From: an uncultured Nitrososphaerales archaeon
GTDB taxonomy: Archaea; Thermoproteota; Nitrososphaeria; Nitrososphaerales; Gagatemarchaeaceae
Length of the DNA: 64,000 nucleotides
Direction of reading: 5' to 3'
Assembly: GCA_963706445.1 (NCBI GenBank)
Contig: OY970160.1
Span: 1,152,001-1,216,000, forward strand
Under the pieces are notes generated by a model, which was not told the DNA's origin, searched no databases, and saw only the letters and a list, made by a program, of their open reading frames with translations. Below are positions 1 to 64,000 of this stretch, one piece after another (position 1 is the stretch's first letter; each line of letters starts with the position of its first letter). Position numbers and translations under genes: made by a program.

Positions 1-2
1 CA

Positions 3-1031
3 GACATTGACGCCAACAGACTGAAGGAACTCAAGAGGCGCGCCCCTGGCAAGAAACTGTCGGTGGAGCTGCTTGACATCAAGGAGAGGAAGCGCGTGGT
101 CTCGTTCCTCAAGAGGTTCGATGTCACAGCTTCGGCGCTACCCCATGGGATAGTTCATCACTCTGATTTGGCGGCCGTGGAGGCAGGGGCGAGGATGGTA
201 AACATCGCGTTCGAAGACGAGCAGATGGGTCTGGATGCGGCCGCGAAGAAGTCCGGCGCAATCCTGATTCCAGGCTGCGGGGTCGCCCCGGGGCTCGGGG
301 GGATACTCCTTACCCATGCGCTCAAGGAGATAGGAGGAGGGGATGAGGGCCACATTCTGGTCGGCGGCCTTCCTCAGCACCCTCGCCCGCCTTTCGACTA
401 CAAGCTCGTCTTCTCAATCGTGGGGCTCCTGAGAGAGTACATCGAGGAGGCGAGGGTGGTGAGGGACGGGAAAATGGTGAAGGTGATGCCGTTCTCAGCG
501 GTTGAAACGTATGAGTTCCCTGCGCCGGTTGGACTCCTTGAAGGGTTCCCCACGGACGGGCTGGCCAGCCTGGTCTACACCATGAAGGGGATGAAGACGC
601 TGGACGAGATAACGCTCAGATGGCCGGGGCACGCGGAGAAGATGAGCCTCCTTTTGCAATCAGGATACTTCAGTAGAGACAAGGTCAAGGCGGGCGGGTC
701 AGAAATCTCACCGCTGGAGGTCTCCTGGGCGGTCCTAGGCAAGAAGCTCTCGGAAGGGGACCCCCATGATCTGACGGTGATGCGAGTAATCGCCAAGGGG
801 AAGAAGGGACAGAAGGTCTACGACATGGTCGACAGGTTCGACGAGAAGGCGGGAGTGACTTCCATGGGGAAGACGACTGGCTACACTGCGTCCATTGTGA
901 CCCAGATGCTCGGGGGAGGGAAGATCAAGGGCAGAGGAGTGATCCCTCCGGAAGTCGCGGTGAAGGGGAAGGCTGTTCAAGCGCTCCTAACAGAACTGGG
1001 CCGCAGGGGAGTCAAAATAGCAGCCAGATGA
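3..1031 (+). CDS. Saccharopine dehydrogenase / lysine 6-dehydrogenase family oxidoreductase (5' partial)
   Basis: Frame open from position 3 (DIDANRLKELKRR...). Motifs GCGVAPGL, GGLPQHPRPPFDYKLVFS, TLRWPGH and SMGKTTGY are typical of the family. Confidence 0.8.
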   Translation, partial: DIDANRLKELKRRAPGKKLSVELLDIKERKRVVSFLKRFDVTASALPHGIVHHSDLAAVEAGARMVNIAFEDEQMGLDAAAKKSGAILIPGCGVAPGLGGILLTHALKEIGGGDEGHILVGGLPQHPRPPFDYKLVFSIVGLLREYIEEARVVRDGKMVKVMPFSAVETYEFPAPVGLLEGFPTDGLASLVYTMKGMKTLDEITLRWPGHAEKMSLLLQSGYFSRDKVKAGGSEISPLEVSWAVLGKKLSEGDPHDLTVMRVIAKGKKGQKVYDMVDRFDEKAGVTSMGKTTGYTASIVTQMLGGGKIKGRGVIPPEVAVKGKAVQALLTELGRRGVKIAAR

Positions 1032-1054
1032 TGGCTGCTTATGCAAGCAGACGC

Positions 1055-2557
1055 CTATCTGCGGGCGCGCTCGAACGAGTCTGTCAGCTGAAGGCTGATG
1101 TGCTTGGTCTGGAGGAACTCCATCAACCCTTCCATCCCCGTCTCTCTCCCCAGCCCGCTCTGCTTGTACCCCCCGAAGGGGACCTCGGGCCCCGGGTTCA
1201 GATGGCGGTTGACCCAGACCGTCCCAGTCCTGACGCCCTGTGAGACCTTCATGATTCTCGTCAGGTTCTTCGACCAGAGGTCACCGGCCAGGCCGAACCT
1301 CGTGTCGTTGGCGATGGCGATGGCGTCGTCCTCGTCCCCGAAGGGGAGGACGCAGAGCACCGGGCCGAAAATCTCCTCCTGGAATATTCGCATGTCTCTT
1401 TCGACCCCTTCGAACACAGTAGGCTGCACGAAGAAGCCCTTGGCGTAGCCCCCTTCGACCACCCGCTTCCCCCCGAGGGTGAGCCTCGCCCCGTCCTCCC
1501 CCCCGGACTTGATGTACCCTAAGACGCGGTTGAGCTGTGACTCCGACACCACGGGCCCCATCTCAGTCGCGGGATCGAGGCCGTTTCCTATCTTGATCGC
1601 TGCGGCCAGCTCCTTGAATTTCTTCATGAACGAATCGTAGATGGTGTCCTGTACAAGCAGCCGCGAGCCGGCGTTGCACGACTGGCCTGCGCTCCTGAAT
1701 ATCGACCAGACGGCGCCTGAGAGGGCTGAATCGAGGTTCGCGTCGTCGAAGACGATGTCTGCTGACTTGCCCCCGCATTCGAGGTTCATCTTCTTCAGGT
1801 TGGCCGACGCCATCTCCATTATCCTACGTCCGGTCTCCGTGGACCCTGTGAACGAGATCTTGTCCACCTTCGCGCTCTTCACGAGTTCGGCGCCTATGGT
1901 CTCACCCGGCCCGGATATCGCGTTGACAACCCCGGGTGGCAGGCCCTCGATGGAGGCAATGAGTTTCACGAACTCCATGGTGACCCCGGAGGTGTAGCCC
2001 GCGGGCTTGATCACGACGGTGCACCCGGCAGCCAGAGCCGGGCCGAGCTTCCATGAGAGAAGGGAGATGGGCGAGTTCCAAGGGACTATCAGCCCGCAGA
2101 CTCCGATGGGCTCGTGGACGACAAGGCTGACGTCTGTCCCCGCGTACCTCGGGACATTCCCCACGATGTGCCTGGCCGCAGACGCATAGTATTCCAGGAC
2201 GTTCGCAGCGTTGAGTAGCTCACCCTTGGAGTCCGTGAGAGGCTTGCCAGTCTCGAGGGTCAGAAGGTAAGATAGGGGCTCGATATTGGTCCTCAGCGCT
2301 TCGGAGATCTCTCTGAGGACCTTCGCTCTGTCCGGAGGGCGCTTGGACGACCAGGCGCCTGAATCGAAAGCCAGTCTCGCCTGCTCGACGGCATGGGTCA
2401 CGTCTTCGGGTCTTGAATTCGCGGACCTAGACACCAGCTCCCCGGTCGCAGGGTTCCGGCTCTCTATGGTGCCGCCAGAGGTCTCGACCCACTTTCCACC
2501 GATGTAGTTAGTGAAAGTCTTGACTTGGTGCTTCGTCGGCAAACTGGGCCGAGACAC
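1055..2557 (-). CDS. NAD(P)-dependent aldehyde dehydrogenase
   Basis: PWNSP, FTGSTETG, LECGGKS, catalytic Cys in GQSCNAGSR, EEIFGPV, PFGGYKQSG. Substrate unresolved (HpaE-like role or aryl-acetaldehyde by context). Confidence 0.9.
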   Translation of the reverse strand: MSRPSLPTKHQVKTFTNYIGGKWVETSGGTIESRNPATGELVSRSANSRPEDVTHAVEQARLAFDSGAWSSKRPPDRAKVLREISEALRTNIEPLSYLLTLETGKPLTDSKGELLNAANVLEYYASAARHIVGNVPRYAGTDVSLVVHEPIGVCGLIVPWNSPISLLSWKLGPALAAGCTVVIKPAGYTSGVTMEFVKLIASIEGLPPGVVNAISGPGETIGAELVKSAKVDKISFTGSTETGRRIMEMASANLKKMNLECGGKSADIVFDDANLDSALSGAVWSIFRSAGQSCNAGSRLLVQDTIYDSFMKKFKELAAAIKIGNGLDPATEMGPVVSESQLNRVLGYIKSGGEDGARLTLGGKRVVEGGYAKGFFVQPTVFEGVERDMRIFQEEIFGPVLCVLPFGDEDDAIAIANDTRFGLAGDLWSKNLTRIMKVSQGVRTGTVWVNRHLNPGPEVPFGGYKQSGLGRETGMEGLMEFLQTKHISLQLTDSFERARR

Positions 2558-2584
2558 TCGTCTTTCGATATAAATGCGGTGCTC

Positions 2585-3331
2585 CTAACGGAGTACCTTC
2601 GAGCCTGATATCGTGAAGCCGCTCCGGTAGACCGACCCAGAAAGAACCCTGGCGCTCCCTATGTCGAGGGTCGTGTCCATCGAGCCCTTCCCCAACCAGA
2701 CGTCGGACACCCGCGAGTTCGATTTTAGGATTTCCACGGGCTCGTCCACGGACGCCTGGGAACTGTCGGTTTTGGGGAATTTCCTCATTCCGAACGTCGC
2801 CCCGAATTTGTGGATGTCGTCGGGGGTCCCTTCCTTCTCGACGTTCGCCTTCAGTGAGAGGGTGGTTTCAGGCCCCTTCACGCAGAATCCCCCGAAGCTT
2901 GACCCCTTCGAGATTGGCTTCAGCCCCGGGTTCAGCGGATGGAGTTTGGTGAGGGAGATCCTGTCGGCCAGGCGCTTCTGATAGCCGTTCAGGATTCCTC
3001 TCAGAAGGGACCACTCGGTCGTGACCCACATCACAGGGTAGAACACTCCCTTCCTGTCTCCGAACCTGCAGCTGATCCCGACCGCCGCTTCCTGGTATAG
3101 TGTCCTGTCAGGACGCTCCGACACCATTTCAGGGGCAGAATCTCCGACAGAGATGATTTCGCAGACGTAGGCGACGCACGGCCCGACAACCAGCTCGAAT
3201 GGTTTGGGCAGAAGTTTCTCCAGCTTCGACCCGTTGGCTTCGAAGTACACTGCCACGTAGTCTGCACCGTAATGCCACGGTCCCTTCTCGACGGCTGAAC
3301 CTGGACCGGGCGTCAGCGGGTGGTCGAGCAT
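2585..3331 (-). CDS. Acetoacetate decarboxylase-like (ADC superfamily) protein
   Basis: GPWHY, YQEA and GYQKRLA (Schiff-base Lys position) match ADC-family patterns. Confidence 0.7.
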   Translation of the reverse strand: MLDHPLTPGPGSAVEKGPWHYGADYVAVYFEANGSKLEKLLPKPFELVVGPCVAYVCEIISVGDSAPEMVSERPDRTLYQEAAVGISCRFGDRKGVFYPVMWVTTEWSLLRGILNGYQKRLADRISLTKLHPLNPGLKPISKGSSFGGFCVKGPETTLSLKANVEKEGTPDDIHKFGATFGMRKFPKTDSSQASVDEPVEILKSNSRVSDVWLGKGSMDTTLDIGSARVLSGSVYRSGFTISGSKVLR

Positions 3332-3385
3332 CGCCTCGCGGGTGTGTCAAAGGTAAAAAAGGGTTGGTCGAGCTGGAGGCATCCG

Positions 3386-4282
3386 ATGCTTCTCTGTACT
3401 TTCTCGACCAAGGGAGACAAGAATGGCAGAGAGCGAGTCGGGTTAGTGAAAGGGGATGAGGTCGAAGAACTTACGGAAGTCGCGAGCCTTGTCGACCTAA
3501 TCCGCGGACGAGGGCGTGTCGGGAAACCCAAGAAGGGGCGATACCCGCTCCAAGAGGTGGTCCTCCGCGCCCCGGTCCCCAGACCAGGGAAGATCGTCGC
3601 GACCATTGTGAACACCCAGGGGATGCTTGGTGGAAGGGACGTCAGGCTCGACAGGCCAAGGCTGGACATGAAAGCGCCCAGCACCGTGGTGGGGCCCGGA
3701 GTGGGGGTTATTGGGCCAGCCAGCGGGATTAGGCCCGAAGTGGAGCTGGCGGCCATCGTGGGCAAAAGGATCACTAGGGCGACCAGGGCAGCGGCTGAAG
3801 CAGGGATATTCGGATACACTGTGCTGAACGATGTGACTGCGCCGGCTGACTCTCGCAACGACGCCTACGAAGCCTACAGGCGCGACAAGGTGACCGGGGA
3901 GATCAGAAAGGCGACCCTGAGGGGGCCGCTCTTCCGGTCGAAGAACCATGACACGTTCTGTCCGATGGGCCCGTGGATAGCCACGCCAGACGAAGTCGAA
4001 GACTGGTCGGATCTCAGGATGACGACGAAGTTCAAAGGTGAACTCGTTCAGGATGGGTCCACATCGGAGTACATCTTCGAGCCTGGCGAAATAGCGGCCT
4101 ACGTCTCACAGTTCCTGACCCTCGAGCCTGGTGACGTTGTCTCCTGCGGGAGCGTGGGGTGGACCCCCCAAGCGCTGGGGAATCTCGATCCAACGGAGTT
4201 CATCCTTCCGTCAACGAAAGGAACCCTGGAGCTCGAAATCGAGGGCATAGGCAAGCTTCAGAACCCAGTGACCCTCCGCTAG
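3386..4282 (+). CDS. Fumarylacetoacetate hydrolase family protein (HpaG-like isomerase/decarboxylase)
   Basis: EVELAAIVG, GYTVLNDVTA, KNHDTFCPMGPWI, TLEPGDVV. ATG 3386 preferred over the ORF-track start, which overlaps the upstream gene. Confidence 0.85.
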   Translation: MLLCTFSTKGDKNGRERVGLVKGDEVEELTEVASLVDLIRGRGRVGKPKKGRYPLQEVVLRAPVPRPGKIVATIVNTQGMLGGRDVRLDRPRLDMKAPSTVVGPGVGVIGPASGIRPEVELAAIVGKRITRATRAAAEAGIFGYTVLNDVTAPADSRNDAYEAYRRDKVTGEIRKATLRGPLFRSKNHDTFCPMGPWIATPDEVEDWSDLRMTTKFKGELVQDGSTSEYIFEPGEIAAYVSQFLTLEPGDVVSCGSVGWTPQALGNLDPTEFILPSTKGTLELEIEGIGKLQNPVTLR

Positions 4283-4333
4283 GTCGTCGCAAAGCTTCAT
4301 TTACGGAAGCTCCTAGACGAGGTCGGTAGTTAG

Positions 4334-5782
4334 ATGGGGGCAGTTAGCGGCAGGGAATTCCTCCAGAGACTAGACTCGACACCCCGCGAGATTTGGCACG
4401 GCGACAAGAAGATCACAGGAGGTGTCTCTTCTCACCCGGCGTTCAGGGGGGTCGCGAAGTCGATAGCAGCCCTATGCGATATGCAGACTCACCAGTCTAC
4501 GCGAGATTTGATGACATACCAGTCGCCGACGAGCGGGGAACGGGTTGGGATGAGCTTCCTTCAGCCCCGGAGCAAAGAGGACCTGTCGAGGCGGACGGCC
4601 ATGATGAGGGCGTGGGCGAACTATTCCGGAGGCGTCATGGGGAGGACCGCCGATTACCTCAACAGCTCGATCATGGCGATGGCCGGGGCCAACGAGTTCT
4701 TCGGAAAAGGGGAGAAAGACTACGCTTCGAACATCCAGAAGTACTACGAGCTTGTCCGTGAGAAGGACCTGGTCCTGACGCACACCCTGATCAACCCGCA
4801 GGCCAACAGGAGCGTGGGCCCATCGAAGCAGGCCGACCCCTTCATAGCGGCGAGGGTGGTCGAGAAGCAGTCTGACGGAGTGGTGGTCCGCGGCGCAAGG
4901 ATGCTTGCGACTCTGCCGATAGCAGACGAAATCATGGTATTCCCATCGACGGTCATCAGGTCCGGGCAGGACGATGTGCCCTATTCCATCGCATTCGCCC
5001 TCCCCGTGAGCACCAAGGGGCTGAAGTTCATCTGCAGAGAGTCCTTCGCATCGGACTCGACCTACGACCACCCTCTGGCTTCGAGGTTCGACGAACAGGA
5101 CGCCGTGGTGGTCTTCGACGACGTCCTCGTCCCCTGGGAGAGGGTCTTCATCCTCGAAGACCCGGAAAAGGCGAACAAGGCGAACGAAGCGACCGACGCA
5201 ATAGTGTTCATGGCCCACCAGGCGACAGTGAGGGAGGCAGCCAAGGCCGAGTTCATAGCCGGGCTCGTGACACTGGTGGCCGAGACAATAGGCGTCGACC
5301 AGTTCCCCCAGGTGCAGGAAAGGATCGCTGAGATTCTCATGAATGTCGAGACCATGAAGGCGTTCATCGCTGCGAGCGAGGCGGGCGCAAGGGTCAACAG
5401 GTGGGGGTTGATGACCCCCGACTACGTCCCCATCAACACGGCACGGAACATTTGGCCGAGGATAGCCCCCGCCCTTGGCATGGTCCTGAAACAGACAGCC
5501 GCGAGCGGGCTGATGGCGATCCCGCCCGAGGAGATCCTTCGTTCCGACGCCAGGGGTGACGTGGACAGGTACTATCAGGCAAAGGGTGCCGACGCAGAGG
5601 AAAGGATCGGACTCTTCAAGCTCGCCTGGGATGCGGCCGGGAGCTCGTTCGGAGGGAGGCAGGACCTGTACGAGAGGTTCTTCTTCGGGGACCCGGTGAG
5701 GATGTCCAGCGCCTACTACGCATGGTACAACAAGGAACCGTACAAGGAGCGTGTGAGGGAGCTCCTTCACAGGAGGGACTGA
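4334..5782 (+). CDS. hpaB: 4-hydroxyphenylacetate 3-monooxygenase, oxygenase component
   Basis: HPAFRG, GVMGRTADY, THTLINPQANR, VRGARMLATL, SRFDEQDA, GGRQDLYERFFFGDP. Confidence 0.92.
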   Translation: MGAVSGREFLQRLDSTPREIWHGDKKITGGVSSHPAFRGVAKSIAALCDMQTHQSTRDLMTYQSPTSGERVGMSFLQPRSKEDLSRRTAMMRAWANYSGGVMGRTADYLNSSIMAMAGANEFFGKGEKDYASNIQKYYELVREKDLVLTHTLINPQANRSVGPSKQADPFIAARVVEKQSDGVVVRGARMLATLPIADEIMVFPSTVIRSGQDDVPYSIAFALPVSTKGLKFICRESFASDSTYDHPLASRFDEQDAVVVFDDVLVPWERVFILEDPEKANKANEATDAIVFMAHQATVREAAKAEFIAGLVTLVAETIGVDQFPQVQERIAEILMNVETMKAFIAASEAGARVNRWGLMTPDYVPINTARNIWPRIAPALGMVLKQTAASGLMAIPPEEILRSDARGDVDRYYQAKGADAEERIGLFKLAWDAAGSSFGGRQDLYERFFFGDPVRMSSAYYAWYNKEPYKERVRELLHRRD

Positions 5783-6792
5783 CGACGGCAGCGGACAGAG
5801 GGTTCGAGATAGTCAAGGCAGGGCACATCGAGTTCCTGGTCACCGACCTCAAGGAGGCCAAGAGGTTCTACGTCGACACACTTGGTTTCGTCGTGACCGA
5901 GTCCAACAGGTCACACATATACCTCCGCGGACTCGAGGACAGGCAGCACCACTGCCTCACCCTCACCGAGGCCGGCTCCCCGGGCGTCGGGCACTTCGCG
6001 TTCAGGGTGTCCTCGGAATCGGGGCTCAAAGCCATCGAGAAGTTGCTTAAGGAGGACGGGGCTTACGTCAGGTGGGAAGAGCCAGAAGGCGAAAAGGGGC
6101 TGGGGAGGGCACTAGTGGCAGAAGACAAGTTCGGCTTTCCCGTGGAATTCTACACCAATATGGCCTCCGAGGACTGGATGCTCCAGAAGTTCCAGAACTA
6201 CAGAGGAGCGAAGGTGATGAGGCTAGACCACTTCAACATAATGCTCCCGGACGCCGCTTCGGCGTACAAGTGGTACGTCGAAGGACTTGGGTTCGGGTGC
6301 ACCGAGATCACGGAGACGGAGGGGTCGAAGCCGGAGTTATGGGCTGCCTGGCTGAGGAGGAAGCACACCTGCCATGACATCGCTCTCACCACGGGGAAGG
6401 GGCCGAGGGTACACCATGCGGGCTTTACAGTCTCCGACAGAGGGTCGATTATGGACGCGGCCGACCTGCTTGCGTCGAGCGGATACCTGGAGAGCATGGA
6501 GCGGGGGCCTGGCCGCCACGGAGTGTCCAACGCCTTCTTCCTATACCTGCGCGACCCCGACGGAAACAGGATTGAGCTGTACACGGGAGACTACATCAGC
6601 GCCGACCCAGACTGGGTCCCCATCAGATGGAAGCTCAACGACCCCCAGAGGCAGACTTTCTGGGGCGCGCCGACCCCGGCGAGCTGGTTCAATGAGGCGA
6701 TGCTGGTGCGGTCTCCCAAGACCGGGGAGTTCGCAGGGCTGAAGTCCCCGAAGATAAAGGACAGGCCGGACTACCTCCTTTCAGTCCGCTAG
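5779..6792 (+). CDS. hpaD: 3,4-dihydroxyphenylacetate (homoprotocatechuate) 2,3-dioxygenase
   Basis: VOC extradiol motifs YLRGLEDRQHH, RLDHFN, HDIALT, ERGPGRHGVSNAFFLYLRDPDGNRIELY, QRQTFWG. Start uncertain: CTG 5779 overlapping the hpaB stop, or ATG 5722. Confidence 0.9.
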   Translation: MTTAADRGFEIVKAGHIEFLVTDLKEAKRFYVDTLGFVVTESNRSHIYLRGLEDRQHHCLTLTEAGSPGVGHFAFRVSSESGLKAIEKLLKEDGAYVRWEEPEGEKGLGRALVAEDKFGFPVEFYTNMASEDWMLQKFQNYRGAKVMRLDHFNIMLPDAASAYKWYVEGLGFGCTEITETEGSKPELWAAWLRRKHTCHDIALTTGKGPRVHHAGFTVSDRGSIMDAADLLASSGYLESMERGPGRHGVSNAFFLYLRDPDGNRIELYTGDYISADPDWVPIRWKLNDPQRQTFWGAPTPASWFNEAMLVRSPKTGEFAGLKSPKIKDRPDYLLSVR

Positions 6793-6795
6793 GGC

Positions 6796-7317
6796 TCACC
6801 AGACTATGTCGGAGGGAGGAGCCGGATACTCCATCGCCTCGGTGGTCGTGTACTGCTGCGAATAGTAGACGAGGGGACGCTTTGAGTTGAACGTCTTCGC
6901 GGCCACGACTTCTCCGATGAGGAGCGAGTGGTCTCCTCCGTCATACACCTTCCAGGCCTTGCATTCGACTACCGCCCTTGCGCCCGAAATGACAGGAGAC
7001 CCCGTCGTCCCCTTTGTCACCTTGATACCTGCGAACCGGTCCTTCTCCCGGGTACGGCCGGCGAACCTGTCCGAAACAGTCTTCTGGTCATCTGAGAGGA
7101 AGTTAACGGCGTATGCTTGGGCATCTCGGAAGACCTCGTGTAGACCCGAGCTCTTGGCGATCGATATTAGCACGAGTGGTGGCGAGAGGGAGACGCTGGT
7201 GAAGGAACTCACCGTTATCCCGGCGGGGCCGCCCGCCCCCTGGGTGGTGGCAACCGTCACCCCCTGAGGAAAGACACGCATCGCCTGCTTTAGTCCGGTC
7301 TGAAGGTCAGATTCCAA
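6796..7317 (-). CDS. hpaC: Flavin reductase (HpaC-like reductase component)
   Basis: GVTVAT, SFTSVSLSPPLVL, GGDH, PLVY; adjacent to hpaB/hpaD. Confidence 0.85.
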   Translation of the reverse strand: MESDLQTGLKQAMRVFPQGVTVATTQGAGGPAGITVSSFTSVSLSPPLVLISIAKSSGLHEVFRDAQAYAVNFLSDDQKTVSDRFAGRTREKDRFAGIKVTKGTTGSPVISGARAVVECKAWKVYDGGDHSLLIGEVVAAKTFNSKRPLVYYSQQYTTTEAMEYPAPPSDIVW

Positions 7318-7396
7318 GCGATTTCAGTTCCCTCTGGAACAAGATCTGGCGCGGGCCTCTGCTCGTTTAAAGAGTTGCCGAGGAATGCTCCGACAT

Positions 7397-8830
7397 TCAA
7401 CCTGCGGGTGTTCCATTCGCGCCGCGAGCTACGGCCCCCCGTATCCATCGGACCAGTCTAGCGAGGAATCTGTCCTGTTTCGCCAGGTTGACGCGCAGAA
7501 TTTCCTCCTCGGAGACTAGCTTTGCCTCGACGGCGCCGACCGATGTCTTCGAGAAATAGAGGTACACGGGGATGCCGAGCAGGACCGCGACTGTTCCGAT
7601 GAGGATGTCGGTCAGGGATGTGGAATATACGAGGTAGAGGCTGACCGCGACCCCGAGCCACGGTATGATCCGTTCCCCGCGCAGCCCGCCGTCGCCGTCT
7701 TTCCTCAAGACCGGTAGTGACAGACAGACGAATAGATAGCAGATGGCCAGGTTGAAGACGGCGAATGAGATGAGCTGAGTGATCCCGGAAAAGACGGATA
7801 GGCCGAGGGCGATCGCACCTTCGATGAGTATGGCGACGTAGGGGGTCTGGAAGCGCGGATGGACCTTGCGTATCGCGCCGGGGAGGAGTCCGTCGGCGGA
7901 CATGGCATACATGAGCCGAGCTGTCCCGAGGACTTCGGTTTCGTCCGTGCCTGAGACCGAGGCTAAGGCCCCCACCCCTGTGATGACCGCTCCTGCGGTC
8001 CCAAGCAAGGCCGTGCTGACCAGGACCAGTGGGACTGCAGTCGTTGATAGTGTCGCAGAGCTCGTCAGGCCGAAGACGGCGACATTGGTCATCACGTAGA
8101 AGAAGATCACGATGGCCATCCCTGTGATAAGTGCCCGGGGGACATTCTTCTTGGGGTCGACCACCTCGCTGGCTGGAAGCGAGCCCAGCTCGAATCCCGC
8201 GTAGGCCCAGAAGATGAGCACCATCACAGTCCCGAAGTTGTTCAAGCCGGACGGGATGAACGGGCTGTAATTGCCCGCCAGGCTGGGCTTCAGGAGGATG
8301 GAGCCGAGTCCGAAGACGATTATCATCAATAAGGGAGCGAGCTTGGCCAGGGTCAGGACGTCGTTGATCCGCCCGGCGGCCTTGACCCCCTGGATGTTGA
8401 TGGCGACGAAGACCACGACGAAGACGACCCTCACCAGCATCGTGGCCGCGTTGTCAAGCGGGATGAAATACTGCAGGTAGTTTGTGAACACGATGGCGAA
8501 CACAGGAAGGGCGATTATCTCTGCGATGCACATGCTCCACCCGGCGATGAAGCCATAGAACTTGTTGAACGCCTTGGACACGTAGGCGTAGGACCCCCCG
8601 ACGTTCGGCACGTAGTAGGCACAGTATCCGAACACCATCGCGAGGACCATCGCCATGGCGCCTCCGATGATCCACTCGACGATGGCGAACGGGCCGATCA
8701 ACCCTGCAGTGAGGCCCGGGATGATGTAGATGTCACTCCCAACTATTGCACCGATGACTATGTTCATCAGGTCAAAGTAGGACAGCCCCCGCTTGAGTTC
8801 CACGGCGCGGTGTGCGGGTGCGTTTGCCAT
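7397..8830 (-). CDS. APC family amino acid/polyamine permease
   Basis: About 12 hydrophobic segments; GAIVGSDI, GGSYAYV, FWAYAGFE, RLMYAMS, HPRFQTP. Confidence 0.88.
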   Translation of the reverse strand: MANAPAHRAVELKRGLSYFDLMNIVIGAIVGSDIYIIPGLTAGLIGPFAIVEWIIGGAMAMVLAMVFGYCAYYVPNVGGSYAYVSKAFNKFYGFIAGWSMCIAEIIALPVFAIVFTNYLQYFIPLDNAATMLVRVVFVVVFVAINIQGVKAAGRINDVLTLAKLAPLLMIIVFGLGSILLKPSLAGNYSPFIPSGLNNFGTVMVLIFWAYAGFELGSLPASEVVDPKKNVPRALITGMAIVIFFYVMTNVAVFGLTSSATLSTTAVPLVLVSTALLGTAGAVITGVGALASVSGTDETEVLGTARLMYAMSADGLLPGAIRKVHPRFQTPYVAILIEGAIALGLSVFSGITQLISFAVFNLAICYLFVCLSLPVLRKDGDGGLRGERIIPWLGVAVSLYLVYSTSLTDILIGTVAVLLGIPVYLYFSKTSVGAVEAKLVSEEEILRVNLAKQDRFLARLVRWIRGAVARGANGTPAG

Positions 8831-8901
8831 TTATTTTGGATTGGGGCTAAGCCCCACCAGCACGCCGCGTACGGCCGCCAGTCGATACCATGTCAGTCCC
8901 C

Positions 8902-9345
8902 CTATTCCTTCTGGTCTTCGGCAGGGCCGGCGACCTCCCTAAGCCTCTTCGCGAGTTCCTTGAGCTTGCCTCTGTGGGGGTCCAACTGTTCGTTCTTGGA
9001 GCCCTTGAGGTCCTCAAAGTAGGAGACGAATCCTTCCATCTGGTTCACCATGTCTCCGGCGGATTGGGGCCCGCGTCGCCCGGAATCGAAGTGGCCTTGC
9101 GACTGTGACCTCCCCTTCTGAGTGAGCTCGTACCTGCCGTCATCCTTCTTGACCACCAACCCTTGTTTGGTCATTTCGCTCAACAGAGGGTAGATGGACC
9201 CTGGGGTGGGGCGCCACCAGCCGCGCGTAATGGACTGTACTCCGTCCATCAGCTCCACGCCGTTCTTCGGGGAGGACGACAAAAGGTAGAGGACCATGTG
9301 CGGAAGGCCCCGCTTGTTCCGCATCGCGAACTTGAAGGGCCACAT
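8902..9345 (-). CDS. PadR family transcriptional regulator
   Basis: WRPTPGSIYPLL and YELTQKG winged-helix signature. Confidence 0.85.
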   Translation of the reverse strand: MWPFKFAMRNKRGLPHMVLYLLSSSPKNGVELMDGVQSITRGWWRPTPGSIYPLLSEMTKQGLVVKKDDGRYELTQKGRSQSQGHFDSGRRGPQSAGDMVNQMEGFVSYFEDLKGSKNEQLDPHRGKLKELAKRLREVAGPAEDQKE

Positions 9346-9370
9346 GGCGTCTCATGCCCGCCTCCGCTCT

Positions 9371-9401
9371 TATAGGAATTTTGATATAGGAATTCCAATA
9401 T
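9371..9401. promoter_or_regulatory. Candidate PadR operator in divergent intergenic region
   Basis: Direct repeat TATAGGAATT at 9371-9380 and 9385-9394; imperfect palindrome ATATAGGAATTCCAATAT at 9384-9401 (16/18). Confidence 0.45.
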
Positions 9402-9445
9402 GCTTAAGAACCACCGGCAGGAGGGAGGAGAAGAGGCGAAAAGCA

Positions 9446-9835
9446 ACGCAGACTACATACGGAGATCAGCGCCCTCACCGTGGCAATCCGTTTGCCTGGG
9501 CAATCCTCGCGATAGTTGTAATCGCGGTCATCGCGTTCTTCGCAGTCCTAGCATTCCACGGGTACCCCACGGGTCCCGGACCATACTCCTACGGCTACCC
9601 CGGATTTGGGTGGTTCTTCTTCCCATTCGGATTCATCTTCTTCATCTTCATCATCTTCCTTGTGAGCCGTCTAATCTTCGGGCCTTGGGGTGGCGTAGGG
9701 GGATGGAGACGACGCTATGGGTACGGCTACGGCTATGGGGACGCGCGAGAGATACTTCGCCAGAGATACGCGAGGGGCGAGATCACGAAGGAGCAATACG
9801 ACCAGATGAACAGAGACCTGGACCAGCACCCATAG
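9446..9835 (+). CDS. Small membrane protein with C-terminal SHOCT domain
   Basis: Two hydrophobic helices, then AREILRQRYARGEITKEQY. No canonical start in the intergenic space; 9446 (ACG) is approximate. Confidence 0.7.
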   Translation, partial: TQTTYGDQRPHRGNPFAWAILAIVVIAVIAFFAVLAFHGYPTGPGPYSYGYPGFGWFFFPFGFIFFIFIIFLVSRLIFGPWGGVGGWRRRYGYGYGYGDAREILRQRYARGEITKEQYDQMNRDLDQHP

Positions 9836-9903
9836 GTCCCAGGCCTCTCCCTCCATTCTTCAGAAGCCAACCGATTTATCCAGCACCAAGGCTCCCTCCT
9901 AGC

Positions 9904-10395
9904 ATGAGTAAGGTGAGGATACGCCGAGCAAGGGCGTCCGATTCGAAGCAGTTCATTAGGCTCGTGTTGGCACTGGCGAAGTTCGAGCATCTGAAACCCC
10001 CATCGGTGGAAGGGAGAGGGAGGTTGGCCGAAGACGTTTTCGAGAAGAAGAGGATCAACATGTTCGTGGCGGAGGAGGGGGAGAAGCTCGTCGGATATGC
10101 GCTGCACTTCTTCACCTATTCGTCGTTCCTGGCCAGGCCCACGCTGTACCTGGAAGACCTCTTCGTGCTGGAGGAGTACAGGGCGAAAGGAGTCGGCTTC
10201 GGCCTCTTCAAGCGCTGTGTGGATGAGGCGATATCAAAGGGGTGCGGGAGGATGGAGTGGGCCGTCCTCACTTGGAACAAGAAGGCCCTTGATTTCTACG
10301 AGCAAATCGGGGCGCGTAGGCTCTCTGACTGGTACTTCTACAGGCTAGACCAGGAAGGGCTTGGGCGGGTTCCGAAGTCGCCACAACGGGCATAG
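9904..10395 (+). CDS. GNAT N-acetyltransferase (spermidine/diamine acetyltransferase-like)
   Basis: YLEDLFVLEEYRAKGVG, RMEWAVLTWN, FYEQIGA; ATG 9904. Confidence 0.88.
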   Translation: MSKVRIRRARASDSKQFIRLVLALAKFEHLKPPSVEGRGRLAEDVFEKKRINMFVAEEGEKLVGYALHFFTYSSFLARPTLYLEDLFVLEEYRAKGVGFGLFKRCVDEAISKGCGRMEWAVLTWNKKALDFYEQIGARRLSDWYFYRLDQEGLGRVPKSPQRA

Positions 10396-10469
10396 GACCC
10401 CTAATCTGGCGCCGCCGTAGAGTAATTCTCCAGCCCCTACAAATATATCCTCCGCGATTTCGGCTCGTT

Positions 10470-13133
10470 TTGAGGTCGACCTTGTTGGACAGAGTTTTGC
10501 TTTTCCAAGAGGCGAAGGGCGGGGACAAGTTCCTGCTGGGTGGAAAGGGGTACGGCCTCGTAGAAATGACGTCGCTTGGGCTCCCTGTCCCGTCTGGCTT
10601 TGTGATAACCACCGAGGTCTGCAAACAATACTACGGTCAGGGAGGTAAAATCCCAGAGGGGCTCTTCGACCAGATTCGGGAGAAGATCGCAGAAGTGGAG
10701 GGCGAAACGGGAAAGAGATTCGGGGGGGAAGATAGGCCCCTTCTCTTCTCCGTCAGGTCAGGCGCCCCCTTCTCTATGCCCGGCATGATGGACTCGATAC
10801 TGAACCTCGGGCTCAACGACAGAACTGCAGAACGGATGGCCGCGATCTCGAAGAATGAGCGTTTCGCCTACGATTCGTACCGGCGCCTGATCCAGATGTT
10901 CGGGAAGGTGGCCATGGGGGCGGACGCAGAAGAGTTCGAGAAGATACTGGAGGACCGCAGGAACAGGCTCGGGGTCAAGATGGACATCGAGCTTCCGGCC
11001 GCGGAACTCAGGAGTGTCGCGGAAGAGTTCAAGGCGACCGTCAGGCGGCAGACAGGGAAGGAGTTCCCCCAGGACCCGTTCGTCCAACTCGAGATGGCGG
11101 TTGAGGCGGTGCTGAAGTCCTGGAACAACGACAGGGCGAAGGAGTACAGGAAGTTCTACAAGATCAGCGACTCGCTGGGGACAGCGGTGAATATCCAGAC
11201 CATGGTGTTCGGCAACTTCGGCGAGACCTCTGGGTCAGGGGTCGGGTTCACCAGAAATCCCAAGACGGGGGAGAATAAGATGTTCGGGGAGTACCTATCG
11301 GATTCGCAGGGGGAGGACGTCGTTGCCGGGATAAGGACCCCCGTTGGCATGGACAACGTAGACCCTAGGATACTTGCCCAGCTTAGTGACGTGGCGAAGA
11401 AGCTCGAAGCGCGCTTCAGGGACATGCAGGACTTCGAGTTCACCGTCGAGGATGGGAAGCTCTACACCCTGCAGACAAGAAATGGAAAAAGGACGGCACA
11501 GGCCGCGGTGAGGATAGCGGTGGACATGGCTAAAGAGGGACTCATCTCCCCCGAGCAGTCGGTGGCCAGGGTAGAGCCCGACATGCTCGAGTCCCTGCTG
11601 CACAGGAGGCTGGACCCCAAGGCGGCTGACACACCACTGGCAAAGGGGCTGGACGCATCGCCGGGAGCGGCATCGGGTGAGGTGGTTTTCGAAACTGAAG
11701 AGGCGGCCAGGGAGGGCGCGTCGAGGAAGGTGATACTCGTGAGGCATGAGACAACTCCCGAAGACATCAAAGGCATGATCGCTTCTCAGGGAGTGCTTAC
11801 CATGCGGGGAGGGATGACGTCGCATGCAGCGGTGGTCGCTAGAGGCATGGGCAAGCCTGCAGTGGTTGGTTGTAGCGAAATCGAGATCTCCCGGGACAGG
11901 AGCCACTTCATCACGAAGTCCGGTGAGAAGGTCCTGAAAGGAGAGACAATAACCATCGACGGCACGACGGGCTCGATCTACCGCGGCCAGGTGAAGATGG
12001 TGGACCCGGAGCCTTCAGCTGAGCTGACGGAGCTCCTGAAGACGGCCGACAGAGTCCGGAGGCTAGGGGTCTGGGCGAACGCCGATACTCCCGAGGCGGC
12101 CCGGAAGGCGAGGGACTTCGGTGCCGAAGGGATAGGCCTCTGCAGGACGGAGAGGATGTTCAACGCGCCGGACAGACTCCCCATAGTTAGGGAGATGATA
12201 ATGAGCATCGGCTCGGATTCTAGGTCCAAGCATCTATACAGGCTCTACCCGTTCCAGCTTTCCGACTTCAAGGAGATATTCGCGGCGATGGGTGGGAAGC
12301 CCGTAGTGGTCCGTCTCCTCGACCTCCCGCTCCATGAGTTCCTCCCTCCCCTGGAAGACCTGATCCTTGACATCCAGTCCATGCGGGAGAAAGGGGCGCC
12401 CACCGAGGAGTTGGACAGGGCAGAGAAACTCCTTGATCGAGTCAGACAGCTGTCGGAACACAACCCCATGATAGGACACAGGGGGTGCAGACTTGCTGTG
12501 ACATACCCCGAGATCTATGAGATGCAGTCCAAGGCGATACTGCAGGCGGCCATCGAGCTGAGAAGGGAAGGGAAGGAAGGAGCCCAGGTCAAGATAATGA
12601 TCCCGCTGGTGGCCCTTGCGGGGGAATTCAAGTTCCTCCGCGGGGTGGTCGAATCGGCCGCCGAGAGCCTGTTCAAGGAGCTAGGGGAGAGGGTGGACTA
12701 CAAGGTGGGCACCATGATCGAGACTCCCAGGGCCGCACTCACGGCCGGGGAGATCGCGGAGCTGTCTGACTTCTTCTCATTCGGGACCAACGACCTGACT
12801 CAGACGACCTTCGGCTTCAGCAGGGACGACGTGGAAGCGAAGTTCATCCCCAAGTACAAGGAGATGGGAATCCTCCCCCAGAGCCCCTTCGACTCCGTGG
12901 ATACTAAGGGGGTCGGCAGGCTAGTCAGGATGGCAGTGGCGGACGGCCGGCGGGTCAAACCCGACCTGGAGATAGGGATTTGCGGAGAGCACGGCGGGGA
13001 CCCGAAGAGCATAGCGTTCTTCGCCGAGGCGGGGCTCAACTACGTCAGCTGCTCGGCGTTCAGAGTGCCCGTCGCGAGGCTGGCGGCGGCCCAAGCGGCC
13101 ATGGCGACGGAGACCACAGCCGTCACGGCCTGA
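10470..13133 (+). CDS. ppdK: Pyruvate, phosphate dikinase
   Basis: LGGKG, SVRSGA..SMPGMM, QGEDVVAG, phospho-His motif GGMTSHAAVVARG, GIGLCRTE, GTNDLTQ, CGEHGGDP. Confidence 0.96.
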   Translation: MRSTLLDRVLLFQEAKGGDKFLLGGKGYGLVEMTSLGLPVPSGFVITTEVCKQYYGQGGKIPEGLFDQIREKIAEVEGETGKRFGGEDRPLLFSVRSGAPFSMPGMMDSILNLGLNDRTAERMAAISKNERFAYDSYRRLIQMFGKVAMGADAEEFEKILEDRRNRLGVKMDIELPAAELRSVAEEFKATVRRQTGKEFPQDPFVQLEMAVEAVLKSWNNDRAKEYRKFYKISDSLGTAVNIQTMVFGNFGETSGSGVGFTRNPKTGENKMFGEYLSDSQGEDVVAGIRTPVGMDNVDPRILAQLSDVAKKLEARFRDMQDFEFTVEDGKLYTLQTRNGKRTAQAAVRIAVDMAKEGLISPEQSVARVEPDMLESLLHRRLDPKAADTPLAKGLDASPGAASGEVVFETEEAAREGASRKVILVRHETTPEDIKGMIASQGVLTMRGGMTSHAAVVARGMGKPAVVGCSEIEISRDRSHFITKSGEKVLKGETITIDGTTGSIYRGQVKMVDPEPSAELTELLKTADRVRRLGVWANADTPEAARKARDFGAEGIGLCRTERMFNAPDRLPIVREMIMSIGSDSRSKHLYRLYPFQLSDFKEIFAAMGGKPVVVRLLDLPLHEFLPPLEDLILDIQSMREKGAPTEELDRAEKLLDRVRQLSEHNPMIGHRGCRLAVTYPEIYEMQSKAILQAAIELRREGKEGAQVKIMIPLVALAGEFKFLRGVVESAAESLFKELGERVDYKVGTMIETPRAALTAGEIAELSDFFSFGTNDLTQTTFGFSRDDVEAKFIPKYKEMGILPQSPFDSVDTKGVGRLVRMAVADGRRVKPDLEIGICGEHGGDPKSIAFFAEAGLNYVSCSAFRVPVARLAAAQAAMATETTAVTA

Positions 13134-13229
13134 ATTCCATTTTCGGAGCGTCGTCCGTTTTCAGTATTGAGAATCGTGGTCGCTCTTTAATTGCCGTAAC
13201 CCATGCGAGCCACCCTAAGGCGTTAGGTC

Positions 13230-14117
13230 ATGATACGAGTGCGCTTCCACGGTCGCGGGGGACAGGGTGCGAAGACTGCAAGCAGGATACTCGGGAACGC
13301 CGCCTTCAACGACGGGCTCTACACCCAGGACTTCCCGATCTACGGTGCAGAAAGGAGGGGGGCGCCGGTGGCCGCATTCACACGGTTCTCCGACAGGGCG
13401 GTGACGGAAAGAGGGTTCGTCTTCTCTCCGGACATCGTCGCAGTCATGGACGATTCCCTGATTACCGACCCGATCGCCAACCCGTTTGTCGGGCTGAGGA
13501 AAGGGGGGGTCGCGATTGTCAACACGACCAAATCGAGGGAATCTGTGCTCCCCGGAAGGGACGACGTCACAGTCCTCACAGTCGATCTGACAGGCGAGGC
13601 CCTGAAGATCCTAGGAAGGCCTGTGCTTAGCGCAGGGATAGCCGCGGCGGTCGCGAGGGTCTCGGGGATCAAGGAGGAGGCCTTTCTGACCGGATTGGTC
13701 GAAGAGCTTCACGACATAGGAATCTCCAATGAGATGACTGAGAAGAACAAGGTCCTTTCCGCCGGCATCTACAAGGAGGTCCGACCGATGGAACTTAGGA
13801 CAGAGGAGCTGTCCCCAATGGAAAAGCTTGTCCCGCTGGCGGCGGTCGTGGTCGGAGGGGGGATCGAGGTCGTCACCCATACCGGGAACTCGACCCGGAG
13901 GCACACGGGGAACTGGAGGACCTACAGGCCGACCATCGACTACGCCAAGTGCACCAACTGCATGATCTGCTATGCGTACTGCCCGGAGTCGGCGATGTCG
14001 CTCCAGGTGAATGGGAAGGTCGTCATCGACTACGACAACTGCAAGGGGTGCATGATATGCTTGACAGAGTGCCCGCTCAGGGCGATCGGGCAGGTCAGGG
14101 AGGGGGACCTCAGATGA
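13230..14117 (+). CDS. Pyruvate/2-oxoacid:ferredoxin oxidoreductase gamma subunit fused to delta (2x[4Fe-4S]) subunit
   Basis: N-term HGRGGQG and YGAERRGAP (gamma); C-term TGNWR, CTNCMIC...CP and CKGCMIC...CP (delta). Confidence 0.9.
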   Translation: MIRVRFHGRGGQGAKTASRILGNAAFNDGLYTQDFPIYGAERRGAPVAAFTRFSDRAVTERGFVFSPDIVAVMDDSLITDPIANPFVGLRKGGVAIVNTTKSRESVLPGRDDVTVLTVDLTGEALKILGRPVLSAGIAAAVARVSGIKEEAFLTGLVEELHDIGISNEMTEKNKVLSAGIYKEVRPMELRTEELSPMEKLVPLAAVVVGGGIEVVTHTGNSTRRHTGNWRTYRPTIDYAKCTNCMICYAYCPESAMSLQVNGKVVIDYDNCKGCMICLTECPLRAIGQVREGDLR

Positions 14118-15337
14118 ACGGGAAGCTCCTCACCGGGAACGCGGCGGCGGCCACGGCCGCAAGGCTCGCGAGGGTGGACTACATCCCAGCTTACCCCATA
14201 ACTCCACAGACGGAGATAATCGAGACCATAGCCAACTGGGTGAGGGAGGGGACCATGGACTCGAAGTTCGTCCAGCTGGAGTCGGAGCATTCGATGATGA
14301 CGGCCGCCGGGGCGGCCTCGCTGGCCGGAGCCCGGGTGTTCACAGCCACGTCCAGCCAGGGGCTGCTGTACGCGATGGAGATGCTCTACAACGTCTCCGG
14401 TTGGAGGGCGCCGATGTTGCTTGTCAACGTGTCCAGGGCGCTGGCCGCGCCCATAGTCCTTGAGCCTGACCACAACGACGTCCTTGCGGCAAGGGACAGC
14501 GGCTTCCTGCAGTTTCATTCAGAGACATGCCAGGAGGTGGCTGACCTCGTCCTGATGGCATACAGGGTAGCCGAGGACCACAGGGTCATGCTCCCCGCCA
14601 TCGTCAACCTGGACGGGTTCTATCTGTCGTTCACGAGGGAGCCGGTGGTCCTGCCAAGCCAGGAGAGCGTGGACAAGTTCCTCCCTCCGTACGAGCCGGT
14701 GGGCCCCATGAGGGCGAGCAAACCTGTGACGAGGGGTTCGGCCGTAATGGAAGGGTACCTCTACAGCTATTTCCGCTACAACATGCACGCTGCCGCCCTG
14801 AAGTCGAAGGAGGTCTTCTACGAAGCCGCCTCGGAGTTCGAGGAACTGTTCGGGAGGAGCTACGGGCCGGTCGAGGGGTACATGCTCGACGACGCCGAGT
14901 ACGTCCTCGTCATTTCCAACTCGTTCACGGCGTTGGGGAGGCAGGCGGTAAACCGCATGAGGGACCAGGGGGTGGCGGCGGGGCTTTTGAAGCTCAGGAT
15001 GGTCAGGCCGTTCCCATCGGAGGAGATCTCGGCGGCCCTCAGAGGGAGGAAGGTGGCGGGGGTCTTCGACCAGAACCTCTCTCCGGGGTTGGGCGGGATA
15101 TTCTATCCGGAGATCGCGGCGTCCTTGTATCACACCAAGGGGAGGCCCGAGGCCATCCTCCCGGTGGTCGGAGGGCTGGGAGGGAAGCAGATCACTGCCA
15201 AGGAGATGGGGATGATATTCGAAGAGATGCAGGCGATAGACAGAGGGGAGAAGGCGCCCTCGCCGATGTTCCTGATGCGGGACGACGAGCTCGCGAGGGT
15301 GAAGAAGACTGTGGCCATCGCGGAGGGGGAGAGCTGA
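14114..15337 (+). CDS. porA: Pyruvate/2-oxoacid:ferredoxin oxidoreductase alpha subunit
   Basis: YPITPQT, ESEHS, TATSSQGL, DGFYLS, GGLGG; ATGA overlap with the upstream gene. Confidence 0.9.
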   Translation: MNGKLLTGNAAAATAARLARVDYIPAYPITPQTEIIETIANWVREGTMDSKFVQLESEHSMMTAAGAASLAGARVFTATSSQGLLYAMEMLYNVSGWRAPMLLVNVSRALAAPIVLEPDHNDVLAARDSGFLQFHSETCQEVADLVLMAYRVAEDHRVMLPAIVNLDGFYLSFTREPVVLPSQESVDKFLPPYEPVGPMRASKPVTRGSAVMEGYLYSYFRYNMHAAALKSKEVFYEAASEFEELFGRSYGPVEGYMLDDAEYVLVISNSFTALGRQAVNRMRDQGVAAGLLKLRMVRPFPSEEISAALRGRKVAGVFDQNLSPGLGGIFYPEIAASLYHTKGRPEAILPVVGGLGGKQITAKEMGMIFEEMQAIDRGEKAPSPMFLMRDDELARVKKTVAIAEGES

Positions 15338-16305
15338 TGGAGACGGCGACCCGGTTCAAGACCCTCAAGGACATGCCGAAGGACGACTACATGACTCCGG
15401 GCAACACGCTCTGCGCTGGGTGCGGAGGAGCCCTCGCCGTGCGGATATTCCACAAGGTCCTAGGGCCCAACGTGGCGTGGGTCAACGCCGCAGGGTGCAT
15501 AACCATCACTATGTCATATCCCCTCAGCCCGATAAAGTCCAACTGGCTCTACACGGCGTTCGCCAGTGCCCCGGCGGGTGCCCAGGGAGTGAGGGACGCC
15601 CTTGACGTGCTGATGGCGAAGGGGAAGCTCTCTCGATCTGAAGACATGAAAGTAGTGGTCGTCACTGGAGACGGCTCGGCATACGACATCGGGCTGCAGT
15701 CTACGGCCGGGGCCCTGGACAGGCGCCTGGACTTCTACTACCTGTGCTACGACAACGAGGCCTACGGGAACACCGGGTTCCAGATGTCCTCGTCCACTCC
15801 ATTTGGCTCGTCGACCAAGACGACCCCACCGACACCGGCCTTCCCGCTCGGGAACACCAATACGAAGAAGGACCTCTTCGAAGTCTGGAGGACCATGAGG
15901 GCGCCCTATGTGGCTACACTCGCCAACTCCCACGGGGTAGACTTCCTGAGGAAGGTGGAGAAGGGAGAGAGCGTGAAGGGCCCGAAGATGTACATCGCCT
16001 TCGCCGCCTGCCCGACGGGGTGGGGATATGACCCCAAGGACTCCGTCGAGCTGGAGAAGATGGCGGTGCAGTGCGGGGTGTGGCCCCTGAAGGAGTCTGT
16101 GGACGGGGTCGTCCGGCATACTGTCATCCCGAGGTCGCTGACCCCTGTCAGGGAATATCTGAAGGCCCAGGACAGGTTCGAGCATCTCTTCAAACCCACC
16201 GAAAGGACCGAGGCGATCCAGAAGATACAGGCGGCCGTGAACTCGTACTGGGAGAAGGTCACCGCGTCCGAAGGGGCCCAGGTCAAGCTAGCCCAGACAG
16301 CCTAG
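15337..16305 (+). CDS. porB: Pyruvate/2-oxoacid:ferredoxin oxidoreductase beta subunit (TPP-binding)
   Basis: CAGCG, GDG...DNEAYGNTG, CPTGW. Confidence 0.9.
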   Translation: METATRFKTLKDMPKDDYMTPGNTLCAGCGGALAVRIFHKVLGPNVAWVNAAGCITITMSYPLSPIKSNWLYTAFASAPAGAQGVRDALDVLMAKGKLSRSEDMKVVVVTGDGSAYDIGLQSTAGALDRRLDFYYLCYDNEAYGNTGFQMSSSTPFGSSTKTTPPTPAFPLGNTNTKKDLFEVWRTMRAPYVATLANSHGVDFLRKVEKGESVKGPKMYIAFAACPTGWGYDPKDSVELEKMAVQCGVWPLKESVDGVVRHTVIPRSLTPVREYLKAQDRFEHLFKPTERTEAIQKIQAAVNSYWEKVTASEGAQVKLAQTA

Positions 16306-16358
16306 CCCCGGCACCGACCGCTCAGGCTTATCCAGACCAAAGTAGGCACCCCCGAGGT

Positions 16359-17552
16359 TTGGGCTTGTGGAAGCGGAGCGGGTTTTCGTCCGAAGGCGCA
16401 CTCCTGCTCGCCCTCCTTTTCCTAGGGTACGCGGTCTACGCCGCTGACAGGCTCGTCCTGTCCTCGGTACTCAAACCCATGGCGGCCTCCCTCGGCCTTT
16501 CCAACCTTCAGACGGGACTCCTTAGCTCGGCTCAGTACATCGGGGTTGGAGCCGTGGTGTTCCTCGCGGGGAGCCTCTCTGACCGGTACGGCGCCAGGAG
16601 GATCATCGTGATCGGGGTCGTCCTTTTCACAGCTTTCACCTGGCTCGTGGCGTTCTCCACAGACTTCGCCCAGGCTTTCGCGTTCCGTTTCGTGAGCGGG
16701 CTGGGGGAGGGGCTCTTCTGGCCCGTCGCCATGGCGTTCATCGCCGGGTACTTCGGGGCGAGGAAGGGGTTCGCCCTCGGGGTCTTCTACGTAGGGTTCG
16801 ATGTCGGCCAGACTGTAGGACTCTTCATCGGCGGGACGACCTTTGCGTACACCGGGGACTGGAGGACCGCGTTCCTGGTAGCCCCTGTTCTGGGTGTGGC
16901 AGTCGTTGCGGGGCTGATGCTCACCAGGTCTGCGTTCGCGTCGGCGGACAAAGCCGTGGGAAGGATAGGCCTCGGCAGGGAGGCCCTGCGGCTGGTGAAG
17001 AAGAGGCGGACGGTCCTGATAATGATGTTCGCGCTCTTGGCGACCTGGGCATCGGTGTGGCAGGTCGTGTTCCTCCCCTACTACTACGCCACGGTCCTTG
17101 GCGCAAGCGTCCCCACGGCCGCGTTCTTGGCGGCGGGGGTGGCAGTATCGGGCGCCGTGGGCAAGTTTACCCTGGGGAGTCTTTCGGATGTGGTACGGAG
17201 GGACAGGCTCCTGGCCATCGTCTCAGGAGGGGTCGTTGTGCTGTACGCTGTGTTCTTCTCGGAGCACGAACTCTTGTTCGCCGCCATTGCGGCCCTGGCC
17301 ATGGGGTTCGTCTCTTCGGCTGTCTTCCCCGTACTGCAGTCGTTGATGGCAGATTCGAGCGACGGGATGACTGGGACGGGCCTGGGGCTCACTACCACTG
17401 CTCAGTCCGTGGCGACGATATTCGCCCCAACGATAACGGCCTCCATCTTCTACCTTGGGGTAGGGAACGCAGTCGCCCTGGACGCGATGATACCCGCCGT
17501 ACTGATGTTGGCAGTCGCGCTCTTCCTTGGGGAACCAAGGCGCAGAGCCTGA
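16359..17552 (+). CDS. MFS transporter
   Basis: GSLSDRYGARR motif A and about 12 TM segments; probable TTG start 16359. Confidence 0.85.
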   Translation: MGLWKRSGFSSEGALLLALLFLGYAVYAADRLVLSSVLKPMAASLGLSNLQTGLLSSAQYIGVGAVVFLAGSLSDRYGARRIIVIGVVLFTAFTWLVAFSTDFAQAFAFRFVSGLGEGLFWPVAMAFIAGYFGARKGFALGVFYVGFDVGQTVGLFIGGTTFAYTGDWRTAFLVAPVLGVAVVAGLMLTRSAFASADKAVGRIGLGREALRLVKKRRTVLIMMFALLATWASVWQVVFLPYYYATVLGASVPTAAFLAAGVAVSGAVGKFTLGSLSDVVRRDRLLAIVSGGVVVLYAVFFSEHELLFAAIAALAMGFVSSAVFPVLQSLMADSSDGMTGTGLGLTTTAQSVATIFAPTITASIFYLGVGNAVALDAMIPAVLMLAVALFLGEPRRRA

Positions 17553-17597
17553 AGAGCACTTCCCATTGCTAAATACAAGGAGTGGGAGGCGACTGCC

Positions 17598-17849
17598 ATG
17601 TGCATCGCCAGGGTCGGGCGGGTCCTCGGGGCTTCTGGTGGAAGGGCGACCGTGGAGTTCTTCGACGGGAGGTCGCTGGAGAGTGTGGACGTTTCTATGA
17701 TAGGCGCCAAGAAGGGCGCCTTCGTCGAGGTCTTCGGCAACCTCGCTCTCTCTGAGTTGACGGCAGCAGACGCGAGGAGCAGAAAGAAGGCATGGAGGGA
17801 AGTCCAAAAGGCTGTTGTCGTGGCTCGAGCCGAGGCCATCCGCCGATGA
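17598..17849 (+). CDS. hypC: HypC/HupF family hydrogenase maturation chaperone (atypical)
   Basis: N-terminal MC, 83 aa OB-fold pattern, next to a hydrogenase operon; the usual His is replaced (VEVFGNLA). Confidence 0.7.
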   Translation: MCIARVGRVLGASGGRATVEFFDGRSLESVDVSMIGAKKGAFVEVFGNLALSELTAADARSRKKAWREVQKAVVVARAEAIRR

Positions 17850-18604
17850 AGGACGGAGTGATACTTCATGCGAAGCACGCCTTTATGCCCAACATGCTTG
17901 GGTACTGCGGTCCGGACGAGAGGGGGAAAATCCAGCAGGGGATTGAAGGCGGAAAGCCCGGGGACGACCTGATCAATATCCTCCAGGAATTCGAGGCCGC
18001 CTATCCTTTTCTGAAGCTGATAGCCCGATCCACCGGGAAGGACGTCTTCGATTATTCGGTCCCCGAAGCATACTGGATCGGGAACGGGCTCCTCGATAGA
18101 GTTCCCGTCCCTGACTTCTACGCCTTCTCTCACCGCGACCTGCAGGGGAGGGACCCGGATGCGGCCCACGAGATGTTCAGGGCTCTGAACGGTCGCGCTC
18201 CGCCCCACCACACGTTCTACGTGATGAACACCTTCGCAGCATCGGGGATGAAGGGTGGACCCACCATCAGAGACGGGGCGGAAAAGAAGATCTCTGAGCA
18301 GATTGACAACTGCAGAATCTCATGGGGCAAAGTGACGAAGGTCATGCCAAGGGAGCTAGAGGTCGAGGAACGTCCGGTCGTCCTGAAGGATGGGAGTCTG
18401 AATTTGGCCCTCAGGAAATTGAAGAGGGTCGCGTACAATCCAGATGTGAAACCGTTCGGTTCAATCAAGCGCGGGGCGACAGTGTCTGTGCATTGGAACT
18501 ACGCCTGCGACGTCCTCACAACCAAGCAGGTTCAGAACCTCGAAAGGTACACGCTGACCGACATCGAACTGACCAACGCGCTCTTGGCGAAGCGGAAGGT
18601 CTGA
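17846..18604 (+). CDS. DUF6390-like protein
   Basis: PNMLGYCGP, EAYWIGN, PHH, CRISWG, VHWNYACD; ATGA-coupled to hypC. Confidence 0.7.
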   Translation: MKDGVILHAKHAFMPNMLGYCGPDERGKIQQGIEGGKPGDDLINILQEFEAAYPFLKLIARSTGKDVFDYSVPEAYWIGNGLLDRVPVPDFYAFSHRDLQGRDPDAAHEMFRALNGRAPPHHTFYVMNTFAASGMKGGPTIRDGAEKKISEQIDNCRISWGKVTKVMPRELEVEERPVVLKDGSLNLALRKLKRVAYNPDVKPFGSIKRGATVSVHWNYACDVLTTKQVQNLERYTLTDIELTNALLAKRKV

Positions 18605-18609
18605 CGGTC

Positions 18610-18927
18610 TCAGCTCTGTAGTTTCTTCAACAGATCTATCCGCTTCACTCGGTCTGCGTCCAGCCCCTCGATGACATCCCTGGCGGCGGAGAGGGCGGTC
18701 ACATTCTTCCTGGATTCCGCGGCAAGTCGGGCGAAGAGTTCCCTGGAGGAAGCGTATTCAGGCTTCCTGGCGAGCGCCTCATAGCTGCTAGCCAGGTCCT
18801 CTTCAACCCCCATCCAGTTGAGGAGAGACTCGGCCAGTGGCTCGGCATATCCCGTCTTGACGGTCTCCTCGACCTTCCGGGCGTCTTCGATGTTGTCGAC
18901 CTCGGAGATTATCCTTTGCTTAGCCAC
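18610..18927 (-). CDS. Hypothetical helical protein
   Basis: 105 aa ORF filling the gap, charged helical composition; no family recognised. Confidence 0.5.
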   Translation of the reverse strand: MAKQRIISEVDNIEDARKVEETVKTGYAEPLAESLLNWMGVEEDLASSYEALARKPEYASSRELFARLAAESRKNVTALSAARDVIEGLDADRVKRIDLLKKLQS

Positions 18928-18976
18928 ACCACATCGCGGTCAGCGCGAGGCTGGAGTCTATTAAATTGGATTGGGG

Positions 18977-20416
18977 TCAGAGGATGCCGATGATGTAGGC
19001 AGCCGCAAGGCCGGTGGCGACACTCAACGCCATCAGAGCGATGGAAGGCAAGGTCTCCAAGAGCCCCCGCTTCGGAGGGGGGGTCCCTGACGGCGTGAGC
19101 ACCACCCTGTTTACAACTCGGTAATAGTACCCGATCGAGACGACGACATTCAGGAGGACCACGACCGCGAGCCAGGAGAATACTCCCGAAGCGGACAGCA
19201 AGGCTTGGATTATCAGGATCTCACTCCAGAACGTCCCGAAGGGGGGGGACCCGAGCATCGCTAGAGAGGACGCGGTGTAAAGCACCCCGAGAGTCCGGTC
19301 TTCGTGGCCGGCGCCCTCGAGCCTGTCGAGGTCGGCATCCTCGAACCCCTTGCGGCCGCCGACTCCGCTTAGAAGGAAGAAGTTCGATTTGACGAGCCCA
19401 TGATTCCAGATGTGGAAGGAGACGGCAATGAAGCCGAGGACGGTGAAGGTCGAGAGCGCCGCGAGCATGTACCCCATCTGAGCGATGGAGCTGAAGGCAA
19501 GCATGCGCCTGAGGTTCCCCTGGCCGAAGGCGCCGAGGTTACCTACGATCATGGTCATGACCGCCACCGCGACAAGAGCCAGCTGGACAACTTGGAAGCT
19601 CTGAGTGCCTGAGCCGACCAGAGGCTGGACCACCTTGAGCATCGCGAAGAGCAGGGTCTCATTCACCACCCTGCCGTGGAGCCCGCCGGTGAAGGCCGGG
19701 GCCGACCCGTATGCGTCAGGGAGCCAGGTGTGGACGGGGAAGAGCGCGACCTCGACCCCCAGACCAAGAAGGATCATCAGCATGCCGAGCAAACCCACTG
19801 GGCCGCCGGACTGGAGGACAGCCCCGAGGTCGGAGAGCCTTATGCTCCCCGTCGTCGTGTAGACGAGGCCCACCCCGTAGAGGTAGACCAGGCTCCCGGT
19901 GGCTGCCAGGAAGAAGTATTTCATCGCGGCCTCGAGTGATATGTCCCTCCGCTCGAAAGAGATGAGCCCATAGGCGGCTACGCTGAGGCCTTCCCAGAAG
20001 AGGAACAGGGTCAGGAGGTCCCCGGAAGAGATGACCCCCACCGAGGAGGCGACTAGGAGCATGAGCAGGGCGTAGAATGGACCGATGTTCTCCTTCGGGT
20101 CGAACGTCACCGCAGTGTAGACGGCGACGGCCGTCCCCGCGGCGAGGACCGCCAGTATAACCAGATTGCCGAGGCTCGTCACGACATAGACGCTGGCGAA
20201 TATCGACGAGATCGGCTGGATGATTAGGGCGCCTCCGCCCAGGATCTCCCCCCACCCTGTCAGCAGTTCGGCTGCGGAGAAGGCGAGGAGGGCCGCTGCC
20301 ATCGCGCCTATGATATGAGCCCTGTGTTTCCCGAACCTCCTTCCGGCCAGGTCTGCTATCATGGAGAGCATTGCTCCGGCGAAAAGCGCTTCCATGATGG
20401 TGAGCAGCCATGTCAT
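18977..20416 (-). CDS. Antiporter-like membrane subunit (NuoN/MrpD-like) of group 4 hydrogenase
   Basis: LFLFWE, EAAMKYF, FPVHTWLPDAY, RMLAFSSIAQMGY. Confidence 0.85.
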   Translation of the reverse strand: MTWLLTIMEALFAGAMLSMIADLAGRRFGKHRAHIIGAMAAALLAFSAAELLTGWGEILGGGALIIQPISSIFASVYVVTSLGNLVILAVLAAGTAVAVYTAVTFDPKENIGPFYALLMLLVASSVGVISSGDLLTLFLFWEGLSVAAYGLISFERRDISLEAAMKYFFLAATGSLVYLYGVGLVYTTTGSIRLSDLGAVLQSGGPVGLLGMLMILLGLGVEVALFPVHTWLPDAYGSAPAFTGGLHGRVVNETLLFAMLKVVQPLVGSGTQSFQVVQLALVAVAVMTMIVGNLGAFGQGNLRRMLAFSSIAQMGYMLAALSTFTVLGFIAVSFHIWNHGLVKSNFFLLSGVGGRKGFEDADLDRLEGAGHEDRTLGVLYTASSLAMLGSPPFGTFWSEILIIQALLSASGVFSWLAVVVLLNVVVSIGYYYRVVNRVVLTPSGTPPPKRGLLETLPSIALMALSVATGLAAAYIIGIL

Positions 20417-22147
20417 CTAGAGTGCCACCAAGACGGAGAGCAGGAGGATCGCTACTAAGGCTACGAGCAGGAGCAGCACGTTCCGCCCGAGGTCACCGGT
20501 CTGAATCTTGAGCGCGGAGCGGGCGAGGGGGTAGAACCCCCTTTGGACCAGGGCGGAGTAGGCGGCGTCGAAGCCGAGCCCTGCTTTCAGGGAGTTGGTC
20601 AGTCTGCCCATGGCCGAACCGCCTGAGACGAGCCTCTGCTCCAAGGTCGACCTGGAGACGAAGAAGAAGAACGCCAGTACAAGCGCCAGGGAGATCGCAG
20701 CGACAGACACGGCTGCGGCGGCCAACGACATCGTGGTCCCGAGCGGGGGAGCGAAGACCCCCTCCGAGGTCAGCAGGAGCCACCCCGCCACTGCCCCCAA
20801 CGAAAGGAGGACCATGGGGGCAAGCGTGAGTCTGCCCGACTCCGCGCCCTCGGTTCCCACCTTCCCATGGAACACCCTGAACAGAGCCCTGAACATGTAG
20901 AACGACGTCAGGGCGGAACCGAGGACAAGGGTGAGAAAGGCCCAGGTCCCGTAGGAAAGGGCTGATGCTGCGATGAACTCCTTGGTCCAGAACCCGAAAA
21001 ATGGAGGGAACCCAGCCATTGCGACGCTGGACGCCAGGAACGCCACGTAGGTGATCTTCATCCTTCCTGCCAGCCCACCGAGCATCGGCATCTCCCTGGT
21101 CCCTGTTGCCTCGACGACGGACCCTGCAGACATGAAGGCGAGCGCTTTGAAGACCCCTTGTCCGATCAGCTGGTACAACGCACCCGCCGGCGATCCTAGC
21201 CCCACGGCCGCGAACATGAGGCCGAGTTGGCTGATGGTGGAATAGGCTAGGACGCGCTTGATGTCGGTCGCGGCCGCGGCGCAGGCTCCGCCGACAAAGA
21301 GGCTCACCAGCCCGACCCCCAAGACCGGGCCGGAGAGGGTCGCAGGGGCCGCGAAGAGCGGGCTGAGCCTGACGAGGAGGTAGACTCCGGCGTTGACCAT
21401 GGTCGCGGCGTGTATCAGGGCGCTGACGGGGGTGGGGCCTTCCATGGCGTCTGGGAGCCAGACGTGGAGGGGGACCTGGGCCGACTTCCCCATCGAGCCG
21501 ATGAGCAAGAGGACCCCGACCAGGGTCCAGTTCACCCCTGAGCCGGGAGAATTGATCGAGGAAAGGACAGATGAAATGTCCGTAGTGTGGAGGCCGGTGT
21601 AGATCACGATGACTGCAATCAGGAGGGCTACGTCTCCTATCCTAGTCACCAGGAACGCCTTCAGCCCTGCCTTGCGCGCGGGCTCCCTGTCCCACCAGAA
21701 TGCTATCAGCAGGGCCGAGCAGATGCCGAGCACCTCCCAGAGCAGATAGAACTGGAGCAGGTTCCCTGCCATGACTAGACCCATCATCGCTCCGATGAAG
21801 ACCAGCATGAGGGCGTAGAAGCGCGCCTGTCCCTGCTCCCTCTCCATGTTTCCGGCCGCGTAGACCAGGATCACTAGAGAGAGGACTGAGACGAAGACCG
21901 CAAGTAGGACAGAGAGCCCGTCGACGTACACCTCAGCTTGGACGCCCTGGTAGAGCGACCACCCCCATAGGGTCCCCACGTAGGGCGCTGAGAAGGTGGC
22001 GGCCTGGTGTATGCTGAACAAGGCGGAAGCGGCGCTGACGACGATCGCGTACCATCTGCACCAGGAGCGCCTGAGCCTCTCCACCATCGGAACGAACAAC
22101 GCTCCGACCAGTGGGATGACCCAGACCAGCCAGGCGTCGGCGCTCAA
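20417..22147 (-). CDS. Antiporter-like membrane subunit (NuoL/MrpA-like)
   Basis: KAFLVTRIGD, KSAQVPLHVWLPDAMEGPTPVSALIHAATMV, KRVLAYSTISQLG. Confidence 0.9.
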   Translation of the reverse strand: MSADAWLVWVIPLVGALFVPMVERLRRSWCRWYAIVVSAASALFSIHQAATFSAPYVGTLWGWSLYQGVQAEVYVDGLSVLLAVFVSVLSLVILVYAAGNMEREQGQARFYALMLVFIGAMMGLVMAGNLLQFYLLWEVLGICSALLIAFWWDREPARKAGLKAFLVTRIGDVALLIAVIVIYTGLHTTDISSVLSSINSPGSGVNWTLVGVLLLIGSMGKSAQVPLHVWLPDAMEGPTPVSALIHAATMVNAGVYLLVRLSPLFAAPATLSGPVLGVGLVSLFVGGACAAAATDIKRVLAYSTISQLGLMFAAVGLGSPAGALYQLIGQGVFKALAFMSAGSVVEATGTREMPMLGGLAGRMKITYVAFLASSVAMAGFPPFFGFWTKEFIAASALSYGTWAFLTLVLGSALTSFYMFRALFRVFHGKVGTEGAESGRLTLAPMVLLSLGAVAGWLLLTSEGVFAPPLGTTMSLAAAAVSVAAISLALVLAFFFFVSRSTLEQRLVSGGSAMGRLTNSLKAGLGFDAAYSALVQRGFYPLARSALKIQTGDLGRNVLLLLVALVAILLLSVLVAL

Positions 22148-22452
22148 TGCCGGAGCTTCCTGACCTTCGACGGGTCAAGGGTGCCGTACTTCCTCTGGAC
22201 TCCCAAGACGATTGCCAGGCCCACCGCCTCCACTGCGGCGCCGACGGTGATCGATAGGAGGACAAAAGAATCGGTGGTGAGGCGGGAGCCAATGCCGAGC
22301 CCAGAAGCGAAGAGGGCGAGGTTCGCGCCGAAGAGGACCACCTGGAATGACATTATTGTCTTGACCAGGTTCTTCGACATGACGATCGAGGCGATCCCCA
22401 TGAACACCAGGATGGTGCCTGTAGAGAGCAGGGTCAGTGCGTCTGCCTGCAT
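22144..22452 (-). CDS. NuoK-like membrane subunit
   Basis: 3 TM, AAVEAVGLA, 102 aa. Confidence 0.75.
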   Translation of the reverse strand: MQADALTLLSTGTILVFMGIASIVMSKNLVKTIMSFQVVLFGANLALFASGLGIGSRLTTDSFVLLSITVGAAVEAVGLAIVLGVQRKYGTLDPSKVRKLRH

Positions 22453-22934
22453 TAGCTCTCCCTCGAGAACAGGTTAGTGATCGTGACCATGGCCGAGGCG
22501 AAGGCCATGACAAGGATGAGAAGGTCCCAGGGCCGCTGCTGCCAGATGAACAGGAGGACCCCGCTCGATATGTCCTGGTAGGGGTTCGGGTTCTCCGGCC
22601 CTCCAAGCCCCGTGACCAGGAGCAGGCCGACGGCGACGAAGACGAGGAGGGGAACTGCGAGCACAAGGACGCTCTTCCGCGCGCCTAGGTGCAGGGTCGA
22701 CTCCCCGGTGAGGAGAATCACAGTCAGCATCAGGACGGACACGGCGCCGGCGAACGTCGCCATCTGCAGGAGCCCGAGGAGCGAATCACCGAAAAGAACG
22801 AAGATCAGACCGAGGGAGAAGGAACCGTAGAAGAGCGCTATCAGGGAGCCGGAGACCTTCGGGGAGAAGAGGGCATACGCGCAGGCGCTAATCAGGGCTC
22901 CAGAAAGGAGGAGCGCCTGGAGTTCGTTAAACAC
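22452..22934 (-). CDS. NuoJ-like membrane subunit
   Basis: 5 TM, LQMATFAGAVSVL resembles NuoJ QxxxYxGA; lies between the I-like and K-like genes. Confidence 0.7.
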   Translation of the reverse strand: MFNELQALLLSGALISACAYALFSPKVSGSLIALFYGSFSLGLIFVLFGDSLLGLLQMATFAGAVSVLMLTVILLTGESTLHLGARKSVLVLAVPLLVFVAVGLLLVTGLGGPENPNPYQDISSGVLLFIWQQRPWDLLILVMAFASAMVTITNLFSRES

Positions 22935-23319
22935 CTTCGAGCGCCTTATCCATTCTGAGGGATTCTTTCCTGAAGACAGCCAGCTCGAATTCGTGAGTCA
23001 GAGTAAGGGCTCCGAACCGACAGTCGTCGACGCACTGCCCGCAGGAAATGCAGGAGTAGAGCTCGAACTTCGGGCGCTTGACGTCAAGGGTCCTGGTCCC
23101 CACTGTCTTCTTTCCGACCGTCACCATGGTGATGACCTCGGCGGGGCAGACTATCTCGCAGATGCTGCACCCAGTGCACTTCAAAGGGTCGATGTCGAGC
23201 TTCCCCCTGAACCTCTCGGTCACCACCTTCTTCCCGAAGGGGTACTCCTCGGTGACCGGTGTCTCCAGGGCCGTCCTGAACATCTCCCCGAGGGCTTCGC
23301 CTATCTTGTTTCTTGCCAT
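22927..23319 (-). CDS. NuoI/EchF-like 2x[4Fe-4S] subunit
   Basis: TEEYP..ERFRG, CTGCSICEIVCP, CISCGQCVDDC. Confidence 0.88.
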   Translation of the reverse strand: MARNKIGEALGEMFRTALETPVTEEYPFGKKVVTERFRGKLDIDPLKCTGCSICEIVCPAEVITMVTVGKKTVGTRTLDVKRPKFELYSCISCGQCVDDCRFGALTLTHEFELAVFRKESLRMDKALEGV

Positions 23320-23323
23320 GGTC

Positions 23324-24292
23324 TCACCGTATCACGATGGCCACGGCCAGCTGGGCGAGGCTGATCGGGGTAATCACCGTCCAGAAGAGCTTGGCTGCCT
23401 GGTCGATCCTTACCCTGGCGAGGGCCGTCCTGATGGCGAAGATGAGGAATCCGACCGCAAATAGCTTGACGAGAAAATAGACTCCGTAGATCGCGGCCTG
23501 GGCGCTCGAGTTGCCGAAGATGACTGGGCCCGAGGGGCCTCCAAGGAAGAGGCTGACAGCCAAGGCGGAGAGGAAGACGTAGCTCAAGTTCTTTGTAAGC
23601 TTGACGTAGGCGAGGGTGTTCCCAGAGAACTCGGTCATCCACCCACCGACTATCTCGGTCTTCGCGCTCGGGATGTCGAAGGGGGGCTTCTCAAGTTCGG
23701 CCAATGCCGAGACTATGAAGACAGCGAACGCCGCCGGAGCCAGGAAGATGTACCAGAGGCTCCCCTGGGCCGCGACTACTCCCTGGATGGAGATGTCTCC
23801 CGCCAGTACGGCAGGGGTGATCATGGAGAGAAGCAATGGGACCTCATAGCTGCTGTACTGGACGACGAGCCGACCAACGGCGATGGTCGAGTAGCGCCCC
23901 GCGGACGCGTAGCCGAGCATGGCCGCCATGAGAGTCGAAAAGGAGAGGAGGAAGAACATCACCAGGAGGTCGAGGGGCTGATAGAGGATAGACTGAAATC
24001 CAAGGACGGGGATGAAAGCGACACCGACTGCCGGGGCAGCGAAGTAGAGCGCCGGCCCCCACCTCAGCACGAAGGTGTCGGCGTACTCGGGGATTATCTC
24101 CTCCTTGGATGCGAGCTTGAAGAAGTCCGCGACGGGCTGCAGCAGGCCGAATGGACCAGTCACCACGGGACCGAGCCTCCCCTGCATCCGCGCAGCTGTC
24201 TTGCGTTCGAGCCACTCGAAGACGAAGGCCAGCCAGACGAAGAAGGTCAGCCCAGGAAAGACGAGGAGCTCGAAGACCTCGAGGGCGTTCAA
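23324..24292 (-). CDS. NuoH/EchB/HycD-like membrane subunit
   Basis: ERKTAARMQGRLGP, GLLQPVADFFKL, AELEKPPFD, EIVGGWMTEFSG; TTG 24292 overlaps the large-subunit stop. Confidence 0.88.
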   Translation of the reverse strand: MNALEVFELLVFPGLTFFVWLAFVFEWLERKTAARMQGRLGPVVTGPFGLLQPVADFFKLASKEEIIPEYADTFVLRWGPALYFAAPAVGVAFIPVLGFQSILYQPLDLLVMFFLLSFSTLMAAMLGYASAGRYSTIAVGRLVVQYSSYEVPLLLSMITPAVLAGDISIQGVVAAQGSLWYIFLAPAAFAVFIVSALAELEKPPFDIPSAKTEIVGGWMTEFSGNTLAYVKLTKNLSYVFLSALAVSLFLGGPSGPVIFGNSSAQAAIYGVYFLVKLFAVGFLIFAIRTALARVRIDQAAKLFWTVITPISLAQLAVAIVIR

Positions 24293-25524
24293 AGGAGCCT
24301 CCTGTAGTACTCGATGCCATACTCGCGGAGCTGCTCTCCCGTGAAGGCCCACTGCTTGGACTTGTCCAGATCGATGACGGAGACCCTGTCCATGCACCCG
24401 AAGCACGGGTCCATGCCTGTGAGGACGATGGGGACGTCGGCAAGGGGGCGCCCCTTGAGCATCTCGGTGGCCGTGAGAAGGTTCGCCATGGTGGGGGTCC
24501 TGATCTTGACGCGAGCCGGAGAGCTGAGCCCCTCGGACTTTGAGTAGTAGAACAGCTCACCCCTGGGCGCTTCGACGTGGAAGGCGGAGTCCCCGGCCGG
24601 GACAGATCGGGGCACCGGGGTCCTGAACGGACCCGACGGGAGTTTCTCCATGGCCACCCTGATCATTCTGCAGGAATCTAGGACCTCCCCCATCCTCAGG
24701 GAGAGCAGCGATGCGATGTCTCCGTCGGTGCGGAATTGGACTTCAGGGGGCACCTCGTCGTAGGCGGCGTAGGGGTCCTCTGCCCTCACGTCCCGGGCTA
24801 TGCCCGTTGAACGGAGGAGCGGCCCGACCGGGCAGAGCCTCCTCGCGGCGTCCTGGGTGATCGTCCCGACCCCCTTCGTCCTCACTGAAAGGGTCCGCTC
24901 TGAGCTGACGAGTTCGTCGTAATACTTCACCCTCTTTTCGATGAAGCTCATTTCGGCGAGTAACTTGTCCTTGATGTCGTCGGGGAGGTCCTTCCTCACC
25001 CCGCCGAAGGTGGCGTAGGACTTGTGTATCCTGTTCCCCGTGATAGCTTCGGAGAGGTCGAGGACGTGCTCCCTGTCTTTCCACACCCACATGAACAGGG
25101 TGTCGAATCCCGCCCAGTGGCCCACCAGCCCGAGCCAGAGCAGGTGCGAGTGAATCCGCTCGAGCTCCGCCACCACGAGGCGGATGTACTTCGCGCGCCG
25201 GGGGACCTCGAACTTCGAAAGCGCCTCCACTCCCTGGGTGAAGCAAATACTATGGGCGAAGCTGCAGATGCCGCAGATCCTTTCGAACAGGTAGATGTCC
25301 TTCACCCATGTCCTCTCCTGGGCGGCCCGCTCGATCCCTCGGTGGACGTAGCCTATCCTGGGGATGACCTCCTTGATTTTCTCCCCTTCCAGCACGAGCC
25401 GGAAATACTCTGGTTCCTTTAGCGAAGGATGGACGGGCCCGAAGGGCATCATGCTCTCCGGGGAGTACTGCATCAGCCCGGCTCCGGCTTCGCTCTTTTC
25501 CTCGGAGGGCTTTCCGCTACTCAA
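24289..25524 (-). CDS. Group 4 [NiFe]-hydrogenase large (catalytic) subunit
   Basis: Ni-binding L1 ERICGICS and L2 DPCFGCMDR followed by a cleavable C-terminal extension; GPVHP, EAPRGE. Confidence 0.92.
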   Translation of the reverse strand: MSSGKPSEEKSEAGAGLMQYSPESMMPFGPVHPSLKEPEYFRLVLEGEKIKEVIPRIGYVHRGIERAAQERTWVKDIYLFERICGICSFAHSICFTQGVEALSKFEVPRRAKYIRLVVAELERIHSHLLWLGLVGHWAGFDTLFMWVWKDREHVLDLSEAITGNRIHKSYATFGGVRKDLPDDIKDKLLAEMSFIEKRVKYYDELVSSERTLSVRTKGVGTITQDAARRLCPVGPLLRSTGIARDVRAEDPYAAYDEVPPEVQFRTDGDIASLLSLRMGEVLDSCRMIRVAMEKLPSGPFRTPVPRSVPAGDSAFHVEAPRGELFYYSKSEGLSSPARVKIRTPTMANLLTATEMLKGRPLADVPIVLTGMDPCFGCMDRVSVIDLDKSKQWAFTGEQLREYGIEYYRRLL

Positions 25525-25984
25525 GCTTCATCCTCTTCCTTATGGTTTCGGGGTCGGCTTCAGCTCGCAATGGGGGCGGCAGGTCATCGGGGTAGTCGTC
25601 AGGGAGGAGGAGCCTCTTCCCGGTGTAGGGGTTCCCTACGAAGGTGACGCCGAAGAGGTCGCGTATCTCCGCCTCGTACAAGACGGCCGACGGGAGAGAC
25701 GCTGCGATCGACTGGATTTCGGGTTTCTTCTTGGAGACCTTGGTCCTCACGGAGACGAAAGACCGACCCTTCCAGAAGTGGTAGGTTAGCTCGATGTCCT
25801 CCCAGATGTCGACGGCCGTGATGGTGGTCAGATGGTAGAATCCCTCGAACGAGGCCACACTCAGACATGCGTCAAGCACCCTGGCCGGATCAACCAAGAT
25901 CACGGTGGAGTTCATGGACTTCGACGTCTTTCCCTTGAGCTTCCTGGCCAAGGATTCGATTTCTTCACTGGACAATGGGCTCAC
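25517..25984 (-). CDS. NuoC/EchD-like subunit
   Basis: YEAEIRDLFGVTFVGNP, LLLPDDYP..PPLR. Confidence 0.85.
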   Translation of the reverse strand: MSPLSSEEIESLARKLKGKTSKSMNSTVILVDPARVLDACLSVASFEGFYHLTTITAVDIWEDIELTYHFWKGRSFVSVRTKVSKKKPEIQSIAASLPSAVLYEAEIRDLFGVTFVGNPYTGKRLLLPDDYPDDLPPPLRAEADPETIRKRMKLE

Positions 25985-26429
25985 CTGCCACAGGGTCCCT
26001 GGGCTCTCCTGTGACCAGCTTGAGAATGCCGAATATGATTGCCTCCGGCCTGGGGGGACAGCCGGGGATGTAGAGGTCCACTGGGATGACGGTGTCGATG
26101 CCGTGGCCGACGTTGTAGCACCCCTTCATCACGCCTCCGCCGAGGGCGCAGGCGCCCACGGCTACGACCCGCCGAGGGTTGGGCATCTGCTCGTACACCT
26201 CCCTCAACCGGTCTCTCATCAGCGGGTTGGTGGTCCCGGTCACCAGGAGGACGTCGGCATGTCTGGGGCTAGGGACCAGTTCCACCCCTAACCGCTCTGC
26301 GTCATACCTCGGGGTCAGCGACGCGAGTATCTCGATGTCGCACCCGTTGCAGGAGGCGGCGTTCACGTGGAAGACCCAGATCGACCGTTTCCTCGCCCAC
26401 TGGGTCAGTCCGGTCCTAAAGCTCGCCAC
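25965..26429 (-). CDS. [NiFe]-hydrogenase small subunit (NuoB/EchC-like)
   Basis: SCNGCDIE (CxxC rather than the NuoB CC), SPRHAD, GACA, PGCPPRP. Confidence 0.9.
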   Translation of the reverse strand: MASFRTGLTQWARKRSIWVFHVNAASCNGCDIEILASLTPRYDAERLGVELVPSPRHADVLLVTGTTNPLMRDRLREVYEQMPNPRRVVAVGACALGGGVMKGCYNVGHGIDTVIPVDLYIPGCPPRPEAIIFGILKLVTGEPRDPVAGEPIVQ

Positions 26430-26760
26430 CCCCCACGTACAGGAACCACCACACGGTTATGGTCAGGACCGCGCCTCCTCCGATGAGGAAAAGCAGGGGG
26501 TAGAACGTCCCATACGAGAGGTATGAGCCCGCAAGGAGGAGGGCGAACGCCTCCACCACCAGGAAAAGGGCGGCGAAGACGAAGAGGCTTGACTTGTAGG
26601 TCCCCCTGACTGGGACCGACTCCTCTCCGCCTGTGAACGGCTGGTATCTGAGTCCTTTCCCGGACGACCGAGATCCAAGCCTCCCGACCAGAGAGAGGAC
26701 GACTATGTCCGCGACTATGATTATGACAGGCCCGAGCAGAGCGTCATAGACGTCAGACAT
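26416..26760 (-). CDS. NuoA-like membrane subunit
   Basis: 3 TM, loop YQPFTGGE, FLVVE; first structural gene of the operon. Confidence 0.6.
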   Translation of the reverse strand: MSDVYDALLGPVIIIVADIVVLSLVGRLGSRSSGKGLRYQPFTGGEESVPVRGTYKSSLFVFAALFLVVEAFALLLAGSYLSYGTFYPLLFLIGGGAVLTITVWWFLYVGGGEL

Positions 26761-27268
26761 CTGTTGTCCTCACCAGGCTGACGACTTCGGCGACGAGCAT
26801 CTCCACTGACCTTCTTACTCGGTCGGTCAGGCCCTCCCCGACCTCAAGGGATTCAGGTTCTATCCCAATGACGGAGATTTCCCTCTCACGTCCCGTTGCT
26901 CCGGGGATCAGCCTGAGGGGCACGTTGTGTGTCCCGAAGAAACTGTATTTTACGTCGTCGAGCGACGCGCAGAAGATCCTGCCGGCGGTCTTGCCCGCCT
27001 CGACAGCGTCGAAGATGACCACGCCTTCGGGTCTTGGTATTTTCGAAAGGGTGCGCTCAGGCGCGCCTGGAGAGTGGACCTTCACTCCAGGGTGGGAAGT
27101 GCCGCGGAGTGCCCTCTGAAGGGAGTTTACGGCTTCTATCCCCGCCCCGTCGTCTCTCCTGAGGGTGTTGCCCACTCCGACGAAGTTCAGCGGCCTGGGC
27201 GAAGCTGAAATCCGCCTCCTTACTTCTTCCTGCCAGCCAACCGGCTCAGGTTTGTTCATCGGGGCCAC
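26753..27268 (-). CDS. hycI: Hydrogenase maturation endopeptidase
   Basis: GVGNTLRRDDGAG, PE, DAV, THNVPL, GIEP. Confidence 0.85.
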   Translation of the reverse strand: MAPMNKPEPVGWQEEVRRRISASPRPLNFVGVGNTLRRDDGAGIEAVNSLQRALRGTSHPGVKVHSPGAPERTLSKIPRPEGVVIFDAVEAGKTAGRIFCASLDDVKYSFFGTHNVPLRLIPGATGREREISVIGIEPESLEVGEGLTDRVRRSVEMLVAEVVSLVRTTDV

Positions 27269-27620
27269 CCTCCCATCTGATCACCTTGAGCTCTACCTCC
27301 ATCCCTGATTTCACCTTCAGTGGGGCCCCGCACTCCGGGCAAGCGAAGACAGGGTCCACGTGGTGGTGGCCTTTCGTGGCGAAGTGGCCCTCGAAGTTGC
27401 AGCTCGAGCACGAGACCACCCCTCTGGCGAACACAACCTTGAGGGTTGACCCTTCCGCCTTCGTCCCCTTCGAGAGGACGGAATATGCAGAACTCAGAGA
27501 ATCTCTTGTCAGCCCCAGCAGTTCCCCGACCTCGACCTCCACTGCCCGAGGCTTCTTTCCTCGGCCCGACTGGTCTAGGACGGTCTGAAGTATCCTGTCG
27601 GCGTAGACGTACTCGTGCAT
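27246..27620 (-). CDS. hypA: Hydrogenase nickel incorporation protein
   Basis: MHE N-terminus, two CxxC (CSSC, CPEC). Confidence 0.9.
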   Translation of the reverse strand: MHEYVYADRILQTVLDQSGRGKKPRAVEVEVGELLGLTRDSLSSAYSVLSKGTKAEGSTLKVVFARGVVSCSSCNFEGHFATKGHHHVDPVFACPECGAPLKVKSGMEVELKVIRWEGGPDEQT

Positions 27621-27763
27621 CGGCCAACGAGGGCTGCGGATGGATATTTATCGTAAGCACCGACGGAGACTCCCGAATCGTTGGCATTGGTCAACCCGGA
27701 ATCGACCGCCGATGGTCATCCAAGATAAGGAATCACACGATTCCCAACAGTGGGAACCTCTGG

Positions 27764-28249
27764 CTATGAGGCGAGTTCAGCCAAGAACTTCTTGTGCATG
27801 CGAACGGCCGCCTTCACTACGCCGTCCCACCCCTTCCGTTCCGCCTTCCCCTTCGTCGTCAGGCCGTGCATGACCCCATAGAGGTCGTCTAGGTCGGCGG
27901 CGGCGATCCCGACCCTGTCGACGGTGGCGACCAGTTCTGGGTTCTCGACGTTCAGCTGGTAGCCGTTCTTCAGGAGAAAGGCGAGCCCTGCGACCAGGGC
28001 CGTCCTCTTGTTGCCGGCGCGGAAGTACTGCCCCCTTGCGATGTCGTAGACGAGGAGCGCAGCTTTGGCGGAGACCGCCTCCTTGAACTCCTGGTTATCG
28101 GCCCTCTGCTCGACCTCCTTGACCAGGGCCTCGAGCTTCTTGCCGTCGGCTTCCGAATAGCTGTGCGTCTCCCCCGAAAGGCCCACGACCTCCCTGTTCA
28201 CCCCTACCAGGGTGTCGAGGTCCATGTGGTGGACGCTCTTCTTCGCCAC
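27764..28249 (-). CDS. Fic/Doc family protein with degenerate motif
   Basis: KAALLVY...QYFRAGNKRTA..FLLKNGY compared with canonical HxFxDGNKR. Confidence 0.75.
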   Translation of the reverse strand: MAKKSVHHMDLDTLVGVNREVVGLSGETHSYSEADGKKLEALVKEVEQRADNQEFKEAVSAKAALLVYDIARGQYFRAGNKRTALVAGLAFLLKNGYQLNVENPELVATVDRVGIAAADLDDLYGVMHGLTTKGKAERKGWDGVVKAAVRMHKKFLAELAS

Positions 28250-28448
28250 GGGCGTTCGCGCAAACGCCTCCGATATAACCGATTGAAAATGGGTGCCCGC
28301 CCTTCCGTTAGGGCAGCGGAAGTCTCCTTCGATCTGGAATATTCTACTTTGTCTATCTCAGACTATGCGGCGCCGCATGGGATGGGGATCCGAGAAGTCA
28401 TGGGACGTAATCGGACGCCTTGATGAGGCAGATGAGACGGGACAAGGC

Positions 28449-28456
28449 TTTTATAT
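28449..28456 (+). promoter_or_regulatory. Archaeal TATA box of the xdh-like operon
   Basis: TTTTATAT ending 23 nt before the probable TTG start at 28479. Confidence 0.55.
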
Positions 28457-28478
28457 TTTTGAAGGGTTCAGACGTACC

Positions 28479-30878
28479 TTGACAGGCGACCTCGCCGTAG
28501 GCAAGCCGGTCTCCCCTGAAGACACGGTCAGGAAAGTGACCGGGACGGCTCTGTACACCTACGACTGGGACCTGCCTGGGACTCTGCACGCGAAGCTCGT
28601 CACCAGCATCGTGCCTCACGCCAAGATTGTAGGCATCACCCTGGACAGGGCGAAGGAGATCCCCGGCGTCGTGGTCATCCTGACCGGGAAGGACATGCCC
28701 TTCAGGGTCGGGATGTATGCCGGTGACAGGGACCTCCTGGCGGTCGAGAAGGTGAGATGGGCCGGGCACCCGGTGGCTATTGTCGTTGCGGAGACCCTTG
28801 AGGCCGCAGAACGCGCCTCGGAGCTGGTCGACGTGGAATATGAGAACCTCCCAGCTGTCTTCGACCCCGTCCAGGCACTTGGCCCTGACGCCCCCGTCCT
28901 GCACGAAAGGATGGAGGAGTACAAACACGCACCTGTATTTTATCCGGTGCCGGGGACGAACATCGCAAACAAATTCCGCCTCGTCCACGGAGACATCGAG
29001 AAGGGTTTCGAGGAGTCGGACGAAATCCTGGAGGACGAGTTCAAGATCTCGCATGTCAGCCACGCATACATGGAGACGCAGGGGGTCGTAGCTCAGGCGT
29101 TCAGGGACGGCACCTATGAAATCTGGACAGGCTGCCAGTCTCCGTTCGTCGTCAGGCAGATCATCTCGGAATCGCTGAAGGTCCCGTACAACAAGGTGAC
29201 GGTAAGGGTGCCATTCGTCGGAGGAGGGTTCGGAGGTAAGGCCGGGCTCGGATGGGAGGCACTCGTAGCTCTGGCATCGAAGGCCGCCGGATACAGGCCG
29301 GTGAAGCTCGTCCTCTCCCGGAAGGAGAATTTCGCCTCGGCCGCCTCAAGGGAAGGGGTAGTGGCGAACGTAAAGGCGGGTTTCACCCGGGAAGGCAAGT
29401 GCGTGGCCTACAAGGTCAGGTTCGTCCTCGACGCCGGGGCATACGCGGACTACACGGTCAATGTCTCGAGAGCCATGGGGTACTCGGCCGAAGGGGTCTA
29501 CGAGATACCGAACGTTTACTGTGAGTCCCTCGCGGTCTACACGAACAAGATCCCGACCACGGCCATGAGGGGGTTCGGCTATTCGGAGAGCAACTGGGTG
29601 CTCGAGCAGGTGTTCGAAAGGGCGGCGAAGAAGCTCGGCATGGACTCGGCCAAGATCAGGAGGATCAACCTGCTTAGGCCCGGGGAGTCCCACACCGCCA
29701 CTGGGGAGAGGGTGAGGGAGGACGTCGGCGACCCAAGGAAGGTCCTCCAGACGCTGACGGAGGCCATCGACTGGGAAGGAAAGGTCACGCCCCCATCGGA
29801 GCCATGGAAAGTGCGGGCCAGAGGCTTCGCGCTCTGCGTCAAGGGGCCGTCACAGCCTCCTAACGCTTCCTCCTCGGCCATCGTGAAATTTAACGAAGAC
29901 TCTACCATGGACCTCATCGTCGGCACGGGGAACTTCGGCCAGGGGACTACCACGGCGCTTTCGCAGATGGTAGCAGACCAGTTCGGGGTGGCAGTCGGCA
30001 TGGTCCGAGTGGACCCCCTCAGGGACACGGGAAAGTCCGCCTACACATGGCAGACCGTTGGGAGCAGGGGACTGTTCACGGACGGGGTCGCGACACTAAG
30101 AGCGTGCGAGGACGCGAAGAAACAGATCCTCGACCTTGCCTCACAGGTACTGAGGCTCCCAGCTTCAGAGCTGGAGATATCAGAAGGTACGGTGAAGGCA
30201 CAGGGGAGGCCCTGGGTCTCGCTCCCACTCAAGGACCTAGTCTTCGGCTACGTCTACTCCAACGGGAACACCGTGGGCGGACCAGTCATAGGAAGGGGGC
30301 ATTACACGTCCAGCCTCAACAGCTACCTTGATCCACAGACGGGCCAGGGGGTCCCGACGATATTCCACACGTTCGGCGGGACGGCCGTCGAGGTAGAGCT
30401 CGACCTCATCACAGGCGCCATCGAAGTGGCGAAGGCCGCGCAGGTCTTCGACGTGGGGAAGGTGATCAACCCCCTCCTGCTGAAGATGCAGCTGGACGGC
30501 GGGTTCGTCATGGGGATGAGCATCGCCCTATTCGAGAAGATCAAGTTTGACGAGCAAGGGTGGGTCACGAACCCGAACTTCACCAGCTATTACATCGCGA
30601 GGATGAAAGACGCGCCAAAGGAGTTCGTGACAAGGTATGTCGAGACGCCGCAGTTCGACGGGCCCATGGGAGCCCGCGGCATAGGAGAGCTGAGCATGAT
30701 CTCCGTCGCGTCCGCGATCTCCAACGCTATCTACAGGAGCATCGGGGTCAGGCTGAACAACCTGCCCATGAGCCCAGAGGAAGTGTGGTCGGCGGTTTCA
30801 GCCCAAAAACCTGAGCTGATGGAGAAGGCAATGGAAGCCTACGGGAGGGTGGAGACCACCATGAAGGTGCGACCTTGA
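28479..30878 (+). CDS. Xanthine dehydrogenase family molybdopterin-binding large subunit
   Basis: KVTG, HAYMET, GGGFGGK, TAMRGFG, GQG, GARGIGE. Lacks the CODH AYxCSFR and AYRGAGR motifs. Confidence 0.9.
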   Translation: MTGDLAVGKPVSPEDTVRKVTGTALYTYDWDLPGTLHAKLVTSIVPHAKIVGITLDRAKEIPGVVVILTGKDMPFRVGMYAGDRDLLAVEKVRWAGHPVAIVVAETLEAAERASELVDVEYENLPAVFDPVQALGPDAPVLHERMEEYKHAPVFYPVPGTNIANKFRLVHGDIEKGFEESDEILEDEFKISHVSHAYMETQGVVAQAFRDGTYEIWTGCQSPFVVRQIISESLKVPYNKVTVRVPFVGGGFGGKAGLGWEALVALASKAAGYRPVKLVLSRKENFASAASREGVVANVKAGFTREGKCVAYKVRFVLDAGAYADYTVNVSRAMGYSAEGVYEIPNVYCESLAVYTNKIPTTAMRGFGYSESNWVLEQVFERAAKKLGMDSAKIRRINLLRPGESHTATGERVREDVGDPRKVLQTLTEAIDWEGKVTPPSEPWKVRARGFALCVKGPSQPPNASSSAIVKFNEDSTMDLIVGTGNFGQGTTTALSQMVADQFGVAVGMVRVDPLRDTGKSAYTWQTVGSRGLFTDGVATLRACEDAKKQILDLASQVLRLPASELEISEGTVKAQGRPWVSLPLKDLVFGYVYSNGNTVGGPVIGRGHYTSSLNSYLDPQTGQGVPTIFHTFGGTAVEVELDLITGAIEVAKAAQVFDVGKVINPLLLKMQLDGGFVMGMSIALFEKIKFDEQGWVTNPNFTSYYIARMKDAPKEFVTRYVETPQFDGPMGARGIGELSMISVASAISNAIYRSIGVRLNNLPMSPEEVWSAVSAQKPELMEKAMEAYGRVETTMKVRP

Positions 30879-31741
30879 GCTTCGGTTCCCCCTACACGAC
30901 GCTCCCCGACTTCGCATACCACAGGCCGAAGAGCCTCGAAGAGGCGCTGGCGCTGCTGAAGGAGCATGGAGACGAGGCGAAGGTGATGGGAGGAGGAGTG
31001 GGGCTTATCGCGTTCATGAAGGAGAGGCTCATGTCCCCTACCCACGTGATCGACGTCAAGGACATCGCCGAGCTAATGCAGGTCGAAGAAGTGCCGGGCA
31101 AGGGGCTGAGGGTCGGGGCCGCAGTCTCCATCGCCGAGCTCCTGGAAAGCGGGGTACTACGCAAGCATCACTCAGTTCTGCACGAAGCCCTCTCCAGGGT
31201 AGCTGACCCGATGATAAGGAGGAGGGCGACTCTCGTGGGGAACCTATGCGAGGCGATCCCCTGGGTCGACAGCCCCCCCGCGCTTATCGCACTTGGAGCC
31301 AGCGTCGAGGTCGCCGCGCCTGGAGGGGCAAGGACGATACCGGTGTCTGGGTTCATCAGGGGTCCAGTCGACATCGACCTCGGCCCGACGGAGATGGTGA
31401 CTGCCGTGGACATCCCCGTGGTCAACGGGACCAGGAGCGCATTCGAGAAGTTCACCGGAGGCTCGGAGTTCTCCCTCGCTAGTGTGGCCGTGGTAATGAC
31501 GGGTGATGGGAGGAAGCGCCAACCTGTGGTCGTATACGGGGCGGTGAATTCGATTCCCGTGCGGTCGCCTGAGGTGGAGGATGCGATTAGGGATGGGATA
31601 ACCCCCGGGAGCGTCCGCAAGGCGTCAGCCGTCGCCGGCGAGAAGGTCGAATGCGTCGATGACGTCCTCGCTTCGGCCGTATACCGGAGGCATCTGCTCA
31701 AGGTGATCACTGCGCAGGTTCTCAGGAGGATGATGGTATGA
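30875..31741 (+). CDS. Xanthine dehydrogenase family FAD-binding medium subunit
   Basis: YHRPKSLEEA, IRRRATLVGN, YRRHL; TTGA overlap. Confidence 0.88.
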   Translation: MSFGSPYTTLPDFAYHRPKSLEEALALLKEHGDEAKVMGGGVGLIAFMKERLMSPTHVIDVKDIAELMQVEEVPGKGLRVGAAVSIAELLESGVLRKHHSVLHEALSRVADPMIRRRATLVGNLCEAIPWVDSPPALIALGASVEVAAPGGARTIPVSGFIRGPVDIDLGPTEMVTAVDIPVVNGTRSAFEKFTGGSEFSLASVAVVMTGDGRKRQPVVVYGAVNSIPVRSPEVEDAIRDGITPGSVRKASAVAGEKVECVDDVLASAVYRRHLLKVITAQVLRRMMV

Positions 31742-32241
31742 TAGAGATAACGGTAAACGTCAACGGCAGGACTAGGAGGAGGACGATCAAGGATAACGAG
31801 CTCCTTCTAGACTTCCTCAGAGAGAGGCTCGAAGTCAGGAGCGTGAAGGCGGCGTGCTGGAGGGGAGAGTGTGGCCTCTGTACCGTGATGCTGGACGGCG
31901 CCCTGGTGAAGTCTTGCCTGGTACTGGCGGTCGAGGCTGACGGGAAGGATGTCAAGACGGTCGAGGGCATCACCCCCGAAGGAGGACTCACCCCGATTCA
32001 GGAGGCGTTCGTGAACCATGGAGCGGCACAGTGCGGATTCTGCACCCCCGCCTGGGTCCTTGCGACCCACGAGTTACTAAGGAAGAACCCGCACCCCAGC
32101 GAAGCCGACCTCACCGAAGCCACCAGCGGGCTCGTGTGCAGGTGCGGGACCTACAATCAGATTCGCGAAGCCGTCGCCGAGGTGTCCGCTTCGACCGCGA
32201 AGACTCGAAAGCGCGTGGAAGAAAGGCTTCCGCGAAGATAA
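31738..32241 (+). CDS. Xanthine dehydrogenase family [2Fe-2S] small subunit
   Basis: CWRGECGLC...SC, QCGFCTP, CRCGTY. Confidence 0.9.
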   Translation: MIEITVNVNGRTRRRTIKDNELLLDFLRERLEVRSVKAACWRGECGLCTVMLDGALVKSCLVLAVEADGKDVKTVEGITPEGGLTPIQEAFVNHGAAQCGFCTPAWVLATHELLRKNPHPSEADLTEATSGLVCRCGTYNQIREAVAEVSASTAKTRKRVEERLPRR

Positions 32242-32303
32242 GTGCAGTAAACTGAACATCTTCGGGACAACGATTAAAACGCCCGCTGGAAACATGAGTC
32301 TCA

Positions 32304-33044
32304 ATGGTAAAGCCAGCAGTTCCGATTTCGTTCGACTCCTTCAACTTCTCAGTTGAAGAGATAGAGGGGTACCTGGGCGGCATACCGGACAACCCCGCGT
32401 TTCAGAAGGCGTTCGCGCCGAAGACGTACACCATGAAGAGCGGGGAACAGCTCGTCATCCGCGCCGCTGAGAAGAGCGAGGCGCCTGCGATACAGAAGTC
32501 CCTGAAGCCCCTCATCGACAACAAGTACGACAAAGACTTCTATCATCTGGTGGGAGTCAGGACTTATGCCGAGATACTCGCCTGGCAGCAGAACAGACTG
32601 AAGGACACCTACGTCATAGTCGCGACGAAGAAAGACGGGGAGTTGGTTGGTTTGGTCGACCATAGGTTCTGGGACAAGAACGTCGCCATCAGCCTTCACA
32701 CACTCGTCCTCAAGAGGGCAGAGAGGGTGGGAGTGCTGCTCTATGTGTCGAAGATGGAGCACGCCTTCGACGTCGTGGGTGTGAACGAGTGGTGGGCGAC
32801 CTTCGAGAGCCCCTTCGGGTTCAGGCTCGGATTCAGGTTCAACCACGTGACGAAGGCCTGGCCTGAAATGCAGCATGAGCTCGGCGGCGCGAGGATCTTC
32901 TACATCAACAGGCAGCAGTGGGAGGAGTACGTGAAGCCCTTCGCCAAGGGGAAGAACTGGCTCGGTTCGAGGCCCGTGGACAAGAGAACCCTGGCCAAGA
33001 CGAAGCCGTTGAAGCCCACGTCGTCCATCGAGATCGAGTTCTAG
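32304..33044 (+). CDS. Uncharacterised GNAT-fold-like protein, paralog 1
   Basis: GEQLVIRAAEKSEA start of a GNAT-like core; shares VAISLHTL, EWWATxES and MQHELGG with 42644-43372. Confidence 0.6.
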   Translation: MVKPAVPISFDSFNFSVEEIEGYLGGIPDNPAFQKAFAPKTYTMKSGEQLVIRAAEKSEAPAIQKSLKPLIDNKYDKDFYHLVGVRTYAEILAWQQNRLKDTYVIVATKKDGELVGLVDHRFWDKNVAISLHTLVLKRAERVGVLLYVSKMEHAFDVVGVNEWWATFESPFGFRLGFRFNHVTKAWPEMQHELGGARIFYINRQQWEEYVKPFAKGKNWLGSRPVDKRTLAKTKPLKPTSSIEIEF

Positions 33045-33062
33045 GAGACGATCTTTGCAGGT

Positions 33063-33242
33063 TTAGAGGAGCCTGTCTAGGGCGTCGGCTAGCTTCTTGT
33101 CTAGCTTAGGTGCCTGGGTCAGGTCGACCTGGACGCACCTAACGTTCTGGCTTTCAAGAGCCTGCCTGAAAATGTCCAGCCCCAGGTTAAGGACGACGAG
33201 TTCCGACCCGAGAAGCTTTGGCGTCTTCTTGGTCCTAGCCAA
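33063..33242 (-). CDS. FdrA C-terminal domain protein (59 aa, absent from ORF track)
   Basis: Manual translation MARTKKTPKLLGSELVVLNLGLDIFRQALESQNVRCVQVDLTQAPKLDKKLADALDRLL*; TTG start overlaps the fdrA end; resembles the VINxGLxxFxxxL..VxVDW..P tail of FdrA. Confidence 0.75.
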   Translation of the reverse strand: MARTKKTPKLLGSELVVLNLGLDIFRQALESQNVRCVQVDLTQAPKLDKKLADALDRLL

Positions 33243-34827
33243 GGAGGTCCCCCCACCGTCGTTTCAGGCGTGACGAGGCCTGGTCTCCACCGACGACCAG
33301 GGCAGCCTCGGCGGAGAGCAGGGCGTTGCTCGCGAAGAGGGTCGCGCCGGCCGATGTGAGCTTATGGCTCTGCTCACCAAGGGACTGCGGGTCTGAATCG
33401 GTCCCGCAGACGTGTGCCATGACCGCCAACCCGCCGCGCATCGCGACCTCGATTTCGTTCGTGAGGGCTCCTCCGGGGTCCGAAGATGACCCATAGCCCA
33501 GGACCACGTCGAGCATTATTGCAGCCGCGCTTGGGTCTTTGGCCTCTTGGGCGATGCGGAGCCTCCGCAATGTGGGGTCTATCATCGGGTGGGCCCGACC
33601 AGCTGTGAAGAATTCGTCCCCGAGGTCAACTACGCTGTTGTTCTTACTCTTGTTGGGGTCCGGGAGAAGGAACCTGTCTGAAAGAGGTGTGTTGCTGTAC
33701 GCCTCTCCCGTCAGCTCCCTGAAGATCAGAAGCGTTTCGTGGGCCAGGGTGCCGCCACTGTAGAGCCCCCTGACGAACTTCCGCCTTTTCCCGAGGGTTA
33801 AGGCGGAAGCTTTGGAGGCCTTCAATATTTCTTCGAACTCCATCGAGATCCTTCCCTCGAACGCGTCCTCGACCTCTTTCCCCGATGCCCGGGCGGCCCT
33901 GAAGACCGCCGAATGTAGGGTCTTGGCATATGTCATGCGGCCAGGCTTAGCGCTCGGAGCGTCCAGTCCAAGGAAGCACGCGATGACGGGTTTCGTCGTC
34001 TCCTTCTCGACGTGGCTCATCACCTCGTGGATGACCCTCTCCTTGGGGGTCTTTGCGATTATCATCAGCATCTTCGTCCCTTCGTCCTTCTCGAGAACGT
34101 CCAGGCACTCCTTCATCATCAGCCCTCCAACCTTTTCGCTGACGTCGGTCCCCCCGACCCCGAGGGCCGCCGAAACTCCGAGCCCTATCCTGTCGAGCAT
34201 TATGGAGACCTCCTGGATCCCGGTGCCTGCCGATGCCACGATCCCAATGTCTCCCTTCTTCACAGAGTTGGCGAAACCGAGGCCGATGCCGTTGATTATC
34301 GAAGTCCCCGCCCCCGGTCCCATCAGCAGGAGCCCCTTCGACCGAGCGAACTCCTTCAGTTTCAGTTCCTGGTCAGGCGGGACGTGGTCGCTGAAGAGGT
34401 GGACGTTGATACCGTTCCGGAGCAGTTCCATGGACGGCTCGAAGGCCTGGCCCCCAGGGACCGATACTATGGCGAGGTTAGCCCCGCCGAGCCGTTCGAT
34501 GGCCGAGCTCACGCTGTGAAGGACAGTGGTCCTTTGGCCCCCTGAGGCTGCGGGAGGGGCCATGACAAGCTTCTCGACATTCTGCATCACATCGGCGCCG
34601 TCGAAGCCCTGGCGGACCCTGACGGCCATAATCAGGTCCCCGTCCCCGGCAGCGGCCGTTTCCTTCGAAATGAGCCCCAGGTCCTGCAACAGACGCCGGT
34701 TGGTGTCAGTGCCCATGGCGACAACTGCGTCGTCGACTCCGTCTAGCTTCTTCACGTCTTCCGTCAGGCGCATGAGCTGGATGGAGTCGCGGAACAGATT
34801 CCGCTTGACTACGTTTAGTACTGGCAA
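33235..34827 (-). CDS. fdrA: FdrA/YahF family (acyl-CoA synthetase-like; AllF-like) protein
   Basis: FRDSIQLM, MGT, LFSD, MGP..GT, SAGTGIQE, GLYSGGTL, DLGD.FT.GRAHPMIDP, LDVVLGYG. Confidence 0.88.
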   Translation of the reverse strand: MPVLNVVKRNLFRDSIQLMRLTEDVKKLDGVDDAVVAMGTDTNRRLLQDLGLISKETAAAGDGDLIMAVRVRQGFDGADVMQNVEKLVMAPPAASGGQRTTVLHSVSSAIERLGGANLAIVSVPGGQAFEPSMELLRNGINVHLFSDHVPPDQELKLKEFARSKGLLLMGPGAGTSIINGIGLGFANSVKKGDIGIVASAGTGIQEVSIMLDRIGLGVSAALGVGGTDVSEKVGGLMMKECLDVLEKDEGTKMLMIIAKTPKERVIHEVMSHVEKETTKPVIACFLGLDAPSAKPGRMTYAKTLHSAVFRAARASGKEVEDAFEGRISMEFEEILKASKASALTLGKRRKFVRGLYSGGTLAHETLLIFRELTGEAYSNTPLSDRFLLPDPNKSKNNSVVDLGDEFFTAGRAHPMIDPTLRRLRIAQEAKDPSAAAIMLDVVLGYGSSSDPGGALTNEIEVAMRGGLAVMAHVCGTDSDPQSLGEQSHKLTSAGATLFASNALLSAEAALVVGGDQASSRLKRRWGDLLG

Positions 34828-34851
34828 TTGAAAAACCGATGAGCTGAATCG

Positions 34852-34884
34852 TGTTAAGCGTTTCCGTCTCGTAAACGTTTAACA
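34852..34884. promoter_or_regulatory. Back-to-back divergent BRE/TATA promoters (fdrA / DUF1116)
   Basis: TGTTAAGCGTTT-N9-AAACGTTTAACA (11/12 inverted repeat), each arm 25 nt from a TTG start. Confidence 0.55.
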
Positions 34885-34908
34885 GGTATCCGAGGAAAAA
34901 ACGGATCC

Positions 34909-36174
34909 TTGGCTGTTTCAAGGGAAGAGGTCGAGGCGGCGAACCAGAAGGCGGTCGAGAGGATGATGGACTCCGAGCCCACCTGGGTGGACATCGCGCC
35001 CGCCCGGAACAAGCTTGGACTGAAGGGGAAGACCCTCCTACACGCGGGGCCCCCGATGCGGTGGAAGGACGCCAGCGGGCCCATGAGAGGGGCAATCATC
35101 GGGGCGGCGATCTATGAGGGGTGGGCTGAGACCGAGAAGAAGGCCATGGCCCTCGTCGAGGAAAGGGAGGTGACACTCGACTGCGACCACCACCACAACG
35201 CGGTGGGGCCCATGGCCGGGATAATCTCACCGAGCATGCCGGTCTTCGAGCTGGAGGACAAGAAATTCGGAACGAAGACCTACTCGAACATGAACGAGGG
35301 GATTGGGAAGGTCCTCAGGTATGGGGCCTACAGCAGGGAGGTTCTGGATAGGCTGGAATGGATGTCTGATACGGCGGCTCCGGTGCTGCAGGCGACGGTC
35401 AAGGCGATGGTGAGGGCAGGAGGAGGGCTCCCATTGAAGCCGATGATCGCCCAGGCACTTACCATGGGGGACGACTGCCACAACAGGTACGTGGCTACGA
35501 CGTCCCTGTTCGCAAAACAGATAGCGCAGTTCTATGTCAAGACAGGGTTCGACCCCAAGACACTCTCCGATGTGAGCAGGTTCATCGATGGGAACAATTT
35601 CACGATGCTCAACATGGGGATGGCGGCCGGCAAGGCCATGACATTGGCAGGGCACAACATCAGGTACAGCACCCTGGTGACAGTGATGTCGAGGAACGGG
35701 ACCGACGCGGGGATCTGGGTCAGCTCGTTGGGTAACAGGTGGTTCACGACGAAAGCCCCTATCCCGAAGGGGCTCTGGTTCCCCGGATTCACGGAAGCCG
35801 ACGCCAACCCAGACCTCGGGGACAGCTCAATTACTGAGACGGCGGGGTACGGCGGGTTCGCCATGGCGGCCGCCCCGGCGATTGTGTCATGGGTCGGGGG
35901 GAGCGTCCAGGCGGCCCTCGAAGTGACCGAGAGGATGTACGAGATCACCCAGGCCCAGCACAGGCACTTCCTCATCCCCTTCCTCGACTTCAAGGGGACC
36001 CCGGTGGGCATCGACATCCGCAAGGTGCTCAAGACTGGGGTGGCTCCGACCATCAACACCGGGATCGCGCACAGGAAGGCGGGGGTAGGCCAGGTAGGGG
36101 CCGGGACAGTGACCTTCCCCATGCAGGTCTTCAAGGACGCCTTCAGCGCCTACGTAGACAAGTTCGGGGCGTAG
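34909..36174 (+). CDS. DUF1116 / YlbE-YahG family protein (AllG-like)
   Basis: LLHAGPP, AVGPMAGIISPSMPV, NEGIGKVLRYGA, MGDDCHNR, RNG, DLGDSSITETAG, INTGIAH...GQVGAG. Confidence 0.88.
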   Translation: MAVSREEVEAANQKAVERMMDSEPTWVDIAPARNKLGLKGKTLLHAGPPMRWKDASGPMRGAIIGAAIYEGWAETEKKAMALVEEREVTLDCDHHHNAVGPMAGIISPSMPVFELEDKKFGTKTYSNMNEGIGKVLRYGAYSREVLDRLEWMSDTAAPVLQATVKAMVRAGGGLPLKPMIAQALTMGDDCHNRYVATTSLFAKQIAQFYVKTGFDPKTLSDVSRFIDGNNFTMLNMGMAAGKAMTLAGHNIRYSTLVTVMSRNGTDAGIWVSSLGNRWFTTKAPIPKGLWFPGFTEADANPDLGDSSITETAGYGGFAMAAAPAIVSWVGGSVQAALEVTERMYEITQAQHRHFLIPFLDFKGTPVGIDIRKVLKTGVAPTINTGIAHRKAGVGQVGAGTVTFPMQVFKDAFSAYVDKFGA

Positions 36175-36269
36175 GCCAGGGCCCCTGGGCTAGGAAGGCG
36201 CAATCTGCAATCATTGAGGGAGAACGCTTTATACCGTCTGGGACTCCCTTTGGGACGAACCTGAAAGCG

Positions 36270-37793
36270 ATGCAAGAAGAGGGCCTCGTGCTGCAGACGA
36301 AGGGACTGATGAAGAGGTTCGGGAGCCTGCTGGCGGTCAACAACGTCGACTTCGGGCTGAAGAAAGGGGAGATCCACGCACTCCTAGGTGAGAACGGGGC
36401 AGGGAAGTCGACCCTCTGCAACGTCGTCTACGGGTACTACAAGCCTGATGGCGGAGAGGTCATTGTCAAGGGGAAGGAGGTGAAGATCGCCTCCCCCCGC
36501 GACGGGATGCGGGCTGGGATAGGTATGGTGCACCAGGAGCTCATGCTGATACCCAACCTCACCGTACTTCAGAACCTCAGCCTAACAACCGACGTCAAGC
36601 TGACCAAACCGATGCTCGAGCTCGGCGGGATCAAGAGTCAGCTGCTCAAGATGGAAGAGACCTATGGCCTCGCGGTCGACCCCGATGCGCTGATCGAGGA
36701 CCTTTCCGTCGGGGAGAGGCAGCGGGTCGAGATCTTGAAGTGCCTTTTCATCGGGGCCGACATCCTCCTCTTCGACGAGCCCACGAGCTTCCTCTCCGAG
36801 ATAGAGACCGAGAAGTTGTTCGTCAGCCTGAAGAAGATGGCGTCGGAGGGCAGGTCCATAGTCTTCGTCACCCACCACATCGACGAAGTGATGGCCATCG
36901 CCGACAGGATCACCGTGATGAAGCTCGGGAAGGTGGTCGCCACGAAGATGCGTAGCGAGGTGACTCCAGACCAGCTCGCCATGCTCATAGTCGGGCGCGA
37001 GGTGTTGTACAATGTCAAGAAGGTGGCCACGGAGATAGGGAAGACGGTCCTCAAGGTCGACGGGGTGTCCGTCGACAACGACCTCGGGACCCCAGCCCTG
37101 AGAGACGTCTCCTTTGAGCTGAAGGCCGGGGAGATACTCGGCGTGGCGGGCGTGTCCGGCAACGGGCAGCGGGAACTCGACGAAGTCGTTACCGGGATGA
37201 GACAACCCAAGTCTGGGAAGGTCTACCTGGACGGCCAGGACATTACGCGCCACCGCCCCGACGAGGTCCGAAGGGCAGGAGTCGCGCACGTCTGCGAGGA
37301 GCACAAGACGGGGTTCATCTTCGACTTCTCTTTGAAGGAGAACCTAGTGTTGGCGCCTTTCATAGCGGACAGTTTCAAGAAAGGATTCCTGCTCGACGAC
37401 AAGATGCTGAGGGACAAGACGAAGGAGCTGCTGAAGGAGTACAACGTAATGGCACCGTCGGAAGATGCCCCTCTGAGGACATTGAGCGGAGGCAACAAGC
37501 AAAAGTTCCTGCTGGCGAGGGAGCTGTTCTGGGGCCCCAAGGTCATAGTTGCGAACAACCCCACGAAGGGGCTCGACGTCGGATCGGCCGAGTACATCAG
37601 GAACGTCATCATGAGACAGAAGGAGCAAGGAAGGGCAATACTCATGATTTCAGCCGACTTGGACGAGATCCTGGACATGAGCGATAGGATAGCGGTGATG
37701 AATCAAGGGAGGATCGCCAAGATCGTCGATGCCAAGGGAGCAGACATCCGCGAACTTGCTACCCTGATGACTACGTCGGGCGCGAAGGCGTAG
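36270..37793 (+). CDS. Nucleoside/sugar ABC transporter ATP-binding protein (two NBDs)
   Basis: GENGAGKST, LSVGERQRVEILK, DEPT, GVSGNGQ, LSGGNKQK. Confidence 0.92.
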   Translation: MQEEGLVLQTKGLMKRFGSLLAVNNVDFGLKKGEIHALLGENGAGKSTLCNVVYGYYKPDGGEVIVKGKEVKIASPRDGMRAGIGMVHQELMLIPNLTVLQNLSLTTDVKLTKPMLELGGIKSQLLKMEETYGLAVDPDALIEDLSVGERQRVEILKCLFIGADILLFDEPTSFLSEIETEKLFVSLKKMASEGRSIVFVTHHIDEVMAIADRITVMKLGKVVATKMRSEVTPDQLAMLIVGREVLYNVKKVATEIGKTVLKVDGVSVDNDLGTPALRDVSFELKAGEILGVAGVSGNGQRELDEVVTGMRQPKSGKVYLDGQDITRHRPDEVRRAGVAHVCEEHKTGFIFDFSLKENLVLAPFIADSFKKGFLLDDKMLRDKTKELLKEYNVMAPSEDAPLRTLSGGNKQKFLLARELFWGPKVIVANNPTKGLDVGSAEYIRNVIMRQKEQGRAILMISADLDEILDMSDRIAVMNQGRIAKIVDAKGADIRELATLMTTSGAKA

Positions 37794-37799
37794 AGTCGG

Positions 37800-38735
37800 C
37801 TACCCCTTCCGGTACGGCTTCAACAGGAACTTTGGCGCCCTCGCTTTCCTCCCAAAGACGGGGATCAGGACTAGGAGGAAGATGTAGGGGAGCATGTTGT
37901 AGAGTGTGGAGACCGATGCGACGCTGGAGCCGGATATCGAGATGTATTCGTTCTGGAGAGCGTATACTATGTTGAAGGACAGGGCGGCGAATAGGACCCG
38001 ATAGGGTTTCCAGTTTGCGAAATATATCATGGCCAGCACGATGAAGCCTCTTCCCGCGATTATGTTTGTCTCGAACCCGGGGACGAAGTTGCCTGCGAAG
38101 TACGAGCCCGCGACGCCGAACATTACGGCTCCGAACATTATCGCCAGGAACCTGACCTTGTTGACGCTCACCCCCATATTGTCCGCCGCCTTGGGATTCT
38201 CCCCGACGGCTCGCACCCTGAGTCCCAGCGAAGTCCGATTTAGGAACAGGGCGGTCAGGACGACGAGAACAATGGAAAGATAGACCAGAATGTTCTGCTT
38301 GAGCAGGATTATCCCGATGACGGGGACGGTCCCCCAGCCTGAGAAGATTGGCGGCAGGCTGACGTAGTTCGGCGCGGACCCGCTGGAAAAAGCGACATCA
38401 TAGAGTATCAAAGAGAACCCCAGACCAAATAGATAGACGGCGAGCCCCAGGGCTATCTGGTCCAGGCGCACCCGGAGCGCGAAGAACCCAAAGACCACGC
38501 CGAACACACCTGCAATCCCAATGGCGGCGAGAAGCGCGATCCAAGGGTTCCCCGTCACGGCGTCGACGATGAAGGTTGTCACCAGAGACATCAACATGAT
38601 TCCCTCCAACCCCATGTTCGCCACACCTGATTTCTCTGATACGATCTCTCCCATCCCTGCGAACAGGTAGAAGGGTGAGAGTGTGAGGGTGGTCGAGATC
38701 ACGGCAATCGCTACGTCGGAGTAGTTGACTGTCAA
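37800..38735 (-). CDS. Nucleoside ABC transporter permease
   Basis: EKSGVANMGLEG, GLRVRAVGENPKAA, GRGFI, LPY. Confidence 0.88.
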   Translation of the reverse strand: MTVNYSDVAIAVISTTLTLSPFYLFAGMGEIVSEKSGVANMGLEGIMLMSLVTTFIVDAVTGNPWIALLAAIGIAGVFGVVFGFFALRVRLDQIALGLAVYLFGLGFSLILYDVAFSSGSAPNYVSLPPIFSGWGTVPVIGIILLKQNILVYLSIVLVVLTALFLNRTSLGLRVRAVGENPKAADNMGVSVNKVRFLAIMFGAVMFGVAGSYFAGNFVPGFETNIIAGRGFIVLAMIYFANWKPYRVLFAALSFNIVYALQNEYISISGSSVASVSTLYNMLPYIFLLVLIPVFGRKARAPKFLLKPYRKG

Positions 38736-39781
38736 GCTATCTTCTTCCTCTCACTCAGGTAGTTGCCCAAGAGAATCCCGACCATCATGACGCCTTCCAT
38801 GGCGAACACCACGACGGAGTTTACATTGGTCGCGACCGCCATTGACTGGGCGCCGAAGGTTATGTAGGCGAAGAAGAACGCGGCGACTCCTATCCCCAGC
38901 ATGTGCTTCCTGCCCACTAGCGCGACGATGATGGCGAGCAATCCATAGTTGGTAGAGAACGAGCCGATGTCGAGTTCGTATCGGTAGCCCATCATGTAGG
39001 TGGCGCCGGCGAGCCCAGCGAGCGCTCCCGCGGTGAGCATGGTGATTGTCATGACGCGGGGGATGCTTATCCCCGCATATCTGGCGGTCTCAGAGCTCTC
39101 CCCGACGGTATTTGCCTTGATCCTGAAGGGCGTGCGCTCGACCAAGAAATAGAGGATGATCCCAATGGCGATCGTTGCCGGAACAGCATAGGTGATTGGA
39201 ATGCTTGAAATGATGTTCGGGATCTGGAACCTGGCCGGCAGCTCCGTAGTGATGGGGAAGCCGAGGGCAGTTCCGGGACTCTTGATGGGTCCGCTGAGCA
39301 TGTAAAAGCCGAAATTGATCGCCACCACGTTCAGAAGGATGGTGACGACTATCTCATTCGCCCCGAATTTCACTCTGAGCAGTGTCGGGACCGCGATCCA
39401 GAGGAGTCCACCGAGCGCGGCACCCAAGATCATGGCAACGTAGAGGAGAGGCCACGGCATGAACCCGAGGTAAAGGTAAACGACGAACACCATCACCATA
39501 CCGGCCAGGAACTGGCCCTGTGCGCCTATGTTCCAAAGGCCCGCCTTCAGCGCAAGGCCTACTCCCAGGGCCATGGTGTAGAACATCACAAAGAGAACGA
39601 AGACCTGTTGAATCCCGCTCGAGCTCGTGATTGGATCGAGAAAAAGGGAGGACAGGGCGACTCCGATGTTGCCGCCGGCGTACACGACCACCGCGAGCCC
39701 GGCGATTAGGCCGAGCCCGACGGCAAGGACGTTATACGCCGTCGCCCGTAGCCATCGAAGGCCCTGCGTGTCCGTTCGCAC
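38732..39781 (-). CDS. Nucleoside ABC transporter permease
   Basis: GLWNIGAQGQ, ANEIVVTILLN, ARYAGI, GALAGLAG. Confidence 0.88.
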   Translation of the reverse strand: MRTDTQGLRWLRATAYNVLAVGLGLIAGLAVVVYAGGNIGVALSSLFLDPITSSSGIQQVFVLFVMFYTMALGVGLALKAGLWNIGAQGQFLAGMVMVFVVYLYLGFMPWPLLYVAMILGAALGGLLWIAVPTLLRVKFGANEIVVTILLNVVAINFGFYMLSGPIKSPGTALGFPITTELPARFQIPNIISSIPITYAVPATIAIGIILYFLVERTPFRIKANTVGESSETARYAGISIPRVMTITMLTAGALAGLAGATYMMGYRYELDIGSFSTNYGLLAIIVALVGRKHMLGIGVAAFFFAYITFGAQSMAVATNVNSVVVFAMEGVMMVGILLGNYLSERKKIA

Positions 39782-39784
39782 CCT

Positions 39785-41062
39785 TTATGGTAGACTCGAA
39801 GCTGGTGGTAGATAGTTGAACTGGGCTGCCATGTTTCCGGTCGGCGCTCCGCCGCCGGCTGGCACCGTTAGAGTACTGTCTGCGCAAGTGGAGGCAGTTG
39901 GATTGAGGAAGCAGTTTGGAGATCCGCCTGATGTTGAAGCGAATGTTATTTGGATTTGTCCTTCCACGATCTCGCTCTGCAATAGAAGGCCTGCAGCCTT
40001 CACGTTAGCTGGGAGGTTAGGCCCTGGCTGCACCGTGATCAGGCCCGAGGCCATGTCGACCTTGGTGTAGCCCCAGTGCCAGTTGTTGTTGACGTATTGC
40101 TCCATCGCCTTGAAGAGTGGCGTGTAGTAGTCCACGACTATCGAGCCCAGCAGGATCTTGTTGTCCGCTGGAAGGATAGCTGTGAGGTTTGTGTACACGT
40201 TGGACGCCCAAACTTGTGGCGTAGAGGGTTGGGCCAGAGCTGCGCCCAGGACACCCACGTCGACGCCGTCCCCAGAGGAGAAGACGATGTCGGCACCAGA
40301 CGTGTAGTCGTTGGTCGCCGTAGCTTGGGCTCCTGATACGTCAGCCCAAGCGAACGCCTCGAATGTGTTGGTGAAGCACGTGCCAGCGCAGGCTGGGAAC
40401 GTGTATGTGAGACCAGCGATGAACCCTTCGTGGCCTTCCCAGATCGATGGAATGTCTCCGCCGCCTACGAGCCCGAACTTGTGAGTCTGGCTGACCATGC
40501 CTGCCATGGCGCCGAGGACGAATCCTCCGCCGCTAAGGTCCAGCCAAATCCTGTAGACGTTCGAGTAGTTGGCGACTGTGCAATCGACGCAGACTGACAT
40601 TATGTTTGGATGCTGAGCAGCGAATGTGTTGGCTTCTGCTTGATACTGGCCACCCTGGAAGATGACGATGTTGTAGCCCGAGGACGCCCATTGCTGGGCT
40701 GGCACGTCAGCGTCAGTACCAGATGCTTGGTTCTCTGAAACGCTTAGCGTGAATCCGAACTCGGCCTTCAGCTTGTTTATGGCGTCAAACGCGTTGTAGT
40801 TCCAGGAGTTGTCTGCGGGTGTGAGTGGCAGGATTATTCCGATCTTTAGCCCCCCAATGGCGCTCGCCACACCGGTCCCCGTCGCTGTTTCCGTTGTCGT
40901 AACAGTCGACGTCCCCGCGACAGCGGTGGAAGTGACTGTACTAGTCGTTGCCGAAGATGGCGGATATGCGAAAGCGTAGCCTGCGACGGCAGCTAGGATG
41001 ATGACGATGATGATGAGTGCACCTACGAGTGCTTGGATACCGTTTCTTTTCGTTCCTTTCAT
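39785..41062 (-). CDS. BMP family ABC substrate-binding protein (nucleoside/nucleobase)
   Basis: N-terminal TM anchor plus Thr-rich linker; DNSWN, GFVLGAMAG, GLVGG, GADIVF; co-transcribed with the permeases. Confidence 0.8.
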   Translation of the reverse strand: MKGTKRNGIQALVGALIIIVIILAAVAGYAFAYPPSSATTSTVTSTAVAGTSTVTTTETATGTGVASAIGGLKIGIILPLTPADNSWNYNAFDAINKLKAEFGFTLSVSENQASGTDADVPAQQWASSGYNIVIFQGGQYQAEANTFAAQHPNIMSVCVDCTVANYSNVYRIWLDLSGGGFVLGAMAGMVSQTHKFGLVGGGDIPSIWEGHEGFIAGLTYTFPACAGTCFTNTFEAFAWADVSGAQATATNDYTSGADIVFSSGDGVDVGVLGAALAQPSTPQVWASNVYTNLTAILPADNKILLGSIVVDYYTPLFKAMEQYVNNNWHWGYTKVDMASGLITVQPGPNLPANVKAAGLLLQSEIVEGQIQITFASTSGGSPNCFLNPTASTCADSTLTVPAGGGAPTGNMAAQFNYLPPASSLP

Positions 41063-41122
41063 CGATGCAAAATGCTCTAGAGCATATTTAAGGGAGATTG
41101 CTTAGTGGTTAGGTAAGCCCAA

Positions 41123-41560
41123 TCAGCTGAGTTTTGCCTTTACGCAATCGAAGAGCTGGTTCACTATCTTCTTGATATTGCCCTCGACGAGTGGCTTCGC
41201 CAGACTCCCCAGTGGGCCGTTGATGTTTATGTTCGAGTCCCAGGTCAAATCTGTCTCCGCTTCTGCCTGGGCTAGGCTGATGTTGACCGCCGCACTGAAG
41301 CCGCTCCCTGCCCCGGAACCTGAGAGCTCCAGCGCCGCTGTATGGCTGTTCTTGTCTTCCTTGACCACCTTGGTGGTGGTCTGGAAGGTGCCCCGGATGA
41401 ATCCGATGGAGACCTTGACCGCAGCCGTGATCCGCTTGTTCTCACCGATGGTGTACTGCTGGACCCCGGGGACGCATTCAATCACCTTGGCGGGGTCGGA
41501 GACATAGTCCCAAACCTTGTCGATGTTGCTGGGTATCCTGAACTTCCCCTGGAGAAGCAT
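41123..41560 (-). CDS. coxG: CoxG/SRPBCC family protein
   Basis: VWDYVSDP..VIECVPG, G.L.SL, F.CVK. Confidence 0.8.
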   Translation of the reverse strand: MLLQGKFRIPSNIDKVWDYVSDPAKVIECVPGVQQYTIGENKRITAAVKVSIGFIRGTFQTTTKVVKEDKNSHTAALELSGSGAGSGFSAAVNISLAQAEAETDLTWDSNININGPLGSLAKPLVEGNIKKIVNQLFDCVKAKLS

Positions 41561-41668
41561 GGTGAAACCACCCCCTGGGGCGACTTAAGGCTTCGTCGGC
41601 CAAGAAGTGCGAATTCCCAAAGCGATTAGGGACATGAGATATAGCGACTCGCTGAATGTATACGTCCC

Positions 41669-42571
41669 ATGAAAGCGAACCCTCTCGCCGGTTTCCTGGA
41701 GTCCATTGAGCTTCGGATGATCAAGCCATCAAAGAAAGCACTCAGGTCAGAAACAGGTCCCATATCGGGGCTCATGATGTCGATACAGGACAAGGGCCTG
41801 CTCGAGCCGATCATAGTACGGCCGGCCGCGGACGGCTTCGAAGTCGTCGCCGGGATGAGGAGATACGAAGCATGCAAGAAGCTGGGTTGGCGCAGGGTGC
41901 CCGTCCATGTGGTCGAGCTCGACGACAGGGAGGCCTTTGAAGTCTCCCTGCTTGAGAACATCCAGCGCGAGACTCTGAACCCCATAGAGGAGGCCAGGGC
42001 GTTCAGGAATTACGTCGAGGAGTTCGGCTACGGTGGAGAGACGGAGCTCGCCCGGCGAATAGGCAAGAGCCAGGAATACGTCAGCAGGAGGATAGGGCTA
42101 CTTTCGCTGCCGCAACGGGTCCAGGACCAGATTATGCGGCGCCGCATACCTCCTAGCGTGGCCCAGGAGTTGACCCTCCTGGACGACGACTACGCCGAGA
42201 AGTTGGCTGACGAGATAGGCGACCGCGGGCTTTCGATGAGGGAAGTGAGGCACATCATTCGACGGAGACAGTCCAAGGAGATGGGGGCCAAGGCAATTGA
42301 GGCGCGGTTCTTTGAGACCGACCCCGATGGCCTGGAACGGAGGGTCAAGAGGATGTCGAGAGAACTGAACATAGCCGCTGCCTCTCTTGGAGGGGCGGTG
42401 GTAAGGCTCGGGGAAGTCGCCGAAGGGCTCGAGGATGAATGGCTTGTCCGAGAGGCGATATTCGTCTGCCGGGACAACATCAGCCAGCAGATCGACAACC
42501 TGACCAGGCTCAGACGGAAGATAGAAAGGGACGAGGAGACAAACTCGGGAAGGCTTTCCCTGCTAAGTTGA
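41669..42571 (+). CDS. ParB/Spo0J-like protein
   Basis: SIQDKGLLEPIIVRP, VAGMRRYEA, LLENIQRETLNPIEEA, then an HTH (ELARRIGKSQEYVS). Confidence 0.85.
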   Translation: MKANPLAGFLESIELRMIKPSKKALRSETGPISGLMMSIQDKGLLEPIIVRPAADGFEVVAGMRRYEACKKLGWRRVPVHVVELDDREAFEVSLLENIQRETLNPIEEARAFRNYVEEFGYGGETELARRIGKSQEYVSRRIGLLSLPQRVQDQIMRRRIPPSVAQELTLLDDDYAEKLADEIGDRGLSMREVRHIIRRRQSKEMGAKAIEARFFETDPDGLERRVKRMSRELNIAAASLGGAVVRLGEVAEGLEDEWLVREAIFVCRDNISQQIDNLTRLRRKIERDEETNSGRLSLLS

Positions 42572-42643
42572 AGTGCTCACCGTCAGGCCAGACCGATGGG
42601 GAGTGCGACACGCTTATAGCGAAACTCCCTTGTTCGAAGAACC

Positions 42644-43372
42644 ATGTCATCTGAATGGTCTCCGCCTGAGAAGGTAACACTCAACGAAGTGAAAATAAAC
42701 GTCGAAGACATCGAACCCATACTTCGCGGCTTCGAATCTCCGCTCCTGAAAATCGAGTACCCGCCCGGTTACGTCAACCTCCCGACAGGGGAGAAGATGG
42801 TGATTCGTAGGGCGAAAAAGGAAGAGGCCCCAGTCGTGATGCAGACGGCGATGAAGCTCTTCAACCACGACACGGACTTCTTCGACCTCGTCTCCTCGAG
42901 GGTATACGCCGAGTTCCTCGGGTGGTACAGGTCGAGGATGAAGGACCACGTGGCTCTGCTCGGGATCATCAACGGAGAGCTCGCAGCCATCGGGAACTAC
43001 CGGCTCTGGGACAACGACGTCGCCATCAGCCTCCACACCCTGACCTTCAAGCGAAGGGCCGGGATCGGGGCGACGATGTACGCGGCGAAGGCCGAATACG
43101 CCTTCGACCTCATGAATTCGAAGGAATGGTGGGCCACGTATGAGAGCTACACCGGTTTCAGGTACTGGGGGATCAAGTACGCCCAGTATCAGAAGCCGTA
43201 CCCTCAGATGCAGCATGAGCTGGGAGGCTCCAGGATATTCTTCACGACCAAGGAGGACTGGGACAGGTTCGTGAAGCCTATGCTGAGGGACAGGCTACCA
43301 ATCAGGCCGGCCCCGCCGGACCTACTCAAGACGGCGGAGAAGGTCGTGCCGCCCAAGGAAGTAGAAGTGTAG
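42644..43372 (+). CDS. Uncharacterised GNAT-fold-like protein, paralog 2
   Basis: Full-length similarity to 32304-33044 (YAE, VAISLHTL, EWWATYES, MQHELGGSRIF). Confidence 0.6.
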   Translation: MSSEWSPPEKVTLNEVKINVEDIEPILRGFESPLLKIEYPPGYVNLPTGEKMVIRRAKKEEAPVVMQTAMKLFNHDTDFFDLVSSRVYAEFLGWYRSRMKDHVALLGIINGELAAIGNYRLWDNDVAISLHTLTFKRRAGIGATMYAAKAEYAFDLMNSKEWWATYESYTGFRYWGIKYAQYQKPYPQMQHELGGSRIFFTTKEDWDRFVKPMLRDRLPIRPAPPDLLKTAEKVVPPKEVEV

Positions 43373-43440
43373 GACCCGCCAGTGATGGCGGGCTCTGGCA
43401 TTGCTGATGTTTTTTATACCCTAGAGGGCTCGCTGGAACC

Positions 43441-44241
43441 ATGAAACTGTACGACCTGTCGCAACCCCTTAACCAAGAGACGCCGTTCTGGCCACTGTAC
43501 CCGCCATTCGAGGTGAAGTTCATCAAGAGAAAAGCAGAGCAGGGAGTCAACGCCCAGTACATCATGACGTCGAACCACATGGGCACCCACCTGGACGCTC
43601 CCCTCCACTTCGTGACGAACGGCAAGACCATCGACCAGATCCCTCTGACCTGGCTCTACGGGCCGGGCATTATCGTCGACGTCAGCGAAGTGGGAGACCT
43701 CGGAATCTATACTAAGGAAATCGTGGAGAGGAACGCAAAGGCAGCCGGAGGAGTGAAGGACGGGGACATCCTGATACTCTACACGGGCTGGAGCAAGTAT
43801 GCCTGGTATCAGCCTCCCAAGCCGAACGGGACGGCCGACGAGGAGAGGTACATCCACATGCACCCAGGGCCGACGAAGGCCTTCTGCGACTACCTCCTTG
43901 AGAAGAAGATTCACGTCTGGGGCGTGGACGCGGTTTCCACGGATCACCCCATGAACCTACCAATCGGAAGGTTCCTCCCGAGGGTCAGCACCAAGGTGAG
44001 GGCCGCCGCAGAGAAGAAGTTCGGCAAGGAGAACATCGACACCCTCTTCCCTGATTCCGACTATCAGGTGACCCACAACGTCCTGTTCCCCCGGGATTGC
44101 ATCCACATCGAGAATATTGGGGGCCAGATCGAAGAGGTACTCGGCGGAAAGAAGGCGTTCAGGACCACCATTGGGTGCTTCCCGTGGCTCTTCAAGGGCG
44201 GGGAAGCAGCCTTCGCAAGGACCGTCGCCTTCGTAGAATAA
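43441..44241 (+). CDS. Cyclase family metal-dependent amidohydrolase (kynurenine formamidase/isatin hydrolase fold)
   Basis: DLSQP, HMGTHLDAPLH, GDILILYTGW, GVDAVSTDHP, HIEN; TTTTTATA at about 43411. Confidence 0.88.
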   Translation: MKLYDLSQPLNQETPFWPLYPPFEVKFIKRKAEQGVNAQYIMTSNHMGTHLDAPLHFVTNGKTIDQIPLTWLYGPGIIVDVSEVGDLGIYTKEIVERNAKAAGGVKDGDILILYTGWSKYAWYQPPKPNGTADEERYIHMHPGPTKAFCDYLLEKKIHVWGVDAVSTDHPMNLPIGRFLPRVSTKVRAAAEKKFGKENIDTLFPDSDYQVTHNVLFPRDCIHIENIGGQIEEVLGGKKAFRTTIGCFPWLFKGGEAAFARTVAFVE

Positions 44242-44264
44242 GGGGAGGGAGACAGACGCTCGGC

Positions 44265-45611
44265 ATGGAAACCCCTTCGGTGGGCTGGCTACTCAGCCTG
44301 GTGGACGATGGGAAGCTGACAGACGTCGATGGTTCGCAAATGGTCCTAACGGCGCCCCTTTCGGCGGAGACAATCGCCCGAGACGACGGACTGCTCGCGG
44401 GCATTGCAAGGATAGGGGGGGTGGAGACGGCTGTCTTCGCCCAAGAGCCTACCTACAAGGGGGGCTCCATGGGGTTGAGCCACACCAAGAGGCTTGAGCG
44501 CCTCGTGTCCGTGGCGGCTGCTGAGAAGCTCCCCATCATTGGCTTCTACGATTCTGGAGGGGTGAGGGTCCAGGAGGGGGGCCACTCCCTCGAGGAGGCG
44601 AGCGCCCTGGTCGGCCAGCTGATCAAGGCGAGGGAAGTAGTACCGGTCGTCAGCGCCATCATGGGGACGGTGAGCGGCGCGGCCGCCTATTCGGCGTACA
44701 TGGGAGACGCCATCGTCATGATCAAAGGGAAAAGCAGCCTCTTCGTCTGGGGGCCGGGCGTCGCCAAAGCCGAGACCCAAGAGGAGATTGGGACCGAGGA
44801 GCTGGGAGGGTGGCAGGTGCACCAAGGGAACGGGACGGCTTCCCACATCGTCGAGGACGAGAAGGAGTGCCTGCAAGTGGTCGTGCGTTTGCTTTCGTAC
44901 TACGGAGGGAAGGGAGGGGCGAACCGTTCGCCGATGCCCGACCAGCCCCGCACCCTGAAACCCATTGAAGATGCCTTCGACCCCGGGTCCTTCCTGGAAT
45001 TCAGGGGCCAATACGCACCTAGCGTGGTCACCGGGCTGGCGCTATTGGAAGGGAAGACGTTCGGAGTCGTCGCCTCCAACCATGAGGTCATGAGAGGCTT
45101 CCTTGATGTTGATGCGTGCCGTAAGATCACTCGGCTCGCCTCCATGTGCAACACGCTCAGGATCCCAATGGTCACTTTCCTCGACAGTCCCGGAGTGTAT
45201 CCTGGCCCCGAGCAGGAGAAGGCCGGGCTCATCAGGGCGAGCGGGGAGGCGATCAAAGAGTACGCTTCGAGCGGATGCCCCAAGGTGACGGTGATCACAG
45301 GCGAGGCCTATGGCGGTGCGTTCGTGGGTTTCGCGAGCAAGGCGCTTGGGTCGAAGAAGGTCTACGCCTACGCGACGGCCCGGATCTCGGTCCTGAGCCT
45401 ACCGGCGTATTCGGAGATATTTCTTAGGAGGAAGCTAGACGCAATGAAGGAGGACGAGAGAAAGGTCGAGCAGGACAAGGCGTCTGCGGCCTTCATCAAG
45501 CAGATGGACCCGACCATCGGGGTGAGCCAGGGGTACGTCGACGAAGTGATAGACCCCTCGCAGACAAGAGAGAAACTCATCGAAGCGTTCAGAGGAGCCG
45601 GAGTACTCTAG
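44265..45611 (+). CDS. Acyl-CoA carboxylase/decarboxylase carboxyltransferase subunit
   Basis: GGSMG, DSGGVRVQEG, GAAAYS, EELGG, DSPGVYPG..QE, GEAYGGA. Confidence 0.8.
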   Translation: METPSVGWLLSLVDDGKLTDVDGSQMVLTAPLSAETIARDDGLLAGIARIGGVETAVFAQEPTYKGGSMGLSHTKRLERLVSVAAAEKLPIIGFYDSGGVRVQEGGHSLEEASALVGQLIKAREVVPVVSAIMGTVSGAAAYSAYMGDAIVMIKGKSSLFVWGPGVAKAETQEEIGTEELGGWQVHQGNGTASHIVEDEKECLQVVVRLLSYYGGKGGANRSPMPDQPRTLKPIEDAFDPGSFLEFRGQYAPSVVTGLALLEGKTFGVVASNHEVMRGFLDVDACRKITRLASMCNTLRIPMVTFLDSPGVYPGPEQEKAGLIRASGEAIKEYASSGCPKVTVITGEAYGGAFVGFASKALGSKKVYAYATARISVLSLPAYSEIFLRRKLDAMKEDERKVEQDKASAAFIKQMDPTIGVSQGYVDEVIDPSQTREKLIEAFRGAGVL

Positions 45612-45612
45612 G

Positions 45613-46017
45613 CTATTCCCCGGTCAGCTGAGTCAGCTCTACCAGGACCCCGCCCGTGGATTTCGGGTGCATGAAATTCACCTTGCTCCCGAACTTGCCG
45701 TCGGCGGCCTTTTCGTAGATGAACCTGAATCCCTTCGCCTTCAGTTCCTCCGTGGTCTTTTCGATGTCGTCGACTTCGAAGGCGATGTGGTGGAGGCCTT
45801 CCCCCCGCTCGCGGATGAACTTGGCAAGGCTGCTGTCCTCACTGGTTGGCTCGAGGAACTCGACGCTGGTGTCCCCCGCCTTCAGCAGGGCAATCTTCGC
45901 CTTCTGGCCCGCGACCTCGGTTTGCCTTATCTCGAAGGTCCCAATCTGATTGTAGATCGCCAGCATCTGGTCAACGCTCTTGACGGCGACACCGACGTGG
46001 TCGAACTTCATTCCCAT
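45613..46017 (-). CDS. mce: Methylmalonyl-CoA epimerase
   Basis: DHVGVAV, EFLEP, GEGLHHIAFEV, FMHPKSTGGVLVEL; adjacent to the mutase. Confidence 0.88.
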   Translation of the reverse strand: MGMKFDHVGVAVKSVDQMLAIYNQIGTFEIRQTEVAGQKAKIALLKAGDTSVEFLEPTSEDSSLAKFIRERGEGLHHIAFEVDDIEKTTEELKAKGFRFIYEKAADGKFGSKVNFMHPKSTGGVLVELTQLTGE

Positions 46018-46019
46018 GG

Positions 46020-47609
46020 CTAGAACGCCTGCCTCGCCTTGTAGGCCCCGTGTATTTCTCTTAGCGTGTCGCTGATCTCTCCGACGGTGCAACCGGCCTT
46101 GACCGCTGCCGAGATCGAGGGGAGCATGTTTTCGCGACGCTGGGCGGCGCTCCTCAGAAGCTCGAGCTTCTCGGCCACTTTGCTCTGATTTCTTTTCTTC
46201 TTGAGCGCTTTGACCCTCCTGGCCCTTTCGACCTGGATTCTCTCCGGGAGGACCTGGACCTTCCTCTTCGACGGGGCATTTGGCTTGTAGGCGTTGACCC
46301 CGACGATGATCCTTCGTTTGGTCTCTACGGCCATCTGCTTTTCGTAGGCAGAGTTGAGAATCTCCTTCTTGACATAGCCGCTCTCAATCGCCTTCAGCAT
46401 CCCGCCCATCTTCTCGACCCGCTCGATCTCCTCGAAGGCGAGACGTTCGAGGGTGTCCGTCAGGTACTCGAGATAGTACGAGCCTCCAAGAGGGTCGGCA
46501 GTCAGCGTCACACCGGACTCGCTGGCTATGACTTGTTGCGTCCTCAGCGCAAGCTTAGCCGACTCCTCTGACGGGAGCGAAAGCGCTTCGTCCATCGAAT
46601 TGGTGTGCAGGGACTGAGTGCCACCCAGGACGGCGGCTAGGGCCTGGATGGTCACCCTGACTGCGTTGTTCTCGGGGTCCTGGGCGGTCAAGGTCTCCCC
46701 GGCCGTTTGGGTGTGGAACTTCAGCTTCGCCGACTCGTCGTCCTTTGCGCCGAACTTTTCCTTCATGATACGCGCCCAGATCCTCCGGGCGGCCCTGAAC
46801 TTCGCCACCTCTTCCATGAAGTCGTTGTTGCATGCGAAGAAGAATGAGAAGTGGGGTGCGAATTGTTCCAGACTGAGGCCCCTCTGGAGGGCGGCGTTGG
46901 TGTATGTTATGGCGTCGGAGAAGGTGTAGGCGAGCTCCTGGACGGCTGTCGAGCCAGCCTCCCTGATGTGGTACCCGCTTATGCTGATGGGGTGCCACTT
47001 CGGGTAATTCTTGACCGAGTATTCGACCAGGTCTATGGCCAGCGAGAGGGAGGGCTCGGGAGGAAAGATGTAGGTATTCCTGGCTATGAATTCCTTGAGC
47101 ACGTCGTTCTGCACCGTCCCCCTGACTTCGCTCCTGGGAACCCCAGTTTTTTCTGCCACGGCTGCGTACATGGAAAAGAGGATGGGAGCCGTGGAATTGA
47201 TCGTCATGGAAGTGCTCACTTTGCCGAGGTCGATCCCGCGGAAGATCTCCTGCACGTCATCGATTATGCTCACGGCGACCCCCACCCTCCCGATCTCCCC
47301 CATGGCGCGAGAGTTGTCGGAGTCTAGTCCAAGCTGAGTCGGAAGGTCGAAGGCCAGGCTCAGCCCGGTCTGCCCCTGGTTCAGCATGAACTTCAGTCTC
47401 TTGTTGGTGTCCGCTGACGTCCCGAAACCGGAGTATTCCCTCATGGTCCAAAGCCTCTTCCTGTACATCTCAGGGTAGATCCCCCGAGTGTAGGGATACT
47501 TCCCCGGCTCCTCCTCGAGCCTGGACGACGCCTCGCCGGAATACACCCTGCCCACATCAATGCCCGAAAGGGTCCTCGGGTTGCTCCGATCCGCCTCATT
47601 AGAGGCCAA
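46020..47609 (-). CDS. Methylmalonyl-CoA mutase, substrate-binding (large) subunit
   Basis: PGKYPYTRG, WTMREYSGF (Tyr), QNDVLKEFIAR (Arg), ISISGYHIREAG, GGTQSLHTN. No B12-binding domain. Confidence 0.9.
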   Translation of the reverse strand: MASNEADRSNPRTLSGIDVGRVYSGEASSRLEEEPGKYPYTRGIYPEMYRKRLWTMREYSGFGTSADTNKRLKFMLNQGQTGLSLAFDLPTQLGLDSDNSRAMGEIGRVGVAVSIIDDVQEIFRGIDLGKVSTSMTINSTAPILFSMYAAVAEKTGVPRSEVRGTVQNDVLKEFIARNTYIFPPEPSLSLAIDLVEYSVKNYPKWHPISISGYHIREAGSTAVQELAYTFSDAITYTNAALQRGLSLEQFAPHFSFFFACNNDFMEEVAKFRAARRIWARIMKEKFGAKDDESAKLKFHTQTAGETLTAQDPENNAVRVTIQALAAVLGGTQSLHTNSMDEALSLPSEESAKLALRTQQVIASESGVTLTADPLGGSYYLEYLTDTLERLAFEEIERVEKMGGMLKAIESGYVKKEILNSAYEKQMAVETKRRIIVGVNAYKPNAPSKRKVQVLPERIQVERARRVKALKKKRNQSKVAEKLELLRSAAQRRENMLPSISAAVKAGCTVGEISDTLREIHGAYKARQAF

Positions 47610-47686
47610 GGTGAGAACTCAATTCCCCCGAAGGCTTGTTAAAGATAATCGCTTAGGCCTGGTGCATCGCTAAATGGAAAGGACTT

Positions 47687-48832
47687 TTGACGCGCCTAGA
47701 CGAGGAGCAGGTGAATAGTGTGAACTACAAGTTGCTGTCGCTGCTTATCGTGGGTTTGCTCCTTTCCCAGGCGTCGTACTCGGCGACCTACCCGCTTACC
47801 ATTGCACCGGGACGCTCCTGGCCCCTGTCCGTGGTCGCAGACTCTTCGAGGGGGCTGATATACTTCGACGCCACATCCGGCTTGTATCCGCCCACGGGCT
47901 TTTCGTTCGGAATAATCAATGCGACGAGCCACGACGTGGTCAAGATCCTTCCGCTGGACGTGAACCCCGGAGCAATGGTGCTGGACCAGTCGAGTGGGGA
48001 TGTCTACGTGGCAGGTAACAATTCGATCGCCGTCTTTGATGAGGGCAACCAGTCGTTCGTTCACGACCTCGTGCTGGGGCACCCCATTCTCTCGATGGCA
48101 TTTGACAGCTCTGTCTCTTCGGACCTGTTCGTGACTTCGGGTCACAGCCTCCTTTCGCTGGATCCACACACAGGGTCGATCCTGGGGAACTCGAGCTTCT
48201 CGAACCCCCTGGACGGGGTCCAGATAGACCCCTCCAACGGCAGGCTCTTCGTAGGTCAATACCCCAACAGTGAGATATCGGTTTTGAACGCGTCCAACCT
48301 GGTGTCCATAGGAAACATCGGCCTCCCTGGCTGTTGCGCGCTACAATTCGCACTCGACGTGGGGACTCAGTCACTGTACGCGGCGACGGGAACTAACTAC
48401 GTGTACTTGGTAAATGCCGCCACAGACACCTTTGAGAAGAGCATCCAGGTCGCCCCCTCGGCAGAGAATTCTACGAACTCCATCGTCGTGGACAACGAGA
48501 CAGGTCGGGTGTACGTCGCCTCGTCCCTAGGAGGCTCGATCACGGAACTCGACGTCTCAAGCGGCGCGGTGGCCGACCACTTCCAGGCACAGTACCAGGT
48601 GGCGGGATTAGCCGTCGACACGAAGACGGAGGAGCTTTACGCCTCCAACTATCACCAGATCACTGTATTCGACGCGAACAGGCCAAGGATCCGGGTTTTC
48701 GGCATCGCAATTATCGTGATTGTCGCCGCGGCAGCGGTCCTTGTTGTGTACTTGCTGATCAGACGCAGGGAGAACAGGGAGAGGATGAGGGTTCAATCGG
48801 GATGGTCCAAGAACGGCCCACCCCAGGGGTGA
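47687..48832 (+). CDS. YncE/YVTN-like beta-propeller surface protein
   Basis: Signal-like N-terminus, repeated D..G..YV blades, C-terminal TM followed by RRRE; true start may be slightly downstream. Confidence 0.7.
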   Translation: MTRLDEEQVNSVNYKLLSLLIVGLLLSQASYSATYPLTIAPGRSWPLSVVADSSRGLIYFDATSGLYPPTGFSFGIINATSHDVVKILPLDVNPGAMVLDQSSGDVYVAGNNSIAVFDEGNQSFVHDLVLGHPILSMAFDSSVSSDLFVTSGHSLLSLDPHTGSILGNSSFSNPLDGVQIDPSNGRLFVGQYPNSEISVLNASNLVSIGNIGLPGCCALQFALDVGTQSLYAATGTNYVYLVNAATDTFEKSIQVAPSAENSTNSIVVDNETGRVYVASSLGGSITELDVSSGAVADHFQAQYQVAGLAVDTKTEELYASNYHQITVFDANRPRIRVFGIAIIVIVAAAAVLVVYLLIRRRENRERMRVQSGWSKNGPPQG

Positions 48833-50082
48833 CGACAATGGATCTAGTGGCAAGAGGGGCCAGACTCAGAGGTGTCGATGGGTTGCGGGACGTTGGCATT
48901 GATGGTGGCAGGGTTGAAGAGGTCAAGGAGCATATCCGTGGAAGTGCGGACAAGGAGATCGCGGCGGATGGGAGGCTCCTCACATCAGGGTTCGCTAACA
49001 TCCACTGTCACCTGGACAAGTGTCTGACCAGCTCCTGGGCAGAGGTCTGGAAGGGATCGGAGGATGGTTCTCCGCAGGCGATCCCGTCGGCAACGAACAT
49101 CAAGCGGAGGTTCACTGAGGATGACATCGTCGCCAGGGCGTCCAAGGCACTGGAATCCTCTGTGTTTGCTGGGACCACGGCGGTCAGAGCCTTCGCGGAC
49201 GTTGACTCGATTGGGGGGTTGATGGCTGTCAAGGGACTCCTCAAGGTGAAGGGGAAGTTCAGAGATTTGATCGATGTGCAGGTGGTAGCATTCCCCCAAG
49301 AGGGTGTAATCCGGGACGAAGGGACCCAGGAGCTGCTCGAGAAGAGCATGGAACTGGGCGCTGATGTTGTAGGAGGGATTCCATGGTACGAAGAGAGTGC
49401 GGATGCCTCGAAGAAGCACACGGACATCGTCTTTGAGTTGGGGAAGAAGTACGACAGGGACATCCATACCCTCATAGACGACAACTCAGACCCGAACTCC
49501 AGGAACATCGAATACCTGCTCTCGAAGACGATCAGGGAGGGGTTCAAGGGCCGGGTCGCGGCATCGCACTGCAGAGGGGGGCTCGACTCGCCCGACGAAG
49601 AATACGCGAAAAGGATCTACGGGCTGGCGAAGGAGGCAGGTGCCACCATCGTCGAGAACTCACATGTGAGCCTCTTCATGTACGGGAGGTCAGACAAGCA
49701 CCCCGTGAGGAGAGGGGTCACGAGGGTGAAGGAGTTCCTAGGTTCGGGAGTCAACGTCGCCGTCGGGCAGGATGACATCGACGACCCGTACTACCCCTTC
49801 GGAAGGGGGGACATGCTGGAATTGGCATTTGTCGCGTGCCATGCGGCCCATTTGGGCTCGCCAACAGAGATCGAATGGGCCTTCGACTTGGTCACCGACA
49901 ACCCCGCGAAGGGGATGCGGCTAGAGGGATACGGGATCCGGGAAGGTGACAATGCAGACCTCGTCCTCCTGGACGCCCCGAGCGTCCACGAAGCAATCAG
50001 GCTGCAGCCAGACAGGCTCGCGGTCATCAAACGGGGCAGGATTGTTGCCGAATCGAGGACAGAACGGGTCCTGCGTTCCTAG
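48829..50082 (+). CDS. Cytosine deaminase-like amidohydrolase (CodA/YahJ group)
   Basis: HCHLDK, QVVAFPQEG, VVGGIP, ASHC, RRGVTRVKE, GQDDIDDPYYPFG; GTGA overlap (or ATG 48838). Confidence 0.85.
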   Translation: MTTMDLVARGARLRGVDGLRDVGIDGGRVEEVKEHIRGSADKEIAADGRLLTSGFANIHCHLDKCLTSSWAEVWKGSEDGSPQAIPSATNIKRRFTEDDIVARASKALESSVFAGTTAVRAFADVDSIGGLMAVKGLLKVKGKFRDLIDVQVVAFPQEGVIRDEGTQELLEKSMELGADVVGGIPWYEESADASKKHTDIVFELGKKYDRDIHTLIDDNSDPNSRNIEYLLSKTIREGFKGRVAASHCRGGLDSPDEEYAKRIYGLAKEAGATIVENSHVSLFMYGRSDKHPVRRGVTRVKEFLGSGVNVAVGQDDIDDPYYPFGRGDMLELAFVACHAAHLGSPTEIEWAFDLVTDNPAKGMRLEGYGIREGDNADLVLLDAPSVHEAIRLQPDRLAVIKRGRIVAESRTERVLRS

Positions 50083-50085
50083 GTC

Positions 50086-50595
50086 CTAGCTAATCTGTGT
50101 CCCGTTAAGGAAGATGTTCGTCGTCATTTTGACCCCCGCCTTCCTCAAGGTCTGATGGGCGTAGCACATTTCTTCCGCCTCCTTCGCCAGCGAAAGGATT
50201 GACTCCTTCGATGCCGTGCTCGTCAGCTTGAGGTCGTAGACGATGTCACTGAAGGAGCCCCCCATTTTCCTGTTGAAGTGCCCACGGGCCGTCATTTCGA
50301 CCCCCTTCATGTCGACATCTCGGAAGATGGCGTCAGTCAAGAACTGGTTGATCAGGCAGGACGCGGCCCCGGCGATAAAGTAGGCGAGCGGATTGGGACC
50401 TGTGTCTGTGCCTCCTCTTTCTACTGGTTCGTCGACGTAGAACGTGAACCCCCGCTTGCGGGCCTCGAGCTTGAGATGGTCGACCCGCTTGAGGTCCACC
50501 CTTTCGGCCCCGAAGAGGAACTCTTCGTCGTTTGCTTCGCGCCTCTTCTTGACGTGGTCCTTTATGGTCGCGATCTGTCTATCTTCAGTTGGCAT
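50086..50595 (-). CDS. OsmC family protein
   Basis: VDEP..RGGTDTGPNP..AASC, second Cys in EMCY. Confidence 0.8.
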   Translation of the reverse strand: MPTEDRQIATIKDHVKKRREANDEEFLFGAERVDLKRVDHLKLEARKRGFTFYVDEPVERGGTDTGPNPLAYFIAGAASCLINQFLTDAIFRDVDMKGVEMTARGHFNRKMGGSFSDIVYDLKLTSTASKESILSLAKEAEEMCYAHQTLRKAGVKMTTNIFLNGTQIS

Positions 50596-50633
50596 GATAA
50601 CTAGGACCAGCCGTCGTTATTTATCCGTGGGGC

Positions 50634-51731
50634 CTAGGTGCTCGAGACGTTGACCGACAGTATTGGAGGAAGGCCATCGGCGATGCTTTCCCATTGGTTT
50701 CCCTGGTCCCGGCTTGCGTAGAGATGGCCGGTAGTCGTGCCAAAATAGAGTCCGCAAGGGTCCTCCATGTCAGAGACCATCCCGTCTCTGAGGACCGTGT
50801 AGTAAGATTGCTTCGGTAGGCCTTCGTCAAGCCTGAACCACTCCTTCCCTCTGTTGTCAGTCCCCCACACCGCAAAATGCCCATCGGGGGGTATGCGTGA
50901 AAAGTCCCCTTCAAGCGGGGCAAGATAGGCTCGCTTGGGGTCGTTGGCGTCGACTGCAACCGGGAATCCGAACTTTGATGGAAGGTTGTTCCGAATGTCC
51001 ACCCAGCTCTCCCCCGCGTCGTCACTCCTGTACACTCCAGTGTGATTCTGGTGATAGATCACGTCAGGGGTAGAAGGGTTGATTGCGAGCTTGTGGACGC
51101 ACGTGCCGTACTCCGGGTACTTGTCAGGCTGGAAACCGGTCATGACATTCTTGTTCTGGAACCTCCAGCTTTGACCTCCATCGTCCGTGCGGAGCGTCCC
51201 AACGGCTGAGATGGCAACGTGCAACCTCCCTGGTCTCTTTCCGTTCACCAGGATGGTGTGGAGGCAGAGCCCCCCTCCGCCAGCCTGCCACTTTTTCCTC
51301 GTCTTGTGGTTCATGAGGGCTTCGTTCACTTTCCACTTCCTCCCCCCGTCCTTCGACATGAACAGGCATGCAGGCTCGACCCCCGCGTAGACGACGTCCG
51401 GCTCTTCCTCCGGACCTGGTTTGATCTGCCAGAGCCTGGCGACTGAAAGGCCGCTCCCCTTTGGAAACCTTGGCGGGGTGCTCGACTCCTTCCACTGCTT
51501 GCCCATGTCCTCGCTGCGCGCTACCGTTGGCCCCCAGTGCCCGCTGACGATTGATGCAAGCATGGCGCCGCTCCGGCCGTCGTAGGCCATGTGGTAGATC
51601 TCGTTCCCCTTCAGATGAGGACCGGTCACCTTCCAGTTCTTCCGATCTGGGCCTGACGTGAAGACGAACGCACCCTTGCGTGTTCCCACCATAAGGCAGA
51701 CCTTCCCCTTGTTCCCGCTAGACTTCGCCAT
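50634..51731 (-). CDS. BNR/Asp-box beta-propeller protein
   Basis: Repeated S.D.G..W boxes, VGTRKG, GGGGLCLH, CVHK, QNHTGVYRSDD. Confidence 0.8.
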   Translation of the reverse strand: MAKSSGNKGKVCLMVGTRKGAFVFTSGPDRKNWKVTGPHLKGNEIYHMAYDGRSGAMLASIVSGHWGPTVARSEDMGKQWKESSTPPRFPKGSGLSVARLWQIKPGPEEEPDVVYAGVEPACLFMSKDGGRKWKVNEALMNHKTRKKWQAGGGGLCLHTILVNGKRPGRLHVAISAVGTLRTDDGGQSWRFQNKNVMTGFQPDKYPEYGTCVHKLAINPSTPDVIYHQNHTGVYRSDDAGESWVDIRNNLPSKFGFPVAVDANDPKRAYLAPLEGDFSRIPPDGHFAVWGTDNRGKEWFRLDEGLPKQSYYTVLRDGMVSDMEDPCGLYFGTTTGHLYASRDQGNQWESIADGLPPILSVNVSST

Positions 51732-51732
51732 T

Positions 51733-52008
51733 TTATCCACCCGAGACAGCTGGGAGGATGTGCACCACGTCTCCATCCCTGAGCCTCGTCTTTTCCATTT
51801 GCAAGTACCGCGAGTTCTCCGAGTTAACGAAGATGTTGACGTGTGCTCGGATCTTCCCTTGGTCGTCTACTATCCTTCCGCCAATACCAGGAAACGAACT
51901 ATCCAGCTTTCTCACCATTGTGCCGAGGTTATCAGCGGAACTGACATCGACCTCCCTCGCGCCCCTTGTGTAGTCCTTGAGTTGGGCGTTGAGCAGCACC
52001 CGAATCAA
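51733..52008 (-). CDS. MoaD/ThiS (SAMP-like) ubiquitin-like protein
   Basis: 91 aa beta-grasp pattern ending PAVSGG. Confidence 0.85.
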   Translation of the reverse strand: MIRVLLNAQLKDYTRGAREVDVSSADNLGTMVRKLDSSFPGIGGRIVDDQGKIRAHVNIFVNSENSRYLQMEKTRLRDGDVVHILPAVSGG

Positions 52009-52096
52009 TCACCAAAGATTCCTTTTCCTGTTATATATGGAGAGCGTTTTCTCCCTCTACCCTTCCGAAGTCTTTTATCAAACCGGACGCGGGAAG

Positions 52097-53260
52097 TTGA
52101 AGCAGGCCCCGTTGACAGAACAAGGTTTCCTCGGCTTTTCACAGGTAGAGGTCGAGAGGTACAGCAGGCAGCTGGTTCTCCCAGAACTCGGACCGAAAGG
52201 CCAGCTGAGGCTCAAGGACTCGAGCGCCTTGGTCGTTGGGGCGGGAGGGCTTGGAATCCCAGCTATGGTCTACCTCGCGGCAGCCGGGGTAGGGCGGATC
52301 GGAATCGTCGACGATGATGTCGTCGAGAAGAGCAACCTCCACCGACAGACAATCTACACGGAGTCCGACGTCGGAGAGCCCAAGGCGAATGTCGCCGGAA
52401 GGAAGCTCCACGAGGTCAACCCCCTCATCTCAGTGGACGCCCACAAGGCGAAGCTGTCGTCTGCCAATGCCATGGACACCCTACGAGGATACGACGTTGT
52501 GTTGGATTGCACCGACAACTTCCCGGCTCGTTACCTCATTAACGACGCCTGCGTACTTCTGGGGATGCCGGACGTGTACGCGAGCATCTTCAGGTTCGAC
52601 GGGCAGGCGTCTGTCTTCAGCGCCGCGAAGGGGCCATGCTACAGGTGCCTATTCCCCGAACCGCCGCCGCCAGACATGGTCCAAGACTGCTCCGTTGCTG
52701 GGGTGCTGGGGGTGCTACCTGGAGTGATGGGGAGCATACAGGCAGTCGAGGCGATGAAACTGATCCTCCGGCTGGGCGAGCCGCTCCTTGGCAGGCTCCT
52801 TCTGTTCAGTGCCACAGACATGACCTTCGATGAGTTGCATTTCAAGAAGAACCCCGAGTGCCCAGTGTGCCGCCCCAATCCGAGCGTGACCAAGTTGATA
52901 GACTACGAGGAGTTCTGCGGGGCTAAGAGAGAGCCTGTTGCCGCCGACGAAGTGACCGTGAGAGAGCTCAAGCGGATGATCGATGGTCGGCGGGAAGTAG
53001 TGGTCCTTGACGTCAGGGAACCCTACGAAAACGTCCTGTGCAAAATAGAAGGGTCGAAGCTGATTCCGCTGGGAGATCTCCCAGGGCGGGCGGACGAGCT
53101 GGACAAGGGAGCGGAAATAGTCGTCTACTGTCACACCGGAGTGAGGAGCGCGAGGGCGGTCGAGTTCCTTTCATCAAAGGGGTTCACGAAGGCCCGCAAC
53201 CTGAAGGGTGGGATTGACGCGTGGTCGAAAGAGATCGACCCTAGAGTTCCAATCTACTGA
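52097..53260 (+). CDS. moeB: MoeB/UbaA E1-like adenylyltransferase with C-terminal rhodanese domain
   Basis: RYSRQ, GAGGLG, SNLHRQ, CYRC, CPVC, DVREP, YCHTGVRS; TTG start 52097 or 52112. Confidence 0.9.
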   Translation: MKQAPLTEQGFLGFSQVEVERYSRQLVLPELGPKGQLRLKDSSALVVGAGGLGIPAMVYLAAAGVGRIGIVDDDVVEKSNLHRQTIYTESDVGEPKANVAGRKLHEVNPLISVDAHKAKLSSANAMDTLRGYDVVLDCTDNFPARYLINDACVLLGMPDVYASIFRFDGQASVFSAAKGPCYRCLFPEPPPPDMVQDCSVAGVLGVLPGVMGSIQAVEAMKLILRLGEPLLGRLLLFSATDMTFDELHFKKNPECPVCRPNPSVTKLIDYEEFCGAKREPVAADEVTVRELKRMIDGRREVVVLDVREPYENVLCKIEGSKLIPLGDLPGRADELDKGAEIVVYCHTGVRSARAVEFLSSKGFTKARNLKGGIDAWSKEIDPRVPIY

Positions 53261-53276
53261 ACCACGATGACCAAGC

Positions 53277-53684
53277 TCAAGCAGTGACGCTGAGCTTCCC
53301 CATCTTGTTGAATACGAACGAGATAGTTCGAATGGTCCTTCCATTCCCTAAGCATGACGGCCTCAGGTCTTTCACCATCCTGATTATCTCCACGATGTTG
53401 CTCTGGAGGTGTATGCCCCACCTATCGCCTTCCCCAAGAACAAGAGATGGAATCTCGTAGAACCTGGTTCCTTTGGGGATCCTGATTACATGGTTGGTCA
53501 GGGTCGATTTGTACGCCTCTAGGGTCTCTCTGGCCTGACTAATCTTCCTGTGAGCCCTCAGTTCGATCATTGAGACGTTGGCCCGACTGGTTCCTAATTC
53601 CTTGGCCGTCTCCAGTTGGGTCATCCCTTTTCCTCGGCACTCCAGGACTCGAAACTGGGCGTCCGTCAGCGAACCGGGTGCCAT
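53277..53684 (-). CDS. tfx: Tfx family DNA-binding protein
   Basis: LTDAQFRVL..RGKGMTQ.E.AKELGTSRANVS.IE..A..KI..ARETL. Confidence 0.8.
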   Translation of the reverse strand: MAPGSLTDAQFRVLECRGKGMTQLETAKELGTSRANVSMIELRAHRKISQARETLEAYKSTLTNHVIRIPKGTRFYEIPSLVLGEGDRWGIHLQSNIVEIIRMVKDLRPSCLGNGRTIRTISFVFNKMGKLSVTA

Positions 53685-53702
53685 GCAACGGATATCAGTT
53701 GC
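53685..53702. promoter_or_regulatory. Palindromic candidate operator upstream of tfx
   Basis: GCAACGGATATCAGTTGC (16/18 palindrome) between the tfx ATG and a TTTAAAA box. Confidence 0.4.
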
Positions 53703-53739
53703 CTCCAATTTAAAAGCAATATTTCCCAGAACGTAACGC

Positions 53740-55056
53740 TTGCCCTCGCTGCGATTCATCGCGGCCGCTTCTGTCATCGGGAGCGTGATCGAGTGGTACG
53801 ACCTCTTCGTCTATGGTTCCCTGGTCGTCGTCCTGTCGGGGCTGTTCTTCCCTTCGCAGAACCCATCGGACTCCCTGTTGCTCGCTCTTGCGGCTTTCGT
53901 AGCAGGAGCGGCAGTGCGGCCACTAGGAGGAGCCGTCTTCGGGAGGATCGGGGACAAGGTAGGGAGGAAGCGGGCATTCCTGCTTACAGTCATCATCATG
54001 GGGACCGGAGCGTTCCTGACAGGGCTGCTGCCGACCTACGCATCAATTGGCATCCTCGCGCCTGTCCTGCTGGTATCCCTCAGAATCATCGAGGGGCTCG
54101 CCCTCGGCGGGGAATTCGGCGGGGCGACTGTCTACCTGGCGGAGCACGCGCCTGCCAAATCGAGGGGAGCATGGACTTCCCTAGTGCAGGCTTCTGGGAC
54201 AGTGGGGCTCCTGATTTCCTCGGGAGTTGTCCTGGTCGCGCGGGAATCGCTTAGCCAATCGAACTTCGCAAACTGGGGGTGGAGGGTGCCATTCCTGTTT
54301 TCGGCGGTACTTGTGCTTGTGGCAGTCTGGCTGAGGGTCAGGTTGACCGAGACCCCGCTGTTTACTGAACTACTCGCCAAGGGGAAGACATCCAAGGCGC
54401 CAGTGAGGGAGGCCCTCTCCAACAGAGGGAACCTGCGGACACTTCTGATTGCGCTGCTCGTAGTCTCCGGTTCGTCGGTCATCTGGCACACCGCCCAGTT
54501 CTACTCGTCGGTGTTCATGCAGACCACCCTCAAGATCAGCTTCGTCAACGCGACCACCGTCACCGTGGTCGCCCTGGGACTCGGGGCTCCGTTCTTCGTG
54601 TTCTTCGGCTGGCTGTCGGACCGGGTCGGCAGGAAGAAAGTGATCCTTGTGGGCAACCTGCTGGGACTAGCATTCATCCCGATATTCTTCGGGCTGAACT
54701 CGTTCTCCAACCCGCTCAACCTATATGGACTGGGAGCTCTGGTGTTCGCACAGGTCTTCATCTCGGCAATGGTGTATGGCCCCCTCGGGGCGTATCTCGT
54801 CGAATCGTTCCCGACCAGGGTGCGTTACACGTCTTTGGCAATTGCCTACGGGCTGGGAACAGGAGACATAGGGGATGGGACCCTGCTGATCGCACCATGG
54901 CTGGCATTGATCACGGGGAACATCTACGCAGGGCTCATCTGGATAGTAGCGGCCCCAATCACGGCGCTAGTGGGAGGCCTCGTCCTGATGAAGGAGACCA
55001 GGGGTTCGGACCTTAGTGCGCCCAACTCGGAAGAGAGTCTTCGGCCGCGCAATTGA
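53740..55056 (+). CDS. MFS transporter, metabolite:H+ symporter (MHS) family
   Basis: IEWYDLFVYG, GDKVGRK, GGEFGGA, WGWRVPF, ETP, FPTRVRY. Confidence 0.9.
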   Translation: MPSLRFIAAASVIGSVIEWYDLFVYGSLVVVLSGLFFPSQNPSDSLLLALAAFVAGAAVRPLGGAVFGRIGDKVGRKRAFLLTVIIMGTGAFLTGLLPTYASIGILAPVLLVSLRIIEGLALGGEFGGATVYLAEHAPAKSRGAWTSLVQASGTVGLLISSGVVLVARESLSQSNFANWGWRVPFLFSAVLVLVAVWLRVRLTETPLFTELLAKGKTSKAPVREALSNRGNLRTLLIALLVVSGSSVIWHTAQFYSSVFMQTTLKISFVNATTVTVVALGLGAPFFVFFGWLSDRVGRKKVILVGNLLGLAFIPIFFGLNSFSNPLNLYGLGALVFAQVFISAMVYGPLGAYLVESFPTRVRYTSLAIAYGLGTGDIGDGTLLIAPWLALITGNIYAGLIWIVAAPITALVGGLVLMKETRGSDLSAPNSEESLRPRN

Positions 55057-55111
55057 ATTTAGGTGCAAAGCGCAACCAAGGCTCCTTAACTATACAACAT
55101 TCACTGGTTGG

Positions 55112-55432
55112 ATGGCTACTAATGGCCTGCATGGGGCAGGAGCCTCCATTGAAGTTGGCTCTCCAATTCAAACGGACGACATCAAAACAACTCCCAATCC
55201 CATAGGGTTTAGCATAACGATTGGTGGCAAAGGAGACTCAGAGATGGGTGTCGACTCCTTCGGCCTTACTTACACTTCAATTTCAATTACGACCCAAGTC
55301 CAGGAAATGCACGGCAGCAACCCCTATGTGCAAGTATCCGTACAACTGTTCCAAAAGACTAGTGATACTACCTGGGATATTGAGGCGTTCACCACCCAGT
55401 TGCAAGTCCAATATTACGAGTGCTATCCGTGA
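55112..55432 (+). CDS. Hypothetical protein (possibly a gene remnant)
   Basis: Thr/Ser-rich ORF in a visibly AT-richer segment; no family recognised. Confidence 0.35.
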   Translation: MATNGLHGAGASIEVGSPIQTDDIKTTPNPIGFSITIGGKGDSEMGVDSFGLTYTSISITTQVQEMHGSNPYVQVSVQLFQKTSDTTWDIEAFTTQLQVQYYECYP

Positions 55433-55469
55433 TTAGTTATGCCATGCCACATGGAACGCGAGAGGTTCA

Positions 55470-55703
55470 TTGGGAAAGAATAGGCGAGTAGGCTGGGTCA
55501 TCATCGCTGCAGGTGCTGCAATGTGCATCTTCGGAGCACTCTTGAGTGCTTGGCTTTTCATGCCTCCCTACAGCGGGATGGATGTGATCTGTCCCTCGCA
55601 CTTTTGCAATGCTCTTTCGCCCACTCTGCTGATTATCCTATTCAGTCTTCCTCTGGGAGCGCTTACTCTGGCGATAGGGAGCCTATTGCTTCGGAACAGG
55701 TGA
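55470..55703 (+). CDS. Small hypothetical membrane protein
   Basis: 77 aa with two TM helices. Confidence 0.45.
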   Translation: MGKNRRVGWVIIAAGAAMCIFGALLSAWLFMPPYSGMDVICPSHFCNALSPTLLIILFSLPLGALTLAIGSLLLRNR

Positions 55704-55778
55704 CGCCCAAGCCTCGACGTATTCCGGAGCGGTACGCTTGGAGCATTGGTGCAAAGCGATTTGAACCTAAGGTCCGAC

Positions 55779-55872
55779 TCCCGGCCGGAGATTATGGCCT
55801 TCGGTTTGATGCCCTGGCCGGGCGCCTGAATTCAGCCCCTGGCGATGAAGACCATGTGGGCGAGCTCTCCGG
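55779..55872 (-). repeat. Diverged second copy of the moaB 3' end and downstream flank
   Basis: Aligns with 56560-56650; identical 22-mer ACCATGTGGGCGAGCTCTCCGG at 55851-55872 and 56629-56650; both copies encode GELAHMVFIARG*. Confidence 0.85.
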
Positions 55873-55980
55873 CGACAGCGACGCCCAGATCAGTGGATTT
55901 TCAGTTTCGCAGAAATAGTTTGAAGGATTGCTTTTCGGAAGCAAAGTCTTAAAGGCGATACTCCTTCGTTCCGTTTCGCC

Positions 55981-56220
55981 GTGAGAACAAGTAGATACAC
56001 AGCCCTATTGGAGGCCGCCGAGGAAGGGGGGTACATAGTGAAGTGCGTGGAGCTACCTGTCGCGACCCAAGGGGAAGACAGAGAGGAGGCCATCAGGAAC
56101 ATGAAGGAGGCAATCGCAGGGTATCTTGAAGTGAGAGCAGAAACCCTGGGCAAGTCAAAAGCAAAGAAGCAACTGGTCGAGATATCTGTCAAACAAGCTT
56201 CCAGTCCTCTCGTGGCGTGA
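55981..56220 (+). CDS. hicB: HicB family antitoxin
   Basis: EEGGYIVKCVELP.ATQGE.REEAIRNMKEAIAGYLE. Confidence 0.85.
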   Translation: MRTSRYTALLEAAEEGGYIVKCVELPVATQGEDREEAIRNMKEAIAGYLEVRAETLGKSKAKKQLVEISVKQASSPLVA

Positions 56221-56404
56221 CGTCGTCAAAGCTCTAGGAAAGGCGGGTTATCATGTGGTCAGGCAAAGAGGAAGCCACATCTATCTTGTCAAAGACGAAA
56301 ACGTGGTTCCTGTCCCAAGGCATGGCGAAATCAAACGTGGGACCCTAACGGCCATAATAACTGAAGCGGGTCTCGACAGAGAAGAGTTCCTCCGTCTTTT
56401 GTAG
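56186..56404 (+). CDS. hicA: HicA family toxin (no canonical start; absent from ORF track)
   Basis: Manual translation LSNKLPVLSWRDVVKALGKAGYHVVRQRGSHIYLVKDENVVPVPRHGEIKRGTLTAIITEAGLDREEFLRLL*, with GSH, VP.H and GTL..I...AG motifs. Confidence 0.75.
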   Translation: MSNKLPVLSWRDVVKALGKAGYHVVRQRGSHIYLVKDENVVPVPRHGEIKRGTLTAIITEAGLDREEFLRLL

Positions 56405-56609
56405 CGATTCAGTATCCGTTAGGATACGTCTGGAGAAAAACCTCCCCGAAATTTGTTCTCCGTGATTCCCGCGGGCACGCAACTTGGACTGAATCGAATT
56501 ACACTGTCTCTGTGCTAAACACATGGCACAATCAAAGTGCACCCATATGAGCACTCAGGTCCCGGCTGGAGATTTGGATCTATGATAAGCCCCGGCCTGC
56601 CGCCTGGGC

Positions 56610-57131
56610 TCATCCCCTTGCGATGAAAACCATGTGGGCGAGCTCTCCGGAGAATGCCCTCATGGCCGTCTTGACAGCTGCCGGTGAGCCTGGCATGCAG
56701 AGAATCAGTTTGCCCTTTGCTACCCCTGCCGTAGCCCGAGTCATGGCAGCGGAAGCCCCGATTTCTTCGTAGCCCAACCTTCTGACAAGCTCACCGAATC
56801 CATCTAGCTCCTTCTCAAGATACGGCCTCACGGTTTCAACTGTGATGTCTCTGGGGGAGAGCCCTGTCCCCCCGGCGAGCAGCAGGACGTCGTCGCCCCC
56901 AGCCAAAAACTCCTCTACCTCCTTGACAATCATCGCACTGTCGTCTGACACGAGGGTCCTTTTCGAGAGCCTGTGGCCTACCTTCGCAATCTCGTCCGCG
57001 GCAATGTCACCTGCCTCGTCGGTGAACTCCTCTCCCTCCGCCTTCTTGGCGTAGCGGCTCGTGCTCACTGTCACAAGTCTTACTGTGAGGGTCCGCTGAG
57101 CCTCTTTGCGGTGGGCTTCGTGCGGCTTCAT
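56610..57131 (-). CDS. moaB: MoaB/MogA molybdopterin adenylyltransferase
   Basis: TVSTSR, GGTGLSPRDITVE, GFGE, RATAG, PGSP. Confidence 0.9.
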   Translation of the reverse strand: MKPHEAHRKEAQRTLTVRLVTVSTSRYAKKAEGEEFTDEAGDIAADEIAKVGHRLSKRTLVSDDSAMIVKEVEEFLAGGDDVLLLAGGTGLSPRDITVETVRPYLEKELDGFGELVRRLGYEEIGASAAMTRATAGVAKGKLILCMPGSPAAVKTAMRAFSGELAHMVFIARG

Positions 57132-57559
57132 CTCTTCACCTTGCTCGTCACTCTTATCGATTCTATCATGGTGGTGGGATATTGTCCGTTCGAATCCTTC
57201 TCGTAGGACTTCACGACGTCCCAGATGTTGAGGAGCGCGACCGAGACGGCGGTCAGAGCCTCCATCTCCACTCCCGTCTTGTCGTGGGCTGCCGTCGTCA
57301 CCGTGACCTCAACCCAGTCCGGCCCGAGGGTGACCCTGGGGTTCGTCATCTCGATCTTGAGCGGGTGCGCCAGTGCGACGATGGCGGGGGTCATCTTGAC
57401 CGCCTGGACCGCCGTAGAAGACGCGAGAGAGATGGCATCCCCCTTTTCCAGCTTCCCCTTCCTGATTAGTTGGACCGTGCTCCGTTTCAGGCGGATCCTG
57501 CCCGAGGCGGTCGCCTCCCTGTACACGACCTTCTTTCCCGAGATGTCGACCTGTTTCAA
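57128..57559 (-). CDS. moaC: Cyclic pyranopterin monophosphate synthase
   Basis: VDISGK...REATA, KGD, HPL, TGVEMEALT, WDVVKS. Confidence 0.9.
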   Translation of the reverse strand: MKQVDISGKKVVYREATASGRIRLKRSTVQLIRKGKLEKGDAISLASSTAVQAVKMTPAIVALAHPLKIEMTNPRVTLGPDWVEVTVTTAAHDKTGVEMEALTAVSVALLNIWDVVKSYEKDSNGQYPTTMIESIRVTSKVKR

Positions 57560-57679
57560 GGGCGGGTTGAAGGTCTCATCCTGAGGTCGTTATACTTTTG
57601 CCCCCCGGTCAGATATGTTTTTACTCAACGAAACGGACTCAACCCCTCTTTGCTTACAACGGGAACCGGTGGAGACAGG

Positions 57680-58669
57680 GTGCTCCGCGACAGGAAGGGG
57701 AGGGTCGCCAAGAAGCTCAGGGTGTCGGTGACCGACAGGTGCAACTTCGCCTGCCTGTTCTGCATGCCGGAGAAGGACAAGATATCATGGATCAACCAGG
57801 CGGACATCCTCAGCTTCGAAGAGATTGAGAGGGTCGTGGGGGTGCTCGCGTCCTTGGGGATTGAGAAGGTCAGGATCACCGGCGGCGAGCCACTGCTGAG
57901 GAGGAACCTCGAGGAGCTCGTTACCAAGATAGTCTCCATCAAAGGTGTCCGCACTGTCGACATGACGACGAACGGATGGTACCTCGAGCAGAAGGCGAGG
58001 GCCCTTCACGAGGCCGGGCTCCGCGGGGTCACGGTCAGCCTCCACAGTCTGCGGAAAGACAGGTTCGCGAAGATATCAGGGTTGGACGCCCTCCCAAAGG
58101 TTCTGAAGGGAATCGACAAGGCATTGGATGAGGGCTTGGACCCGGTCAAGGTCAACTCGGTCGCCATAAGGGGCTACAACGACGACGAGCTCTTGGAACT
58201 AGTGGAGTACGCAAGGGAGCGGAGCATCTCCATAAGATTCATCGAGTTCATGCCCCTCGACGGGTTGGGGATGTGGAACTACGACAGGGTGGTCCCCGGC
58301 AAAGAGATCATAGATACCGTCTCCCGGAAATATCCGCTCGTCCGTGAGGGAAGGGGCACAAGCGAGACATCATCTGTCTGGCGCTTCAAGGACGGAAAGG
58401 GCGACCTCGGGCTAATCACCCCCATGAGCGACCCGTTCTGCGACGACTGCGACAGGCTCCGGCTCACTTCCGACGGCAAGCTCCTGTCCTGCCTATTCGA
58501 CACAGAATACCACGACCTAAGGCACTTCGTGAGGAACGGAGGGACCGACGAGACGATTGCCGACGCCATTCTGAAGGCGGTCTGGAAGAAGCCCGACGGG
58601 GTTGGCTACATGCCCTGGATCAAGGACGGGTGGGCGAAGCCGAGGAACATGAACGCCATTGGGGGGTAG
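57680..58669 (+). CDS. moaA: GTP 3',8-cyclase
   Basis: LRVSVTDRCNFACLFCMP, TGGEPL, RFIEFMP, FCDDCDRLRLT..CLF, C-terminal IGG. Confidence 0.93.
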   Translation: MLRDRKGRVAKKLRVSVTDRCNFACLFCMPEKDKISWINQADILSFEEIERVVGVLASLGIEKVRITGGEPLLRRNLEELVTKIVSIKGVRTVDMTTNGWYLEQKARALHEAGLRGVTVSLHSLRKDRFAKISGLDALPKVLKGIDKALDEGLDPVKVNSVAIRGYNDDELLELVEYARERSISIRFIEFMPLDGLGMWNYDRVVPGKEIIDTVSRKYPLVREGRGTSETSSVWRFKDGKGDLGLITPMSDPFCDDCDRLRLTSDGKLLSCLFDTEYHDLRHFVRNGGTDETIADAILKAVWKKPDGVGYMPWIKDGWAKPRNMNAIGG

Positions 58670-58674
58670 CAAGA

Positions 58675-58920
58675 ATGATCATCAAGGTTCTTTATTTCGC
58701 AGCTGCCAAGGACATCGCTAGGACCAAGGATGAAAGCGTGTCGCTTCGTGATGGAGCGACCTTGGAGGACCTCGCATCGGAGGTCGCCAGGCTCCATCCG
58801 CGGCTGAGCTCGATGAAGCGTTCGGTGAGGTTCACTGTCAATCTAGAAGTCGCGAGTCTAGGGGCGAAGCTGACTGAGGGGGATGAGGTGGGGGTGCTGC
58901 CTCCAGTGGCGGGAGGGTGA
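58675..58920 (+). CDS. moaD: Molybdopterin synthase sulfur carrier
   Basis: VLYFAA...PPVAGG; between moaA and moaE. Confidence 0.88.
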   Translation: MIIKVLYFAAAKDIARTKDESVSLRDGATLEDLASEVARLHPRLSSMKRSVRFTVNLEVASLGAKLTEGDEVGVLPPVAGG

Positions 58921-59351
58921 GGAAGATGACGACCAAGATCACAAAGAATCCTATCGACCCCGGCCGAGTGCTGGCGTCTGTTGAGGACAGATCAGCTGGT
59001 GGCTCGGTGATCTTCGTCGGGACCGTCAGAAGAAGGAGCGAAGGGAAGAGTGTCAAGGGGCTAACCTACGAAGTCTACAGAGAGATGGCCGAGAAGAGGA
59101 TGAAAGAAATTGAGGCCGGGGTCCGCAAGAAGTGGCCTGTCGTGAAGATGGCCATGGTTCATCGATATGGGGACCTCAAGGTGGGGGAGGTCAGCGTAGC
59201 AGTCGCAGTGTCGTGCGAGCACAGAGCGGAGGCTTTCGAGGCCTGTAGGTTCGCCATTGACACAGTCAAAAGGACGTTGCCGATGTGGAAGAAGGAAAAG
59301 TTCGGTCTGGGAAGCGAGAAATGGGTCAAAGGGACGCCCCTGGAGACCTAG
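58917..59351 (+). CDS. moaE: Molybdopterin synthase catalytic subunit
   Basis: FVGTVR, YEVY..MA, HRYG.L.VGE, HRAEAF, PMWKKE. Confidence 0.92.
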   Translation: MRKMTTKITKNPIDPGRVLASVEDRSAGGSVIFVGTVRRRSEGKSVKGLTYEVYREMAEKRMKEIEAGVRKKWPVVKMAMVHRYGDLKVGEVSVAVAVSCEHRAEAFEACRFAIDTVKRTLPMWKKEKFGLGSEKWVKGTPLET

Positions 59352-59353
59352 CT

Positions 59354-60217
59354 CTAACTTTCGATTTCTTTTGGTCGGGGTTTCTCAGCAAGCGTTTTGC
59401 GGACCACTTCCTTGCCGTACTTGGCCGCCACAACTTCTGTCATCACGCTGAGGGCGATTTCAGGAGCGGTGACTGCCCCGATGTCAGCGCCTATCGGAGT
59501 CCGGATTGAAGCGACGAACTGCTCCTTCACGCCTGCCTTCCTCAGATTGGCCAGGCCATCTCTCGCCCTCTGTCTGCTCGCCAGCATACCGATGTATCTG
59601 AGTTTGAACCCGGAGAGCTTCTGGAGGATCTCGACGTCCCTTTCCCCGTGTGTGAGCACGACAACAGAGTCTGAGGTTGCGAATGGGAAAGATGCGAGGT
59701 CGTAGTCCAAATCCTGGATGAGCCGGTCCGGCTGCTCGCTCAGGACCGGGGCATGGTCGATCACCACCACGTCGTAGTCGAGGTTCTTGCCCAGGCTGAC
59801 GAGGGCGTTTTCGATGTCGTCCTTGCCTCCCTGGCCGATCAGAATGAGCCGCTGCTGAGGGAGGTAGGGCTCGATGTAGATCTCCATGGTCCCTCCGCAG
59901 TTGGTCTCGACGTGGACCTCGTCCTCGGTCTGGCTCTTCAGGACCGCCCCCACTGAGTTCTCAACGCTCTCGAGGAACACCTTGACGATCTTGGGGGACC
60001 CGGACCTCATAGTCATCTTGGCGTGGGAGACGATGGCGGACTCGGGACAGACCCCGCCGAGGGTGCCGTAGAGTACCTCTCCCGCGCTCGATATGATGAC
60101 CTTGAACCCTGGCTTCCCGAGGGAGGAGCCTTCGGTCTTGACCACCGTGGCGACTGAGAACGGAGCTCCCCTGCTGATGAGAGAGTCCATCATCTTCGCG
60201 AACTCTACCTGCTTCAT
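59354..60217 (-). CDS. xdhC: XdhC/CoxI-CoxF family molybdoenzyme maturation factor
   Basis: ATVVKTEGS, GTLGGVC, CGGTMEIYIEP, YIGMLAS, PIGADIGA..PEIALS. Confidence 0.85.
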   Translation of the reverse strand: MKQVEFAKMMDSLISRGAPFSVATVVKTEGSSLGKPGFKVIISSAGEVLYGTLGGVCPESAIVSHAKMTMRSGSPKIVKVFLESVENSVGAVLKSQTEDEVHVETNCGGTMEIYIEPYLPQQRLILIGQGGKDDIENALVSLGKNLDYDVVVIDHAPVLSEQPDRLIQDLDYDLASFPFATSDSVVVLTHGERDVEILQKLSGFKLRYIGMLASRQRARDGLANLRKAGVKEQFVASIRTPIGADIGAVTAPEIALSVMTEVVAAKYGKEVVRKTLAEKPRPKEIES

Positions 60218-60277
60218 GGTGACTACGACGCAGGGTCCCCACTTATTATTTATCCCTGAGGGGAGTGGTGAATCGAG

Positions 60278-60892
60278 TTGATTGCTGCGGTAGTGCTGGC
60301 GGCGGGGAAGTCAGCGCGCATGGGGAGGCCAAAGCAGACGCTCCCGATCGGAGGGGCCCCGATGCTCCAGAAGGTCTTGGACATCTACAGAGCATCGAAC
60401 GTCGACAAGACAGTGGTCGTACTAGGAGCCGACGCGGATAATGTCCGAAGGGGGGTGAAGTTCCACGATGAAACTGTCGTGGTCAATGGACGTTACGAGG
60501 ATGGGATGAGCGGGTCGATCAAAGCGGGCCTTGCAGCCGTCCCCAAGGAGGCGGAAGCAGCATTGATTGGGCTGGGCGATCAACCAAATCTAAAGTCCAG
60601 CACCATCGACGCCATCGTCGAGGAGTTCAAGTCGAGTGGAGCCTCCGTCGTGGTACCCGTCTATCATGGCCAGCGGGGGAATCCAGTGCTCTTCCACAGG
60701 AGTGTTTTCAATCAGATAATGAAACTGGAAGGTGACGTGGGAGCCAAGTCTGTAGTGCGGAGCAATGAGAGCCGCCTCAAGGAGATAGCAATTGAAGATC
60801 GGGGGATTCTATTCGACGTGGATACTCCTGCAGATTACGAAAGGGCGAATGGTGGCGGTGGCGATTCTAGGCGTACGAGAAGCCGGGGATGA
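60278..60892 (+). CDS. mocA: Molybdenum cofactor cytidylyltransferase (MocA-like)
   Basis: LAAGKSARMGRPK, GMSGS, LGDQP, GNPVLF, GDVGA, DVDTPADY; next to xdhC. Confidence 0.8.
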   Translation: MIAAVVLAAGKSARMGRPKQTLPIGGAPMLQKVLDIYRASNVDKTVVVLGADADNVRRGVKFHDETVVVNGRYEDGMSGSIKAGLAAVPKEAEAALIGLGDQPNLKSSTIDAIVEEFKSSGASVVVPVYHGQRGNPVLFHRSVFNQIMKLEGDVGAKSVVRSNESRLKEIAIEDRGILFDVDTPADYERANGGGGDSRRTRSRG

Positions 60893-62111
60893 GGTTCACT
60901 TTGACCGAACTCCCTTTGGAGATGTGACGAACATCTTCGGGGACCACAAAATAACCATCGGCATCCGCGAGCAACTTCAGTGACTCGGTCTCAGCCAGGA
61001 TGGGCTCTGCGATGGTCTCCCGTCCATATCTGAGCTTGAAGTACACAACCTTTCGAAAGTCGGCAAATCTCTTCCTTGCGTCCCAATCCTGGCCGATCTT
61101 GCAGTGTAGTTCCAGTCCTAACTTCTGGTTGCCAGATAACTTCCCAATCATTACAGAACCCAGCACAAAGAACGCGTTCATGGCAGCCTGAATTGGCCCA
61201 GGCAGCATCAGGATGGGGGTTCCATTGACCACTGCAACCCCGGTGACCCTTCCCCGGTCGAGCTTGATCCCATGAAACAACACCACGGGCCCCAATCCTT
61301 GGACTGACTCGATGACAAAATCACGCCTTCCAGCAGAGGTTCCCCCTAGGGTCACCACCATATCGGAAGTCGCCAGGGCCCTCTTGATGGACTTCGTGAG
61401 CAGCGCTGGGTCGTCTCCGACGATCCCTCCATCGATCGGGGTGCACCCCCATGAAGCGCAAAGGCGGAGGAGCACAGGTGAATGGCTCTCACGTATCTGA
61501 CCTTCCTTCGGCCGGCTGGCAGTCGTGAGCTCATTCCCTGTCGCGATGACTGACACCTTCGGTTTCTTCCACACCTTGACCTCGGCGAATCCAAGTGCAA
61601 TCATCATGCCGATGTCCTGCGCCCTGATGGCGTGGCCTTTGGAAAGGACGACTGCGCCCTTCCTGACGTCTTCTCCCGCAGCAAAGACGTAGCTCCCACG
61701 CGCGACGGCCAGCTCCACCTTCACCTTCCGGCCATTGACCTCCGCGGACTCGATGGGGACTACTGCGTCTGCCCCCTTCGGGAGCACGGCGCCGGTGGCG
61801 ATCCGAATCGCTTTCCCGGGCGCCAATGGATGCTTGGGTCGTTCTCCCGGACCAGCCTGTCCCTCGATGGCTAGGGTGACCGGGGTTGATTCCGTCGCCC
61901 CTTGGACATCCCTAGAGATGACCGCAAAACCATCCATGTGGGAAGTCGCAAGCGGTGGGACATCTGAAGGCGCCACAACATCTTCCGCGGAGACCCGGCC
62001 ATAGGAATTCCTGGTTAGAAGGGTCTCAACGGCGCCGCGCGGCGCGATATTCTGCAAAACGCCAGATAGCACATCTTGCACTGAGGTGTAATCCTCGACA
62101 GGGCGGGTCAA
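60867..62111 (-). CDS. moeA: Molybdopterin molybdotransferase
   Basis: SHMDGFAV, IATGAVLPKGADAVV, GEDV, TGNEL, GGTSAG, LPG. Confidence 0.9.
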   Translation of the reverse strand: MTRPVEDYTSVQDVLSGVLQNIAPRGAVETLLTRNSYGRVSAEDVVAPSDVPPLATSHMDGFAVISRDVQGATESTPVTLAIEGQAGPGERPKHPLAPGKAIRIATGAVLPKGADAVVPIESAEVNGRKVKVELAVARGSYVFAAGEDVRKGAVVLSKGHAIRAQDIGMMIALGFAEVKVWKKPKVSVIATGNELTTASRPKEGQIRESHSPVLLRLCASWGCTPIDGGIVGDDPALLTKSIKRALATSDMVVTLGGTSAGRRDFVIESVQGLGPVVLFHGIKLDRGRVTGVAVVNGTPILMLPGPIQAAMNAFFVLGSVMIGKLSGNQKLGLELHCKIGQDWDARKRFADFRKVVYFKLRYGRETIAEPILAETESLKLLADADGYFVVPEDVRHISKGSSVKVNLIPGFSYA

Positions 62112-62169
62112 GGGAGGTACTGAAGCGCCGGGGCATGTGGCTATAAAGGCGGCAAGACCGATTTAGATG

Positions 62170-62428
62170 AGAAGAATGTCCGCTTCCGATTTTACGGAAG
62201 GTCTCCGTCCTGTCGGGCGGCGGGCTATTCTGATTGCCCCACGAGACGGAATCCCCAACCGGCTGGGGTTTTAAAAACCCTACTGAACGTTCCTTCTATA
62301 GATGAGACGTAGGTAGACCCGCGACACATGCCCACTCCCACGTTGAACAGGCCCGAATGGAGCCGTGTAACCCAGGTGCTTTGGGGTCCCACCGCCCCCG
62401 ATCCATTTCGAGGCAGAATAGCCCTCTC
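62170..62428 (+). ncRNA. Candidate structured non-coding RNA (SRP-RNA-like architecture, unconfirmed)
   Basis: Nested pairings: GTCCG/CGGGC enclosing two hairpins; GGGCTATTCTG(62222)/CAGAATAGCCC(62414); CCCCAA/TTGGGG; CTGGG/CCCAG; CAGGCCCGAATGGAGC; TATAAA at about 62142. Confidence 0.3.
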
Positions 62429-62465
62429 GGCGCTTAAATGCTCCATAGTCTGAGCCCCGATTGGC

Positions 62466-62539
62466 GGGGTCGTCGTCTAGCTTGGCAGGATACTTGCTTG
62501 GGGTGCAAGTGGTCGTGGGTTCGAATCCCACCGACCCCA
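62466..62539 (+). tRNA. tRNA-Pro (GGG)
   Basis: Acceptor GGGGTCG/CGACCCC, anticodon arm CTTGC-TTGGGGT-GCAAG, T arm GTGGG-TTCGAAT-CCCAC; no intron, no encoded CCA; CTTAAAT box about 26 nt upstream. Confidence 0.95.
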
Positions 62540-62675
62540 CTTTCTATACAGGTCGAAGCGAACTCTGTTTGGCTAACAGGGTTTGATTCTAGCTATTCCA
62601 TACAGGCCACCGACACGCTTCAAGCTCCGATAGTCAACAATCCGTAAGTAACCGTTCATCGCTCAAGAACTCAGG

Positions 62676-63353
62676 ATGAGGCAGGAAATCCTCGTAACAA
62701 CCCTCGCACTGATCATTTTGGGAAGTCTCGGCTTGGGCTACATCGCTGGGGCCCAGTGGAATGCGAGGCCAGCTATCCCAAGCGTGATCCTTCAAATCAC
62801 GACCACAACCGCAACAATATTCTCCACAAGAACGACTACAGATTATGTCCAAACAGGGAGCGTCGCCTCTTCTCCTTCTGCGCTCGAGGTCTACGTGAAC
62901 ACTAACACAACTGGGATGGGTCCAGTTCAGCAAACGCTTGCCTCAGTGTGGGAGAACAACACGCTTCCCCTGATTAACAACGTTTCGGCTCTTTCAGACT
63001 ATGCGATACCCAACCTGAGCTTCAGCCCGTGTGCCGGAGGATTCCCTTTGGAAATGGGATTGCTCCAGGGACATTATGGGATGGGCAATTTTTCCGAGGG
63101 ACAGTTCGTTTCACCCATCGTGTTCAGCTGTACGACAGACTACGCGGATTACCAGTACTTCGTCTTCTCTCCGCTCAATGGCACTGCCGTCGCGCACGGC
63201 GTCCAAACCCAACCGAGCGGTCCCTTCTCCGAGAGATTGGCCGATGTGAGCTTCAATTACACGTATACAGGTCTTGGCCCAGGGGAATACACCGTGGTTG
63301 GTGGCGATGAATGGGGTCACGTCGCCTTCGCTTACTTCTCGGTCGCAGCGTGA
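62676..63353 (+). CDS. Hypothetical membrane-anchored extracellular protein
   Basis: N-terminal TM, Thr-rich linker, several NxS/T sequons, C-terminal PGEYTVVGGDEWG. Confidence 0.6.
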   Translation: MRQEILVTTLALIILGSLGLGYIAGAQWNARPAIPSVILQITTTTATIFSTRTTTDYVQTGSVASSPSALEVYVNTNTTGMGPVQQTLASVWENNTLPLINNVSALSDYAIPNLSFSPCAGGFPLEMGLLQGHYGMGNFSEGQFVSPIVFSCTTDYADYQYFVFSPLNGTAVAHGVQTQPSGPFSERLADVSFNYTYTGLGPGEYTVVGGDEWGHVAFAYFSVAA

Positions 63354-63439
63354 AAGCTGGGGGGCCATCCGATCGGGTCGGGTGTGTCCGTTCTCACGAG
63401 TAGGCGTATATCAGACACAATCTTCTCTCACGGCTTGGA

Positions 63440-64000
63440 TTGAAGAACGAAATCGTCACATTGCTGGTGGTGGCATTGCTGGCGGCCGTTTTGGTGGCAG
63501 CGAGCCTGGGTACTGACTTCTTCACTGGACCTGGCAGCCGGCAGACGGTCACAACTACTTCGACGGCCACGGTCATCACTCCGTCAGTGACTACTTACAC
63601 GACGACGGTATACTCCCAAACAACCACGGAGGGGTTGGGGACTCCCATCCCCATCGCGAGCATTATGACAGGGAACACGTCGATAGGGGGCGGTCCGTAC
63701 ACCATTGCTGTCAATCCCGGGAATAACAGGATCTATGTTGCCGGCACCACAAACATCCTGACCGTCGTGGACGCCGTCTCCCACGACGTGGACGCAAGGG
63801 TTACACTCCCTGCCAATTCTAACGCGGGCATAGCCATCGACTACGGCACAGAGATGGTCTATGTCCTCGTTCAGGGAGGCGTCGCCGTAGTAAACGGCAC
63901 TTCTAACACGGTTGTCAAAGAACTGCCGGCAGATTTCGGGTTTAGGTCGATAGCATTTGACAGCGCCACCGATGTGGTCTACGGCTCTCCCGAGACTCAA
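63440..64000 (+). CDS. YncE/YVTN-like beta-propeller surface protein (3' partial; absent from ORF track)
   Basis: Manual translation from TTG 63440: MKNEIVTLLVVALLAAVLVAASLG, Thr-rich linker, then IAVNPGNNRIYVAG...IAIDYGTEMVYV...IAFDSATDVVY; open to the window end. Confidence 0.7.
   Translation, partial: MKNEIVTLLVVALLAAVLVAASLGTDFFTGPGSRQTVTTTSTATVITPSVTTYTTTVYSQTTTEGLGTPIPIASIMTGNTSIGGGPYTIAVNPGNNRIYVAGTTNILTVVDAVSHDVDARVTLPANSNAGIAIDYGTEMVYVLVQGGVAVVNGTSNTVVKELPADFGFRSIAFDSATDVVYGSPETQ

Follow-up and report, generated by a model that had tools for sequence, protein, structure and literature searches.

The oxidative degradation of pyrimidines is classically carried out, in Rhodococcus and Mycobacterium, by three enzymes, i.e., uracil/thymine dehydrogenase, barbiturase, and ureidomalonase. 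The oxidative pyrimidine pathway is named in passages of two reports (PMC3758960, PMC4051656). E. coli AllFGH is a proven oxalurate phosphorylase, characterised with oxalurate only (PMC11326118). The E. coli yahEFG-yahI-yahJ cluster contains, besides paralogs of AllH, AllF, and AllG, genes for a carbamate kinase and for a member of the amidohydrolase superfamily, all of which have counterparts in the archaeon studied here. In a MAG of non-AOA Nitrososphaerales, allFGHK and bmpA-nupABC were read as serving the use of oxalurate, a purine product (PMC12625717). Our literature search found no paper on the route proposed below.

We analysed a window of 64,000 nucleotides from an uncultured soil archaeon of the Nitrososphaerales. 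A sequence-only reading had placed in it (28479-50082) an oxidative pyrimidine or N-heterocycle catabolic system, and all the genes that it listed, including the maturation genes located downstream, were found at or near their positions (Table 1). The window also contains moaA/B/C/E and moeA. Two genes absent from that list encode a ParB-like and a beta-propeller protein. The ParB-like gene adjoins the cassette within the source genus only; its membership is uncertain and it may instead be a local regulator. The membership of the beta-propeller gene, which overlaps the start of the CodA-like gene, is also uncertain, and the neighbourhood census found none beside the cassette in other loci. The region is probably the form, in non-ammonia-oxidising Nitrososphaerota, of a widespread and unpublished cassette for the catabolism of pyrimidine-type rings, with uracil and thymine as the likeliest substrates.

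Table 1. Features of the window, with positions counted from its first nucleotide.
Feature	Position	Strand	Basis
Mo hydroxylase large subunit (Xdh family)	28479..30878	+	Pfam Ald_Xan_dh_C, MoCoBD_1, MoCoBD_2
FAD-binding medium subunit	30875..31741	+	Pfam FAD_binding_5, CO_deh_flav_C
2x[2Fe-2S] small subunit	31738..32241	+	Pfam Fer2, Fer2_2
GNAT-fold paralog A	32304..33044	+	predicted fold
59-aa mini-gene (free-standing AllF-tail / YahG-head module)	33063..33242	-	identity to E. coli AllF/YahG
AllF/FdrA-like subunit	33235..34827	-	Pfam CoA_binding, Ligase_CoA
AllG/DUF1116 subunit	34909..36174	+	PF06545, E 3.9e-85
ABC transporter ATPase, two ABC domains	36180..37793 (start approximate)	+	PF00005, two stretches
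Two BPD_transp_2 permease genes	37800..39781	-	PF02653 in both
BMP/PnrA-family substrate-binding protein	39785..41062	-	PF02608, 76 bits
CoxG (SRPBCC)	41123..41560	-	PF06240, E 1.2e-30
ParB-like protein	41669..42571	+	ParB_N, HTH_ParB
GNAT-fold paralog B	42644..43372	+	38% identity to paralog A
Cyclase-family metal amidohydrolase	43441..44241	+	PF04199, E 2.4e-39
Short carboxyltransferase, ~448 aa	~44265..45611	+	PF01039
Methylmalonyl-CoA epimerase	45613..46092	-	TIGR03081, 138.6 bits (cut-off 115)
Methylmalonyl-CoA mutase large subunit, second copy	46020..47609	-	TIGR00641, 721 bits (cut-off 304)
Beta-propeller protein	47687..48832	+	weak SGL/YncE-type matches
CodA-like amidohydrolase	48802..50082	+	34% identity to E. 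coli CodA
XdhC	59354..60217	-	PF02625, PF13478
MocA-like cytidylyltransferase	60278..60892	+	PF12804

The neighbourhood census covered 52 loci outside the source genus that carry a homolog of the GNAT-like gene. The neighbours found were AllG and AllF (20 loci each), AllH (19), XdhL/M/S (17/17/16), the carboxyltransferase and the cyclase (15 each), the mini-gene (11, adjoining AllF), the ABC permease and ATPase (10 each), the Bmp-family binding protein (9), and the CodA-like protein (7). Moreover, six genomes in a set of 41 related ones contain the GNAT-like gene, the same six contain AllG, and within the genus the short carboxyltransferase and the second mutase copy are restricted to these six cassette-positive genomes. 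The census and this phyletic match show a gene association far beyond chance. In Thermotogaceae, the cassette forms a single-strand operon (XdhMSL-NCS2-AllH-AllF-AllG-cyclase-GNAT), as it likewise does in Chloroflexota, and its accessory genes (thiolase, enolase-superfamily, AMP-ligase) vary between lineages. The GNAT-like gene, one of those whose neighbourhoods the sequence-only reading had proposed to compare, is co-conserved with AllF/AllG/AllH, Xdh, cyclase, and carboxyltransferase across archaea and bacteria. The lineages in which the genes make up a co-conserved unit include Nitrososphaerota, Thermoprotei, Bathyarchaeia, Geothermarchaeota, Chloroflexota, and Thermotogota. Inside the source genus, such an island could travel as one DNA block whatever its function.

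The Xdh-family enzyme had been described as distinct from CODH and, indeed, our motif check found no AYRCSFR-type CODH loop in it. Its large subunit missed every NCBIfam equivalog cut-off. The nearest solved structures are those of 4-hydroxybenzoyl-CoA reductase alpha, quinoline oxidoreductase, and CoxL, with 6-hydroxypseudooxynicotine dehydrogenase also among the closest, and it reads GGGFGGKAG where named xanthine dehydrogenase references read GGGFGGKE (Ala vs Glu). In the phylogeny, whose comparison set held no sequence of any characterised uracil/thymine dehydrogenase (and none of a ureidomalonase), it falls in a clade of 15 sequences (SH-aLRT 100), separate from the four other paralogs of the genome and from the PaoC-type aldehyde oxidoreductases, relatives that would have counted against the sequence-only reading. 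With this clade of its own, we rejected its assignment as a CODH, a PaoC-type aldehyde oxidoreductase, or a canonical xanthine dehydrogenase. XdhC and the MocA-like protein are maturation factors for MCD-type Mo enzymes; in Thermoprotei, their genes are found within the cassette itself.

The transporter of the window is a BMP-type ABC system, and the window is devoid of NCS2 permease. Related cassettes do contain NCS2 permeases, and these are of the uracil type: all five carry, at the first NAT-motif position, the Glu found in UraA (E290), this position being a Gln in XanQ and UacT. The two bacterial ones show 33-37% identity to UraA versus 22-29% to XanQ/UacT, and the archaeal ones are about equidistant overall from the three.

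Two hydrolases are candidates for ring opening. The cyclase, present as a sole copy in the genome, has an intact HxGTHxDxPxH motif (HMGTHLDAPLH) and scores 64 bits with the arylformamidase equivalog (cut-off 223). In the CodA-like protein, as in six cassette-linked orthologs, H215/E218 are replaced by L/D, which places it in a subgroup with LxxD for the catalytic HxxE. The entry of cytosine is therefore doubtful, and with it the deamination step that had been postulated. A search for AtzD/barbiturase-family genes, whose control was uninformative, returned no match.

The AllF/FdrA-like subunit, at 404 bits with NF004760 (cut-off 433), is closest to E. coli YahF (38% identity, versus 34% to E. 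coli AllF), and the only AllG/DUF1116 copy of the genome shares 46% identity with E. coli AllG and 41% with YahG. The AllF tail is here a separate 59-aa gene, matching E. coli AllF residues 499-554 (35%) and the YahG N-terminus (residues 5-53, 31%). The AllH gene lies 53 kb upstream of AllF, and a carbamate kinase gene, whose score exceeds its model cut-off, lies 245 kb downstream, both being unlinked to the cassette; a kinase gene is contained in the cassette of Geothermarchaeota. The statement that DUF2877 was missing is thus right for the window and wrong for the genome, which encodes counterparts of all of E. coli AllFGH and AllK (PMC11326118). The chemistry expected to be shared is that an N-acyl-urea undergoes phosphorolysis, giving carbamoyl phosphate from which carbamate kinase recovers ATP. 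However, the archaeal genes are outside any allantoin regulon, they are accompanied by a Mo hydroxylase, a cyclase, GNAT-fold proteins, and (methyl)malonyl-CoA enzymes, and their substrate is probably one carbon longer, i.e., ureidomalonate. The yah cluster lacks a Mo hydroxylase, a cyclase, a GNAT-like protein, and a carboxyltransferase, and the archaeal amidohydrolase is CodA-type rather than YahJ-type (23% identity).

The two proteins that had been called GNAT-like paralogs are related with E 2e-60. Neither has a Pfam match at E <= 0.01, and paralog A has no NCBIfam match either. Both nevertheless have a GNAT fold, borne out for paralog A by the predicted structure (AF2 model, pLDDT 92), which aligns with 8gxk_D with Z 14.9 and rmsd 2.9 over 168 residues. 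The species genomes of GTDB contain at least 537 proteins related to paralog A, and B-type orthologs (55-58% identity) adjoin AllF/AllG/AllH in Bathyarchaeia and bacteria.

A carboxyltransferase acting on malonyl-CoA had also been proposed. The gene is present, as the only Carboxyl_trans gene of the genome, but it is of a short type (448 aa in the protein collection; 298 bits with the mmdA model, cut-off 999) and searches of the genome for a biotin carrier, a biotin carboxylase, and OAD_beta found none, so that any decarboxylation by this enzyme would be biotin-independent. It shares the Carboxyl_trans domain with the Na+-translocating methylmalonyl-CoA decarboxylase MmdABCD and with the biotin-independent malonate decarboxylase MdcD-MdcE. 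In contrast to the window, the cassettes of Caldarchaeales, Geothermarchaeota, and Desulfurococcales have a full MmdA-type carboxyltransferase (799 bits) along with biotin carrier, OAD_beta, and BPL. The cassette-linked mutase large subunit is 50% identical to the housekeeping copy, which adjoins the only B12-binding subunit of the genome, the extra mutase having none of its own. Of the 52 loci, just 2 have MCM and epimerase along with the cassette; in Geothermarchaeota and Bathyarchaeia, the two genes lie inside it. These MmdA-type and MCM/epimerase modules lend comparative support to the earlier proposal of a (methyl)malonyl-CoA end.

We propose that the cassette would encode an O2-independent route from uracil/thymine through (methyl)barbiturate and ureido(methyl)malonate to carbamoyl phosphate and (methyl)malonyl-CoA, a reading to which we give about even chances. 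It is drawn from the uracil-type permeases, the (methyl)malonyl-CoA modules, the separate large-subunit clade, and the presence, at another place in the genome, of a distinct island of purine type, which holds adenine deaminase, two Xdh enzymes, YgeW-like and YgeX-like genes, and carbamate kinase. The base or nucleoside would be taken up by the BMP-type transporter and oxidized at C6 to barbiturate or 5-methylbarbiturate by the Mo/FAD/FeS hydroxylase, for which XdhC and MocA would serve as maturation factors and CoxG as an accompanying protein. The ring would be opened to ureido(methyl)malonate by the cyclase-family amidohydrolase, possibly with help from the HxxE-less CodA-like enzyme, or by the latter in its place. 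AllF, the 59-aa module, AllG, and the unlinked AllH would then cleave this acyl-urea phosphorolytically, as E. coli AllFGH does oxalurate, into carbamoyl phosphate, converted to ATP, NH3, and CO2 by the unlinked kinase, and a (methyl)malonyl amide, whose acyl group the two GNAT-fold paralogs would transfer to CoA. Finally, malonyl-CoA would be converted to acetyl-CoA by the short carboxyltransferase without biotin partner, and methylmalonyl-CoA to succinyl-CoA by the epimerase and the extra mutase. The sequence-only reading is supported in part: its deamination step is doubtful, and the carboxyltransferase that it listed has no biotin partner in the genome.

BMP transporters are classically purine-nucleoside binders, and the cassette could instead degrade a purine-derived ureide: Xdh would hydroxylate either a purine or an intermediate of the imidazolone/hydantoin type, ring opening by the cyclase or the CodA-like enzyme would yield oxalurate, and AllF/G/H would convert it to oxamate and carbamoyl phosphate. 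This agrees with the sole substrate with which AllFGH was characterised (PMC11326118), with AllG being slightly closer to E. coli AllG than to YahG, and with the published reading of allFGHK and bmpA-nupABC (PMC12625717). However, the C2 product oxamate leaves the recurrent (methyl)malonyl-CoA decarboxylase/mutase modules unexplained, no allantoin-pathway gene was found in the window or related cassettes, the permeases of the latter are uracil-type, and the large subunit is outside the named xanthine dehydrogenases. The purine/allantoin substrate, previously held to be the main alternative, is further weakened by the separate purine-type island, and we consider it quite improbable. Somewhat less unlikely, though still tentative, is another N-heterocycle whose breakdown would also give a malonyl-type unit, along with a carbamoyl donor such as an acyl-urea, e.g., a modified pyrimidine (5-hydroxymethyluracil, isobarbiturate, orotate-like), a pyridine/pyridone, a pterin/lumazine fragment, or a vitamin-B6-type compound. 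The nearest solved relatives of the large subunit act on aromatic or N-heteroaromatic rings, the binding protein reached no NCBIfam equivalog and matched, weakly, only a 'putative B6' model, the active site of the CodA-like subgroup is unusual, and the two GNAT paralogs and variable accessory genes suggest flexible substrates. Yet AllFGH chemistry needs an N-acyl-urea, which few natural rings beyond pyrimidines and purines supply; the NCS2 permeases bear the uracil-type Glu, and uracil plus thymine account for both malonyl and methylmalonyl ends with no added assumptions.

The genes could also share no pathway, forming a mosaic of a generic Mo hydroxylase, an AllFG remnant, a nucleoside transporter, and housekeeping propionate metabolism. 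Operon directions do alternate in the window, AllH and carbamate kinase are located elsewhere, MCM and epimerase are common housekeeping genes, and the ParB-like and beta-propeller genes break up the set. But gene order and content recur in at least six archaeal and several bacterial lineages, the phyletic match among the 41 related genomes is perfect, the window mutase is an additional copy that occurs only where the cassette does, and the ABC ATPase gene lies directly 3' of allG on the same strand. This reading, largely refuted by the co-conservation data, is highly improbable.

The proposed pyrimidine route would share with the classical oxidative pathway its intermediates, barbiturate and ureidomalonate, and its first enzyme, a Mo hydroxylase taking oxygen from water. 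It would differ in using a cyclase-family or CodA-like hydrolase in place of barbiturase, and in releasing the carbon as a CoA thioester rather than free malonate. If this is true, the ureido group would leave not as urea but as carbamoyl phosphate, conserving ATP.

The window occupies C1:1152001-1216000 in the genome of a non-ammonia-oxidising Nitrososphaerota archaeon, which consists of one contig (C1) of 1.82 Mb and is 95% complete. The sequence-only reading had recognized in it a 22-kb gene set, called here the cassette, and interpreted it as a candidate oxidative system degrading pyrimidines or other N-heterocycles to (methyl)malonyl-CoA. Pfam and NCBIfam profile scans recovered every gene of its list and assigned the domain families gathered in the table.

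Genes of the cassette and its surroundings, in window coordinates
Feature	Position	Strand	Basis
Complex-I-like [NiFe]-hydrogenase operon	18977-27620		Pfam
Xdh-family large (L, Mo), FAD (M) and 2Fe-2S (S) subunits	28479-32241	+	Pfam/NCBIfam
GNAT paralog A, 246 aa	32304-33044	+	without annotation
59-aa gene, overlapping the end of AllF	33063-33242	-	homology to E. coli AllF/YahG
AllF/FdrA (CoA_binding + Ligase_CoA)	33235-34827	-	Pfam
AllG/DUF1116 (PF06545)	34909-36174	+	Pfam
Double ABC ATPase, downstream of AllG on the same strand	ends 37793	+	Pfam
CoxG, BMP-family binding protein, two permeases	41560-37800	-	Pfam
ParB-like gene (ParB_N + HTH_ParB)	41669-42571	+	Pfam
GNAT paralog B, 242 aa	42644-43372	+	paralogy to A
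Cyclase-family hydrolase (PF04199)	43441-44241	+	Pfam
Carboxyltransferase	to 45611	+	Pfam
Methylmalonyl-CoA epimerase and mutase large subunit	45613-47609	-	both above curated cut-offs
Beta-propeller gene and CodA-like amidohydrolase (latter 48802-50082)	47687-50082	+	Pfam/NCBIfam
XdhC, MocA-like cytidylyltransferase, moaA/B/C/E, moeA	56.6-62.1 kb		Pfam/NCBIfam

The hydrogenase operon lies directly upstream of the cassette and could act, as a candidate role, as electron sink for the Mo hydroxylase. The ParB-like gene, whose nucleoid-occlusion-like score is 153 bits, immediately precedes GNAT paralog B, the cyclase and the carboxyltransferase. Outside this genus it was not found with the cassette, and a role in local regulation is possible.

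The cassette almost certainly constitutes one functional unit. We collected 76 loci surrounding relatives of the GNAT-like protein, left out 13 of the own lineage (85-93% identity) and 11 that measured less than 7 kb, and clustered all the ORFs of the remaining 52. Since many of these loci are incomplete, the following counts are lower bounds: AllG and AllF are each found in 20 of the 52 loci, AllH (DUF2877-type) in 19, the Xdh L, M and S subunits in 17, 17 and 16, the carboxyltransferase and the cyclase in 15 each, the 59-aa gene in 11, the ABC permeases and the ABC ATPase in 10 each, the Bmp protein in nine, the CodA-like protein in seven, the biotin ligase in six, and the biotin carrier, OAD_beta and an NCS2 permease in five each. 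The association proposed from the window is thus conserved outside its own lineage. Single-strand operons are present in a Thermotogaceae MAG (XdhM-S-L, NCS2, AllH, AllF, AllG, cyclase, GNAT) and in a Chloroflexota MAG (AllH, AllF, AllG, cyclase, GNAT, NCS2, XdhM-S-L), and the order in Thermoprotei is cyclase, AllF, mini-gene, AllG, AllH, XdhC and MocA, with the GNAT gene convergent. Moreover, the six genomes that have the GNAT-like protein, out of 41 related ones, are exactly those that have AllG, and AllG, the cyclase and the carboxyltransferase form a core present in one copy each in the genome. The GNAT-like family is not always bound to the cassette, as lone homologs occur in unrelated neighbourhoods in a Desulfurococcales MAG and a Terriglobales MAG. 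In three archaeal cassettes, the GNAT-like gene is followed by a thiolase and a small downstream gene (locus L078, 10851-12382, and two more).

The two GNAT paralogs, which are 38% identical to each other, match no Pfam family at E <= 0.01 (best match E 0.093, for paralog B only). An AlphaFold (AF2) model built from 43 homologs reached a pLDDT of 92. Used as a Foldseek query, it gave 358 PDB matches at E <= 0.001, and the best 50 of these 358 are all GNAT-type acyl- or acetyltransferases. VIA-align superposed it on 8gxk_D and PA3270-type relatives (Z 14.9, rmsd 2.9, 168 residues; CoA-bound in 1yre) and on the N-acyltransferase FdhC (Z 14.1). The predicted fold of the paralogs is thus that of the GNAT superfamily. 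The pyrophosphate of acyl-CoA is bound in GNAT enzymes by a Q/R-x-x-G-x-G/A loop, to which the family offers a partial match, R138 and G143 being conserved in K-R-x-x-R-x-G; many charged residues are conserved as well. No malonyl-CoA decarboxylase or CurA-type GNAT decarboxylase appears among the best 50 rows of Foldseek or VIA-align. We also considered that the paralogs could be diverged AllH proteins, and this was ruled out because a true AllH exists separately and because they fold as GNAT. The family has at least 537 relatives in species-level genomes, carried in archaea by Nitrososphaerales, Caldarchaeales, Desulfurococcales, Bathyarchaeia, Geothermarchaeota and Hadarchaeota, and in bacteria by Chloroflexota, Thermotogaceae, Spirochaetales and Methylomirabilota, among others. 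Our best, speculative guess is that these proteins would move a (methyl)malonyl group from an activated amide or acyl-urea to CoA, the two paralogs perhaps being specialised, one per acyl group or one per step.

All three AllFGH subunits are encoded in the genome, AllF and AllG in the window and AllH outside it, 53 kb upstream (C1:1131229-1132065; PF11392, 78-80 bits). AllG shares 46% identity with its E. coli counterpart, and AllF is closer to YahF (38%) than to E. coli AllF (34%). The 59-aa protein aligns with two E. coli proteins, at the C-terminal tail of AllF (residues 499-554) and at the N-terminus of YahG (residues 5-53), and this double homology reveals a small module which E. coli carries fused to one partner or the other and which stands alone in the window. 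The change of fusion partner between paralogs hints, at the sequence level, that this module may bridge the AllF and AllG subunits. E. coli AllFGH is an experimentally proven oxamic transcarbamylase, converting oxalurate and phosphate into oxamate and carbamoyl phosphate (PMC11326118). Its genes form an operon with the carbamate kinase AllK beside allECD; here, on the contrary, the carbamate kinase (426 bits vs a curated cut-off of 358) is located 245 kb downstream. From the chemistry of these families, an AllFGH-type complex would phosphorolyse an N-acyl-urea to carbamoyl phosphate, from which the kinase would form ATP. The AllH gene overlaps a 474-aa gene with a weak CobW/UreG-type GTPase match (C1:1129800-1132100; 9808-12065 in locus L023), and an amidase-signature gene of 465 aa lies 5 kb away.

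In aerobic CO dehydrogenase, the CoxL loop reads (V)AYRCSFR, or AYRGAGR. The large subunit of the cassette contains no AYR, YRC or CSFR string and scores 290 bits with TIGR02416 (cut-off 991), and the absence of this active-site loop agrees with its earlier description as a non-CODH enzyme of the Xdh family. A canonical xanthine dehydrogenase identity was rejected too: the best equivalog (XdhA/PucD/XdhB) gives 457 bits vs a cut-off of 780, the protein has a GGGFGGKAG motif, and in the tree it falls outside the sequences named xdhB and Se-dependent Xdh that served as references. The members of its clade carry GGGFGGKAG, whereas the named xanthine dehydrogenase references carry GGGFGGKE, the Glu of which we take to be the substrate-binding Glu802 of the bovine enzyme; this point is weak on its own since E. 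coli XdhA also lacks the Glu. All large subunits linked to a cassette, including those of bacteria, group together in a quick IQ-TREE tree as a clade of 15 sequences (SH-aLRT 100), to which neither the references (named xdhB, Se-dependent Xdh and PaoC) nor the four other paralogs of the genome belong. The phylogeny hence sets this enzyme apart from both the xanthine dehydrogenase and the aldehyde oxidoreductase (PaoC) references. In a plasmid collection, the best match to the large subunit (37% identity) belongs to a lone Xdh LMS-XdhC-PucB set of a Bacillus plasmid, which has no cassette genes beside it and is silent on the substrate.

The substrate could be a pyrimidine, a purine or, given the known activity of AllFGH, oxalurate. 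The last reading has been adopted in a metagenomic study that found allFGHK with bmpA-nupABC in a non-AOA Nitrososphaerales MAG, the nearest mention in a full-text literature search that returned no published description of the present route (PMC12625717). An oxalurate route would give a C2 product, whereas uracil and thymine, passing through barbiturate and 5-methylbarbiturate, would yield exactly the malonyl and methylmalonyl units that the end of the cassette would handle; and Pfam and NCBIfam scans detected no allantoin-pathway genes within the window. As for purines, the genome has a second island (C1:1431000-1458400; loci L112 and L113). Its genes comprise a carbamate kinase with four amidohydrolases after it; two Xdh large subunits, one of 763 aa accompanied by two PLP enzymes and an OTCase-like gene, the other of 838 aa adjacent to an adenine deaminase; and one more OTCase-like gene. 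This island resembles the E. coli xdhD/ygeW/ygeX/ssnA reductive urate cluster (PMC12507026), so that a purine-type system exists separately from the cassette. The NCS2 permeases found inside related cassettes also bear on the choice: in all five, the first position of the NAT motif is a Glu, as in E. coli UraA (E290), while XanQ and UacT have a Gln. Of these permeases, the two from bacteria share 33-37% identity with UraA vs 22-29% with XanQ or UacT, and the three from archaea are roughly equidistant from UraA, XanQ and UacT. We favor a pyrimidine over a purine because of the large-subunit clade, the permeases, the (methyl)malonyl-CoA end and the separate purine-type island, and give the pyrimidine reading about an even chance. 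The sequence-only reading is thus supported in outline, and several of its steps, deamination among them, had to be corrected.

Indeed, the cytosine deamination assigned to the CodA-like protein is doubtful. This protein shares 34% of its residues with E. coli CodA and 23% with YahJ, and scores 340 bits with NF005748 (cut-off 438). In literature numbering (without Met1), the full CodA set comprises HxH, Gln156, His214-x-x-Glu217, His246 and Asp313. The window protein retains HxH, Gln, His246 and an Asp-Asp pair; its His214/Glu217 are replaced by Leu/Asp (HxxE to LxxD) and its Trp319 by Tyr, changes shared by six orthologs in cassettes of Caldarchaeales, Geocrenenecus and Bathyarchaeia (loci L043, L044, L045, L046, L073 and L093). 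As the deaminase hallmark HxxE is replaced, the protein should not be called a cytosine deaminase. Judging by these residues, the LxxD subgroup probably has a distinct activity, and the protein may be a hydrolase of another role, possibly ring opening. The other candidate for this step, the cyclase, has the full metal motif HMGTHLDAPLH (HxGTHxDxPxH) and matches PF04199 at E 2.4e-39, which makes it a member of the cyclase family, and its TIGR03035 score (64 bits vs a cut-off of 223) shows that it is not the arylformamidase equivalog. Isatin hydrolase, which opens a lactam, is among its relatives of solved structure. Barbiturase (AtzD/TrzD, PF09663) had no match in the genome, but the control search was silent in all of its 14 reference genomes as well, which makes this negative result uninformative.

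At the carbon end, epimerase and mutase score 138.6 bits with TIGR03081 (cut-off 115) and 721 bits with TIGR00641 (cut-off 304), respectively. The window mutase comes in addition to a housekeeping mutase (C1:1246691-1248235), to which it is 50% identical and which adjoins the sole B12-binding subunit of the genome. Within the genus, two mutase matches are found only in the six cassette-positive genomes, the 18 others having one match (17 genomes) or none (one genome). These six genomes are also the only ones with the short carboxyltransferase type, which scores 281-292 bits and is fragmentary in two of them; a PccB-type enzyme (> 600 bits) is present in none of the six and in eight cassette-negative relatives. 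This shared pattern ties mutase, epimerase and carboxyltransferase to the cassette; as a single mobile DNA block would produce the same pattern, the argument rests partly on the independent cases of Geothermarchaeota and Bathyarchaeia, where MCM and epimerase lie inside the cassette. In one Bathyarchaeia locus, the carbon-end gene is a thiolase. A biotin-dependent PccB/MmdA-type identity of the carboxyltransferase is at odds with its mmdA score (298 bits vs a cut-off of 999), its length of ~448 aa, and the lack of any biotin carboxylase or OAD_beta match in the one-contig, 95%-complete genome, where the lone Biotin_lipoyl match lies in a 415-aa ORF. This same genome keeps two mutase large subunits, one B12-binding subunit and the epimerase. 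The homologs found for the short type are all close (>= 60% identical) soil Nitrososphaerales relatives, which provide no distant context for it. In cassettes of Caldarchaeales, Geothermarchaeota and Desulfurococcales, the carboxyltransferase is instead MmdA-type (799 bits) and has a biotin carrier, OAD_beta and a biotin ligase as neighbours.

Taken in order, and reasoning from the chemistry of the families, the ring, speculatively uracil or thymine, would be hydroxylated by the Mo enzyme with water as oxygen source, then opened by metal-dependent amide hydrolysis, the choice of hydrolase being speculative. After release of the ureido group and transfer to CoA, methylmalonyl-CoA would be converted to succinyl-CoA by epimerase and mutase, and the short carboxyltransferase might decarboxylate in a biotin-independent way, which is speculative as well. 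Three routes of pyrimidine catabolism are known, i.e., the reductive route, the Rut route and a poorly characterised oxidative one through barbiturate; to our knowledge, the genes of the latter other than barbiturase are still unassigned, and we know of no gene assigned to uracil/thymine dehydrogenase (EC 1.17.99.4). The cassette is best classed as a variant of this oxidative pathway, built from non-homologous, mostly unassigned enzymes. That it forms a complete, oxygen-independent and energy-conserving pyrimidine pathway, common to archaea and bacteria and giving functions to orphan families, is a possibility that we advance tentatively and with some doubt.

If this is true, the GGGFGGKAG Xdh clade would be the uracil/thymine dehydrogenase, the cyclase-family or the HxxE-less CodA-like enzyme a non-homologous barbiturase, the AllFGH/YahEFG-type complex a ureidomalonate phosphorylase, the GNAT-fold family an acyl-urea/amide:CoA acyltransferase, and the short carboxyltransferase a biotin-independent malonyl-CoA decarboxylase. 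This would also suggest what the yahEFG paralogs of E. coli do, and likewise the GNAT-fold family with its 537 or more members. The cassette would then represent a fourth, energy-yielding strategy, of barbiturate type and without oxygen, in which the ureido group is a source of ATP and the carbon skeleton ends as a CoA thioester. Such a strategy would matter for the turnover of nucleobases in the habitats of its hosts (non-AOA Nitrososphaerota, Bathyarchaeia, Thermoprotei and Chloroflexota), namely soils, sediments and hot springs.
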